Part shown: in pieces, positions 1-64,000 of the stretch
Position numbering within the stretch: the first letter of the stretch is position 1
Layout of the letters: each line of letters opens with the position of its first letter
Assembly: GCA_024137785.1 (NCBI GenBank)
Contig: JAHRHZ010000267.1
Span: 16,053,325-16,117,324, forward strand
DNA length: 64,000 bases
Direction of reading: 5' to 3'
Source of the DNA: Ginglymostoma cirratum
Taxonomy: Eukaryota
Made by a program: the position numbers and the translations under genes
The notes under the pieces: model-generated
Told to the model about the DNA's origin: nothing
What the model saw: the letters and a program-made list of their open reading frames with translations, nothing else
Databases searched by the model: none

Positions 1-97
1 CTTCTTGTTCCTCTGATGCTGCTTGGCCTGCTGTGTTCATCCAGCTCTACACCTTGTTATCTCAGATTCTCCAGCATCTGCAGTTCCTACTGTCTCT
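1..97 (+). mobile_element. Penelope-like element (PLE) 3' end with tail, cut by the window edge
   Basis: ctctgatgctgcttggcctgctgtgttcatccagctctacaccttgttatctcagattctccagcatctgcagttcctac is the same terminal sequence that follows the GIY-YIG ORF at 60740-60795. Confidence 0.9.
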
Positions 98-1140
98 GAA
101 TATATTTCCAAGTCAGGATAGTGGATAGCTTGGCGGGGAACATTCAGATGGTGATGTTACCATCTGTCTGCTGTCGTCATCCTTCTAGATGAAAGTGATT
201 GTGGGTTTGGCAGATGCTATGTGAGGACCTTTGGTGAATTTCAGGAATGTATCTTGTATATAGCACACATTGCTGCTTCTGAGTGTCATTGGTGTTTGCG
301 GATGTCCTGCCAACCAAGTGGGCGGCTTTCTCTCAGATGGCGTCAAGCTTCATTAGCATTGTTGAAACTACACTCATCCAGCTAAGTAGGGAGTACTCCA
401 TCAGACTCCTAGCTTGTGCCTTTTAGATGGGTAGGCTTTGCAGAATGTAAGAGATGAGTTTCTCACTGCAGATTCTGTTAGAGCCACAATACTTATACGG
501 TTACAGCTAGTGCAGCTCAGTTTCTGGTCAATGGTATCCCCTACAATATTGAATAAATGATGATAACACCAATGAATATCAAGGGACAGTGGTTAGATTT
601 TCTCTTTGGAGATGTTCATTGCTTGGCATTTGTGTAGGGTGAATGCTAATAGCCACTTTTCAGCCCAAGCCTGGATATTGTCCAGGTCTTGTTGCATTTG
701 GCCATGGGCTGTTTCAGTACCTGAAGAGTCGCTAATGGTGCTGAACATAGTTTGATTATCGGTGAACATCCCACTTTTGATTTTAAGATGGAGGAGAGAT
801 CATTGATGAAGCAACTGAAAATGGTTAGGCCTCAGACACCACCCTGTGGAGCTCTTGCAGAAATACCCTGGAAACGGAATGTCTGACCTCTAACAACCAC
901 AACAATCTTCCTGTGTACCAAGTATGAATCCAACCAGCAGAGAACTTTCCCCTGATTCCCATTGACTGCAGTTTTGCTCCTCAGTATCAGTCAAGTACAG
1001 CCTTGATATCAAAGGCAGTCACTCGTTGTCTTCCCACCTCTGGAATTTGGCTCTTTTGACCATGTTTGAACTAAAGCTGTAATGAGGTTGGTAGCCGGGT
1101 GGACTTGAGAGAACACAAACTGCATGTCAGTGAGCAGCTA
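98..1140 (-). mobile_element. CR1-like LINE (family A), degenerate RT C-terminal part
   Basis: Minus strand near 735-780 reads VGMFTDNQTMFST (decayed FADD motif); tttccaagtcaggata region matches 6830-6950 and 30085-30190. Confidence 0.8.
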
Positions 1141-3069
1141 TGACCGGATGTCTATCTCTCCATGGAACTTGCTTCATACAAAATGAGCTGAAAAGTGGAT
1201 AATCACTCCAGAACTGACCATGATGACTGTGCTGCTATCTAAAATGTCTGCGACCATATTTAAAGGCTTCCAGGTACCCTTTCACTCGTTGCAAGCCAGG
1301 AACTCCAAAACAGACATCGGTGGTCCTTTGTGTTGAGGTTTTAAATCTAGAACCTGACTTCAATAATGCTTAATTTGGGTTCTCCATTCCTTTTTTGACC
1401 AGGCCATACAGGTATATCATCAGTATTTAGAGCAGGTCACATTTCCCTTTTTATTACAGAATTTCACCTTGAATTGAAGAGTCTGTTCAAATCAAACCAA
1501 CGTACTGAGAATTTTTAAAGGAAGATCACTAATCACAGATCACAAACGCATACAAATGAAACAAGGCAAAAAACCCCACATTTTTATAGATATCTGCTGT
1601 CATTCTTCTCTTCACATCAAGATGAATGTCAATGATTTTAATGCCGGACAATTCAGCAGAAAAAAGGAATGCCTGTATAGATAATTGTAAATCCATTATA
1701 TAGTGATTCCTTCAAACACCTGGACAACTGCAGATTAAATTCTTGTGCATGTCAAATACAACGTCTGCATTAGATGCACATTCATCGTTTCTATTTCACT
1801 TATAAATTTTTAAGATGATTGCATGCTATCAGCAGTGAATGGAAAAGAATCCAGGATGGTAGCAATGAAAAGATGGCCCCATTTGCTGCCCAGATGATTT
1901 AGAGTCTAGAATTTAGTATGTTTCATATACCCTGTTTTGGAGTGGCTTAGGATCACTAACGTTCTTTGTTAATTACCACTTTTAAGTTGATAAAAATGGG
2001 AGATATGTATTTTTTTCAGTTTCTATGTTAAACACAGCAGTGTGAAACATTGAACACTGAAAAGCTTCACTGTTATGTGTATTACACATACAATGCTTTG
2101 TTTCTTTAATAGGTAAAACTGGGCTCTCTGACTGAATATGAAGCTTTGGTTTCTGTTCTGACCTGTTAACTATTTTGCCCACTATTAGTTGAAGACTGCT
2201 GAGATGCTGGAGGGGTAAGAAGGCAAAGAACCCAGAAGGAGTGCTCATAACCCGATAATGTGTACACAATAGGGAAAAGGGATATTTTCTATCCTTGAAG
2301 AGGATTAAGGTAAAGGCCTGCACAATGTAATCAAAGATGGATTACAGTATATCTTTGAATCACACATGCAACCAAAACACCATATTAACACTGTACCGAC
2401 TAGTCTAGTAAAAGTGATGACAGCATTTAATTTATTTTTGCTATTGAGTTGTTTCAGGTTGAGATTACCAATGACCTAATTTGTCATGTTGATGATTAAG
2501 TTAAATTCAACACTGAAACCCAGCAGCAAAAGGAAATGTTTGCAAAAATTTTACAAATGTCGTTGCACGTCAGCATATAGAGTATCATCAGTTGTATGCA
2601 TCTGGACAGTCAAGTGCCTGTGTAACAAGCCAACATTCATCAAGGTGATCACTTTGTGAAGGTCCAAATGGTGTGCAATTTCAGCCAAAATATTGTGCAC
2701 ACGAACACACAATTTAAGAACAGTACCGATGGCAGTTTTGTAGGAGTTGTTAATTCTCATTTATGCTAAGGAGAATAGTTTGAAGAGTAACTGTCCTTGA
2801 AAGTACTGTCTGCATTACAAATAGCAGCGCCTCATGACATCTCAATGCAATCGACACTGAGCAAAGATTCCAAATGAATCGGCAAATATCCACTGAGCAA
2901 AGATTTATCATGTTGAAACACTGGTTTTTCTTTACGGATATTTTGAAGATTCTCAGCAATAAATCTTACAGAGAATTGGTACAGTGTCAATAGTGTTCTG
3001 CATGCTACATAGTCATGGAAATATTAATGTCTGTTGCTGGGAAAGAATTATCTAGTAATGCAAATACCA

Positions 3070-3900
3070 TGGGTCAGATCTTTCAAGATACGATTGCTAA
3101 CTGTTGGAAGTAAGATCAGAAATACAAATTGTGTCCCCAGGGAAATTCCAATTCATCAACTTGTGGGAATTGTCCAGGAACTTTAAACTTCTGATGAGCA
3201 ACTGCCCTGCTCTACCAGACCCCCTGAGAGTGAGTTAGGCTTTGGACAGTTTGGATTTATATATCTGGATACTTATCCAGGAAACATGAGACCGAGATGA
3301 TTTTGTCTAACTGCTGAATAGAACTGCCCTCCGCCACCTAGCCACAATCCCTCTGCTTATCTTTGTCTCCCTCCCTGAACTACTGCCTCAACCTGTCCCC
3401 ATCCCTTTGAATGCTCCCCTGGCCCCATGACTCTCCCCCAGCTCAACCTGATGTCCTCCACATGGCAACCACTTTTGCCAAGACCCAACCCCCAATGACT
3501 CTTTGACACACATCCTTAGTCATGCACTTAACAAGCCATCCATGTGCCACTGTGTAACTCCTTCCGCTTGCCACCCTATCCATCAGCTATTCACCCATGA
3601 CTTCACTTTCCTACCACATTAGCCACCTGTCAAAGGAATCACCTGCCATCGTACCCACACAGCACTGAATTTGCCCAGTGCCCTACCCACTTGCTGCCTA
3701 CCAAGTTGCTAGCCTAGCCAGCCTCATTTCTGCTATTCTACCCACCTGCCTCCCTGCCAACTAACTCATCTCCCAACCTAATGAACTGGTATCTGACTGA
3801 CAACTTCATTCTCTCTCTCCATTTAGTGATAAGGATGCCCATGATTGAGCAGCACAAAATGGCTGACAACTGCCATGACTGACTCTGCAGAACATGGCCG
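3070..3900. repeat. C-rich low-complexity tract, possibly inside an old non-autonomous DNA transposon
   Basis: Recurrent ctaccca/ctgcc motifs at 3320-3800; no ORF. Confidence 0.35.
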
Positions 3901-4048
3901 ACTGTAGTTAGAAGGCTTAGGAAAAAATATTTATGAAAGTATAATCTCCACTAGTAGAACAACAGCCGGTCTTTGTAATCGAGAGTCTGATTTAAGATAG
4001 AATATGAAGCTTCAAAGCAACAGATAAAAACACTTCACAATAATTAGT

Positions 4049-4266
4049 CATAACACATTGTGGAGCTGGAGGAGCACAGCAGGCCAGGCAGCATCAGAGG
4101 AGCATGAAAGCTGACATTTTGGGTTGGGACCCTTCTTCAGAAAAATAAGAAGGGTCCTGACCTGAAACGTCAGCATTCCTGCTCCTCTGATGCTGCCTGG
4201 CCTGCTGTGTTCCTTCAGCTCCACACTCTGTTATCTCTGACTCCAGCATCGGCAGTTCTTACTATC
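4049..4266. mobile_element. PLE fold-back (inverted pLTR hairpin) with 14-bp TSD
   Basis: Arms 4049-4140 and 4148-4266 are reverse complements; TSD tcacaataattagt at 4035-4048 and 4267-4280. Confidence 0.93.
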
Positions 4267-4289
4267 TCACAATAATTAGTTTTGTTTTG

Positions 4290-5244
4290 ACGTGTTTATA
4301 ATATTGAGTAGGTTCTAGTTAAAGATTCTAGTTAAAGATAATCATTGAGATAGATCTTGAAGTAGTTATAGATCCACGTATATACAAAAATCACTAAAAT
4401 ATTCAAAGAAAAGATTTAAATAAAAATATAAGAAAAACCCAGTCTCAGATAATAAGAACAGCCCCCTTGTCATTAAAGGGAGAAATCAATCATTGGTGCA
4501 GGGACTAGCAGACATTGGAATGTGGATTGAATGAACCCAATATGAGACTCCCAAGGATAAAGATGGGGGTGCCTAGTAAAAACAGTAAGAAATAACTTGC
4601 CTGCAAATCATTAGCTAAATAATGCTAACAGTAGGTGTAAACATAAAACTTTACATACAGCTAACTTTGTAGTAAAACTAATATTATGAATTTTTAGCAG
4701 TTAGTAAGAACTAACTTCTTTTGTATGTCCTATAGTTAGGGCTGTGGGAAATACAAAATGACTAACAGAATTCAAGCAGTCCTTCGAGATACACAAGTCT
4801 GGGACGTGTTCAAAGGAGTATAACCATTAACTTTAGAATGTGAATTAATGGGATGCATTGTAAGATCCCAAGGCCGAATTATTACAATGTCTGGTAAATA
4901 TTATAAGATCATGGGGAACCTAGGGATGTCCATCATTGATTCGGTGTTTTACGGGACTGGATGTATTCATTAAGGAGGAAGGAACAATGACAATGTTGCA
5001 TGTAATTTTTGTAACTCTAAACGTATAAAGATGTTGATCCCCACTGGGAAAATTAGAGTGTCACTGATTTCTCTTCCAACCTGAGCCAAAGATTAAGGGG
5101 GCAATTGAGCCCTCATGTCAAAGCCTGGTTCAGGGTGATCACTGTCCTCAGACTGAATGACACCGGAGTTTGCTTGAATAAACTACCAAGTGCCTGAACT
5201 CTGCTGCCTGCTGAAAGTTATTACCATCAGGGACTTGCTCCTAC
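4290..5244 (+). mobile_element. Putative solo LTR (ERV-like)
   Basis: TATA-like tataaa near 5025, aataaa near 5177, ends ...ctcctaCA; 5' boundary and TSD not resolved. Confidence 0.4.
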
Positions 5245-5279
5245 ACTTAGAATGCTGACAATGCACACCTAGGCATATG

Positions 5280-5520
5280 GGAACAGAGGCACAGGAGAAG
5301 GCCATTCAGCCATTCAAGCCTAGTCCGCCATTCAATGAGATTAAGTCTGTCCTGTGGCCTACCTACATATACCTTCCTTTGGCCGAAATCACTTAATACC
5401 TTTGCTGAACAAAAAATTATCTATCTCAGGTTTAAAGTTAACAGCTGATCTAACATCAACTGCCATTTGTGGAGGTGAGTTTCAAACACTTATTGGCCTT
5501 TGTGTATAGAAGCGTTCCAT
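5280..5520 (-). mobile_element. CR1 LINE 3' end fragment
   Basis: aggccattcagccattcaagcc...ccgccattcaat matches the CR1 3' end at 25780-25830. Confidence 0.75.
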
Positions 5521-7177
5521 ATTCATTCATGCATTTGCTCGCCTATTCACTCATACACTCAATCACAAACACATTGAAAAGTAGTTTTAAAGTCCCAAAG
5601 CTTTTCAATGTGTTAGTGAGCTCTTCTCTGAATCTGACAGCAAGTACACTGAGAAGGTAGAGAGGCAATCCCCCAGCCCCTGATTAGCACCACGAGAAAA
5701 TAGGTTGATGGGACTTTGTAATGCCTTTTTAAAGCCGTCTACTCGGATTGGAAGATGTGGTCAGAAATATGAACTCTGTCGGGATGCAGAAAGGCAACAG
5801 CAGAGTGCCTATCGAATAATGATTATCACTCCTCAGGAGATCCAGGTCTATGTCTGAGCTCATTGGCCAACAATTGTCCCACTAAAACAAATGGCAGTAT
5901 TAAAATTGTTCCATTTTCAATATTTTTCATTTGCTTCTTTCTGGGTTTACCTGTCACATATGTTGTGCATATCTTCAGCAATTTTAATGAGATTCCACAA
6001 TTTTACAATTCCAGCAAATTATTAAAACATATTCAGTTAAGCACACTACTATTCTAGAAGTTCTGATTCAATTCCAGATTAAATAAATAGCTACTGACCT
6101 TATTAATTTTGAAGGTCAAGTTGCTGATATCTCTTCTACATTTCCAGGGATGTAGCTTCGTGGTCTATGCCAGTTATAAGTGGATTGATACTCCACACTT
6201 AGCAAGCATCCATGTACTTTCTTATTTTGTACAGTTAGTTTCAGATTCTTGTCTGCTGTGTTTTTCTTACATTTTAACCCCCATTTTCATCTCACAGTTG
6301 GATTGCTTCCTTCTGCATTATTTGTACAGGCTGAGCGGCTTTTCACATTGTACAGTAATATCTATGCAAGATCATATGTATTAACTGCTCAACTCTATAC
6401 TTGTTTTCCTTTAAAGCAAGAGATTCATACAATAGGAATTCATTGAAACTGTGCTTATAACAAATTAAATGGATTGGAATTGACATAAAAAGTAATTGGT
6501 ACCACAAAGAAACAAAAAAAAATCTATTAAAAGAAATTAGAGAACAGTCACTGTTGGAAACATACCACAACCGACACTGGACTACAATCAATTCAAAGCA
6601 ATGCATCTGATACTTAACTGAATCAAAACAAAAGTTTTTTTTTGTTCATCTGTGGGATACAGGCATTGCTGCCTAGGGCATCATTTATTGCCCATCAGTA
6701 ATTGCCCTTGGTAGTGGTCAGCTGCCTTCTTGAATCGCTGCATTCCATCTGGTCTAGGTATATCCACAATGCTATTAGGGAGGGTGTTTCAGGATTTTGA
6801 CCTAGCAACAACAAAGGAACGGTGATAACTTTCAAGTTAGGATGTTGAGTGGCTTGCAGGGGAACTTGCATCTGGTGACTTTCCCAGATATCCACCACCT
6901 TTGTTCTTCTAGACGATTGTGTTTTTAGTTTTAGAATGTGTTACCTCAGGAACCTTTGTTGCAGAGCATTTTATTCTGTTTGGCACTCAAGTAGTCCTGT
7001 TTCTTAGCTGCACCAGGTTGACACCTGATTTTTAGCTGTGCCTACTGCTGCTCCTGGCATGCAGTCTTCATCAAACCAGCTTGGTATTAGTGGGAAAATG
7101 GGGGATACGCTGGACCATGAGTTTGCAGTTTGTGTTTGAGTATAAATCGGCTGCTTGCCCAAGGAGCCTCATGATGT

Positions 7178-7644
7178 AACAAGGTGTGGGGCTGGATGAA
7201 CACAGCAGGCCAAGCAGCATCATAGGAGCAGGAAAACTTGACGTTTCGGGCCTAGACCCTTCATCAGAAATGGGGGAGGGGAAGAGGGTTCTGAAATAAA
7301 TAGGGAGAGAGGGGGAGGCGGATAGAGGATGGATAGAGGAGAGGATAGGTGGAGAGGAGGCAGACAAGTCGAAGAGGCGGGGATGGAGCCAGTAAAGGTG
7401 AGTGTAGGTAGGGGGGTAGGGAGGAGATAGGTCAGTCCAGGGAGGACGGACAGGTCAAGGGAGCGGGATGAGGTTAGTAGATAGGAGATGGGGGTGGGGC
7501 TTGAGGTGGGAGGAGGGGACAGGTGAGAGGAAAAACAGGTTAGGGAGCTTCCTGCTCCTATGATGCTGCTTGGCCTGCTGTGTTCATCCAGCCCTATGCC
7601 TTGTTATCTCGGATTCTCCAGCATCTGCAGTACCTTCTATCTCT
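7178..7644 (-). mobile_element. Young-subfamily PLE: 3' body on minus strand plus inverted 5' arm, 14-bp TSD
   Basis: TSD gagcctcatgatgt at 7164-7177 and 7645-7658; body 7178-7547 is nearly the reverse complement of the 37477-37780 copy; inverted arm 7548-7644. Confidence 0.93.
7236..7271 (-). ncRNA. Minimal type I hammerhead ribozyme motif in PLE pLTR
   Basis: Minus strand attt-CTGATGA-a-gggt-ctag-gccc-GAAA-cGTC-aagt: intact core boxes, 4-bp helix II, 4-bp helix I. Confidence 0.8.
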
Positions 7645-9171
7645 GAGCCTCATGATGTCCAGTGTTTGTGACTAGACTTGTTTGAAATCTTTCCCGTTTA
7701 GCATAGTAGTAGTGCCATGTAGCATAATAGAGGGTATCTACATTAGGACTTTGAAGATGGGACTTTGGCTGCTCAAGCACTGAATGGTGGTCAATCCTAC
7801 CAATACTGTCTTGAATTGATGTATCTGAATTAGGCAGATTGGCGAGGACGTGGTCAAGTATGTTTTTGCCTCTTGTTGGTTGTCTGGTTACCTGCTACAG
7901 ACCCAGTCTAGCAGCTCTGTCCTTTAGGATTTTAACGGCTTGGTCAGTAATAGCATAGCAGAACTATACTTGGTGGTGAATGTTAAAATCTACCACCAGA
8001 ATACATTCTGTGCTTTTTCCATCTTCTGTGCTCTTTCAAGCGGTGTTCAACATGCAGGCGTAATGATTCATCCGCCCAGGGCAAGGGAAAGTGTGTGAGG
8101 GGAGTGGTGGGTACGCTGGGTTGTAACCAGCGCGAGGTCTCCTTACTAATTTTGGCCTGGATGCCATGAGGCTTCATGGGGTCCAGAGTCAATGTTGAGG
8201 ACTTCCAGATAACTTTCTGTCAAGTGTAGATCACTGTATAGCCACCTCTGCTTTTGCTGTCCTGATGGTGGGACAGGACTTATCTAGGTTTGACAATGGC
8301 ATTGTTTGGTATATGGACTGTAAGGCATTATTCCATAAGTGTGACAATGCCAAGCTGTTGCTTGACTAGTCTGTGAGGCAGCTTTCCCAATTTGGCATTG
8401 GCTCCAGACGTTGGTCATGAGAATGTTTTGGGTTTGCTGTTGTCATTTCTGGTATCTAGGACAATGCTAGTCGGTCCATCTAGTTTCACTCCTTTTTTGA
8501 GATATTTTTAGTGGTTGATACAACTGAGTGGTTTGCTAATGGAACATTGCGCTGTCAAACTTCCTCTTGGAAAATATATCGTCGTGCTCAAAATATTAAT
8601 TCAACAAAATGCAACCTGTAACTACCTTAATATGTATTTATTATTTTAAATAGCTTTTCTCAGAAAAACGTGTTAGAATTATATAGCATCGCTAACGTTA
8701 TTGATTAGTCTGCAAGAATGTGAGTCACTAAGGTCACCATAGGCTAATTAATTCCTAACATATAGCTGCCATAAAACTCTGCTGATTACACAACATTTAA
8801 CCAATACAGCCAGCCAGTAATGTATATAAGGCATAATGTATAATGTAAAAGGTAAGTGCTGAAACATAGCATTTGACTGCTCTGAAATAATGTCCATGAC
8901 TCTAGATATCCGATCTCAGCTGTGATTTCCATTTTGTACTGCATATTCCCCACTACCACACTCTGAGATCTTTCTGCTGCTTGTCTATTGACTCATTCTT
9001 TTGCCTCTTCATTTCATGCATTGTCATTGTATTTCTTCTGTGTTCAGGGACACCCAATTAAAGAACCCACTGTACCTCTATAATTTTGTGACTTATTTAA
9101 TTTTATGCCATTATGCCTAATTCGCACCTACCAATTAAGCATAAATATAATGTACATAATTACATGACAAT

Positions 9172-9457
9172 ACAAGAAATTGGATAGGAGTCTGCTCTAT
9201 CATTCATTGCAATCTTACCTGATCTTTTGTAACAACTCAATTTTCTCACCGATTCCCCATATCCCCGATGCCTCGAGAAACCAAATAGCTTATCTGTTTT
9301 GAATATATTCCATGATGGAACATCCAGAACTCTCTGGGATCAAGAGTTCTAAAGATTCATAAACTTTGGAACAAAAAAATTTCTCCTCATTTCAGATTTA
9401 ACTGATTGATCTTTTATCCTCATTTCGTGCCCCATGTTCTAGATTCCCCAATCAGGG
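9172..9457 (-). mobile_element. CR1 LINE 3' end, first half of a split element
   Basis: Ends gttctagattccccaatcaggg and resumes at about 10293. Confidence 0.75.
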
Positions 9458-10292
9458 CTATGGATTAGCCAAAATGAAGTTCAGTGAAATTAAGTTGAGA
9501 GAAATAAGAACAAAACAAATGGATCCTAATCGTGATTATGTAATGATTTGAAAGGTCATGGGTTTAAAGTATTTCAGCATTTTGCTGTAGGACTGTGTTT
9601 GTGTTTATTTACATCAAGCCTAGCAACTCAGCAATAATAGACTGAACTGCCACAGTAATCCTGGAAAAGCTGAAATTTTCTTTAAAACAGATAATTCTCA
9701 GACGTGATAATGTAAACTATTTATCAGTGGAATTTGTGATTGTTGTGAAATTGTGCTTTGTAAATATCATATGTTAGATGATGTAACAGTGATGAATAGC
9801 AAGCACAAGCTGAGGTCAGAGTTTATTAAAAACAAGTAATAAGCCTCTTTCGAAACAAACCTTAATGAGTTAATTGATCAAACAAACGTACAAAATGTAA
9901 CATGTTTGTGATGTTTGTCAGTTGTGAGACTAATCATTTGCTGGAGACTGGATAGTATCAAGAATTTAAATGCAGAGCTTCTTTGTATATTAGAAGTATA
10001 AAACAAGCTTGCCTCTCAGTAAAATTTAGCTAGCTCAGGGAGATTATTCGATCAACGCTTAGAAGTTGAGACAGAGTGAGTTGATCACCTGTTCTTCTGA
10101 TCTTTGGACAAATCCGCGTAAAATTATTCACGTGATTGCAAACCTTATGTCGGTAAGATTTTTGCTGTGTTTTTTTTTGCGTTGTACTTCGCTTTAATAT
10201 CAAACAGTGGGCATATTCCATTGTTAGAAATGTTTGAATTATTGGTTTCCAGAGTAAACACAATGGGTCAGTGAAAGTGGGATTAACAGCAC
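9458..10292 (+). mobile_element. Unclassified ~835-bp insertion splitting a CR1 (LTR-like)
   Basis: CR1 is colinear on both sides; tcaggg is repeated at both junctions; internal tataaaa at 9997-10003. Confidence 0.5.
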
Positions 10293-11150
10293 TCAGGGGA
10301 AGAACCATTCTGTGTCTACCCTGTCAAATCTCTTCAGAATGTTGTATGTTTCAATCACATAAACTCTTATTTGTTTAAGTTTCAGAAAGTGTAGTCCAAA
10401 TTCACTCAGCCTCTAGACTTAGGGCAAGCCTTTTATCCCAGGGACCAATCTAATGAAGCTTTGCTATACCATCTCCAAGGTAAGTTTGACATGGGTTAAA
10501 TGTGGAGATCAGAATTCTTGCACAGTACTCACCAAAACCCTGTTAAATTATGTTACCTCTTTATGCCAGTGTTCCAGTTTCCTTACAATAAAAGCTCAGC
10601 CGTAATTTGCCTTTCTAATTCCTAGTGTTAAATTTTTGTGTTCTCTATGTGGGTGCATGCAAGCTTCTCTGAATGTAAGAATTTACAAATGTCATGCCTT
10701 TTAACAATATCTTGCTTTTCAATTCTTACTATTAAAATGAACAACCTCACACTTTCCCACATAATTGTCCTTCTGCTACCTTGTTCCTACTCACTTAACC
10801 TGTCTATATTCCTTTGCAGTTTCTTTGCAATCCCATCTACCATACATTCTCATTCAGCTTTATATTGTCAGTAAACTCAGATTATTCAGTCTCAACTATT
10901 TACAAGTTATTATTATAGATGGTAAACAGATAAGGCCCCAGCATTGATACTTCTAGCACTCTATGAGGCATAGCCTGCCAATTTACAAATGGCCCATTCA
11001 TCACAATCCTTTGCTTCAACACTGTTCATCTTGCCAGTATATTATCCCAAAACTCATGAACATTTATCTTGTATATTTACCTTCTGTGTGGCATCCTCTC
11101 AAATATTATTTGGAAATATTAGTCTAATATACCTTGTTAAAATTCCCACA
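10293..11150 (-). mobile_element. CR1 LINE ORF2 remnant, second half of the split element
   Basis: tctaccctgtcaaatctcttcagaat..., cacactttcccacat and ggccccagcattgat match the CR1 RT/3' region in antisense. Confidence 0.75.
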
Positions 11151-12024
11151 CAGAACCTGTTAAAAGTGCGAGGACAGGTGCTTGAGGGCTTTAGAAGTGA
11201 CAATGTGAAGGCAGGGAAGGGGGTTAAAAGGTGTTGAGGGGGAATGATTATTCCTCTATGAGGAACCCTGGGCATCCTTGAAGAAGGATCCCATTGTTTG
11301 CAACTAAAGCTGATGCCTTTTCCCAATGGCCTGGGCCTTAAGGGTGAAATACCAGTGGGACAACATCAGGTCTGTAAGTGACCATTGACTGGCTGCTTGA
11401 TGCCTTTAACATCCCTGTAAAATTTCAGACAAGAATAGAATGGGTGGTTAGGTAATGGATGTTGTATGAGCCATTTCATCCGTCAAAATGTTAACTGACA
11501 TCACACAATCAGCTCCACCCAATAGAGTATGAAAGATTTGTCCTGTTGGGAGCTAATGAATGCTGTACTAATTCCCAATGTGTGCTTCAATGATTGTTAT
11601 TCAAGTTAACAGTGTGTAGTTAAAACAGTAATATGAAATTGTTCTTAAATCGAGCCTGATGTCTCTTGAGACAGTCATGCAAATTCAATATAAAGTAACT
11701 AGCTACTATGCAATACATAATAAACCTTTCCTGTCTAATTAAGTCAGACTGCATCTTCTGCCAAAAATGTTTGGTCTTGGCAACCTTCCCTGCATGGTTT
11801 AGTTAGCTTGATGGAAGGATTGGTGGTGGTGAATCTACGTAAGATGCCTCAGCTGGTTCTGCAGAAAATAACTTTCACAATATGCTGGATATGTTGCACT
11901 GCATCCAACATTATGAGAGTGGGCAAGCCACCAACTGGAATTTATGTGCTCTGCCCACACCCCTACCTTCAAATCCATCACTGTGAGTGTAAAATTCAGC
12001 TTAATGTTTGGTGAAAATAGAAGA

Positions 12025-12400
12025 AATATGAAATAAGAGCAGACACAGACCATCTGCCCTTCAAGCAAACTCTGTTTTTCTATCCTCAAATCAACTTTAA
12101 CTTCTAAACCTGGGCCATAACGCACAAATTTCTTCGTATCCAAAAATCTATCGATATCTCTCTTGAATGTAGTCAACACTTGATCGTCCATTGTCCTTAC
12201 GTAGTGGAACATTTGGAAGGCTCACAACTCAATCTACAGGCTCTTTCACTCTTAGTTAGCCAAACCTCTTACTCTGAGATTGCCCTAGTGCTAGATGCCC
12301 TGACTAGGAATCTGCCTGCCAGCATTTAACTTGTTAAACCTTTTAAGAATATTACAAGATTCAATAAAATCACTTCAATCGAGCATCTCTGTTTCTGCCA
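12025..12400 (-). mobile_element. Old CR1 3' fragment
   Basis: ccaaaaatctatcgatatctctcttgaat; minus ORF TTFKRDIDRFLDTKKFVRYG resembles the CR1 ORF2 C-terminus. Confidence 0.7.
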
Positions 12401-14099
12401 AGGGAATACAGTGTCAGGCTCATTCCCGCAGCCTGCCTTGCATTCCAAACTACCGACACAGAACATGCAAACTTGAATTGCACAGGCATCTCTGAGATGA
12501 GGAGCAAGCTGTCCTTAACAACAACACAGCTATACCAAGCAATATTAACTGATGATAGTATGAGGTAGACACAATAATATAACCAAAATGTATAGGGGCA
12601 ACACTGTATGCACATATATGTGTATGTATGTGGGTGCCAACTCTTTATCTATCAGACAAAAAGGAAAAAAAGAAGGAAATGGTTTAAAGAAGAAAGTAAA
12701 ATAATCTCTCCACAGCCATATTGCCTGATAATTTGTTAATTTTTAAAGGATTGTACTTTTAATGATTCCAAGGGCTTTCTGACTTTCAAAATCATTGCTG
12801 CCAATTGTTCCCCTCCTGTTCAGAATTTAAATTGCATTCATACTTGCTTTCCACATTAATCAACTACATTTCAGTCACATAGTTCAACAATCAAAATTAA
12901 ATTGTGCTTTACAAAATTTCAAAAGTGTTGTATTCAAAGGAGATAAATTAACCGTTATGTAACTGAATATACCTGATTAGGGATGTTTATGACATGGAGA
13001 TACTTCAAGAACTTGCCTTCCATGTTAATTGGCTACATTTCATTTCATTACTGCACAGCTCAATTTACATGATTATGCTTTTGAAACTTTAATAATGCTT
13101 AAAAATATAAGTCTTCACAACCAAGTTTTAATTTTTTTCACCTAATTATTGTCAAGTACACCAGCTTTGTAAATCACTCTAAATCTCTTCAATCCTGCAT
13201 GCAAAAGAACCAACTAATCTTGAAATATTGTCATAACAAATCCAGGTCAGCCAAATGTTCCAACTCCCTAAGAAGTTGAAGAAGAAAAGCTCTAGGATAT
13301 GTCCTTATTTCCAAAGTCATGGCAGCTATCTCTCTCAATGCCACCATTGCCAAGGGGATCCAACACTGGATTTTTTGTGCCAGCTCAGCCTTCTCCAAAT
13401 TATGACAGAAAATGTTTGACAATGGAGACCTGTGCAAATCAACAAGTATTAACAGAGGAATTACCATCACTCTCACTACAAGTCAACCTGGGCTGTGTCC
13501 CTGTGACACGGCTCTGTGGAAATTCCAGCAGGAATGCCTCAATCTCATTCTGGGGGAAATGTTGAATAAACACTAGCGTCCTTCTTGAAGCCAGCACGAA
13601 AGGTATTGAAGCAAAACTCCTGGAACCTCAACTTCAGTTCACTCAATTTTAAATGCCCCACATTCCAGATGAGGGCAAAGAAAATACTATAAATGTACCC
13701 TGAAGCTCTCCTTGAAATGTAACTGCATTACTGTGTATCCGTATGGTTACCAGCTAAAAATCTTGACGAAATCTGTACAACAGTGAAGTGCTAAAACAGG
13801 TCTATGTTTCGCTGAGGGTGGCCCTGGCTTTACAACTGCAGACCCTTCCTGATAAATAGGTGAATAGTGTCAGGAGTTGGCTCATTAATTGGCCAGACAC
13901 AGTTGGTATCGGGAGGAGCCATTTGGCAGAAGGAACATTTTTTCACTGAAACCTGATTAATCACAACAAATGTCTCAAAAAGGCATCTGGCAATGTGTTC
14001 CACTGCTATGGAAAGTTTCAACACTCACTGTTGTTTGTAGTCTGAGAACTATGGAGTTACTGTGACTACAATTTTATAGGTCAGGTTGATAAAACAGCT

Positions 14100-14720
14100 T
14101 GAAACTCATGACAACGCTAAGAGGTGTACTTTGTCTTGGGTTTCTTTTGTGAAAAGAAGTTGAGACAGAGGTATCGAGAGGTTTGCTCAAAGGCAGTAAA
14201 AGTATGCAGCTTGTGAGCCTTGGTTTTTTATTTAATTTTAAGTTGGAACAGCAGAAGCAGCCTGAATGGGTGGGGTCAAGCTCCCCCAGAATCAGGATTT
14301 TTAGTTTTAGATTTCAGCAGTTGCTGGAGTCTTCAAGGCAGATGTGGAAGCTTTTATTCATCTCTTTGGTACAACTAAAAGCTGAGGTTCTCTTCCTGCT
14401 GCTAGAATTGTATGCGAGACAATCTATTTTACTGAATTTGTCTTTGCCATGGGCATGTTTATGGTATGTTACTATATTGGAACAGTTAATTAGTAGTAGT
14501 TAGTATAGATATATATTATGTATAATTTTGTTAAGCGTGTTGAAAGAGTTATAGTTAAGCCAAATTTTTTATTTTTATTTTGTCTGTATTTTAACTGTAG
14601 TATTAAAAAAAGTGCTTTTTTGCTTAAAGTCAAGCAGTTTGGCCAATCGAATTGCATCTAGAATGCAATACCTTACACTTAACTTTTAAAACAAGAAAGT
14701 TAGGATCCAGGCTATCTAGC
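14100..14720 (+). mobile_element. Putative solo LTR (Gypsy-like)
   Basis: T-rich U3-like composition, attaaa near 14602, U5-like ccaatcgaattgcatct...ggatccaggcta; recognised from memory; no TSD resolved. Confidence 0.5.
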
Positions 14721-16799
14721 TATTGCACGGGAAATACAGGTTAAAGTTCTCTACTTAAGTGCTTCAGTAAAGCCTTTGCATGTACTAATGGGATTTTTAA
14801 GGATTTAGGAAAAACAGACATTTCAAAACTAAGGAGTGAGTGCTTAATGTTTCCTTTCTTGAGAAGATTGTAAGAGGATATCAGACAATAAATGACAGGG
14901 AGAAGTTCACTATCAATCATTCAAATCAGTGATAACCTGCCCATCAAGCTGCATCATGCTTTGTGTCACTAAACCTTAGCAATGAGGCTGAGTCATGGCA
15001 GAAGTGGAAAGAAAAAGATATAAATTCCGTACTCGTGATCCCATTACCCCGTGAGGTATCCTGCCTCATGTACGCAAAGATTTGTGGGTTGATAATTCAG
15101 TCTGGCAGAAACTTGTGATCCTAAGTAGATGGCATCTTCAAGTTGATGAAATCAAGTGGAAAAAGGCATTTATTTGGCAGTTGGGCATTTCTGGTGGTTT
15201 TAACAAGTCTACATTTCCTTGAAAAGTACAAAGCCATGATAAATATTTAATTAAGGGTATATAGACATCTATTTAGCCAATTGTTCAGACAGAATTCCAT
15301 TAAACTTACTTCATGAAACATATTGATGCAAGGATATTCTTTAGAGTACACTTCTGAGAAAATGTTGCATGAGCCACCAGCTTGATGCTAATCTGGCAGT
15401 ACACACAAGTAAACATGATAAGGAGAAGATTTCTCAGAAAGAGAACAAGGAAGCTATCCATGAGTAAGACCAAACTCTTGAATTTGATTAACTGAAGTTC
15501 AGCAACCTGACTAGGCTCAGTAAGGAGGAGGGTAATGCAGATGTAGATCCTTGTGCAGCCAGGACACAAGTTGCAGAGTTCCTGATGATCTAAACTTTTT
15601 CATTGATCGGGGGGTATCCATTCAGGACATTTGACAAATTGATCTTTCAGGTGTCGAAGGTGTTTGAACTGTCTGTGACTCTCTCATCTTTAGCCTTACC
15701 TGGTATTTTCACTGTGGATGACTCTTGATTGTGTGAGTGTGTCGAGGCTATAAAAGTTTGCCTGCATGTTGTTTCAGGACTCTAATTTCCAGTGTGACTA
15801 CACCTTTAATTTTCCTGCATCTCATCCCCATAAGATTTGCCTGGATGTCTGTAGGTCACATGTTACAACTAAATTAACACAAATGAATTTGATTTAAATG
15901 GAGGAAGGATATGTGCTGCTGCTCCATCAACAGCTACCTGGAGACGAACAGGATCAAGGATGTACAGGTAGCTGGACAGTGACTGTGGATGGTCTGTATT
16001 GGTTGTATCTTTGCGTCTAGCCTTTGTCACTGCCCATGCTGTTTATGCTTCTAATGTTAAGCTTAGTACAGAATTTTCTTAAATGTATGCTTAGATTTTG
16101 TTTGTAAGACTTTGAGGGATATGAAAAATGACTTTTTAAAATCAAGTTTCCACTGTAAATACATTTGATATGATATTCTAATGCTATTTTATATCAGACA
16201 AAAAAAATTTCTTTAGTACACATCAAAGAGCTGACCATAGAAAGGTGGGAAAGTCTGAAGAGAGGGAAAAAGAATAGAATATCAAAGTTATAAAAAAAAA
16301 CTTTTCCTCTCTTAAATGTGGTCTTTGGAATTTCACCATTGAATGGTTACTGTTTTATCATTGTGCACATGAATCTCATTAAAGCCCTAAGTCGCCTCAT
16401 TTATCCACCACTCCCAAATCTCCTCCCCTCCCCCTAACAAACGAGATGGCGCAAATTCTTGACGCCTAAATCAGTGTGGGTACTTGACTGTGCAGCCTGC
16501 CCAGTTCTTGTCTTAATCTTAATCCAACTGCTTTTTCACAACAGCATCCTTGCATTCCCCACGGCCACCATCTTCCTTGGTTCTTCATCTATGTAAGTCA
16601 GCATTGGCAAACCACCAGCCTCACTATATCATCATGCCTGCTCTCAGACCAGTTCATGCACCAGTCCAATCAATCAACACTTTACTTTGGAGTTGAGGGA
16701 CATGTATGACTTTTATGCTTCTGCCAAGTCACTTTACGCTTCAGTACGCTTTATGCATCTGCACAGTATACATGTTACAGCACGCATCTTACAGTTAAT

Positions 16800-16988
16800 A
16801 TCTGGCATGGGTAGAGGAGTGGCTGACTGACAGAGGGCAGATTGTGGGGATAAAGGCATTTTTGTTTCAGGATGGCAAACAGTGATTAGTAGAGTCCCAC
16901 AGGAGCCACTGTTGGGACCATAACTATTCGCATTATACATTAACAAGCCAGACAAAGGAATGGAGGGCATTGTTGCTAAGTTTGCAGG
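16800..16988 (+). mobile_element. CR1 RT fragment
   Basis: agtagagtcccacaggagccactgttgggacc...gctaagtttgcag is a decayed SGVPQGSVLGP...KFAD. Confidence 0.8.
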
Positions 16989-17508
16989 GATATGTCACAG
17001 CAGGTCCAACCCGACAATTCCCGTTAGCCCACTGACCCAACCTGCCCTCCCAAGACAACACAATCTGACCTGACTCTTATGGGCATCTTCACAACACACG
17101 TCAACCTCCATAACCCACTCCCTCTTTTAATTAAGGGCCAACGTATATCACCCATGATGGGAACAACCATGAGCCTTTTTTTGGATCAAAGACTCTGTGG
17201 CAGAAGTGCCACTCCCTTCTAATGCCACCCCTCTCCTCCAGACCTGCTAGCCGATCAGAGGCCAACAACTGTGCATTTCAAGTAGCACCAGCAGGAAAGG
17301 TGGCACCCAAGGAAAGACCCAACATCACCAGGCGACCAAAGATGAATGAGGGATGGGGTCATGAGAAGGGATTGTGGATCATTATGTAAGGATCTGGCTG
17401 TCATGTAAATTGCCCCATCCTAACACTTAGTCGCTTAATCAGGCACTGGGTATTTTTACACAAGGGTTCAACTGCAGCCTCGAACAACTACGATCAAATC
17501 AAAATAAA

Positions 17509-18653
17509 CTTTGACAAGGTGCCGCACAGAAGGTAAGATAATGGCCCATGGCGTTAGCGGCAAGGTGCTAGCATGGATAGAAGATTGGCCGTCTGGCAGA
17601 AAGCAGAGAGTGGGGATAAAAGGGTCTTTCTCAGGGTGGCAGCTGGCGACAAGTGGTGTTCCATAAGGGTCAGTGTTGGGACCTCAACTTTTCACTTTAA
17701 ACATTAATGATCTAGATGAAGGAACTGTGAGCATTCTAGCTAAGTTTGCAGATGATACAAAGATAGGTGGAGGGACAGTTAGTATTGAGGAGGTGGGGAC
17801 GCTGCAGAATGATTTGGACAGGTTAGGTGAGTGGGCAAAGAAGTGGTAGATGGAGTACAACGTGGGAAAGTGTGAGGTCATACACTTGGGTAAGAAGAAT
17901 AAAAGCATGGACTATTTTCAAAATGGGGAGAATATTCAGAAGTCTGAAGTGCGAAGAGACCTGGGAGTTCTATTCCAGGATTCTGTCAAGGTAAACTTGC
18001 AGGTTGAGTCAGTAGTCAGGAGGGCAAATGCAATGTTGGCATTTATTTTGAAAGGACTTGAATATAAAAGCAGGGATGTACTACTGAGGCTTTATAAGGC
18101 TCTGGTCAGGCCCCATTTGGAGTATTGTGTGCAGTTTTGGGCCCCATATCTCAGGAAGGATGTACTGGCCCTGGAGCAGGTTCAGAGGAGGTTCACAAGA
18201 ATGGTCCCAGGAATGAAGAGCTTAACATATGAGGAACGTTTGAGGACTTTGGGACTTTAGAAGGATGTGTGGGGATCTAACTGAAACTTACAGAATACTG
18301 AATGGTCTGGACAGAATGGATGTTGGGAAGATGCTTCCATTGGTAGGAGAGTCTAGGACCCGAGGCCACAGCCTTAGAGTAAAGGAAAGACCTTTTAGAA
18401 CAGAGATAAGGAGAAATCTCTTCAGCCAGATAGTGGTGAATCTATGGAATTCACTGCCACAGAAAGCTGTGAGGCCAGGTCATTGAGCACATTTAAGACT
18501 GAGAGAGATAGGTTCTTGATTACCAAGGGGATCAAGGGTTACAGGGAGAAAGCGGCAGAATGGGGTTGAGGAACTTATCAGCCATGATTGAATGGCAGAA
18601 CAGACTCGATGGGCCGAATGGCCTAATTTCTGCTCCTAGGTCTTATGGTCTTA
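17509..18653 (+). mobile_element. 5'-truncated CR1 (HER1-like) LINE with disrupted RT
   Basis: FDKVPH, GSVLGPQLF, KFADDTKIGG, LYKALVRPHLEYCVQFWAP; tail ggtcttatggtctta; possible TSD aactttg. Confidence 0.95.
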
Positions 18654-19059
18654 ACTTTGCTCTTCAGTCTGCCAACATGGTGAACCATCAATGGATGGGG
18701 TATTTGATCAGCAAATATGGGATGAGGCATTAATTGCCCACTTAATAACCTCAATTGACAGTGGGGCAGGAATGACATTCATGTGTCTTCCCTTCCTGGA
18801 CAGAAGGTGAAGAAATCCCATCGGCCTCCCTCATGCCCAGTACCCCTGTCTCCAATCTCATCTCAGGCTTAGGCATTAAGTTTACCCATTGTGCGCAGCA
18901 CAGAGTTTCAGACAGCATGGAAGATCATTGTGGCTATAGAGTTGTTACAACTAAGAACCCACAACGTTTTTCATTTTTACGAGGAAAAATGAAGAAAGAT
19001 TTGAAAAGCCGGGTCTGTTTATGCTAAAACAAATACAGGTCATGAACAACGTAATAGAA

Positions 19060-19385
19060 ATGTCAAAATGATGAAAGGATGGGATTAGGGAGATACAGTT
19101 TTTGTTACTTGATTGATCAAGAACAAAGGATCAGAGGGACAAGTCTAAAGGTAATCAAGAACAGGAGAAATATTTTTGCAGAGATGAGAGGCTGCAGAAT
19201 TTGTTTCTAGGAATAATGCTTGAGACCAAAACTGTGTCAACAATCAAGACTAAATTGAATAGATAAAGGAAAGGACTGAAAGGAGTAGGAGCACAAAGTG
19301 AGCAAATGGTTCAAACTATTTGCTTGTGTGCAAGATGAGAACTAGTACAGATTTGTTAGGCTTAATGGCCTCTTTCCTTTTTGTA
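19060..19385 (+). mobile_element. Old CR1 3' fragment
   Basis: Degenerate agagggacaagtctaaag...ttaggcttaatggcctct 3' end. Confidence 0.55.
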
Positions 19386-19544
19386 ACATTTACACATTTA
19401 TGGTTTTATTTCTTTTTTTTTAATTCGGTGTTGTTTCTGTATTTGTAGTCCGCACTGTCTTTGGTGCTAACACTTAAAATGTTTTCACTGTATCTGTGTG
19501 ATTTTGTGTATAAGTGAGAAAGACTAGCACACAATAAAGCAATC

Positions 19545-20345
19545 TACTGAAATGGATGCAGAAACATTTTGCATTTCGAAGGTCAAGTACAGGTGGAATT
19601 TATACAGTAAATAGCAGAATCCTTAGGAGTATTGATATGCAGAGGAATCTGGGTGTGCAGCTCCACAGATCACTGAAGATGACAGTGCAGGTACATAAGA
19701 TAGTAAAAAAGGCTTATGGCATGCTAGCCTTCATTGCAAGGAGCATTGGGTATAAGGATAGGCAAGTAATGCTGCAGCTTTATAGTACTTCAATTAGGAC
19801 ACACTTGGAATTTGCATACAGTTCTAGTCACTACACTACCAGAAGAATGTGGACACTTTGGAGAGGGTACAGAAAAGGATTACCAGGATATTCCCTGGTA
19901 TGGGGAATTTTAACTATGAAGAAAGGTTGGGTCGACCTGATTTGTTTTCATTGAAATGCAGGACATTGTGGGGTGACCTGATAAAAGGTTATAAGTTTAT
20001 GAACGGTACGGATAGAGTGGGAAGTATGAGACTTTTTCCCAGGGTGAAGGGGTCAATTATTACAGGTTCAAGGTGCGGCTGGGGGTAAGTTTTAAAAGAG
20101 ACGTGCAAGGTAAGTTTTTCACACAAAGGGTGGTGAGTGTTTGGAACACGTTGCCAGAGGAGGTGGTAGAAGCAGTCAAAATAGCAGCATTCAAGAAGCA
20201 CCTGGAAAAATACATGAATAGGAAGGGAACAGAAGGATATGGATCCTGTAAGTGAAGAGAGTTTTAGTATGGAAGGGCAAAATGTGTTGGTGCAGGCTCG
20301 GAGTGTTGAAGAGCCTGTTTCTGTGCTGTATTGTTCTTTGTTCTT
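19545..20345 (+). mobile_element. 5'-truncated CR1 LINE
   Basis: KKAYGMLAFIARSIGYK, LERVQKR, FFTQRVVSVWNTLPEEVVEA; tail ttgttctttgttct. Confidence 0.93.
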
Positions 20346-21880
20346 AAATATAATTTAGAGCATCCACTGGAACCAGTCAGATCTGTCGTGGAAAATTGAA
20401 GTGCACTTTCTTCCCTGTGGCACTGAATGCTCTTCCAGGCCTGGAAATTAGATCAACATTCAAATGCTGTCTCAAAGGTATGTCTTTGCACCGTGTTTAT
20501 ACATTAAGAACAGGAAGCGTGATATTTGCATGTTTGTTTGTAATTTGGATAAGAGTAAATGAGAGAGAGGAATAAAAAGATCTGTCCTTAAATGAGAGAG
20601 AGAAGAAAAAATCTGTCCTTTATGACTCTTCTTCAAAACTTTTATTCAAATGTTCTACCATTTCCTGGTTCTCTTCTCATTCCAGCTATTCTATTTCATT
20701 TGTTACACAAGCAGCAAATTAATATTGAGATGTTATAAACTGAAAGAGCATAAAAAAGCTCTAATTTATGGTCCATCCCAGATAGCAGTCAGTAATTGTA
20801 AAGTTAAATTGCAATACAATGATTTTATGTGTGAAGTTCTTTGTTATCTTGAGTTTACACCCTGTTAAAACATGGGTGTGCATGATCAGCAACAAAAGAG
20901 CTGCAGGATTTATATGGATCTGTCTCCAGAAAGATCACCTTATTGAGGTATCAAGTTAGCTTAACATGACCAGTATCAGTGTTGTCTTTTTTAAACTGTA
21001 TTATTTTCACTGCAGTTTGGTCAAGTGTGCGCTGCCCTTCAATCTACCAATCAAATGGAAAATTAGTTCTGTAGTTTCGTCATTAAAAATTCCATTGGCC
21101 ACAGTTATTGAAGAAAACAAACAGAAGAAATAGAAACAAGATTCTGTGAAATTGGCACTGACATTCACTCCTTCTACAACTATTGACAGAACAAGGCCCA
21201 ACAATCAATGGTGAGCTCAGTTTAGCAATGCTTTGACTCCTCAGTCCTGCATATGCATGAGTGAGAGACATCTTCACAGAAATCTATAATAATATGAAAT
21301 AATATACTTTGTTCGTAAAATATCTTTCATTAAATACCTTTACGTGCAAACCTAGCCACTACAACAGTTTGGTTCTGTACAGTAACATATGAAGAAAAAA
21401 ACATTGGAGTTTGACTCTATCCAAACAACAAACCAGAGGCGTTTCCTACATGTGCAAGACTGTATTGACACATATTTGAGGCATTTGGAGGGTCCGATGA
21501 GTGAAGGGACCCCCATTTAGCTTCGGCAGAAAGACCTTAGACAGTGGTCTTTCCTTGCTGCGACTTGGCAGCAGCTGCCCCATGCTTTAGTGTGTCCCTC
21601 AGCATGTTGTCCGAGACCTTGGAATATGCCAATCTGCAACATTCAGTCAGGGTCAGCTCCTTGTTCTGGAAGACCAACAAGTTTCAGGCCGACCAAAGAA
21701 CGTGTCTTACCGAATTGATGGTCCTCCAGACACAGTCAATGTTTGTCTTGGCATGTGTCCCAGGGAACAGGCCTAGGAGCACAGAGTCCTGCTTCATGGA
21801 GCTAATTGGGCCAAATATCAACAAAAACCACTGCAACTTTCTCCTGACTTCCTTTGCAAAGGCACATACCAGAAGGAGGT

Positions 21881-22395
21881 AAAGGGTACTGCAGATGCTG
21901 GAGAATCCGAGATAACAAGGCGTGGGGCTGGNNNNNNNNNNNNNNNNNNNNNNNNNNNNNNNNNNNNNNNNNNNNNNNNNNNNNNNNNNNNNNNNNNNNN
22001 NNNNNNNNNNNNNNNNNNNNNNNNNNNNNNNNNNNNNNNNNNNNNNNNNNNNNNNNNNNNNNNNNNNNNNNNNNNNNNNNNNNNNNNNNNNNNNNNNNNN
22101 NNNNNNNNNNNNNNNNNNNNNNNNNNNNNNNNNNNNNNNNNNNNNNNNNNNNNNNNNNNNNNNNNNNNNNNNNNNNNNNNNNNNNNNNNNNNNNNNNNNN
22201 NNNNNNNNNNNNNNNNNNNNNNNNNNNNNNNNNNNNNNNNNNNNNNNNNNNNNNNNNNNNNNNNNNNNNNNNNNNNNNNNNNNNNNNNNNNNNNNNNNNN
22301 NNNNNNNNNNNNNNNNNNNNNNNNNNNNNNNTCAAGTTTTCCTGCTCCTATGATGCTGCTTGGCCTGCTGTGTTCATCCAGCCCCACGCCTTGTT
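21881..22395. mobile_element. Young-subfamily PLE fold-back with 15-bp TSD; centre is an assembly gap
   Basis: TSD ataccagaaggaggt at 21866-21880 and 22396-22410; inverted PLE termini flank the Ns. Confidence 0.92.
21932..22331. other. Assembly gap (400 N)
   Basis: Run of n. Confidence 1.
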
Positions 22396-23763
22396 ATACC
22401 AGAAGGAGGTGTATGGTTCTCAAACCCCCCAGCAGCTGCTTCAAGGGTAGAGTGCGGTAGTGCAGGCTGACTGGGCATACATGAAGGATCTCACAGGTAA
22501 TGCCTTTCTCACCACCAGCCAAGCAATGTCTTAGTGCTTGTTGAAAAGTTCTGGTGATGAGGCATTCCGCCAAATGACTTTGACAGTTGGCTTGAGGAAC
22601 AACCCAACAGAATGCACCCTTTCCTTTTCCTGGAGGGTCTTGATGATGCTATGTGCTGACTATTTCTTGATGGACTTGTGAAAGGTGTTCTTCTTTGCAA
22701 GTTTCTCCACGAAGAACAGGTGATATAACATGATTCAACAATTTGGAGTGTTCCGTGACAATGAGGTTAGACCCATCCTTCGCAACATTTGGGACAGGTA
22801 GATTCTCAGTACGTAGTGACACTTGGTGTTTGTATACCCGAGGGTCTACACAAAGCTTGATGCAGCAAAAAAAAAAAGTGGCCATCAGGATGACGGCAGC
22901 ATTCGGTGTGTCCTTCCTTCCTCTTTATTCAGTGTTTTGAACACAGTGTCCCTGCAGACCTGATCTATCTTAGACATGCAGATGAAGTCAAAGGTGGCTG
23001 GGGTGACTGAAACTGTGCAGGATCTGGAAATGAGCCAGACCTGCGCCACACACAATAGCCAAAGTTATAATATTATCGCGTAAGACATGCAGATAGTAAC
23101 AAATATAACACAAGTTCAAGATTATCAGACAGTTTTTCATAAATTTGCACTACAGCTTCTGAATGGCCTGTTTAATTGCAGAGACAGAAGATAATTAGCA
23201 GGTAAATATATTGGGTTTAATAGGAGGCTGAAGTTGATAGTTGGAGCTGAAAAAAAGAAGTGACCTGACTTTACTGGTGCCAGGACATCACGAGCTATTT
23301 TTGTGGTAGCAACTAATTAATGAGTTTCTTAAAAGGCTGCCATCCCAATTAGAAATGGTGACAAACTCGTCCCCAACCCCTAAGTTTTTGCATTTATCAG
23401 GCAATCATCAGCTCCATAGACTTTGCAGCAATATCAAAGTCCTGTGTTACAAAGCCACTGTCCTTATTATATAGTTTGTCTTATTTAATCAAGGCAGTAC
23501 TTATAATTTATGTTCCTTCTACTGACCACACTGTTGGCTGTATAAGAATGATGCAAGATCAAGGCCTGCTCCGGAATTCATTCCACTATCTCCAGCACAA
23601 AACTAATGGAAAGTTGCATTGTTTTTTTTTGAAAGACACATTAACTCTGTTGATCCCAATGGGTCAGTTGGATATTTAAGCAGCACAGGGCTACTTGATT
23701 AGTCGCAGCTTTCCAGTAGATGGTCAAAGTTTCCATCGTCATCCAACAGGAGCCAGTAGAGGA

Positions 23764-24152
23764 CATAGAAACACAGGAGACAGGAGCAGGAGTAGGCCAT
23801 TTGGCCCCTGAGCCTGCTGTGCCTTTCATTATGATCACGGCTGATCAGCGAGCTCAATACCCTAATCTCATCCTCTCCTCAAATCCCCTGATCCCTTTAG
23901 CCACCTACACTTGCCTCCTTCTTGAAAACACATCATGCCTTGACCTTTCTGTGGTAGTGAATTCTCCAGGCTCACCGCTCTTTGGGTGAAGAAATTTCTC
24001 ATCTCAGTCCTCAGAGGTTTAACCGTTATCCTTAAACTGTGATGCCTGGTTCTGGACTACCCCACCACCGGGAACATCCTTCCTGCACCTAACCAGTCTA
24101 GTCCTGTTGGAATTTTACAGACAGTATAAGATGCAGTCTCATTCTTCTAAAC
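23764..24152 (-). mobile_element. CR1 3' fragment
   Basis: ggagcaggagtaggccatttggcccctgagcctg...gaagaaatttctc...cttctaaact. Confidence 0.85.
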
Positions 24153-24494
24153 TAGTCACTGATGTTCATGGAATCTTTATACTGTACTTAGGTCAATGCA
24201 GTGATCGTTGCACTTTAAAATTAATTCATTGCATTCAAACACTGGGGACAGTTTTAGCTCACAAAATTGTTTTGACGTTTATTGTTTTAATCCATTTTCG
24301 TGCACTTTATTTCATACATTTACCAAATTGGACCCACGGGTCACGTAAGTGCTAGAAAGTAATCTCAAAGTGACCATGCGAACATCAGATTTCTTTTTTC
24401 CTTTTTCTGTGTGCACTTGCTTTTGAACTGTTGATATTCAGAAGTCATTAGAGGAATCTTTTCCAAAATTTGTGCATAGATACTGATATTTTTT

Positions 24495-24815
24495 AAAGGA
24501 TGGATAAAAAAGCAACTGATTCCTTTAGAGAAGGGTCAATGTTGAGAGGGCATAATTTTATGGTGAAGGGCAGCACGTTCGGAGGAGGTTTGAGGAAAAA
24601 TGTTTTCACCCACAGGGTGGTGGGTATCTGGAATGCACTGTCTAGCAGGGTGGTGGAGATGGGAAACCTCACAGCCTTTAAAAAGTATGTGGATGAGCAC
24701 TCAAATGTCAGAAGCATTCAAAGCTATGAGCCAAGTGCTGGAAAGTAGGATTAATTTAAATAGGTTGGAATAAACTGAATGGGCCAAGGGGTCTCTTCTG
24801 CGCTGTATGACTCTA
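24495..24815 (+). mobile_element. CR1 3' fragment
   Basis: RGHNF...RKNVFTHRVVGIWNAL...FKKYVDEH; tail ctgtatgactcta. Confidence 0.88.
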
Positions 24816-24871
24816 AACCAAGCTTGAAAACTTTGATTTTAATAAGCTGAAGATTTTAATCGCATTTTTCG

Positions 24872-25590
24872 ACTCATAGAGCACAGAAACTGACTTTTTG
24901 GTCCAACTTGTCTGAGACAACCAGACATCCCAATCTGACCAAGTCTCATTTGCCAGCATTTGGCCCATATCCCACTAAACCCTTCCTATTCACATACGCA
25001 TCCACATGGATTTAAAATGCTGTAGTTGTACCCGCCTCCACGACTTCCTCTGGCAGCTTGTTCCATACACGCACCACCCTCTGCATGATAAAGTTACCCC
25101 GAAAGTCCTTTTTAAATCTTTCCCCTCTCACCTTAAACCGATGTTTTATAGGTTTGGACTCTGCGTCCTAGGAAAGAAGACCTTGGCTGTTACTCTATCC
25201 AAGCTCCCCATGATTCTATAAACCTCTATAAGGTCACCCCTCACCCTCTGACATTCCAGGAAAAAAGCCCCAGTCTCTTCAGCCCCTCTCTATAACTCCA
25301 ACCTTCCAGTCCCAGCAACATCATTGCAAGTCCTTTTACACCCTCTAAAGATTAACAACATCTTTCCTATAGAAGGACAACCAGAATTGCACACAACCTT
25401 CTAAAAGTGGTCTCACTCATGTTCTTGTGCAGTCACAACATGACATCCCAACTCCAACACTCAATGCTCTGACCAATGAAGGCAAGTGTGCCAAATGCTG
25501 CCTGTCTACCTCTGAGGCCACTTTCTAGGAACTATTCACTTGCACCCCTAGATCTGTTTGTTCATCAACACTCCCCAGGGCCTTACCAAT
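24872..25590 (-). mobile_element. CR1 3' fragment
   Basis: tttgccagcatttggcccatatccc...aggtcacccctc...gaccaatgaaggcaag is antisense CR1 ORF2 end. Confidence 0.88.
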
Positions 25591-25746
25591 AACTTTTGTA
25601 TTAAAACAGTGAAAGGAAGAAATAAACTAGTTTTGGTCACTGGCAAAATTCAACATTGAAAAGGATAGTTTAACTCAACTTGACCACTCAGAGACCAATA
25701 TGGAACAGTTCCATTTCCACCATTGTCCCATTTTTATACCAGTCCT

Positions 25747-26850
25747 AAGACCATAAGACCATAAGACATAGGAGTGGAAGTAAGGCCATTTGGCCCATCG
25801 AGTCCACTCCGCCATTTAATCATGGCTGATGGGCATTTCAACTCCACTAACCCACACTGTCCCCGTAGCCCTTAATTCCCTGTGAGATCAAGAATTTATC
25901 AATCTCTGCCTTGAAGACATACAATGTCCCGCCTTCCACTGCGCTCCGTGGCAATGAATTCCACAGGCCCACCACTCTCTGGCTGAAGAAATGTCTTCTC
26001 ATTTCCGTTCTAAATTGACCCCCTCTAATTCTCAGGCTGTGCCCACAGGTCCAAGTATCCCCACCTAACGGAAATAACTTCCCAGCGTCCACCCTTTCTA
26101 AGCCATGCATTATCTTGTAAGTTTCTATTAGATCTCCCCTCAACCTTCTAAACTCTAATGAATACAATCCCAGGATCCTCAGCCGTTCATCGTATGTTAG
26201 GCCTACCATTCCAGGGATCATCCGTGTGAATCTCCGCTGGACACTCTCCAGTGCCAGTATGTTCTTCCTGAGGTGTGGGGCCCAAAGTTGGACACAGTAT
26301 TCTAAATGGTGCCTAACTAGAGCTTTATAAAGTCTCAGAAGCACATCGCTGCTTTTATATTCCAACCCTCTTGAGATAAATGACAACATTCCATTCGCTT
26401 TCTTAATCACAGACTCAACCTGCAAGTTAACCTTTAGAGAATCCTGTACTAACACTCCCCGATCCCTTTGTACTTCGGCTTTATGAATTTTCTCACCGTT
26501 CAGAAAATAGTCCATGCCTGTATTCTTTTTTCCAAGGTGCAAGACCTCACAGTTGCTCACATTGAATTTCAGCAGCCATTTCCTGGACCACTCTCCTAAA
26601 CTGTCTAAATCGTTCTGCAGCCTCCCCACCTCCTCCGTACCACCTGCCTGTCCACCCAACTTTGCATCATCAGCAAACTTTGCCAGAATGCCCCCAGTCC
26701 CTTCATCCAGATCATTAATATATAAAGTGAACAGCTGCGGCCCCAACACTGAACCCTGCGGGACACCACTTGTCACCAGTTGCCATTCCGAAAAAGAGCC
26801 TTTTATCCCAACTCTCTGCCTTCTGTCAGACAGCCAATCCTCAATCCATG
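25747..26850 (-). mobile_element. Young 5'-truncated CR1 LINE with TSD and 8-bp microsatellite tail
   Basis: (taagacca)n tail at about 25746-25768; TSD ccagtcct at 25739-25746 and 26851-26858. Confidence 0.96.
25847..26776 (-). pseudogene. CR1 ORF2 reverse transcriptase C-terminal 309 aa, open but 5'-truncated
   Basis: SGVPQGSVLGPQLFTLYINDL, KFADDAKL, LYKALVRHHLEYC, FFSQRVVGLWNSLP. Confidence 0.93.
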
Positions 26851-29049
26851 CCAGTCCTGCTTTGCTGTCACTTGCCTTGATTCTGGCGTGAGGTCTCTGG
26901 ATTTTCTCTCACAGCGACTGGTTAATAGTCACTTTCAGTTAGAAGTGGATGAGGAGCCTGTTAACTGTGTCCAAACAAAGTTAAAACCTTCAATGATTAT
27001 TCCCAAGCAGGATTGCCAACCACTCTCACTAGCTTCCCCAACTGGAGTAGAGATCAGTACTTCAGTTTCTTTGCACCTTTTTCAATGAGAAAGTTTCCAT
27101 TCCGTTTCATTCCTTTCTTTCCTCACTTTCTCTAGTCAATGTACAAGTAAATTTTCATTTAGTTACCTATTACTAACTTCACCAATGTCTGAATGCTTCC
27201 CGGAGCAACACTACATCAGTGTCGATGGGATGCTATATAAAATGCAGCATGATTTAGTAAGGAAAGGATTGGATGAGAAAGTGAGGGATTATAGCTGGAG
27301 GTGCGAAAGAACAGTGAGGGCAAATGAGAGAAAAGGAGAGCGCTGGAAGTTAAATTCCATGTTAAAAACACCAAAATAATATTGCAGGGAATATATAGAG
27401 GAAATTTATCTTATTAACAATTTCTCCATTAGAGCCTTTGACGTACTTTATTCATCATTTTAACCAAGCAAGATTTATTTTGCTGCATCAATGTGCTTTT
27501 GTGGTCCGAACAAATCATTTTGCTGACAAGTTTATACACTGTCCTCGGGGTTCTGAGACTCCAGTTTAAAAAAAAATCATCAGACTCCTGAGTCAGTCTG
27601 TTACAGTAACTGTTATGTCACACTGCAAGGAAATGAGGTTACTGGAAAGTTGTTTTTTGCCTTTAGATGCATCCCAGTCATATCGTCAGTGTTCCCTTGA
27701 GCAACTGTATTTTAATAGCTGGCAAACTGACGAGCGATTCCATTAGCTTACTGAGAATTGTTTTCCCGAAACTGAAGTTGGCAGCACTTCCAGTTTCAAA
27801 TCATGTTAAATTAATACGAATCCAGGCACCTTGAAGATGTCAGGAGTCTTCATATTTCCAAGTATCTGTGAAACTGACATTTTTGTTGTATTAGTTATTT
27901 CTTTACTCTCTGGATAATTCTGAGCATTTCCACTAATTCTTCCAAATGGGCTGCCCCTGCTTTCGTATGTCATCCATTTTCTCCCTCACTCAGAAAGTCA
28001 GACAATTCAATCCTAACTTACCTTCTCGTTCATCTGAAACATTGGGCAGAATTTTCCTGAACCACTTAAGTCAGTGGCTGGGCTGAGGTAAAATCTGGAA
28101 GCAACGTGACAGGTCTCTGATTCTGTACGTCCCTGTCACTAGGTGTTTTTGCAGAGTATAGGGTCGCTGTGATGCTGCAAGCTCTCAGTAGTTCATAGCC
28201 ATTTACCCCAAGTTAGGGCTGAGGTGGCAGGGTGAAGTTGGCACTGGGATTTTCCTCAGAGTGTCAGAACAACTCCATCTCATTAAGACACTATCAGCAG
28301 CTTAGAAATAGTATCTTGGTGGCCAGTTGGGATGGATGCCATCTATGCTTCCTCTTAGTACATCAGCATAGACCCAGCTGGGATATGATGGCCACAGCTA
28401 TGGCTGCAACCTGTCAACTAGAGGAGTTCCCTTTCCATGGTAAAAGCTTGACTTAACAGCTGTGGCAATAAGGAATTTTTTTTTTCCAATGCTGGAGATT
28501 GTTTCTTCGTTTTGAGTCATGCTTGTGATCTTCCGCCTGCCTCAGCAAAGTCCACCTCTCCCAGTGGGTCTATTGACTTGAGTGTATTATAGGCTCTGCT
28601 GTGAGACCTCCTGTTTACCTGACCGACATGCCAACTTTAGCTGGACTGCTCCCCACAACTACGTCTGTATCTTGTGACATAATCGACAGGAAGCAGCTTC
28701 CCAACAAGTCTTTCATTAGTCTTTCATTATCTCTGCATCCACAAGTGACGACAATCAGTTTGTCTTTAATTGCCTGTCTACCATTGAAGGGTTTAAAGTT
28801 CATTGGCACCTCATCAGTTGTGATATTCCATGTGTTCGACTCAGGGAGTTACCAGTAACCCACTGATTTACATCCACAGTCATCTTTGGCTGTAAGTCCT
28901 CTTTTAAAAAAAGCACATGCTGGAATTTATAGTTTAATAATACTTTGAGATAACCACAGTTGTGATCATTTGTCATGACAGCTATCATCAGTGATGTTAT
29001 ATTTTCTATTGATCCCAGAAGGGCAAAGTACATAAAAGACAAGCATGGT

Positions 29050-29637
29050 CTTTCAGAGTGGCGACTCTCAGCCTGGTCTCTCGGCAGCTCATGGCAGGTC
29101 CTGATCTAGTCTTTCGACAGCTCATGGTGGGTCCCAGCCAGTTTTCCAGCATCTCTCAGCCTGGTCTCTTGGCAGTACGTCGGGCCTGTCCCTCAGCGGA
29201 TCATGGCGGTGCCTCAGCTTGGCATGTGAGTGGATCCTGCCTGGATATGCTCCCGAAGCACCAGGGGAAATCGGAGAGGCAGCAGTTTCAGCAGCTGCGA
29301 CAGTATCAGTAGTGGCGGCATTGAGAGCAGACAGCTAAGGTCTCCTGGAGGCAGCAGTAAGTAGAGAACTCATCAAAGACTGGTGAACTTTTAACTTATT
29401 CCTTTATTCTCCTAGTTTAAACCGCAAAAGACTTTAGTATTAACTATTACATTATTTATTTATTTGTTTACTATTCCATGAAATAATGCTTAACTTTTTA
29501 ACTATCCTTTCCCTTACTACTTCGTACCTAAGTCTTTTGTACCTTGGTACCTAAGATGGTGCCATGTGTGGCAATATTACACTGTATTCCTGCACTTCGG
29601 TACTTGAGTATAAGTGACAATAAAATGTAAAATCTAC
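29050..29637 (+). mobile_element. Non-autonomous retroposon with GC-rich repetitive head and L2-like tail
   Basis: Repeated cagctcatgg and tctcagcctggtctct units; 3' end gtacttgagtataagtgacaataaaatgtaaaatct; similar tail at 19480-19545. Confidence 0.55.
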
Positions 29638-29919
29638 ATTTAAAATGGTTAGATCATTTTGCAACATGTAACTTTACTGCATTCAGGCACCCATCTCACC
29701 TTCTGTAGCAGTAGTAATAACTGTAACCTGCTTTCAGTGCGTGCATCCTTGTTTTGTACACTAAGCACAGAACTCAGAAAATGTGTAAGCCTAAATCCTT
29801 CTCAAAGTGTAAAGTGTTAGTGTTACTAATAAACTTTGAAACATTCATTTTCAACAAGAAGCCAATCCTCATGGGTCAACATGCACAGAACAGTTTGAGC
29901 ACATCATACTGGCAATGAT

Positions 29920-30190
29920 GTTTTACATTTGGTGGCTAAATCATCATCGCTTAGCATCCCTAATTACCATTGAGAATTTGTTGGTGATCCGCCTTCTTGA
30001 AACATAGTAGCCCATTTCGTGAGGACCACCTGTTAGGAAGGGAGCCCCAGGATTTTGACACCACAATTGTGAAGGAATTGTGACATAGTTCCAAGTCAAT
30101 ATGGTGCGTGACTTGAAGAGGAACTAACAGGTAGTGACATTCTTATTTATCTTCTGCCCTTATCCTTAATTGTAGTTATCTTGGATTTGG
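29920..30190 (-). mobile_element. CR1-like family A 3' fragment
   Basis: ctgttaggaagggagccccaggattttgac...ttccaagtca matches 6770-6840. Confidence 0.8.
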
Positions 30191-30639
30191 AATATATTAT
30201 TGGAATGAACTTTTGGCTTGGTTCAGCTGAGTACCAGAGATCCAGTCCATAGTGATAGTATTTACATGCTATCATATTAGTAAATGACATTGCTTTGTGA
30301 TCACAAACTCTAGAGACGGTATCGGGTGGCACGAATGGAAACAATCACTGGGAACTAATTCTGAGGAGCTTTGCCAGTTTCAAACTAAAAGGAATTTCTG
30401 CCCCTCTATTTTTCAATATCATTGATTTAAACAGAATGAAATTTTTTTTTTTTAGTTTTGTTCAGTATATTTCTTTAAAATTATGCATGTGAGACACTTT
30501 GATAAAAGACAGGGGAATTACACAAATTGCCTATTTTTATTTAGAATCAAACCCTATTTTGTATAAAAACATTAACAATCTATCAAGAATTGAATTTTCC
30601 TTGCAAGCGTGTGGGGACCAATTACTCCTCTGTCTTGTG

Positions 30640-30740
30640 GGAGCTCTGATGAAGGAATTGAATTGGAAAGGATTTTCTTTCTTTTTGTCATTTGCTAATG
30701 GACCTGCTATCTGTTTTCAGCATTCGCTGTTTTGTTTTGA
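30640..30740 (+). mobile_element. Old PLE terminus
   Basis: ctgatgaagg...gacctgct...cagcattcgctgttttgtttt. Confidence 0.5.
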
Positions 30741-31620
30741 GCTTTACTTGGGAAAAAGGAAGGCAATAACATTTATAAAGATATGCTATGGACTCGAAGC
30801 TCCTATTTTAATGAGGTAGGATTGTTTTCTCCTCCATAACAAATGGCCATTTAACAAAATTACGACCTTGAAATTTATGCATTTCACAGCTAAGCTTTTG
30901 TCAGTTATTCATAACTGAAGTTGGGAGTGAGAGGGATAATTATCATCATTCTTGCAAATCACTAATTTTAAAATTTCCCAACTACAACGGTAGCTAGTAT
31001 GAATCACTGCATGAACACCAAATTACATGGTTTTAAACATATTGTTCCCTTCAAACAATAATTACTATGTTTTGTTATATGCATGATTTATTTATGGCAA
31101 TTCCATATTTATTGATTGATAAGAGGGCTATGAATTAGCTTTTGAAGAAACCCAATGCACAAGAATTGCTTCTGCTAGCTCTGAACATCACACTGGGAGT
31201 GCAGCTCTGATGTCAAACAGGTACCACAGCTTAATAACTAGCAATCGATATCTGCTGGCAGCTTCTCACTCTGACGCAACTAAATCGATGTTCCATTGTA
31301 GTAGTTGAACTGCTGATGAGCCTGAGGATTACTGATACATCCCATAAGTACAAATTGGGTTTGAAAACTTGCTCAAAACTCCTTGGATAATTTGTCTGCA
31401 TAATAAAGTAAAAACACAATTTGGGAGTCCTGAGTTCCTCTAAATGTTAAAACAGGAAGTATTTGATAGGCAGTGTATGGTTGTGCAGTGGTTTTGTTAT
31501 CGGATTGAACATACAGAAGTGGCACTGACTGATCTTAGACACTTTGCCCCAGATGAATGTCAATACCCTTGACGTTATGATGCAAATAGAGGCCATTCAA
31601 CCCATCAAGTACTCATCAAA

Positions 31621-31725
31621 AACAGAAACAGAAATTGCTGGAAAAGCTCAGCAGGTCTGGCAGCATCTACAGAGAGAAATCAGCATCAACGTTTCGGGTT
31701 GAGTGACCCTTCCTCAGGACTTTTT
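31621..31725 (-). mobile_element. PLE terminus (second family) with imperfect 14-bp TSD
   Basis: cagaaattgctggaaaagctcagcaggtctggcagcatct...; aagtactcatcaaa (31607-31620) vs aagtccacatcaaa (31726-31739). Confidence 0.8.
31688..31717 (-). ncRNA. Minimal hammerhead ribozyme motif
   Basis: Minus strand CTGAGGA-a-gggt-cactca-accc-GAAA-cgtt; palindromic aacgtt helix III. Confidence 0.65.
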
Positions 31726-31823
31726 AAGTCCACATCAAATGCTGGACTACTGTTACATAAGTGTTGTGAACTTGCTCAGAAACAGACATTAAGCAGATTG
31801 TTATAACCAGAGCCTTTTATTTT

Positions 31824-32485
31824 GACAAAGGCAGAGAATGCGGGAGAAACTCAGCAGGTCTGGTAGCATCTGCAAAGAGCAAAACAGAGTTAACGTTATG
31901 GGTCTGACATGACTTTTCTTCAGAACTGGAGATCTCCCCTCCTCAGCTTCCCACCAGATGGTCCCCAAGCTACATACAGCTTGATTCTATCTCCTTCCCA
32001 AAATCCACAACCAGGGCTACCCTGGCAGATCCACCAATTCAATCTCCTTCTGCCCAACTGATCTTATTTCTTCCGATCACAAGTCTGTTTTCTTCCCTTG
32101 TTCAACTGTTTCCCACTTAGATCTGTGATTTTCCTGAAGCTTCACATCAGTTTCACAACATCCAGTTTTCTGTTCCTATTTGCCTCCTTTCGCCATGGAT
32201 GTGCAATCTCCCCAGCACGTCCAAATCCCCATCAGGATGATTTGAAGTCTCTCCTCCTATTCATTAAAAAGAGACCTAAGCAGCTTTCATCCACCATGAC
32301 CTTCCTTCACCTGGCTGGACTCAATTTCACTTTGAACATTTTTTATGGGATTATAAAGAAGAGTTTTATCAGACTCAACGTGTTAACCTTGTATGTTTCT
32401 CCACAGGTGCAGCCAGATCTGCTAAATTTCTCCAGCATCTTCTGTTTTTGTTTTAGATCTCCAGCATCAACAGTTCTTTGTCTTA
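31824..32485 (+). mobile_element. Old PLE fold-back with RT fragment
   Basis: Inverted terminus 31824-31925; ttctatctccttcccaaaatccacaac = FYLLPKIH, then GR(S/P) and FAMDVQS motifs; sense terminus 32370-32485. Confidence 0.82.
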
Positions 32486-34112
32486 TTGTCATGTTCTTGT
32501 AATTTATCTTGTTCAGAAACTGAAGAATTTAGAACTTCATCTGAAATGACAAATTTGTGTTTTCATCAACTGAAGTTTGAGTGCAATTGCTTATTTTCAC
32601 AAGGCATAGGCAACATTCTGGGCAATTTCTCAGTTGCCAGCTTTTTGAAGTTGGTAGTCAGATTTTGCTAATTCTTTGTATTAAGATATAATTGCGGTGT
32701 ATGTCTAGTAAGGGCAATTTTCCTGTCCCTGGATTGGAATGGAAAATGATGAGAAAATTGGGGAAATGTGACAAAGAAAAAAATAGTTGGAATCTCAATG
32801 TCAAGAAGAAGTTTCCTGATTTTCCCATTAGGTTTTATGTGGCAACTTCAGATTCCCATCGCTGAGTGGCGAACATCTTATTTCCATGCATTTGTATTTC
32901 ATTAAACTCCAATTTGCCTCATTTCTCTGCTACTTACAATCCTTGTCTCTTCCCCAAGTAGTAAGATGGTGGAAATTCATGACTTATAAATTTGAATGAG
33001 TCTGCAGCTCTCTGAGCCTCCATCCAACTCTGTCTTTACTGCATTGTCCATGCATCAGCTGTAGACGCCATTATCCCTACACTTCGTCCACACACTTTGC
33101 CATGGGAAACCACCAGCCTCACTATGTTGTCATATCTGCTCATGGCTCAACTCTCTCACCGCTTCAGCCCATTATCATTTGACTTTAGAGCCCAGGCACA
33201 CCTAGAGCTTGAAGGATTCTTCTGGGTTGCTTTGTGTGCAGAAAAACACACGTGCCTTGTGCATTGAAACAGGATGCATCTTTTGGATCTAAGCTTGATC
33301 TCTTTGTGCCCACTGACATTGTGTTTACTTGGAGTATGCCTGCCTCTGTGATCTGCATTACCTTTTAATCCAGAGGGAAAGACAGGCAACTCGGCAGGAG
33401 ACACTGAACAGTCAAGGTGGTAAACATCCTGCTTTATGGCACCATGCATCAACATCAATATTAGCAAACATCAGCAGTTTACGAGGTGAATGCATTACAT
33501 GTGCTTCAAACAAATGGCCGTATGTTAATGGCAAATGGGAGCAGTCATTAATGGGTGTGAACGGGAACTAGGAACAGTCAGTAGGTACCACCGGAGTCAG
33601 TCAAGGGGCTCACCAAGGGGTTTGGCCAGGCTCAATCAAGGGCATGGTCCTACCAGAGTTCAAAGATCTATGTCTTTGCAGTCCAGGGACTGGGCCATGA
33701 TCAGCCCTGTAGATCAAGTATAATCAGTCTAGAGATGACAGATTCATCATTTTGGCTGATGTGGAGACATCAGTCCAGGGAATAGACCCTTTTCTTTTCT
33801 GTAATGAAACAAAGGGAGTCCCTGTGTATGACAGAGGTGGATGGAGGGTAGCTAATGGTAAGAGAGGAGCAGAAGAATTGTTTACATGTCCTTAGCGACT
33901 AGATAGGAATTGAAATGTGCGGTATGCAAATAAGTTAATCGACCTTATTCCTTTTTTGCTGGACATTCAAGTGACTGTTCAAGTGACAAAAGAGCAGAAA
34001 AGATTGGATATTTTCCAATAGTGTTGCCCATGGTACACAGGATACTTAACTATAGCTCATTGTGGCCAACAGCAATTTACTTTCTAATCTTGTGCATTCC
34101 TGGGCTTAGTTA

Positions 34113-34290
34113 AATTAGCTCAGTTGGCTGGATGGCCGGTTTGCAATGCAATGTGATGCCAACAGTATGGGTTCAATTTGCCCATCAGCAGAGGTAACCA
34201 TGAAGGATTCTCCTTCTCGACCTCTTCCCTTTCTGAGCTGTGATAACTCTCATGTTAAACCACCACCATCAGTCATCTCTGCCTCATCAG
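34113..34290 (+). mobile_element. tRNA-derived SINE
   Basis: A box tagctcagttgg (34117-34128), B box gggttcaatt (about 34170), followed by a non-tRNA body. Confidence 0.7.
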
Positions 34291-35353
34291 AGAGCATTTC
34301 TTTACCTTTATGTTCCACAATATATACCAACAATAAAGTGACTCAGCATAGCTACACTTTAAGGTAAAATATAAATGATATAGCCTGTACAATCTGTGTC
34401 TTAATAAGTTACACATTTCTTTGTTCCTTTTGAAGAAGACTACATTGGTGTGGTTTCCACATTCAATGTTTGCCAATCTCTTACGAAGGCTTTGTACATT
34501 CAGGTAGGCTTGCTTTTGCCATCATTCTTGGCCTCAGAATGTCTCACTTCACAACCTGTGGAATACTATTGAAGGGCATTTGTGGTTGTTTTTTTGGGAA
34601 ATACTCTGAGACTCTACTCTGAACCTGCATGAATAGTATACAAGGGGTCGCATCTGCTATACAAGACTAGCAGAATCCTCAAATATTGAAATGAATGACA
34701 AACTAATCTGTTAGGATCCTCTGCCATATTTGTTGATGATTCCCTCGTTTACATTTGTGTAACCTTAATCATCACCCAAGAACCTTCCAATCTGCTTTAT
34801 CAGGTTATGATAACTAAAGCCACCGAGTCTAACTGTCCTCCAATAAATATCAATCAGAATATATTGACTTCTAAATTAACTGACAGGTATATTAATCTCT
34901 TCTTAGTGATCAGAAAACTTGTCCTTATGTTTTATACCTCCTTAAATATGTTTTTTTCCAATAATGCACAACCAGCAATTTTCATTGTAGCATTGAAATG
35001 GCTAAGAATGTGTCACTGAACAATTATCCTGCAATATTGAACAACATACTCTGATCATTAAAATGGTAAAGGTAAAGTTCAAAATAAAAGGATGTCTACT
35101 GTAATGATTGGCATGCGGAGCAAACATTATAGATTTAATCTAATTGACATAATCCCACTCCCATTTTAGTGCCCATATCAAAAGAACTGGGTTAAGTATT
35201 GACTGGACAAGCGGAGCAATTCCCTCATGGATAAAGTACAATCTTAGCAACCATTTTGTATGTTTGTAACACTTTTCATTCTAAGGTATTTAATCCCTAT
35301 AGTTCCCTAAGTCAGATAAAATATTAGTAGCAGACCTGTGAAAGACAAGTGCA

Positions 35354-35548
35354 GAGATAATAGGAACTGCAGATGCTGGGGAATCTAAGATAACAAGGAG
35401 TAGAGCTGGATGAACACAACAGGCCAAGCAGCATTAGAGGAGCAGAAAGGGTTTCTGAAGAAGGGTCTAGGCCCAAAACGTCAGCCTTCCTGCTCCTCTG
35501 ATGCTGCCTGGCCTGCTGTGTTCATCTAGCTCTACACCTTGTTATCTC
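35354..35548. mobile_element. PLE fold-back hairpin with 13-bp TSD
   Basis: TSD aaagacaa(g/a)tgca at 35341-35353 and 35549-35561; inverted arms. Confidence 0.92.
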
Positions 35549-36504
35549 AAAGACAAATGCATTATGGATTTGAGATCAGTAGACAAAACTGTTCCTGCCA
35601 TCTGTAGCACTGGTCATTACACCAGTAAAATTGGCCTTGGAGTCAGCACTCCATGTTGGATAATGGCACTGGTCACAGTGCTGGTCATACTGGCCAAGGT
35701 ATCTTTGGGAATGTAGCATACTGAAGGAAAAGCATGATGTTGCTTGTTGTATGCAGTAGATGAACTTTCTGTGGTGCTGTATGCAAATATTGCTATGAAG
35801 GATTCTCTGTGGATACCCAAGTGTAATAAGCTAGATATGAAAGTCTGTACAGGTGTGTGTTTGTGCTGCTGGGGGTGTATATGGCAACATCAATTACTTT
35901 AAAAGCACTCATCATAAATGCCTTTGAACCTTGAGGAGTTTATTTACTAATCTTGAATGGTTTCTTCCTTGCAACACTATCACAAATCCAACAACACTTT
36001 CCTTGATCAGAAATGGACCCAACTTCGAAATATGGTGTACAATGATACTGGTTCTGTCTCAAACCAGACTTTACCAATCCAGCTCCATGCTCAACAAGTA
36101 GAGAATGACATGTTTGACCACAGGCTGAGCATTTGCAGATGTGAAGATGGAAATGGTTGGGAATATGATGCACAGCTTGAACATGAAGCCATGGAGAACC
36201 AAATAGCATTGGGAGAAGGTGCCAGGTGGCACACCTGGAAAAAAAAATGCATTGTTGCTCAGGTAAGAGTCTACACAGGAATCTTTCTGGACATCCAGGC
36301 AATGCCTGTTGAATAAGTAATGGCTACCCGCATCAAAATGGAGTTTAGAACTATATGCTACATTGCATATTTGCCTAATTATGTGACTATAAGTTAGGCA
36401 TGTTCATTTCAGCTTTCTGTCTCTCAGGCCCAATTTCTCCAAACTGTATGCATCATCAATAAACACTTGTAACTGAGAGAGAGGAACATTTGCCAAAATA
36501 TAAA

Positions 36505-36620
36505 CTCCTGAAAAATGACAAACACGAGGGGATATAGGGTTAAGGTGAATGAGGGAAAGTTTAAAGGAGATGTGGGAGACAGGTATTTTACACTGTGATC
36601 AATGTCCTGAATACACATTG
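36505..36620 (+). mobile_element. CR1 fragment
   Basis: acgagggggatatagggttaaggtga...aagtttaaaggagatgtg. Confidence 0.65.
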
Positions 36621-36749
36621 CTTTATAAACATGAAATAATTAAACAATATGTACACAATATACACTTGTATACAAATATACATAAACATACACAGATGTG
36701 AACACAATGTAAATGATCATTAACATTCCCTTCCATGGAACCTTGAGTT

Positions 36750-37410
36750 GTCATAGAACATAGAACAGAACAACACAGATACAGGCCTTTGGCCTACCAT
36801 GCCTGTGCCAATCATAATGCCTTTCTAAACTAATCCCATCTGTCTGCACATAGTATGTAAACCTCTATTCCCTGCCTTTTTCTGTGTATCTGAATTCCTC
36901 TTAAATATTGCTATCATATCTGCTTCTACCATCTCCCCAGCAGTGTGTTCCAGGTGTCCTCTATTAAAAATTTCCCTCAAGCATCTCCTTTAAACTCCTT
37001 CACAGCTCTGCCACTTCTTGTGTTGTCACAAACACAAACCCGCCAACATTTTCATCCAAATCATTTATATATATGTTACAAACAAAAGAGGTCACAGCTT
37101 TAGGCTTTGCAATACACCATTGATCACAGATCTCCAATCAGAAAAAAAAATCTCTACACAATTACCCTCTGTCATTTAAAACAAAGCCAGTTTTGTACCC
37201 AACTTATCAACTCACCATGGATCCCATGTGGTTTAACCTTCTGGACTAGCCTACCATGAAAGGCCTTGTCAAATTCTTTAGTAAAGTCCATGCAGGCATC
37301 ATCTACTGTCCTACCCTCATCAATCATCTTCATCACTTCCTTAAAAAACTCAACCAAATTTGTCAGACAAGACCTCCCCGGCACAAAGCTATGCTGACTA
37401 TCCCTCGAAG
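36750..37410 (-). mobile_element. CR1 LINE with internal deletions
   Basis: catagaac tail repeats; minus ORF GRSCLTNLVEFF...MDFTKEFDK..HGRLVQKV..HGIHG..WVQNWL. Confidence 0.9.
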
Positions 37411-37476
37411 TCCATTCTTGAAATTTGCTTGCGATTCCTCAAATCTTCATTCTGTAACAAAATGAAAGAAACATAT

Positions 37477-37817
37477 CTACTAACATCATCCCGCCCCCTT
37501 GACCTGCCCGTCCTCCCTGGACTGACCTATCTCCTCTCTACCCCGCTACCTACACTCACCTTTACTGGCTCCATCCCTGCCTCTTCGACTTGTCTGCCTC
37601 CTCTCCACCTATCCTCTCCTCTATCCATCCTCTATCCGCCTCCCCCTCTCTCCCTATTTATTTCAGAACCCTCTTCCCCTCCCCCATTTCTGATGAAGGG
37701 TTTAGGCCCGAAACGTCAAGTTTTCCTGCTCCTATGATGCTGCTTGGCCTGCTGTGTTCATCCAGCCCCATGCTTGTTATCTCGGATTCTCCAGCATCTG
37801 CAGTACCTTTTATCTCT
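37477..37817 (+). mobile_element. Young-subfamily PLE 3' end including tail
   Basis: Near-identical to the reverse complement of the 7178-7480 body; no clear TSD. Confidence 0.9.
37686..37721 (+). ncRNA. Minimal type I hammerhead ribozyme motif
   Basis: attt-CTGATGA-a-gggt-ttag-gccc-GAAA-cGTC-aagt; predicted cleavage after 37717. Confidence 0.8.
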
Positions 37818-37869
37818 GATACAATGAACATGCAGCTTTGATCTGTTTTCATCTTCATGTGCATCATTC

Positions 37870-38025
37870 AAGGAACACCTGGACAAATACATAAATAGGA
37901 AGGCATTAGATGGATATGGATCCTGTAAGTGAAGACAGTTTTAGGGGCAAAATGTGTTGGCGCAGGCTTGGAGGGCTGAAGGTCCTGTTCCTGTGCTGTA
38001 TTGCTATTTGTTCTTTATTCTTTGG
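37870..38025 (+). mobile_element. CR1 3' end
   Basis: ggatatggatcctgtaagtgaaga...cctgttcctgtgctgtattg matches 20236-20345. Confidence 0.85.
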
Positions 38026-38039
38026 TTTTATCGGTGCTG

Positions 38040-38440
38040 TCATAAAGCAGGAGAGATTTGAGGTTGGGATGGAACAGGAGCTGTGAAGGCAAGAAATGAG
38101 GACGCTGGATCTGTGAGTACCTGTGGGGTGTCAGCTACTGTATATAGGAGGGTGGGAATTAAGGGTCACTGGAACTGTGCAGATGTGGAGCTGTGAAGGT
38201 GGGGAGTCAGGTTTGGGATCTGCGTGGGCGTGTATTGGAGGGGTGGGAGCTGTGATGGTGATGAGGAATTGAGGGATGCAGGAGCTATGAGTGTGGGTAT
38301 TAAGGGAGACTAGCTGAGAGAGTGGGTCTTCGGTGTAGAGGGGACAGAGCCTTTGAGGGTGGGGAATAGAGAGACAGGAATTGTGGGAACAGAAGTGGTG
38401 GTGCACAGAAGCGATTAAAGTGGGGAGTCAGGGCAGGCAG
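38040..38440. repeat. G-rich low-complexity tract (ggagctgtg/gagggtggg units)
   Basis: Recurrent degenerate 9-12-mer motifs. Confidence 0.5.
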
Positions 38441-39249
38441 AAGCTATTAAAAATAACAGACAACTGAGCTGATGAACATAATGCTGAAAAGGATTTCATA
38501 CACAAGCATTCACAATGACAGTATGGAGTTTTGGGCAGTGTAATCTGACGCTGCAATGAAAACTATGAAAACTACTGGTGCCAGTTTTCTGACAAGTAAA
38601 ATGACCAGTACTGGGGTCACCTCCAGTATAAACCATCATAGACAAGTGTATTACGACACATTTCGATCTGGTTTCATATGGATTTAATACTGGTTATAAA
38701 TGTTTTTCCCTCTGGGCTTGCCCTGCTGAGCCATAAGAATCATCTGCCCAAGGACTGTTCTCCAATTCTCACACCCCAAGGGATTGCTTTTAGACCGTCA
38801 AAGGAATTGGAACTCAGATTCTTCTTATTAAAATTTTGATTCCAATAATTATGTGGATAAAGGCAAAGAGATACTGATTCCAAACAACACAAAATGTATA
38901 TGTTTCTACTAAGGCAGAATCAACATTGTGTAGCAATATCCTGTTTGTCCACAATTAGCAGTCTTCCCATCCATCATAATACCATCGTAACTGACAGTAA
39001 GTTGCTAAAGCATAGAGATATAATTATTTTTTCCCTGTGTATCATTCATTTACATGCAATTACTCGACCAGCTGATGTACAAAAGGTGTTTTTAATTCCA
39101 TTAAACTAGTTATTGAATTTATATATTGTGGGTTTATTGATATATTCCAGAGTTTGTAGAAGTACACAAAAATCATGATAAGTCAAATTTCAGAGAAATA
39201 TTCCAGATGTGATGTCACCAAAGCTGTGTATAATTGTAGCAAGATTTCT

Positions 39250-40330
39250 TTGTTGCTGTACCACAGTCCCTTTGCAATGAAAGCCAGCATTCTGTTACCC
39301 TCTTAATTGTTAGCTGCACCTGAATGCTAACTTTCGTGTTCCTGGTACGAGTACCTCCAAGTGCCTCTAAATATGAACATTTACAAATGTCTCACATTTT
39401 ATAAAAAAATCAGTTTTTCTATTATTGCAGAGTGAATAACATCATCCTTCTCCACATTATACTCCATCTGTCATACAATCACACAGCTGCTTAATCTCCC
39501 TGTGTTTACCTCACAAATTTCTTCCCCATTTAAGATTTTATTATCAGCAATTTTAGCTACAATTTTCTATGTCTCTTTTTCCATGTAATTAATATAGATT
39601 GTAAGTGGCTAAGGTCACAGCGGTTAATCATGTGACACTCCTCTAGTTATGGCCTGAAAGCTTGAAGATGCCTTGGTTATCCATGCTCTTGATTTTCTGT
39701 CTGGTAACCAATTTTTACCCATGTTAATATATTACTCCAATTACTCCATGACTTCATGAACCCTGTTATTGTCAATTAACCTTCACGTGGCACCATTTGA
39801 AATATCTTTGAGGCCAAATTGCCCTTCCAGTCTGCTCCACCATTCAATACAATCAGGACAGATTTGATTTTAACTTCAACTCCACATTTCTTGGTAATCA
39901 AGAATATATCTACTTTTGCCATAAAAGTATTAAAATATTCGGCACCATTTGCCTTTGAGGAAGGTAATTCCAAAGATTCATGACTGAGAGACAGAAAAAA
40001 AAAAGTTTCCACACCTCTGTTTTACATGGGCACCTCCTTATTTTTAATCTATTTCAAGATTCTCCCACTAGAAGAAATATTCTTTCATGTCTGCCTCATC
40101 AAATGCCCTCAAGGTTTTGCATGTTTCAATTAAGTCCCCTCTGAATCTTCTAAACTCCAGAGGATACAGGCCTAGTCTGTTTGGCCTTCCCATTCCTTAC
40201 TTGTCTAGACTTTCTCAGTAATATATTTGAGCACTTTTGCAATGACTGATGTTAGATTAACTAGCCTCCAGTTCCTTATTTTCTCCCTCCATCCCTTCTT
40301 GAATAGCAGTGCTAACTTTGCAAAATTGGC
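39250..40330 (-). mobile_element. Cluster of old CR1 fragments
   Basis: ccttctccacattatactccatctg, ttatcagcaatttt, ccaccattcaatacaatc, cttctaaactccagaggatacaggcc, actgatgttagattaactagcct. Confidence 0.75.
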
Positions 40331-40689
40331 ATCCAACTTCAAGAGCCTGTCATTGCCCTTTAATTGAACAGGGCATCTGTTTTCATGACAATTAAGAGGT
40401 GCCCCAGCAAGAATCCCAAAGAATGACTGCTGCCCTTGGAGGAGAATTTAGAAACTTCAAGCAGAATCAGTTCCTGTTTTTAACCCCAAAGTGAAAATTC
40501 AGCCCCTGGAATTTCTGTAAGATTGCCTTTTTTTCCACACAATTCACTCAAAATCAGCCAAAGATGTAAAAATGATTGAAAAGTTTCATGTGAAAATTAC
40601 ATTCAGCGCAATCAATTTTTGCAATCTCTCATGTTTGAGGAGGCCATTAAAGTTGGGTTGGATCTTTTATGACGTGGATGTGAGTTAAA

Positions 40690-40790
40690 GTCATGGTGTC
40701 ATATAGCGCAGAAATAGACTCTCCAGTTCAACTCGTCTGCGCCAAACAGATATTCTGAACTGGTCTAGTCCCATTTGCCAGCATTTGGCC
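40690..40790 (-). mobile_element. CR1 3' tip
   Basis: tctagtcccatttgccagcatttggcc, as at 24940-24966. Confidence 0.75.
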
Positions 40791-41541
40791 AGTTAATGTT
40801 TCAGAAAAGTTTTTGAAAATATTTGGTTTGACTTTTTAAGAATAGGCTTCGCCACAGAAATGTAACCAGCAAATAATCCATTGTAGTATTTCTTAATCGT
40901 TTTTAGTTGGTAAAATCATGTCATCCAGATGCTGATTCAACTGTAGGAAGTTACATCTTTTAACCATATCAATAAACTTCTTTTATCGCAATGTTTAAGA
41001 AAAATATGTTTTCAAATGTTGTTGGCCCTATTTCAAGACAGATTTTACATTTGGTAACATGCATGTCAGTTTAATTCGAGACTTGGGGAATAAACCCTTC
41101 TTAACTAGCATGATTACAGATTCAATTTATATCCAGATTGCTGTTTTCAACAAAAAGGAAATCTCTATACTCCTGAAGTTTCTTGAAAGATTTGGTTTAT
41201 GTTTGAGACTAACATGATAAACTCTTTAACGAGGTGTCCTTTTCTTTTTTGGCAGGGAAACAAGGTCTAAGCAACATTATTTATATCTGATTTCATTCAT
41301 GAATTTCAGAAAGGCTTTTTCAAGTTATTTGGTAAGGACTTTCTAATTTATAATTAATTTATACTGTAATGCATTACTACCTTAAGCTTCAAAGTGTTGC
41401 ATGTGCTAATATTCATTACTTTGCAAAGAAAAATAGTTCATATTTAATTAAAATATATATTAACACTGTCACATCTTCAATACATTTATACACAGTTATC
41501 ACAATATAAGGAATAAAAACAAAACAAATGGCTAATATCTA

Positions 41542-42370
41542 TGTTCCCAGCCAATGTTGACTTTGGACAAGTCAGACCTCAGAGTGAAACCTGGCTTGGT
41601 AGACACTAACTTTGTGTTATTCTTTAAATATGAAGGTCAGTTATTGAATACATTCACGAGAGCATAACAGTGCACTTTTAATATAAACAATAGAATATTT
41701 ATTAAATTAAAAAAGACATGGACTGCATTACAAGAGACAAAAAGGCTGAAACGATTTCATAACGCACATCAGAAAAACTTCCAAATTCACACTATTCCTT
41801 TTAGGCCTGCAATCTCCTTACAAACATCACTGAAGAGTTGTCACAATCTTTATACCTATCATTGTTGCCCAGTTGAGATAATTGCACTTCCTTCTGGCAA
41901 GTTTCTCCATATTAGCTGCATAAAATTTTTCCTTCTGTTGGTATCCTTCCATGAGACATCAAAAATAAGTTGCAAACTAAACTCATTGTACTGTTAGTTC
42001 CCCAGCAAATGAATGAGGTCCTTAATCTTAGTTTTCAGCGAACTTTCTCTTGCACACTGACTCACTATTCAGTGTTACATCTCTTTGCGTCCCTGGAACC
42101 ATGTTAGTCAGTGACAACAGTTTGTTAAATCTTTTTTAAACGCACTGTCTAGGAAGCCTTCATGTCTTCATTGCAAAAGGTACAAACCATAAAGGAAAAT
42201 GCACACAAATAGACAAGCCTTCAGACCCCCTAGTACCAAGTTCACAAAACCAATTGTTGACAAAAATAAAGTAAAAACCTTCACCCCATTCTTAGCACAC
42301 AAAATTGAAACATAAGTCAAACTTAAAGGGAAATATTGTTCCAAATAAAAGACAATTAATACTCCTGACA
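41542..42370 (-). mobile_element. Putative solo LTR
   Basis: TG...CA termini (tgttcccagccaatg ... ctcctgaca); antisense aataaa near 41698; no clean TSD. Confidence 0.5.
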
Positions 42371-42889
42371 CTTGAACCTTTGCATTGAAGGTGTTTTTAG
42401 TGCCTTCTTTACACAGGGAGGATTATTCATTGGGCTGAATTCTCCCAGCTCCTGAATGATGTTGGCAATGGTGAGTTAGCTGGGAAAATATGGAGAGATT
42501 GGAAAAATCAGACTTCTGATGACATTGAGAATAAAAAGTCTGGCTTTGGACCCATGGTTTGAACAGCAAGATGTAAAACTTGCTAGTCAACAGCCACAGC
42601 CGATTTGAATCACACTAATACTCATTCAATCTTCTTTAAATGCAGTTTGTTCTTCTCCCATGCTTCTGGGAGAAAATATATGGTAACAAATCCTTACATG
42701 AAAGAAAGAGCAGGTACCTGGTGACTCCAGCTCGCCACTTGCTCCTCCTGCCTCCATCTTGGCCACCAGATCCCAACATCATATAACACTCCCCATTTGC
42801 ATTCAAGTCCATGGAGGTAGGCATAACACATGCATCAACTTCTCCACTATTACTAACCCAATCCTGGGAGAGATTCCCCAATTCATTAC

Positions 42890-43683
42890 AGTTCAAGATT
42901 GGATACCCTAAACCGTTAAGCCCCTCAATGGGGTAGGATGAACTAGTTCCTTTCTCTATTTACTCCTCCCTCCTCCCACCCAGGTTGGTTGCAATAGAGT
43001 TAATCTAGAAATTGATCTCTTCCCTTATGGATACTTTCTTGTGTTTTTCAAGGAGTCAATTTAACCAGATTTTCTAGAATTAAGAAAGAGTGAGTTTATT
43101 CAGTACTAAACACAAGAAAAAATAGTATTGCAACACGAATGCACACAGACTGGAAATAAGAGGTGAACCTAGCTGCTAGCTAGCTAGTTTCTAGCATTCA
43201 AAGTGAGAGAGGTTCTTTATCTGCAACACTCAGGGACATAGTTCTTTGACTGTAACATCTACAATGTGTTAATACTCAAACTCAGGTTGGTACACGCAAG
43301 AGTATTAAGTCCCACAAGTACCCTTCAGTCGATCTGAAGCTAACTTTTTCAACCCACCTTTGTGTGTGTTTCAAAGGAGAAAACTCAAAGTTTGTCTGAA
43401 GTTTGGGATATAATCTGCAGGGGTGATTAGACCCTCCTCATCTTTGTGATCAAAGGAAATCACAGATCAGTTTGTTTTAACTTTTACGTCTCCCCCTCCT
43501 CACTTTCTCCCATCACCAAACAGCACTCCCCATGCCCAAACCTTTGCCCTGAAAGTGTGAAATTCCTTAGGTCTTTATTTGTAGACAGCTACTTAATTTA
43601 TATTTACAGCCCTTTTTGGCTTTCCAAAAAATAAATTCAAATTACATGATTAAAAATGACCACAAAATTCCAGAGTTCTGACA
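42890..43683 (-). mobile_element. Putative solo LTR
   Basis: Antisense aataaa (tttatt near 43095); ends gttctgaca like the 42370 end. Confidence 0.4.
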
Positions 43684-45639
43684 GCATACCATCATGGCAC
43701 AGCTTACACTCACTTAGAATACCATTATCCACTTCAATGCTGCACTTTGGAGTGCACTGACACATTGTGTTGTAATATTGCTGCTAAGCTGCCTGTGTAC
43801 AAGGACAGGCAGCCATCTGATAACTGGGGAAGCTTGCATCTCAGGGATTTTCACTTGCTTTCTTTGCATTCACTCGTTTTGTGCCTACTTCAGTGCTCAC
43901 AGTATCACCGCCTTGCCTCGCCTTCTTGCAGTTTGCAATCTCTTTCAGAATTTACCGGCTCACAATAGTTCCATTCTTTCCTTGTGCTTTAGTGCAGATA
44001 TCAAGCCAAGCAGCCTGTCATATTTGCTAGCAATGATCAGTCAACAGGTGGGGGTGAAGGGGGGACGCAAATTATTGTATGGCAGTGTGCTGTATTAGTG
44101 TCACACCGAAAGTATGCACCAGCAGCTTACACAGCAAACACACTGCATGTGCTGCAACCAAATGATCATGTCTCAAAGTCCAGGAGGGATTGTCCTCAGT
44201 GAAATACAAAAGGACTGCTGTCACTCAGGTGCTCCCACCACAGTTCAGGGCAATGCCCTACCACAGTCCAAGGCAATGTCCTACCTTATTCCATGGGATT
44301 GGACATGGCCTGTCGGCTGCTTTGGGTGGTCTGGTTCAGGGGTTTTGAATTACACCAGGTCAAGCAGTGGGTCACAGTCAGTCCTACAGGTCCTGTGCAA
44401 CCAGCTAGAAATTAGTGATGAATCAGTCAGGGAGCTGCACAGAGACCAGTTTAGGTTCTGGTTACTCATCATTCAAGTCCATCTTTCCAAATCAGTCAGT
44501 GGAGTGGTTACAATCAGTCTTGAGGGTCTGTTCACTGAAAGTTAAGACAAGTTATCAGGGGCCAGTGTTATAGTTGGGAAGTCAATTTTCAGGATCAGAG
44601 TTAGAATGTTGGAATTTAGAGGAAGCAATAATTATGACAAGTGCCAAATGAATGTAGGGAGACCATAACGCATTGCAAGAAGGTGGGTTACTGTGGAAAG
44701 GAAGGTTATCAAATGCCACCACCACCCTGACTTTGATAGGGCCTCTGCGCATTACTACATTTAACATGGCTAAACTGTAAGTCCAAGGTTCTGAGAATCA
44801 TACCATGTGTTGCCTTCCATCTTCATCAGCATTGGAAATGTGCAATGGGAATGGAAAATGAATGCCACTGTGGCCAGTGGGTTGAGTAATTTTTTTTACT
44901 ATCAGAGGATATGGTTGGTACCTCAAAGCAATGTGACACTATTCAAAGAGGTAATTACATTAATCAGATACTTATATAAACAGGTTAGAAAACATTCATA
45001 TTCATAGAATCCTGCATGTGAATCAGTCTGTTTCAATAACAATAATAGCATTGGTATTTTCTATAACAAATTGATCACAGTCATCTCTATGAAACTAAAG
45101 TAATGTCACGCAACCTTAAAAGTGTCTTCTGTGAGCCACAATTCACAGAGACAATTCAAGACCCCATAGGCTACAGAAGGACATGGAGCTGACTTCCTCT
45201 CACCTGTACTGCAAAAAGTTGCTGACATGTTTCTTTTCTTGGCTGATGGACGGTGAGAGTCAAGGTTTTATTTATCATGCTACATACACAATCTCTGACT
45301 GTATTTGTAAGACATGACTTGAGCTGCATACATCAGAATAAGGTCTACTATGTCAGAAGTCTATTATAGACAACCATCCTTGTCAGAGCCCTTCGTATCC
45401 CACTGCATCATTGACTATGTTAAACCATCAGCATTATCTGATGCTAGTGCAGTCTACTCACATTACTAAGAACCTGTTCTTTTTCTGATAATCCTCACAC
45501 AGGTTCAATTAGAGCTTATCATAGCTATGGCTGCGGTATACAGAGGCACAGAGAAATTAAGGAACAGCAAATGCTCCAGCAGGGCCAGGACTAGAAGCAG
45601 CCTTTAATCACTGCCCAACAGCTACTATGGGAAGAAATA

Positions 45640-46388
45640 ATGCCTCAGGATATTGACCAATGTATCAATGGTGTTAGAGATGCACTTTCTGACAGATTGC
45701 ACTTTTGATCTCATTTCCCTGTAATGAGGTCAGTGCTGCACCCAGAAGGTATTTGCCAATATGCCTGTCTTCATCCAGGCACAGGACAGTGCAGACTGTA
45801 CACAATTGCATTGAGAGGGCCACTTCATAACATGGCTGACTTCATCAACTGTAAATGGTTTTATTCCAACAATACACCAGACATCTGTGATCATCTATCT
45901 CACATCTTAAAAGCCTGAGGCAGGTAGTTTGGAGTGTTACATGATACCTATATCCTTGAGCCCTCTCATGTTGCTGCTTCAGTTTAAGGACAAGATGCCT
46001 CACAAGAATGGTTACTGGAAGACCAAGGCGATCCTCTGCAACCATTGCTGATGATTTCATTACGCAACCCTGACTATGGCTGAACATAGATACAGTGCTG
46101 CCCGTTCCTCCACCAAAGCCATTCTGGTCATAATTCTCAGATTAGTCTGAGGGGGAGCTTGTGGTATGCTCTTGACAGTGTGCCACATAACCCTAACACG
46201 CCACGCCCCAACCACTACAGCAGTCAAAAAGGGGAAGTGACTGACACTGAAGAGCTGGAAAAGAAACAGGAGTCTTCTGAGGAGGCAGACAAACATTGAA
46301 CAAGAGGAACATCAACTTCAGCATGATAGAGGGATTCAGCATTAGGCACAACAAGCCAGATGGGACTTTATTCACACCCACTTCTGAC
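45640..46388 (+). pseudogene. PIF/Harbinger DDE transposase fossil (HARBI1-like)
   Basis: Across frameshifts: CINGVRDAL, DCT-IALRGP, FINCKWFYSNNTPDICDH (cf. FVNRKGFHSINVQLVCD), WLLEDQGDPLQPLLMISLRNP (cf. WLLGDSGYPL-PWLMTP), AEHRYSAARSSTKAI, acidic tail, ARWDFIHTHF*. Confidence 0.82.
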
Positions 46389-47569
46389 AGATAGCAGCTG
46401 GACACTGTGATCATTCATTGACAGTAAACTTGCTGCTCAAGTGGTAAGCAATCCTTATTTGTTCGCAAAAGCAAATGCAGTTTTTACGTGTTATCTTTCC
46501 TTTTCCTTGTTGTTCAATAAAGATTAACGTTTTCAACTGTTTGAAGACTTTCCAGTATGCGAAATACCCACACTAAACAATGAGATGATGCTACGCTACA
46601 CTGTGCATGAGAGAAAGAGTAGCTCATAAAAATACAGGGCTAGAAACTTTGTGTGCATCAAATATGTAGACCCTTTAGATGGGAGTAGTTCAGTGTCATG
46701 CATAGTGTGCAGTCTAAATATGAGATTGGTGATCCCTGTAATCTTACTGTTTTATCTGATCACAGGATTTGTAAATTCTTCATTTTCCTCCACCATTCAA
46801 TTTATGGTAAGGTACAGTGCTATGGAGGGTAGTGTCTGTAACTTCATTCTTGCAGGTGCTGTTAAAGTGACGGTCAATCAGACAGGTAAAGATGTAAAGT
46901 AGCGATACGTTTATAAATGTGAGTTTCTACTTCCAATGAAGTGATACATATGTCAACTTTGTGCCTTCAGAAGCGCTACTTTTTTGTTTCCCGTCTACTA
47001 CATGTGCTGCGAAGGTTCTATTTGTGGCTTAGAACAATTGATCTTGTGCTTACATGGGTTTTAAGTATGAGACTGATAGTAGAAATCGCTCATGGTCCCA
47101 GCAATTGAAAATACTCCTGTTCGTGGAGATAAGCTCTCCATGAAACTCACTAAAATTGACGGTCAGCTGATATTTGTTAAAGTACATCCCATTGCTTTTG
47201 CTGGTAAAGGAACTATAAAACCTTCATTTTTGAACAATGGACCAATGTCATGATTCTGACTCATTATCCTTACAAATGCCTTAATATGTTGATTGCTGAG
47301 TGGAGGCTTACTTCAAATTTTTAAATGAGTACGATTTCATTTGTATGAAAAGAGCTGCTAGCTAACATTTGATTTCGCAAGATTAATAATGTATTCCCAT
47401 ATTTTTGCATGATATTCTGTGCAACAAACCTGCTGCCATTCAGTAATCGATTACAATTCCAACAATTATGTTGATAAACATATTTCCAGATGTTGAACTG
47501 GCAGGAATTGAAATGTTATCGAAATGATTCTGTCTATGTCTGGGAAACACGGATTAAAAGAGCAGCCAG

Positions 47570-48492
47570 AGACAGTAAGAACTGCCGATGCTGGAGTCAG
47601 AGATAACACAGTGTGGAGCTGGAGGCATCATTGTGAGAAATGTACAATCCAACCCCACAATCAAAGATGTATGTCCCTCCCCACTCCTATCTGCTTTTCG
47701 TAGGGACCACTGTTTCTGCGACTCACTTGTCTGCTCCACCCTCCCCATTAGCCCCACCACTCCTGGCACCTTTCCCTGCAACTGCAGGAAGTGCCACACC
47801 TGCCCCTACACTCCCGCCTCACCTCCATCCAAGGCACCAAACAAACCTTTCACATCAGACAGAGGTTCACCTGCACATCAGTCAATGTGGCCTATTGCAT
47901 CCATTGCATTCGATGTGGCCTCCTCTACATCGGTGAGACCAAGCAGAGACTTGGAGCCCGCTCTGTAGAACACTTGTGATCTGTTCATGACAAACGACAA
48001 CACCTTCCAGTCGCAACCATTTCAACTGTCCCTCCCACTCCCTGGGTGACATATCCATCCTGGGCCTCCTCCAGTGTCACAATGACGCCACCCGGAAACT
48101 GGAGGAGCAGCTTCTCATATCCCGCCTTGGGAGCCTGCAGCCCAATGACCTAAATGTGGACTTTACCAGTTTCAAAATCTCCCCACACCCGGCTTCATCC
48201 CATGACCAAAGTTCCCTCTCATCCTCGCCTCCTTGACATGACACAACCTGTCCATCTTCTCTCCCACCTAGTCGTTCCTCCCACCTCACTAACCAATTCC
48301 CACTACTGCCTACCTGCACTCATCTATCACCTTCCCACCTACCTTCCCCAGCCTGACCCTTCCCCTCTCTCATTATTTCTGAGGTCTCTTCCCCCTGCCC
48401 CATTTCTGAAGAAGGGTCCCGTCCCAAAACGTCAACTTTCCTGCTCCTCCGATGCTGCCTGACCTGCTGTGTTCCTCCAGCTCCTCACTGTG
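47570..48492 (+). mobile_element. PLE with GIY-YIG endonuclease remnant, inverted 5' arm and 16-bp TSD
   Basis: FTCTSVNVAYCIHCIRCGLLYIGETKQRLGARSVEHL; TSD ttaaaagagcagccag at 47554-47569 and 48493-48508. Confidence 0.95.
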
Positions 48493-49753
48493 TTAAAAGA
48501 GCAGCCAGTCTCTCAAAGCTACAGGGCAAAATGACGACATGCAGTTGGCTTCTTGATTTTCATGAAGTGCTGAAAATACAGATTACAAAGCTTCTAAGGC
48601 ATTACTGGGAGGAACCTTCACTGAATTACAGCGATAAGTACAAAAGACAATCAATGTCCCAAATATAAGAGTTGTGGCATGAGAGAAATAGTGAGGGAAA
48701 GCGAAGACTTGGCAATTTCAGTCAAATCCTATGATCAGATACAGCAGTAAAACAGATTACAGGGATCATCAGTCTTATCTTCGGGCTGCATGACACTAAG
48801 CTTCTCTGAACTACTGCATCCACATATTTGACACACACCAAGTTTCTCACCTTGTTTTGGAGTAGAAGTAATATAGGCAGAGCCAGCACTCACTGTTCTT
48901 ACACTGGCCAACCAGTTCCAGTTGAACATGTGCAGTTGAACACAGAAATCTGGAAGAGGCTGTTCAACTTGTACCATTTCTTTAGGAGTTTTACTATGTT
49001 GGTATCATGACAAACAATTGGGTTTTTAATCAGGTGACATGGAATTATGTTGCTCCAGGAGTAAATACGAAACTCAATAAGAGAAGTTGGAGCCTTACCA
49101 TTCCAGAATACATAACATGTCAATGGCACAATCTCTTAATTATTGTTAAGCAGTCTCTGAAATTAACTTTAGCAAGTGTGGAGTCATTTTCCTTTAGCTG
49201 AATTGAAAATGAGAGAGACAGAATAGGAGCATTTTTTCGTTTTTAATCTTTTATCCATTTCTCTACTCCCATCATTTTTTTCCCATTCCTTTTTTTAATT
49301 TGGTATGGAATTAAATACTTTGATTACCATTACTTGGTTGGACTCTGGGACACTATTCTACCTTATTCAAAACTCATTAATTTAAAGAGTTAAAATTAGG
49401 CTCTTCTTAATGTCCCAGTAAGGGTTTTTCCACTTGATTTGTGAGCAAGTTATTGGTTACCAAGTTCACACATTTATCAGGTCGCCTGCAACCAAAATGG
49501 CTTTTTAATTATTACAAGTTCTGGTGCAAATGTGTAAATGAAAGACTGGCACATTTCTTGCTGCTGATGACTAAACCTGGGCCATAATTGTCATTTGTGC
49601 AATATTCATTAAAAAAAAATTTTTAATTGACTGTTTGTGAAAAAGTCAATTGACTACAGAATAACTATTTTTGACTAAATAAAGAAGAAATAAAGAACTT
49701 GTGTTTACATCACTGAATATCAAGGCATCTCAACTTGTTTTATAGTCAATTAA

Positions 49754-49950
49754 AGGTAACAAGGTGTGGAGCTGGATGAACACAGCAGGTCAGGCAGCAT
49801 CAGAGGAGCAGGAAAGCTGACGTTTTAGGTCTGGACCATTTAGCTTTCCTGCTCCTCTGATGCTGCTTGACCTGCTGTGTTCATCCAGCTCTACACTTTG
49901 CTATTTCAGATTCTCCAGCATCGGCAGTTCCTACTAGTTCCCACTATCTC
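49754..49950. mobile_element. PLE fold-back hairpin with 14-bp TSD
   Basis: TSD ttatagtcaattaa at 49740-49753 and 49951-49964; inverted arms. Confidence 0.92.
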
Positions 49951-50029
49951 TTATAGTCAATTAAGTACTGTTTGAAGAATAGTTGCTTATGTAAAGTAAG
50001 GAAAACAGTTTGACATATTGAGTATTGAG

Positions 50030-50130
50030 AACAAAAACCCATTAATGCTGGAAATTTGAAATAGACGACGAAAAAGTTGCTGGAAATGATGAACAAATCC
50101 AGCAGTATGGATAGCATGGATAGAGAAACA
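50030..50130 (-). mobile_element. Old PLE terminus
   Basis: aatgctggaaatttgaaata...ttgctggaaat...gagaaacaga. Confidence 0.55.
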
Positions 50131-50255
50131 GACACCCCTATTTCCATTCCCAGGTTGGGAGCACAGTAACAGCATGTTTCTCAGTTCCACAAATCTGAGC
50201 TAGGAAAAACTGTCTCAGCACATTTTCAATCTGGCTGGTGATGTTATTGATCTCT

Positions 50256-50590
50256 TTATTCATTCACAGGATGATGGCATCGCTGACTGGGCAGGATTTA
50301 TTGCCCAGAGGGCAGTTCAGAGTCATCCACATCGTTGTGGATCTGGAGTCACATGTAAGCCAGACCAGGTAAGGATGGCAGTTTCCTTCCCTAAAGGCCA
50401 TTAGTGAATCAGATGGGTTTTTCCGACAATTGACAATGGATTCATGGTCATCATTAGGTTCTTAACTCCAGACATTTTATTGAATTCAAATTCCAACATC
50501 TGCCCTGGCGGGATTCAAGCCCGGCTCCCGAGAACATTATTTGGGTCTGCTTATTAACAATCCAATGATAACACCACTAGGTTATAGCCT
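50256..50590 (-). mobile_element. SacSINE1-type Deu-domain SINE
   Basis: Antisense tRNA-like head (ggcgggattcaagccc B box), Deu domain (ctggagtcacatgtaagccagaccaggtaaggatggcagtttccttccctaaagg), tail shared with LINE family A. Confidence 0.85.
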
Positions 50591-51179
50591 TATTGATAAA
50601 GTGAGCAGTATCATGCCAGCATGTGATACCTCATAAATGGCACCCTTTGCTACTTTACCCATCCCCCATGGTTCCTCATGGCCCCTTTGTAAACATATGA
50701 CAGTGTACTCACCCTGGTTCGTTACAACCCCAGTGCTAACTTAGTATCAATTCATGCAACCCCATTCCCTCAATTTTTCATTCTCTTGTTTCCCGTCTCC
50801 ATGCTATCTCACCTACTATCCTCCATGGGATGATCTTATGAGCTTTACTGATGGAAGAGCTTGTTATATGTCTGCTCACAATATTGCCATTTAAAAAAAA
50901 ATTCTTTGGTAAAAGATATCAATGCATGAAATTCCTTCAAATAATCTCTTATGAACACTAACTATTTTTCAGCATTAGTAGTTATTTGATAGCATTGACC
51001 ATTCTTTTGACAGATTAACAGTCTGTTGAAAGCTTTTGTTAGTTCCATTGCAATTTTTAAGAAAATTCACAAATATTTCAAACAATGCCAATAGTTACCT
51101 GAACCATCCCACTCAAGAGCAGCTGACACCCCTGCCTCCCCCAAAGTGTTCAATAATTTCAGACCATAAACGGTATCCC

Positions 51180-51535
51180 TCCATTTACTTCTGTTCTGTC
51201 TGCTATTCCAGTCATAATCTTGTTTTTCTAATTTTTACTTTCAGACGCAGCTTTTCATTATTTTGCCACTTGCACCCACCCTGAAGCATTTCTTTATAAA
51301 TATTACCAATCCCTTTGCCTTTTGTATAATGAAACATTTTACCATGCAATCTCTCTTGCCTTTTAGTATATCAGCCAGAACTTTTCTGCCGTTTTACCCT
51401 TTCTCTTTTCATTCACTCAATCATATTACCTCTCTATCTTCTTTCAGTTCTGGAGGAAGTTCCCTGATCTGAAACATTTTCTCTGTTTCTCTATCTGCCA
51501 AACTTGCTGAGTATTTCCAACAATTTCTGACTAAT
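51180..51535 (+). mobile_element. Old PLE 3' UTR and terminus
   Basis: Pyrimidine-rich UTR, then cagttctggaggaag...ctgaaacatt...cttgctgagtatttccaacaatttctg. Confidence 0.55.
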
Positions 51536-53409
51536 CTATGGTTTGATATACTGAATAGAACAATTTCACAATTAATGGTATTCTTTAGGGGAAAAAAATC
51601 ACAATTTCTTCCTTTAAAATCTGGAGTAGCCTTTATTAAATCCTGAACCTCTAAATTCTTCCTATATATCCCAGCAAGATCAAACACTACTGTTTAGAGA
51701 TTCACAGAAAATATACTGGTTAATAAGCTCACAAATTAGCCATTTAAACCAAAATTTTGCTCCCCATTGATTAGAGGAAAGGAGATTTTATTTCTGCTGA
51801 GTCATCTTCCCAACAGAAATGTTTAAACCTTGTTCTGAGCATGTTAAATTTGAAGAAATAGCCTGTGAAAATGCTGACCGTATTTAGCTTAGGATATGAT
51901 TCACCTTCTGTTTAATTTCTCTCTGCAGAAATGTTCACATCCATGTTGATCTTCCATCTGGGGGGAACGCTCGAGTAAGTTGAAAACTCATTGCTCAACA
52001 GATTGGCTATGTCAGTTTTTCCTCCATAATGGAATATTTCAGCTAGCAGCTTGACTGAAGGTTGATCATGCACTGTTAACCATGTCAGAATGGCTGTCAG
52101 ATGCCCTTATTTGATGCCCTTATTGGACGCTTCATTTTTCCAATGCTTAAAAATCAATTGTGGATATGTTGTTGCAACAAGCAAGTCACCACATGGAAAA
52201 TAAAAGTAAGGTAATGACAACATGGCAAATTAACCGTTCCCTCCATTATCACTGTGAAAAAAATGTTTTGACTAATACGAAAACAAAATATTTTATGCTT
52301 TGCTATGTTTGCAATGAAAACTTATTGGATCCATTAGAACTGCATCCATCCATAAGATATTGTATAGTTTACGAAACAGAAACTAGCATAGTCATGAGAA
52401 AAATATATGGTTTTACCTTGAAGTATTGACACCTATCAATTACTTTTATTTGCACTTCAATACATCACCTTCATAACAGTGTTATAACGGAATAATTGCT
52501 TCTGTATTAGATCATATATTACATTACCTAAAATAGCTGTTGTAATAAATAGTAAGATGATTATTGCCATTCACCATAAATGTTAAAACTGCATCAAGAC
52601 TTGAAAACACTCATAGGAGTTCAGGCAGGTGTCTTTCCTGCAGTGGGGCGCAGCAGCAGCACTGACAGATTGCAGCACTATCAGCTGATATGTCCGATTA
52701 CCCTTTCTTATGGATCCAAAAAGCCAACACAGCATGAGAGCTGAATTAATGCTCGGATAGGCCAGAGAGCTGGAATTTGATAACTGAGCCTGTCAAGAAC
52801 ACACAGAAGGTCAGAGTATATCTGGACACAAACTATTGCAAACAATTTATTGGCTGATTCAGCATCCATCAACAGAGTGCTGTCATTTATCATGGTTGCA
52901 CAGACCTGACAAGTATAAAATTGATTAATATGTTCTTACATTTTCAGAATTTTGCTCCATAAATCATTTTTAGAGTCAATATGTACCTTTTTATGAATGT
53001 CTAGCCAATTAGAAAATCCCTATCTATACAGAAGAGCAATTTTGAGTCTGAAGCTGACTGGCTTCAATTCCAACACAAACCACAATGACATAAAACCTTT
53101 TGCTTTGCTCAACAAAGACATGACTATCTTTCTTTAAGATTGTAAGAGAAAGAAAGGCTCTTTTAAATTTAGATGACACATCTGCCCACAAAAAACGGGA
53201 ATCAAGTGAGCTCTCCATATAAGACACCGTCATCTGATAACTGAAATATAGAATTCCACAGCACACTTAACTCTGGAGAAATATCTGTTCTGATCTAAAT
53301 TTTCACCTACTCTGAAAGTCTCTTGCTAATTCTTGCTGGTCTGCACTTAAACTATTTGGAGATAGGGAGCAGGAAATCTACACACTATGTCCGGTACACT
53401 CAAACTCTA

Positions 53410-53660
53410 AACAAAAACAGAAATTGCTGGAAGAACTCAATAGGTCTGACAGCCTCTATGGAGAGAAAGCAAAGTCACCATTTTGGTCCAGTGACTTTTC
53501 TTCGGAAAAAAAAAATGCTCAGGTCTGAAGAAGGGTCACTGGGCCTGAAGCATTAACTCTGCTTTCTCCGCACAGATGCGGCCAGACTTGCTGCATTTTC
53601 CCAGCAATTTCTGTTCTTTTTGTTTCTGATTTCCAGCATCTGCATTTTTGTTTGTTTAGT
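53410..53660. mobile_element. PLE fold-back (second family) with 16-bp TSD
   Basis: TSD gtac(a/g)ctcaaactcta at 53394-53409 and 53661-53676; inverted arms with decayed hammerhead motifs. Confidence 0.9.
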
Positions 53661-54639
53661 GTACGCTCAAACTCTATCTGTGTGAATTTCTCAAAAGGTT
53701 TGTTTGAAGAGTCTTCAGCATGGTGCAGCGTTGTTCAAAATAACAAATGTTAAAAGATATGACCTACTGGTTTTAAAAATTCAATCACTAACCTGAGTAT
53801 AAAAAACAGTCCATACTATTGCATTGGTTATGAAAAACATTGCTTCTTTTGTTTACTCACTGATGACACTCTGTAAACTTTTCAAACGCGTCAAAAAACA
53901 TTTCAATCATACAATAAATTGACACTGTAATAAATGATATTTGCACACATAAAATACTTCAGGAGGAATTAAAAATCGTGAGGCAATTTAAGAGTGTGAA
54001 CATTATATCAAGATTTGCACAATTTTGTTAAAGAATAAATAATCACTTGTTGTCCTTTTCAGATTTCTGTCATTACAGGCCATAAAATTAAAGTCTCTTC
54101 TTTCTACTGGGACTGACATCCTTTGAAATTTACAGATGTCGATAGTTGTTGCCACACACTCATCGATTGTTGTCCCTGCAGCTTTACTATTAACATTCAT
54201 CCGATAAATTAATCCATAGTTTCCACAGAAGTCCCTCTATTACTCACTATCAGATCAAACTGCTTTAGTCTTGGCTTGTCTTTTGGACAGCTATTCATAG
54301 AATAGTTATTTCTTAGGCCATTGCGTCCCTGTTGTTCACTATGTCCAACCTAACAAACTACCGCAGTATTCAATGATTGACTGTCAACTCTATTAGTGGA
54401 TTGGCTTGACAGTTACTAGCGTTTATTCTTCATAGTTCCACTGAAGTATGTCAATATGAAGTAACTATTCCACTAAGATGAAACATTTTGAAGCACAGGT
54501 TAAGTTGGATCTGACAACTGCATCATCATAAAAGATCCTTATCTTGTTTCCAGGGGTATGTTTCTCTGAGGCAATACTCAATCGACAGGAAACACGTTCA
54601 TGGCTGATTTCATCCTTTCCTGGTAGTTTCAATTGTTTA

Positions 54640-54870
54640 TTGTTACATCACCTCCAACTTTCGCTTCAAGTCACGCACCACCCTGACTTGGAAGTACATG
54701 AAATTCCTTCAGCATTGCTGTATCAAAGTCCTGCATTACGGTCTGGAATATATACAATACACAGATTGCAATGGTTTAAGAAGGCAGCTCACCGCTGTCC
54801 TCTCAAGGGTGATTAGAGATCAGTCGTAAATGCCTGCCTTGCTAGTATTGCGCCCCTTTTGTGAGTGAAT
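54640..54870 (+). mobile_element. CR1-like family A 3' end
   Basis: ttaagaaggcagctcaccgc...ctcaaggg..attag is the reverse complement of about 6700-6735. Confidence 0.78.
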
Positions 54871-57800
54871 CATGAATGTATTAACTGTTTGACTACCAGT
54901 TGCTGTAATGCTGCAATTAATGTCTGTAATCAGACTCTCTATTGTTTTCTGCTAACAATGTGGCCACAACAACAGTGGATGAAGTTTAATAATGATAACT
55001 GCCAGTTAATGCTTTCTGTTGGTCTGCAAAACAGACAGGGATCTTTTTTGCAAGTGTTTGCAGAGATTTGCTGTGTACATGACAAACACAATATCATCGT
55101 CTACTGACTCAACTACTTTTTTTTTAAACAAAAACTACATTGACAAGTTGCGAGGTATGAATACTTATAAACTGGGGTGAAAGAAATCTTTCAGCACAGA
55201 CGTTAGATACTATGGTCTTTGGTTAATTCTCTTGGGCAAATGGTGTTTTGCTTAATAGGCAATTTTACTATCAAGTGGTATCAAGACAAAAGAACCACAC
55301 TTCCAAGTCATGACTTGTTAACAACACAGTAAATAAGCCCTTAAGGCTGACAGTAATGCATTACCTAAGAAGTAGGAATATGGACTAGGAATATTCCTCA
55401 CTATCAGGACGGCTGAGAAACTACCCAGCCAGAGTTTAGAAGTCTTGGCACCCTAATGCTTATTAAAAAGAAGAAGCTAATTGTTTATTTTCTCTCCTGT
55501 TCATAAACCCTCATCCCCCATTTTTTCCCACTTACATGGTTCCATGTGATAAAGGAATATGTGAGAATTTAAAAATATTTAAGGTAAGTATGTGCAAAAT
55601 GTAGAATGTGTCCAAATGTGTTCTTGGGGTAAAAGTGCAGCTGTATGCACCTATGATAGGTGAGGTATGCACAACCTGTAAAGCATGTTTCTACATTCCA
55701 CTGGTGTTCGGTGTTTTCTCTTGGTAAAGCAGTCGAAACAGTTATGGCAAAGTTGAAAATGAACCATCGGAGACAGTCCATCCAGGGCCAAAACCTCTAT
55801 GCTAATAACTGTATCAAACATATGAGCAAATAATCACAACTGTGTTCAAAGGTGCCGAAAAGTACTCATTGTGTTACATTCTAACCAAAATGCATCATGC
55901 TTTCCAGGAAGTTAAATTCCATTTGTTGACTAATTCCATTTTAACTTTTTTATTCCTTTCATTTGCTTATCACTCACTATTCAACATTGGAAAGCTATGA
56001 ATTTCTGTGCACATTCCTTGACCAATGCTACTATATCAATCAGTCAAAAAGATGCATATTTATTAAGGACAAGGAGTGAACATTAATGTCAGTGATGCAG
56101 CATTTACCTGGAATCTTAAAGGAGAACTGATAAAAGTCCTAATTTTGAAGAAAATCTTTCAGATTGCTAAACTTGTAATAGCGTATTAATGGTGTTTTTG
56201 TTTAAAGAGAACTTCTACAGAGAGAAGAAAATAACAGCATGAGTAAATTCAGGAAAATTCTTTGTTCTACTAATGGGATGTAATACCCAAGGATATCAAA
56301 GAAACCCCACGAAAAAATTGGACTGTGCTCTTTAATGACCATGCATATAATGAGGGCTTGACAAACCCCTGCTCAACAGCAAGTTACCCCTGCAGATTAT
56401 GGAAAATTAACCACAAGTCAGGAATCGATTGTAGATTACAATGCCCTTAGGTGTTTGCAATGCATGCCAGTAGATGTATCAATGCAAGCAGAGGAGTGAA
56501 CAGCAGTGTTTAAAATTAATGGACCAAATATGGTGAAGTCCACATGGGCAGCTGGTACAAGGAACAGCCAGAAAATTCAAATGATTTTACTATAGCTAAG
56601 CTGGTTCCTTGCGTAGAAGAAAACAATGGTTTGTAATTCCCATTGAAAGAATAATCTTCCTGAACAACTACATTTCTCCTATTGTTGCCATATCTGAAAG
56701 TTCTAAAAAGCACAATTCTGAAGATGCTGGAAGTCTGTAATTAAAACAGATGCAGTATGGCATTTTCATCAATTTTTATTTGGTAGTTATTTCTTTTGAT
56801 TATCTGCATCTCTTTCATGACCACAAACATGATTGTTTGAATGATAATTTGACATGCATGATAGTTATATAGATGAATTGTCACCATATTTGTATTTTAG
56901 TTCTACACTAAAATCAAACAAATTAATTCTGTGTTTTCATCAGTATTCAAAATAACTGTTTGCACTGAAGTGATTTTAAAAGGGGATGATTAAAAACTTG
57001 ACTGAAGAAATTTGTTTATAGAGAGGTTTAAGGGAGAAGAGGAACATGGAGAAATGAAGGATTTTAGGAAGAGAATTGGTGAATGTGTACCCTAGGTAGC
57101 AACATGGACAATCAACAATGGTGGCATGAAGTGTAGATAGAGCAGAGGTAGGTATGTAATGGAGGTATGATGAGGGTTAGTAGGACTCAAGCCAAAAGAG
57201 TTTTGGATTAACTGAAGTTTAAAGACAGGAAGCTAAGAGCAATTGAATAGTCATGTCTAGGAGTGGTTAAGGCATTGTGAAGGAAAAAAGATTGTATACC
57301 AATGCCTTTTCTTTCAATGAACATGAAATGGCCTTGTATTATCTAAGGATTCTGGAAGATAGGGTTGCATCACTGACTGCGAAAAGGATTGCATGAAGTT
57401 ATCCTTGTTCGAGTCCAGCTACTCAACAGTTGCCAGTATGATCCCTTTCATGGATAACAAATTACAGTGAAAAGGAAGGCAATTACATTCATTTTGAAGT
57501 AATTTGGTGAATAATACAAAATGTAGTAATCTAACAACTTTGATCCAACCATGGCAAGCAACGTATTCTGCAGGATAACAATTAAATGGTTTGATGTGAT
57601 TATGAAATGTCAAATCTTTGGAAAATAAATGTTTCACTGTTAAAATAAAAATTGCATTTTCTTTGCTCAGAATAAACTTTGGGGTTTTTGTTTAGAAAGT
57701 ATTCAGTCAGTAGGGTTGTTACACTGAAAAACATTGAGATATCATGTGCTTTCATTTACTGAATACAGTGATCATTAAATTCAATAAGCATAATCCTCAA

Positions 57801-59159
57801 AATGCATCAGAGTATTTTCAATTGGACTTACTAAACACCTAACTATTGATAAATATATCTATTAAATATTGGTCTAACTATAAGTTAATATAAGGTCCTA
57901 TGGAATCACAACTTCCAAGGCTTAATGTTATGAAAATAATATTTAAAATAATGCATACATTTTGAGGATTAATTTCCAGATTCAGAAATATTTAAGATTC
58001 TGCTATCTCTAACAAACATGTGTCATATAATCAAACATGTCTGCCTCAGTAAGAAATGTTTCAGTGCACAGGAGATGTGTGCGCCAATGTAATTTTCAAA
58101 GCCTGGAATCGAATGTTTCAAAGCTGTTTTCCTACTGAGTGTCAATGTGTGTGGAAGGGATATGCAGTGCTCATGCTCTTTTTACTGTCATGCGAGAACT
58201 ATGAACAAAGGAAAAAGAGATGCAGCCATTATGGACATAGACCATTTAAAACAAAATCCAGAATACAACAGCTTTGCGGGCAGAAACTGAGGTTCTGGAA
58301 CCGAGCAAAAGCATTGCTGCTATTTCAGTACTGCATAACCAAGCTTGCACTATAATGGAAGGTCAGCTTGTTAACGTTTTGTTTTAGCATAATCTACATG
58401 AGGCAATAGCAATGCGCCAGGGTCACTCACAGGTTCCTGTTTCAGCAGCTTTTAAAGGACTCATGGTTGCTCTTCACAGGTTACTATGACTGCATTTAGG
58501 GAAAAATGAGAGAAAAGATGTTTATGACTGTTGAATGTAAAAGCCGTAGAGATTCCGCTAGTGGAGATCCTATAAAGAAGGATAGCTTTTTTTAAGATGA
58601 TGAGGAATACCTCGGGGATCAAAGCATTAACAGGGAATTGGATGGTAAAGAGATTTGAGATGAGCTTCATCCACAGAAGTCCCCGTACGGCCAATGTCTC
58701 AAACAGCTTTATTTAAACAGCTCAAACAGCTATATTTAATCTGACTTTAAGTGCTGATTTCTGTTAAGACTGAAAGAGAGGTGGAAAGGGAGGTACGTAG
58801 CGCCTTTAAGCCAAATATATTTGCATTTTTAAGTCACATCGGCCTTAACTTAGGAGAAGGTAGCTCTGATTTCAAAACTACCCCCTAAAGGTGAATTGGC
58901 AAGGTACACATCGGCATACATCAGTGTAGAAAATGATCAATAAAGCCAGTGGACTAAACACCCATGCCAATGATAGATGAGGTTCTTCAGCATATTCAGC
59001 AACTCATCTTGGAGAAGGGCAACCCGAAAAATCAAACCTGCATCCTTTCAGTTGCAAGTTGTTTTAGCTGCCTTGGACAAGGCAGTGAGAGATGCTCTAC
59101 ATAAACACCACCCACTTAAATGTCAGCGGAATATTGAGCAAATCATCAGCCAAAACTAA

Positions 59160-59254
59160 GACCTCTGAAGAAGGGTCTAGACCCGAAATGTCAGCTTTCC
59201 TGCTCCTCTGATGCTGCTTGGCCTGCTGTGTTCATCCAGCTCTACACCTTGTTA
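59160..59254 (+). mobile_element. PLE terminus with hammerhead motif
   Basis: CTGAAGA-a-gggt-ctag-accc-GAAAtGTC then the terminal sequence ending ccttgtta. Confidence 0.88.
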
Positions 59255-59318
59255 ACCAAAAGCGCAAATGCACTCCAGATCCAAACACTGGCATGAGTTG
59301 AATTATGTTGTTGAATGT

Positions 59319-60795
59319 AACCTCTTCCTCCGTTATATCGATGACTGTATCAGCGCCGCCTCATGCTCCCACGAGGAGCTCGAACAGTTCATCCACTTCA
59401 CTAACACTTTCCACCCCAACCTTAAGTTCACCTGGACCCTCTCTGATACCTCTCTCTCCTTCTTGGACCTCTCTGTCTCCATCTCTGGCATCCACCTGGA
59501 AACTGATATCCATTTCAAGCCTACTGACTCCCACAGCTACCTAGAATACACGTCCTCTCACCCACCTTCCTAGAAAAAGGCCATCCCCTATTACCAATTC
59601 CTTCGCCTCCGCCGCATCTGCTCCCGAGATGAGGCATTCCACTCCCGGACATCCCAGATGTCCTCGTTTTTCAAGGACCGCAACTTCCCCTCCACAGTGG
59701 TCGAAAATGCCCTGGACTGTGTCTCTTGCATTTTCCGCAACTCATCCCTCACACCCGCTACCCGCAATAACAACCAAAACACAATCCCCCTCGTCCTCAC
59801 GTACCACCCCACCAACCTCCAAATCCAACGCACCACCCTCCGATACTTCTGCCATCTGCAATCTGACCCCACTACCAAAGACATTTTTCCCTCCCCACCC
59901 TTATCTACTTTCAGGAAGGACCACTCTCTCCGTGACTCCCTTGTACACTCCACACTCCCCACCAGCCCCACCACACCCGGCACTTTTCCCTGCAACCGTA
60001 GGAAGTGCTACACCTGCCCCCACACCTACCCCCTCATCCCCATCCCAGGCCCTAAGAAGTCCTTCCACATCAAACAGATGTTCACCTGCACGTCTGCTAA
60101 TGTGGTATACTGTATCCGCTGTTCCCGTTGTGGCCTCCTCTACATCGGGGAAACCAAGTAGAAGCTTGGGGACTGCTTTGTGGAACACCTACTCTCGGTT
60201 CGTAACAAACAACTACACCTGCCAGTCACAAACTATTTAAACTCCCCCTCCCACTCCTTGGACAACATGTCCATCCTTGGCCTCCTGCATTGCCACAATG
60301 ATGCCGCCCGAAGGCTGCAGGAGCAGTATCTCATATTTCACTTGGGAACCCTGCAGCCCAATGGTATCCATGTGGACTTCACAAGCTTCAAAATCTCCCC
60401 TCCCCCAACCGCATCCCAAAATCAGTCCAGCTCGTCCCCGCCTCCCTAACCATTCCTCCTGCCTCAAGCCCCACCCCCATCTCCTGCCTACTAACCTCAT
60501 CCCGACTTCTTGACCTGTCCGTCCTCCCTGGACTGACCTATCCCCTCCCTAACTCCCCACCTACATTCACCTTTACTGCCTCCAACCCCGCCTCTTTGAC
60601 CTGTCTGTCTCCTCTCCACCTATCTTCTCCTTTATCCATCTTCTATCCGCCTCCCCCTCTCTCCCTATTTATTTCAGAATCCCCTTCTCCTCCCCCATTT
60701 CTGAAGAAGGGTCGAGGCCCAAAACATCAGCTTTCCTGCTCCTCTGATGCTGCTTGGCCTGCTGTGTTCATCCAGCTCTACACCTTGTTATCTCA
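59319..60795 (+). mobile_element. 5'-truncated PLE: RT C-terminus, linker, GIY-YIG endonuclease, 3' UTR
   Basis: LFLRYIDDCI, FHPNLKFT, SFLDL, KPTDSHSYLEYTSSHP, CNRRKCYTC, NVVYCIRCSRCGLLYIGETK; in-frame stops at about 59571 and 60159. Confidence 0.96.
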
Positions 60796-60994
60796 GTGAC
60801 AGGCACTGTCATTGTTCCCTGAGAGGTGCAGAATGCTGGTCTGACCATTGGTTTGAAGTATTGTGCCTTTGGAGATAAAATCTAAGGCATTTGGCACAAA
60901 TTCAAGCCACAAAAGAAACTTGTTGTTACTATTATTAAAGATGTGACCAAGTGGCAAGAACTGAAACACATACTAGCTGCAGAAATTTACTTAA

Positions 60995-61060
60995 TTTTTC
61001 ATTGGATGTGTATGTCGCTGGCTGGGTCAACATTTATTTGCTGATCCCTAATTCCACTGG
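60995..61060 (-). mobile_element. Family A LINE or SINE tail
   Basis: gtcgctggctgggtcaacatttatttgctgatccctaatt. Confidence 0.65.
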
Positions 61061-61199
61061 GGACGTAATGATGATTACTGATATCCTGGAGTACAATACT
61101 ACCAATGAAGATTCTTGGAAAATGTTAAATGATGTTACTTACAGCACGGCTTTTGAGGTCCTAGGATTTAATGAATGGAACTAACACGTATAGTTTGAC

Positions 61200-61900
61200 A
61201 AGAATGACCTAGATATAAACAAGCTCCTGAACAAGGTGTACAAGTGACAAGAAATCACTAGCAAGGAATACCTGATACTCTTGCATTAAAAAAAAATGCT
61301 GCATCCCAAAACAACAGCAATGAAGACCAATGGTGGGAAAATAAGGTTGATGAACTTCAAGATGTTAGTGATAAAAACGACCTGAAGGCTTACAAGATGA
61401 TCTGCAATCAGTCCGTGGACAGAAAGCCAATGGTGTGACAACTATCCTCTGAACAGATGGTAATCAGCTCCTAAGAAACAGACACGAGATTCTCTCTTGT
61501 TGGGTAAGGCACTTCAGCAATTTATTAAACCAAGAACTAATTTGCACATTGATACCACTAAACCACAGCGGAAGAGCTCGCTCTCGATAGTAGAACTCAA
61601 TGTCATATTACAGCTTTACATGGGAAAATGTAAATGTAAATGACGACACTCCACCTGAAGTATTTCAGCATGGAGGAACACACATAATTAGGAAACTCAC
61701 TAGCCTTTTCTACCTAATCTGCAGCCAGTGTGTTTCATCCCAAGCTACAAGATGCCTCCATAACTCACCTTCTCTTCAAGTAAAGATCCAGGGGTTTTTA
61801 CATTACTTTGTATGGATGCGAGACTTGGATAACCTACAAGCATTACATAAAGCATTTCATTTTTGCTGCCTGATATCTATTTGTAATATTAGGTGAAATG
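61200..61900 (+). mobile_element. RTE-clade LINE remnant
   Basis: WWENKVDELQDVSDKNDLK, ILSCWVRHFSNLLN, PPEVFQHGG, LLLYGCETW. Confidence 0.75.
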
Positions 61901-62059
61901 ACATAATTATCAAGTGGGTTACACTCTTCTATCATACTTACAGATATTTTATAATCCTCACATAATGTTGCACTGTCATTTGCATTGGTATTACTGATAT
62001 GCTTGTGATTTTCTATATGCTAGCTAATGTAACGTATTCTACAGACAACTGGTGTCTTA

Positions 62060-62370
62060 TTGAGACAGCTACTGGGGAGCTATCAGGTTAGATGCTGTGG
62101 ACGGGAGATCTACCAAAGTGATGAGGTTGTTGATGGTCTGGACATTGCTGGCTTGGTGATCACAGGTTGGGTCACGATTGAGACGACAAAGGAGGAGGTG
62201 TCAAAGAGTTGACATCTGGCCTCAGCGATGTAAAGGTCAGTACACCATACTAGCACTGTGTCCCCCTTGTTGGTGGGTTTAATAGTGAGGTTGGGGTTGG
62301 AGTGAAGGGAGCGGAGAACGATGTGTTACAAGGAGGAGAGGTTGGAATCAGAGAGGGGTGAAGACATCCC
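62060..62370 (-). mobile_element. PLE N-terminal RT region remnant
   Basis: Minus strand LRSLHSNPNLTIKPTNKGDTVLVWCTDLYIAEARCQL (cf. the PLE IKPADKGG motif). Confidence 0.8.
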
Positions 62371-62409
62371 AGCTACTAATGTGCCCTGTGCAAAAATGGA
62401 AAGAAGAAA

Positions 62410-63400
62410 AGAAAATGTTAACCATAGGCCAGTAAGCTCAATATTTGTAATTGGGAAGATGTTAGAGTCCATTTTAAATGACATAATCATGGAGTAGTAT
62501 TAGGATTAATAATTTTAAATTGTGTATTTAGAAACACATAAGATAATTAAGCAGAGTTAGCATGGCTTCATGAAGGGGAAATTATTCCTGAAAATCTAGT
62601 AGAGATCTTTGAGGAGATAATAGGCAGAATAGGTAAAGAAGAATTAGTAAATGAGACAAATTTAGATTTCTAAAAAGTACTCAATAGGCTACTATACTTA
62701 ATGAAATGAGCCTATAGAGTTGCAAGCAGTATATTAGAATGGATAGATGATTGCTTAACTAAAGAAGACAGAGATTTGGGATTAAGCCGGCAATTTCAGG
62801 ATGGCAATCCGTAATTCATGGACTCCTGAAGGGATTTGTGCTGGACCCAAATTTATTTACAATCAGTTGGATGGCAGAAGTGAATGTAGTATAGCCAAGT
62901 TTGCGGATCACACAAAAGTAGGTGGCAAGGCAGATAGTGACGATGGCAAAAATGGACAACAATGGAATATAGGTAGGTTGAGTGAATGGGTGAAAATTTG
63001 GCAGATGGAATACCATTTTGCAAATTGAGAGGGATGTATTTTGGCATCAAGAATGGAGAAATGCTACAGAAAGCTGCAGCACAAAAGGATTTGAGGATCC
63101 CTGTGCACGAATTGTAAAAAGCCAGCACTCAAATTCACCAAGTAATAGGGGAGGCAAATGGATTGTAGGCCTTTGTTTCAAAGAGAGTGGTGTGTAAAAA
63201 TTGGGAGATGTCACTAAACTATACAAGGCATGAGTCAGGCCGCAGGTGAAATATTATGAACAATTTTGGCCCTCTTATCTAAGTAAAGATAGACTAGCAT
63301 TAGAGGCAGTCCAGAGAAGGTTCACAAATTTGATTCCAAGTGTGGGGGGATTTTCTGGAGAGGAGAAACTCAGTAGGTTGGGCTTGAATTCATTGGAATA
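62410..63400 (+). mobile_element. Degenerate CR1 ORF2 (RT) fragment
   Basis: HGFMKGK, IAKFADHTKVGG, RLSEWVKIWQMEY, LEAVQRRFT. Confidence 0.88.
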
Positions 63401-64000
63401 AGGGAAGAGAAGATACATGAGTCAGGGTGAGTGGTTGTCATAGATTTCCTTGAATGAACATTGTGTCATTTTGGTGTTCAGGGATTGTCTCTGATTTGTG
63501 CTTGGCACAGTAGGTCAGACTGGCATGTGGATGAATGGTTGCATAAACATGACAAATTGCAATTTGCAGCATGTCTCAGATCACAAATGCAATAAAGGTG
63601 TTGAAGGAGCATTCATGACCTGTTGCTGGAGCTGGCGTGGGAGTGCTCAGTGTTCTGTATCCTGTGAAGGGGAATGATGGCTATTATGGGGTGTGAGAGT
63701 GTTTGATTTGAAGTGAAGGTGTAGTAGCTGAGCCATGGTAACCTGATGTGTGAACTGCTGCTTGGGCTTTCTTTAAAACTCAAGAGAGTTTTAGGAATGA
63801 ACAATATACAGCACTGGTGCAGCACAGTACTCAAAAGGTAGGATAGATAGAGAACGTGGACTTAGAATGGTGAACAGAATTATGCATTGGTTTTACAAAG
63901 GAATCTAGTCAATGGGCCAGCTCACGTAGGGAAACAATGTTCCAGCTGAACATCAAACTACACAACCTTTATAGTTCAAGGGTCTAGCGATGTGGTAGAG

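What the first reader, a model, noticed from the sequence alone, without database searches (positions are those of the whole stretch)
4049..60795. Hammerhead-ribozyme-carrying PLE fold-back system dispersed across the window
Seen: about ten PLE termini carry CTGA(T/A/G)GA-A-[4-bp hairpin]-GAAA-CGTC/T or a decayed version (7236-7271 -, 37686-37721 +, 31688-31717 -, 59165-59192 +; decayed at 4111-4172, 35455, 48406, 53525, 60701). Known: PLE pLTRs encode minimal type I hammerheads with a very short or palindromic helix III that needs dimerisation. Inference: two distinct families here use this ribozyme to process their RNA. The tiny ORF-less ~200-bp hairpins leave potential self-cleaving, dsRNA-forming cassettes throughout what may be transcribed intronic DNA.
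Basis: partly seen in the sequence, partly recalled or inferred. Interest (0 to 1): 0.7.

Follow-up and report, generated by a model that had tools for sequence, protein, structure and literature searches.

The report
Penelope stubs with decaying hammerhead ribozymes
These repeats are the scattered end-pieces of two families of a known jumping gene (Penelope-like) that carries a known small self-cutting RNA motif; most copies in this window have that motif broken, and many short copies begin exactly at its front edge, likely because the copied RNA starts there and was still uncut.

Summary
The motifs are real: 22 Penelope-like (PLE) termini of two families lie in the window. A minimal hammerhead in PLE pLTRs, inverted copies and a one-sided 30-40 bp tail are all published. 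The cassette idea is not supported. Only 3 of 15 termini that span the ribozyme keep core and palindromic helix III, none of the four ~200-bp hairpins keeps an intact core, decay is mostly at CpG, and no host exon was found. In 1.0 Mb of this genome, 98 of 242 copies start within -4..+5 of the ribozyme's first base, about 30 nt below a TATA-like box, with no clear peak at the cut site. Of 51 fold-backs, 46 have the tail on exactly one arm and 39 have a target duplication (30 of them 14-16 bp). Best reading: the stubs are run-off cDNAs of the uncut mRNA front, and fold-backs are two cDNAs primed from both nicks. The scan has noted this pattern on other windows of this genome and in other genomes. 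New member of a known kind.

The parts
2..101 (+). Family A tailed terminus; its 5' part lies beyond the window start
4035..4280 (.). Family A fold-back: tailless arm 4143-4050(-), tailed arm 4147-4268(+); both hammerheads broken; 14-bp TSD 4035-4048/4267-4280
7164..7658 (.). Family A asymmetric fold-back: tailless arm 7547-7177(-), tailed arm 7549-7644(+); 14-bp TSD
7236..7271 (-). Intact minimal hammerhead (+1 at 7271); TATA-like box 31 nt upstream
21866..22410 (.). Family A fold-back with a run of N in the middle; 15-bp TSD
31615..31721 (-). Family B solo stub that starts at the hammerhead; core and helix III intact
31823..32490 (.). Old family B composite: inverted tailless arm (31929-31825), decayed RT fragment (31925-32092 and on), tailed end (32372-32488); hammerheads broken; no TSD found
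35339..35561 (.). Family A 198-bp fold-back: tailed arm 35448-35352(-), tailless arm 35452-35549(+) starting at +2; G12 lost by CpG change; 15-bp TSD with 2 mismatches
37474..37819 (+). Family A 5'-truncated solo copy with tail; no TSD found
37655..37661 (+). TATA-like box at -31; putative promoter (inferred)
37686..37721 (+). Intact minimal hammerhead; +1 (putative transcription start, initiator-like) at 37686; predicted cut after 37717
47554..48508 (.). Family A insertion: short inverted tailed arm 47625-47568(-), then EN fragment and tailless end to 48494(+); G12 lost; 16-bp TSD
49736..49964 (.). Family A short fold-back; hammerhead truncated in both arms; TSD of 14 or more bp
51434..51530 (+). 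Old, decayed family B stub
53394..53676 (.). Family B fold-back; both arms start at the hammerhead edge (+3 and -2); both cores broken; 16-bp TSD
59161..59254 (+). Family A solo stub starting at +4; core boxes intact, helix III C15.2 changed to T
59322..60797 (+). Longer 5'-truncated family A copy: RT thumb, C-x4-C-x2-C linker, GIY-YIG with CCHH, pLTR; hammerhead broken at G12 and G16.2

Best explanation
These are insertions of two families of endonuclease-bearing Penelope-like retrotransposons whose terminal repeat holds a minimal hammerhead; most short copies are likely run-off cDNAs of the front of the element's still uncut mRNA, and are likely dead on arrival and decaying neutrally. Shown: the ORF of a near-full-length copy has RT and GIY-YIG domains; the hammerhead sits 95-135 nt inside the element's 3' end; copies end at two sites about 36 nt apart; short copies begin at the first base of helix I; a TATA-like box lies 28-32 nt above that base in long copies; fold-backs are single insertions with a target duplication and a tail on one arm only. 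Inferred: (1) transcription starts at helix I, so the ribozyme forms the first 32-34 nt of the mRNA. (2) The protein nicks both target strands about 14-16 bp apart and starts cDNA inside the RNA at about +98 and +133, as the Anolis PLE does in vitro. (3) Each cDNA runs toward the RNA's 5' end and the two are joined: a fold-back if both survive, a solo stub if one does. (4) Stubs lose the TATA box and the ORF sequence beyond the priming sites, so they would neither be transcribed on their own nor be remobilised. (5) The ribozyme is under selection only in active elements, where it likely cuts slowly or with protein help, outside the step recorded by these copies.
For: PLE identity: RVT_1 and GIY-YIG in 4 of 4 long ORFs; 106,991 first-look candidates in the genome. 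5' ends in -4..+5: A 46 of 146, B 52 of 96, against 6.8 and 3.1 expected from the +6..+80 density. Only 13 of 146 A and 13 of 96 B ends fall in -297..-5. Controls: 3 of 111 simulated ends were miscalled into that window; DNA above 52 solo stubs is not pLTR-like (pyrimidine 0.48 vs 0.80; TATA-like in 1 of 52). TATA-like hexamer in 40 of 43 long A and 5 of 11 long B copies, at -28 to -32. Fold-backs: tail on exactly one arm in 46 of 51 (p=1e-9 against independent arms); the tailless arm reaches further 5' in 17, the tailed arm in 16, tie in 13; TSD in 39 of 51 vs 8 of 139 random sites; 51 of 51 junctions distinct. Decay: CpG positions of core and helix III changed in 12-47% of cells by subfamily, non-CpG core in 1-8%. 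Published in vitro data on the Anolis PLE show both-strand cleavage and extension, two internal RT starts that define the tail, insertion from unprocessed RNA, and no RNA-seq ends at the cut site (PMC11167929).
Against: No capped 5' end was observed; the start site rests on motifs whose consensus (TATA, YYANWYY) I recall. No excess of G before +1, which copying of a cap might leave. In family B only 5 of 11 long copies have a strict TATA hexamer. Family A shows 5 ends at the cut site vs 2.3 expected (p=0.08), so some cut templates are not excluded. In D. virilis Penelope the start lies 46 bp above an intron that ends at helix I (PMC2377424, PMC4209133), so this geometry is not universal. The Anolis study saw no difference of RT start between the two strands, whereas arms here pair strictly long with short. 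Solo copies have a TSD in only 21 of 85 cases. Core conservation in long A1 copies trends above neutral (7 vs 11.6, p=0.10), and core CpG transitions (17 of 189) are lower than all upstream CpG (112 of 618). Two of those five upstream columns look like subfamily differences; without them the rate is 39 of 370.
Confidence: 0.7

Rival explanations
1. One reading: the ribozyme processes the transposition RNA, and the dispersed hairpins act as self-cleaving, dsRNA-forming cassettes in host introns.
For: About 39 strict intact motifs per Mb, so many lie in host transcription units somewhere. Core and helix II are kept across subfamilies, with one double change G-C to A-T in family B (53 vs 7; Fisher p=4e-5, probably one event). 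Fold-backs are predicted to form long duplexes.
Against: 0 of 4 short hairpins in the window have an intact core, and where both arms carry the motif it is largely paired to its antisense copy. No significant post-insertion conservation. The predicted lowest-energy fold of the intact monomer and dimer is not the hammerhead fold. Helix I is only 2-4 bp and has a mismatch in subfamilies A2 and A3. Published monomers do not cut and dimers cut weakly (PMC4209133). No exon found in 145 of 330 window frames or 140 top-ranked of 4,223 regional frames.
Confidence: 0.08
2. The pile-up at +1 is a roadblock: RT falls off, or the cDNA is cut, at the ribozyme fold or the C-rich tract above it while copying long read-through RNA.
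For: The boundary coincides with a structured motif, and a hairpin pairing the CUGAUGA box with the helix III region is predicted. The Anolis enzyme prefers ATT, which occurs at +1 in family A.
Against: Ends lie on the far (5') side of the structure, after RT has passed through it. Family B has no ATT at +1 and shows the stronger peak. Both families keep a TATA-like box at the same distance.
Confidence: 0.12
3. Fold-backs arise by self-priming or snap-back of one strand (self-priming on an antisense template was proposed in PMC3846280), so one arm is a copy of the other.
For: Arms of a pair come from the same subfamily on inspection and are more alike within pairs than between (0.915 vs 0.882 in A). 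16 of 46 mixed pairs have the tailless arm contained in the tailed arm.
Against: In 17 of 46 mixed pairs neither arm contains the other: one has the tail, the other reaches further 5'.
Confidence: 0.12
4. The stubs or hairpins are a non-autonomous family (SINE-, MITE- or retrozyme-like) that spreads as a unit.
For: Very high copy number and a shared 5' start.
Against: 51 of 51 junctions differ. Stubs lack the TATA box. No tandem array of the motif in the window.
Confidence: 0.07

Closest known systems
[quoted passage not shown]
   Same: Core boxes, unpaired base between A9 and G10.1, G10.1-C11.1 pair, palindromic 15.2/16.2 without loop, short helix I; mostly single motifs from truncated PLEs; pairs on opposite strands 100-700 bp apart are described.
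   Different: Helix II is 4-5 bp here (7-8 bp in Schistosoma). No shark is named in the parts read. The extrapolated count here (about 170,000 strict motifs) is far above the 4,000 and 9,000 given for coelacanth and Xenopus, but with a different pattern.
EN+ PLE insertion structure: inverted 5'-truncated copy, one-sided 30-40 bp tail, TSD (Craig 2021, PMC8557442, introduction and passages; Arkhipova 2013, PMC3846280, discussion and passages)
   Same: Head-to-head inverted arms, a tail of about 36 bp on one end, partial tandems, TSD; a TATA plus initiator in a pLTR was noted for Adineta Pen2a.
   Different: Most copies here are reduced to 100-135 bp with a sharp shared 5' start at the ribozyme. 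TSDs are 14-16 bp against 8-10 bp in Adineta. The data fit two primed cDNAs better than self-priming.
Poseidon of Anolis carolinensis, PAc (Frangieh 2024, PMC11167929; parts 1-2 of 4 read)
   Same: Two internal RT start sites that define the tail, both-strand nicking and extension, ribozyme near the ORF start and not needed for insertion.
   Different: This element has the Zn-finger-like RT-EN linker that marks Neptune and Nematis, not Poseidon. Strict long-with-short pairing of arms was not seen in vitro.
Non-LTR retrozymes (bioRxiv 10.64898/2026.07.22.740005; part 1 of 5 and passages read)
   Same: PLE-derived, ORF-less, carry type I hammerheads, found in the one chondrichthyan sampled.
   Different: Retrozymes are head-to-tail tandem units with a ribozyme in each unit. 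These are solo or head-to-head copies.

Membership tests
EN+ Penelope-like element | Single ORF with RT and C-terminal GIY-YIG EN | tested here: met
   RVT_1 and GIY-YIG hits in 4 of 4 long ORFs, some below the curated cut-off
EN+ Penelope-like element | [quoted passage not shown] | tested here: met
   Seen in the L031 translation and in a family B copy
EN+ Penelope-like element | pLTRs, direct or inverted, with an optional 30-40 bp tail | tested here: met
   L031 partial tandem; 3' ends at about +95-101 and +127-135 in A; 46 of 51 pairs with a one-sided tail
Neptune clade | C-X2-5-C-x-x-C linker between RT and EN | tested here: met
   C-x4-C-x2-C in both families; feature per PMC8557442, shared with Nematis
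Neptune clade | RT groups with Neptune in a tree | not tested
   No reference PLE proteins were fetched; Neptune versus Nematis is left open
Minimal type I hammerhead (PLE type) | Core boxes, extra base after A9, G10.1-C11.1, palindromic helix III | tested here: met
   3 of 15 window termini; 50 of 159 sampled copies that reach +5
Minimal type I hammerhead (PLE type) | Covariation in the helices | tested here: inconclusive
   One double change in helix II of B and one in helix I between A1 and B; other changes are one-sided; helix I is mismatched in A2 and A3
Minimal type I hammerhead (PLE type) | Self-cleavage as a dimer or with protein help | not testable with these tools
   Needs a bench assay
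Non-LTR retrozyme | Head-to-tail tandem units, each with a hammerhead | tested here: not met
   No such array in the window; copies are solo or head-to-head
MITE-like unit element | The same internal junction repeated at different loci | tested here: not met
   51 of 51 junctions distinct
Host-exapted intronic hammerhead | Located in a host intron and conserved after insertion | tested here: inconclusive
   No exon found; conservation not significant; orthologous loci not available

The most novel reading that the evidence does not exclude
The genome holds a fossil record of the PLE reaction. The mRNA begins at the hammerhead's first base; one RNA is primed twice, at two fixed internal sites, by two RT subunits on opposite nicks; and the usual product is a strong-stop-like cDNA of the uncut leader. 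Full-length copies would then need a strand transfer, a tandem read-through RNA or a ribozyme-made circle. As a by-product the genome carries on the order of 170,000 intact minimal hammerheads.
Probability: 0.5. Interest if true: 0.55.

Novelty: new member of a known kind. Interest (0 to 1): 0.3.

Why it matters
The ribozyme as reported is ordinary for PLEs. The value lies in the junction statistics. How PLEs make inverted ends, and what their hammerhead does, are stated as open in PMC8557442 and PMC11167929. The shared 5' start and the strict one-tail pairing give two testable predictions: a capped end at +1, and paired priming from one RNA. I found no paper stating the pile-up at the ribozyme edge in the searches. 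Lunse et al. 2017 (PMC5785218) could not be opened, and no supplements were read.

Tried and rejected
Rfam scan: no hammerhead family matched; hits were chance miRNA-like hairpins below gathering scores. DNA search of the own genome returned nothing because common words are skipped. RNA evidence: no RNA holder was listed. Two runs of uncertain kind gave contigs essentially only on repeats in 28001-48000; this is no evidence either way. On the near-full-length copy their summed depth was 24,000-31,000 at the terminal ~130 bp against about 3,300 just above, in line with the excess of stubs but a poor measure. Host gene: no Pfam hit above cut-off in 145 window frames; only retroelement domains and one marginal DUF in 140 regional frames. 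Cap-derived G before +1: not seen. Splice acceptor as the cause of the +1 boundary: rejected for A, which has no AG at +1. Poly(A)-type cleavage at +1: possible only for B, since A has no such hexamer on the sense strand. The first arm-identity figure was invalid (offset references) and was redone. The first conservation test is confounded by subfamily differences and by selecting copies that align through the core; it was redone on long copies.
Full report
Observation. Every cited position holds the motif or a decayed form. Aligning to long reference copies gave 22 termini in the window, 16 of family A and 6 of family B. Of the 15 that span the ribozyme, 4 keep the core boxes, and 3 of these (7271-, 31721-, 37686+) keep the palindromic helix III; 59161+ has lost it. 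The predicted cut at 37717 is correct by hammerhead numbering (recalled). A strict pattern gave 40 hits in 1,015,115 genomic bases and 0 in 5 Mb of Markov control.

What the element is. The window lies in a 4.36-Gb genome; shark-like is my inference and the wording of earlier notes. A protein search gave 106,991 first-look candidates. Locus L031 is a partial tandem with a long ORF carrying RT, a C-x4-C-x2-C linker and a GIY-YIG domain with CCHH. Family B is a second PLE, about 50-56% identical over thumb and EN, with the same linker. The linker marks Neptune and Nematis (PMC8557442); no tree was built.

Sample. I used 425,900 readable bases around the window and 589,215 from 20 places elsewhere in the genome; 20 of the first 40 distant stretches were unreadable. 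Of 307 profile hits, 266 passed the alignment score of 60. A further 24 with a 5' end next to N or a sequence end were dropped from the 5'-end counts, which leaves 146 A and 96 B.

Where copies begin. Numbering from the first base of helix I (+1), 46 of 146 A and 52 of 96 B copies start at -4..+5, against 6.8 and 3.1 expected from the density at +6..+80. Only 13 in each family start between -297 and -5. The method miscalled 3 of 111 simulated ends into that window, and the DNA above 52 solo stubs is unlike the pLTR. Long copies carry a TATA-like hexamer at -28 to -32 (40 of 43 A, 5 of 11 B strictly) and an initiator-like heptamer around +1 (consensus recalled). At the cut site there are 5 A ends against 2.3 expected (p=0.08) and 0 B ends against 1.0. 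The simplest reading is that the mRNA starts at +1 and was uncut when copied. This agrees with the Anolis PLE, where ribozyme mutants insert normally and no RNA-seq ends lie at the cut site (PMC11167929). It is an inference; no capped end was seen and no cap-derived G was found.

Fold-backs. 51 head-to-head pairs hold 102 of the 266 termini. 39 have a target duplication (30 of 14-16 bp), against 8 of 139 random sites and 21 of 85 solo copies. In 46 of 51 the tail is on exactly one arm (p=1e-9). The tailless arm reaches further 5' in 17, the tailed arm in 16, with 13 ties. In those 17 neither arm can be a copy of the other, which argues against simple self-priming as proposed in PMC3846280. All 51 junctions differ, so the hairpins are made anew at each insertion. 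Arms come from the same subfamily on inspection of the 9 apparent exceptions. Seven such insertions with TSD lie in the window.

Is the ribozyme under selection? Across subfamilies the core and helix II are kept. Family B has one double change (G-C 53, A-T 7, mixed 7), other changes are one-sided, and helix I is 2-4 bp with a mismatch in A2 and A3. This fits selection in active elements but rests on few independent events. After insertion, core non-CpG positions in 78 long A1 copies carry 7 changes against 11.6 expected (p=0.10), and in 9 A2 copies 2 against 3.6. CpG transitions hit G12, C15.2 and G16.2 in 17 of 189 cells, against 112 of 618 at five upstream CpGs, or 39 of 370 without two columns that look polymorphic. 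Intact core with palindrome falls from 24 of 36 in A1 to 13 of 33 in A2, 2 of 20 in A3 and 11 of 70 in B.

The cassette idea. None of the four ~200-bp hairpins in the window keeps an intact core. They are predicted to fold into long duplexes on either strand, and the lowest-energy folds of the intact monomer and dimer are not the hammerhead fold. No host exon was found in 145 of 330 non-repeat window frames or in 140 top-ranked of 4,223 frames over 464 kb, so an intronic location is unshown. The RNA look-ups were uninformative.

Known and new. Hammerheads in PLE pLTRs, including opposite-strand pairs and solo motifs from truncated copies, are in PMC4209133 (parts 1-2 read). Inverted copies and the one-sided tail are in PMC8557442 and PMC3846280 (sections and passages read). 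PMC2377424 and PMC6765202 were seen as passages only. PMC5785218 was not held, and no supplements were read; they may list shark motifs. Searches showed no paper stating the pile-up at the ribozyme edge. I recorded this reading, before the look-ups; the scan's notes then showed the same reading on several other windows, which is not independent support.

Verdict. A real but ordinary feature: a new member of a known kind. Interest 0.3. The start-site and twin-priming reading has probability about 0.5 in its full form and interest 0.55 if true.

Noticed in passing
window 31823-32490: An inverted family B arm, a decayed PLE RT fragment and a tailed end lie in one block; it looks like an internally deleted insertion made by a template jump. 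No TSD found.
   Followed up: partly
window 31721-31684 (-): This B stub differs from its family on both sides of helix I, yet can still form 3 pairs (T-A replaced by C-G); may be chance.
   Followed up: no
window 62072-62310 (-): A further PLE RT N-terminal fragment (62-73% identity to the L031 protein) with no terminus called next to it.
   Followed up: no
window 16800-18650, 19538-20350, 25750-26910: LINE RT fragments (RVT_1 at 25847-26905); two copies lie inverted 7.9 kb apart at 78% identity. The CR1/L2-type label is recalled.
   Followed up: no
window 37690-37737 and L031: The AUG inside the CUGAUGA box of subfamily A1 opens a 14-codon frame; A2, A3 and most B copies lack this AUG. The true start of the ORF was not resolved.
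   Followed up: partly
window 37653-37664: The family A TATA-like box reads as AATAAA on the opposite strand, a possible poly(A) signal for antisense RNA; family B lacks it.
   Followed up: no
L064 766-3768: Decayed LTR-retroelement pieces with SCAN, integrase zinc-binding and integrase core domains, about 30 kb beyond the window end.
   Followed up: no
window 21932-22331 and sampled loci: Runs of 100 or 400 N often lie inside fold-backs, so the sample probably undercounts long or young fold-backs.
   Followed up: partly
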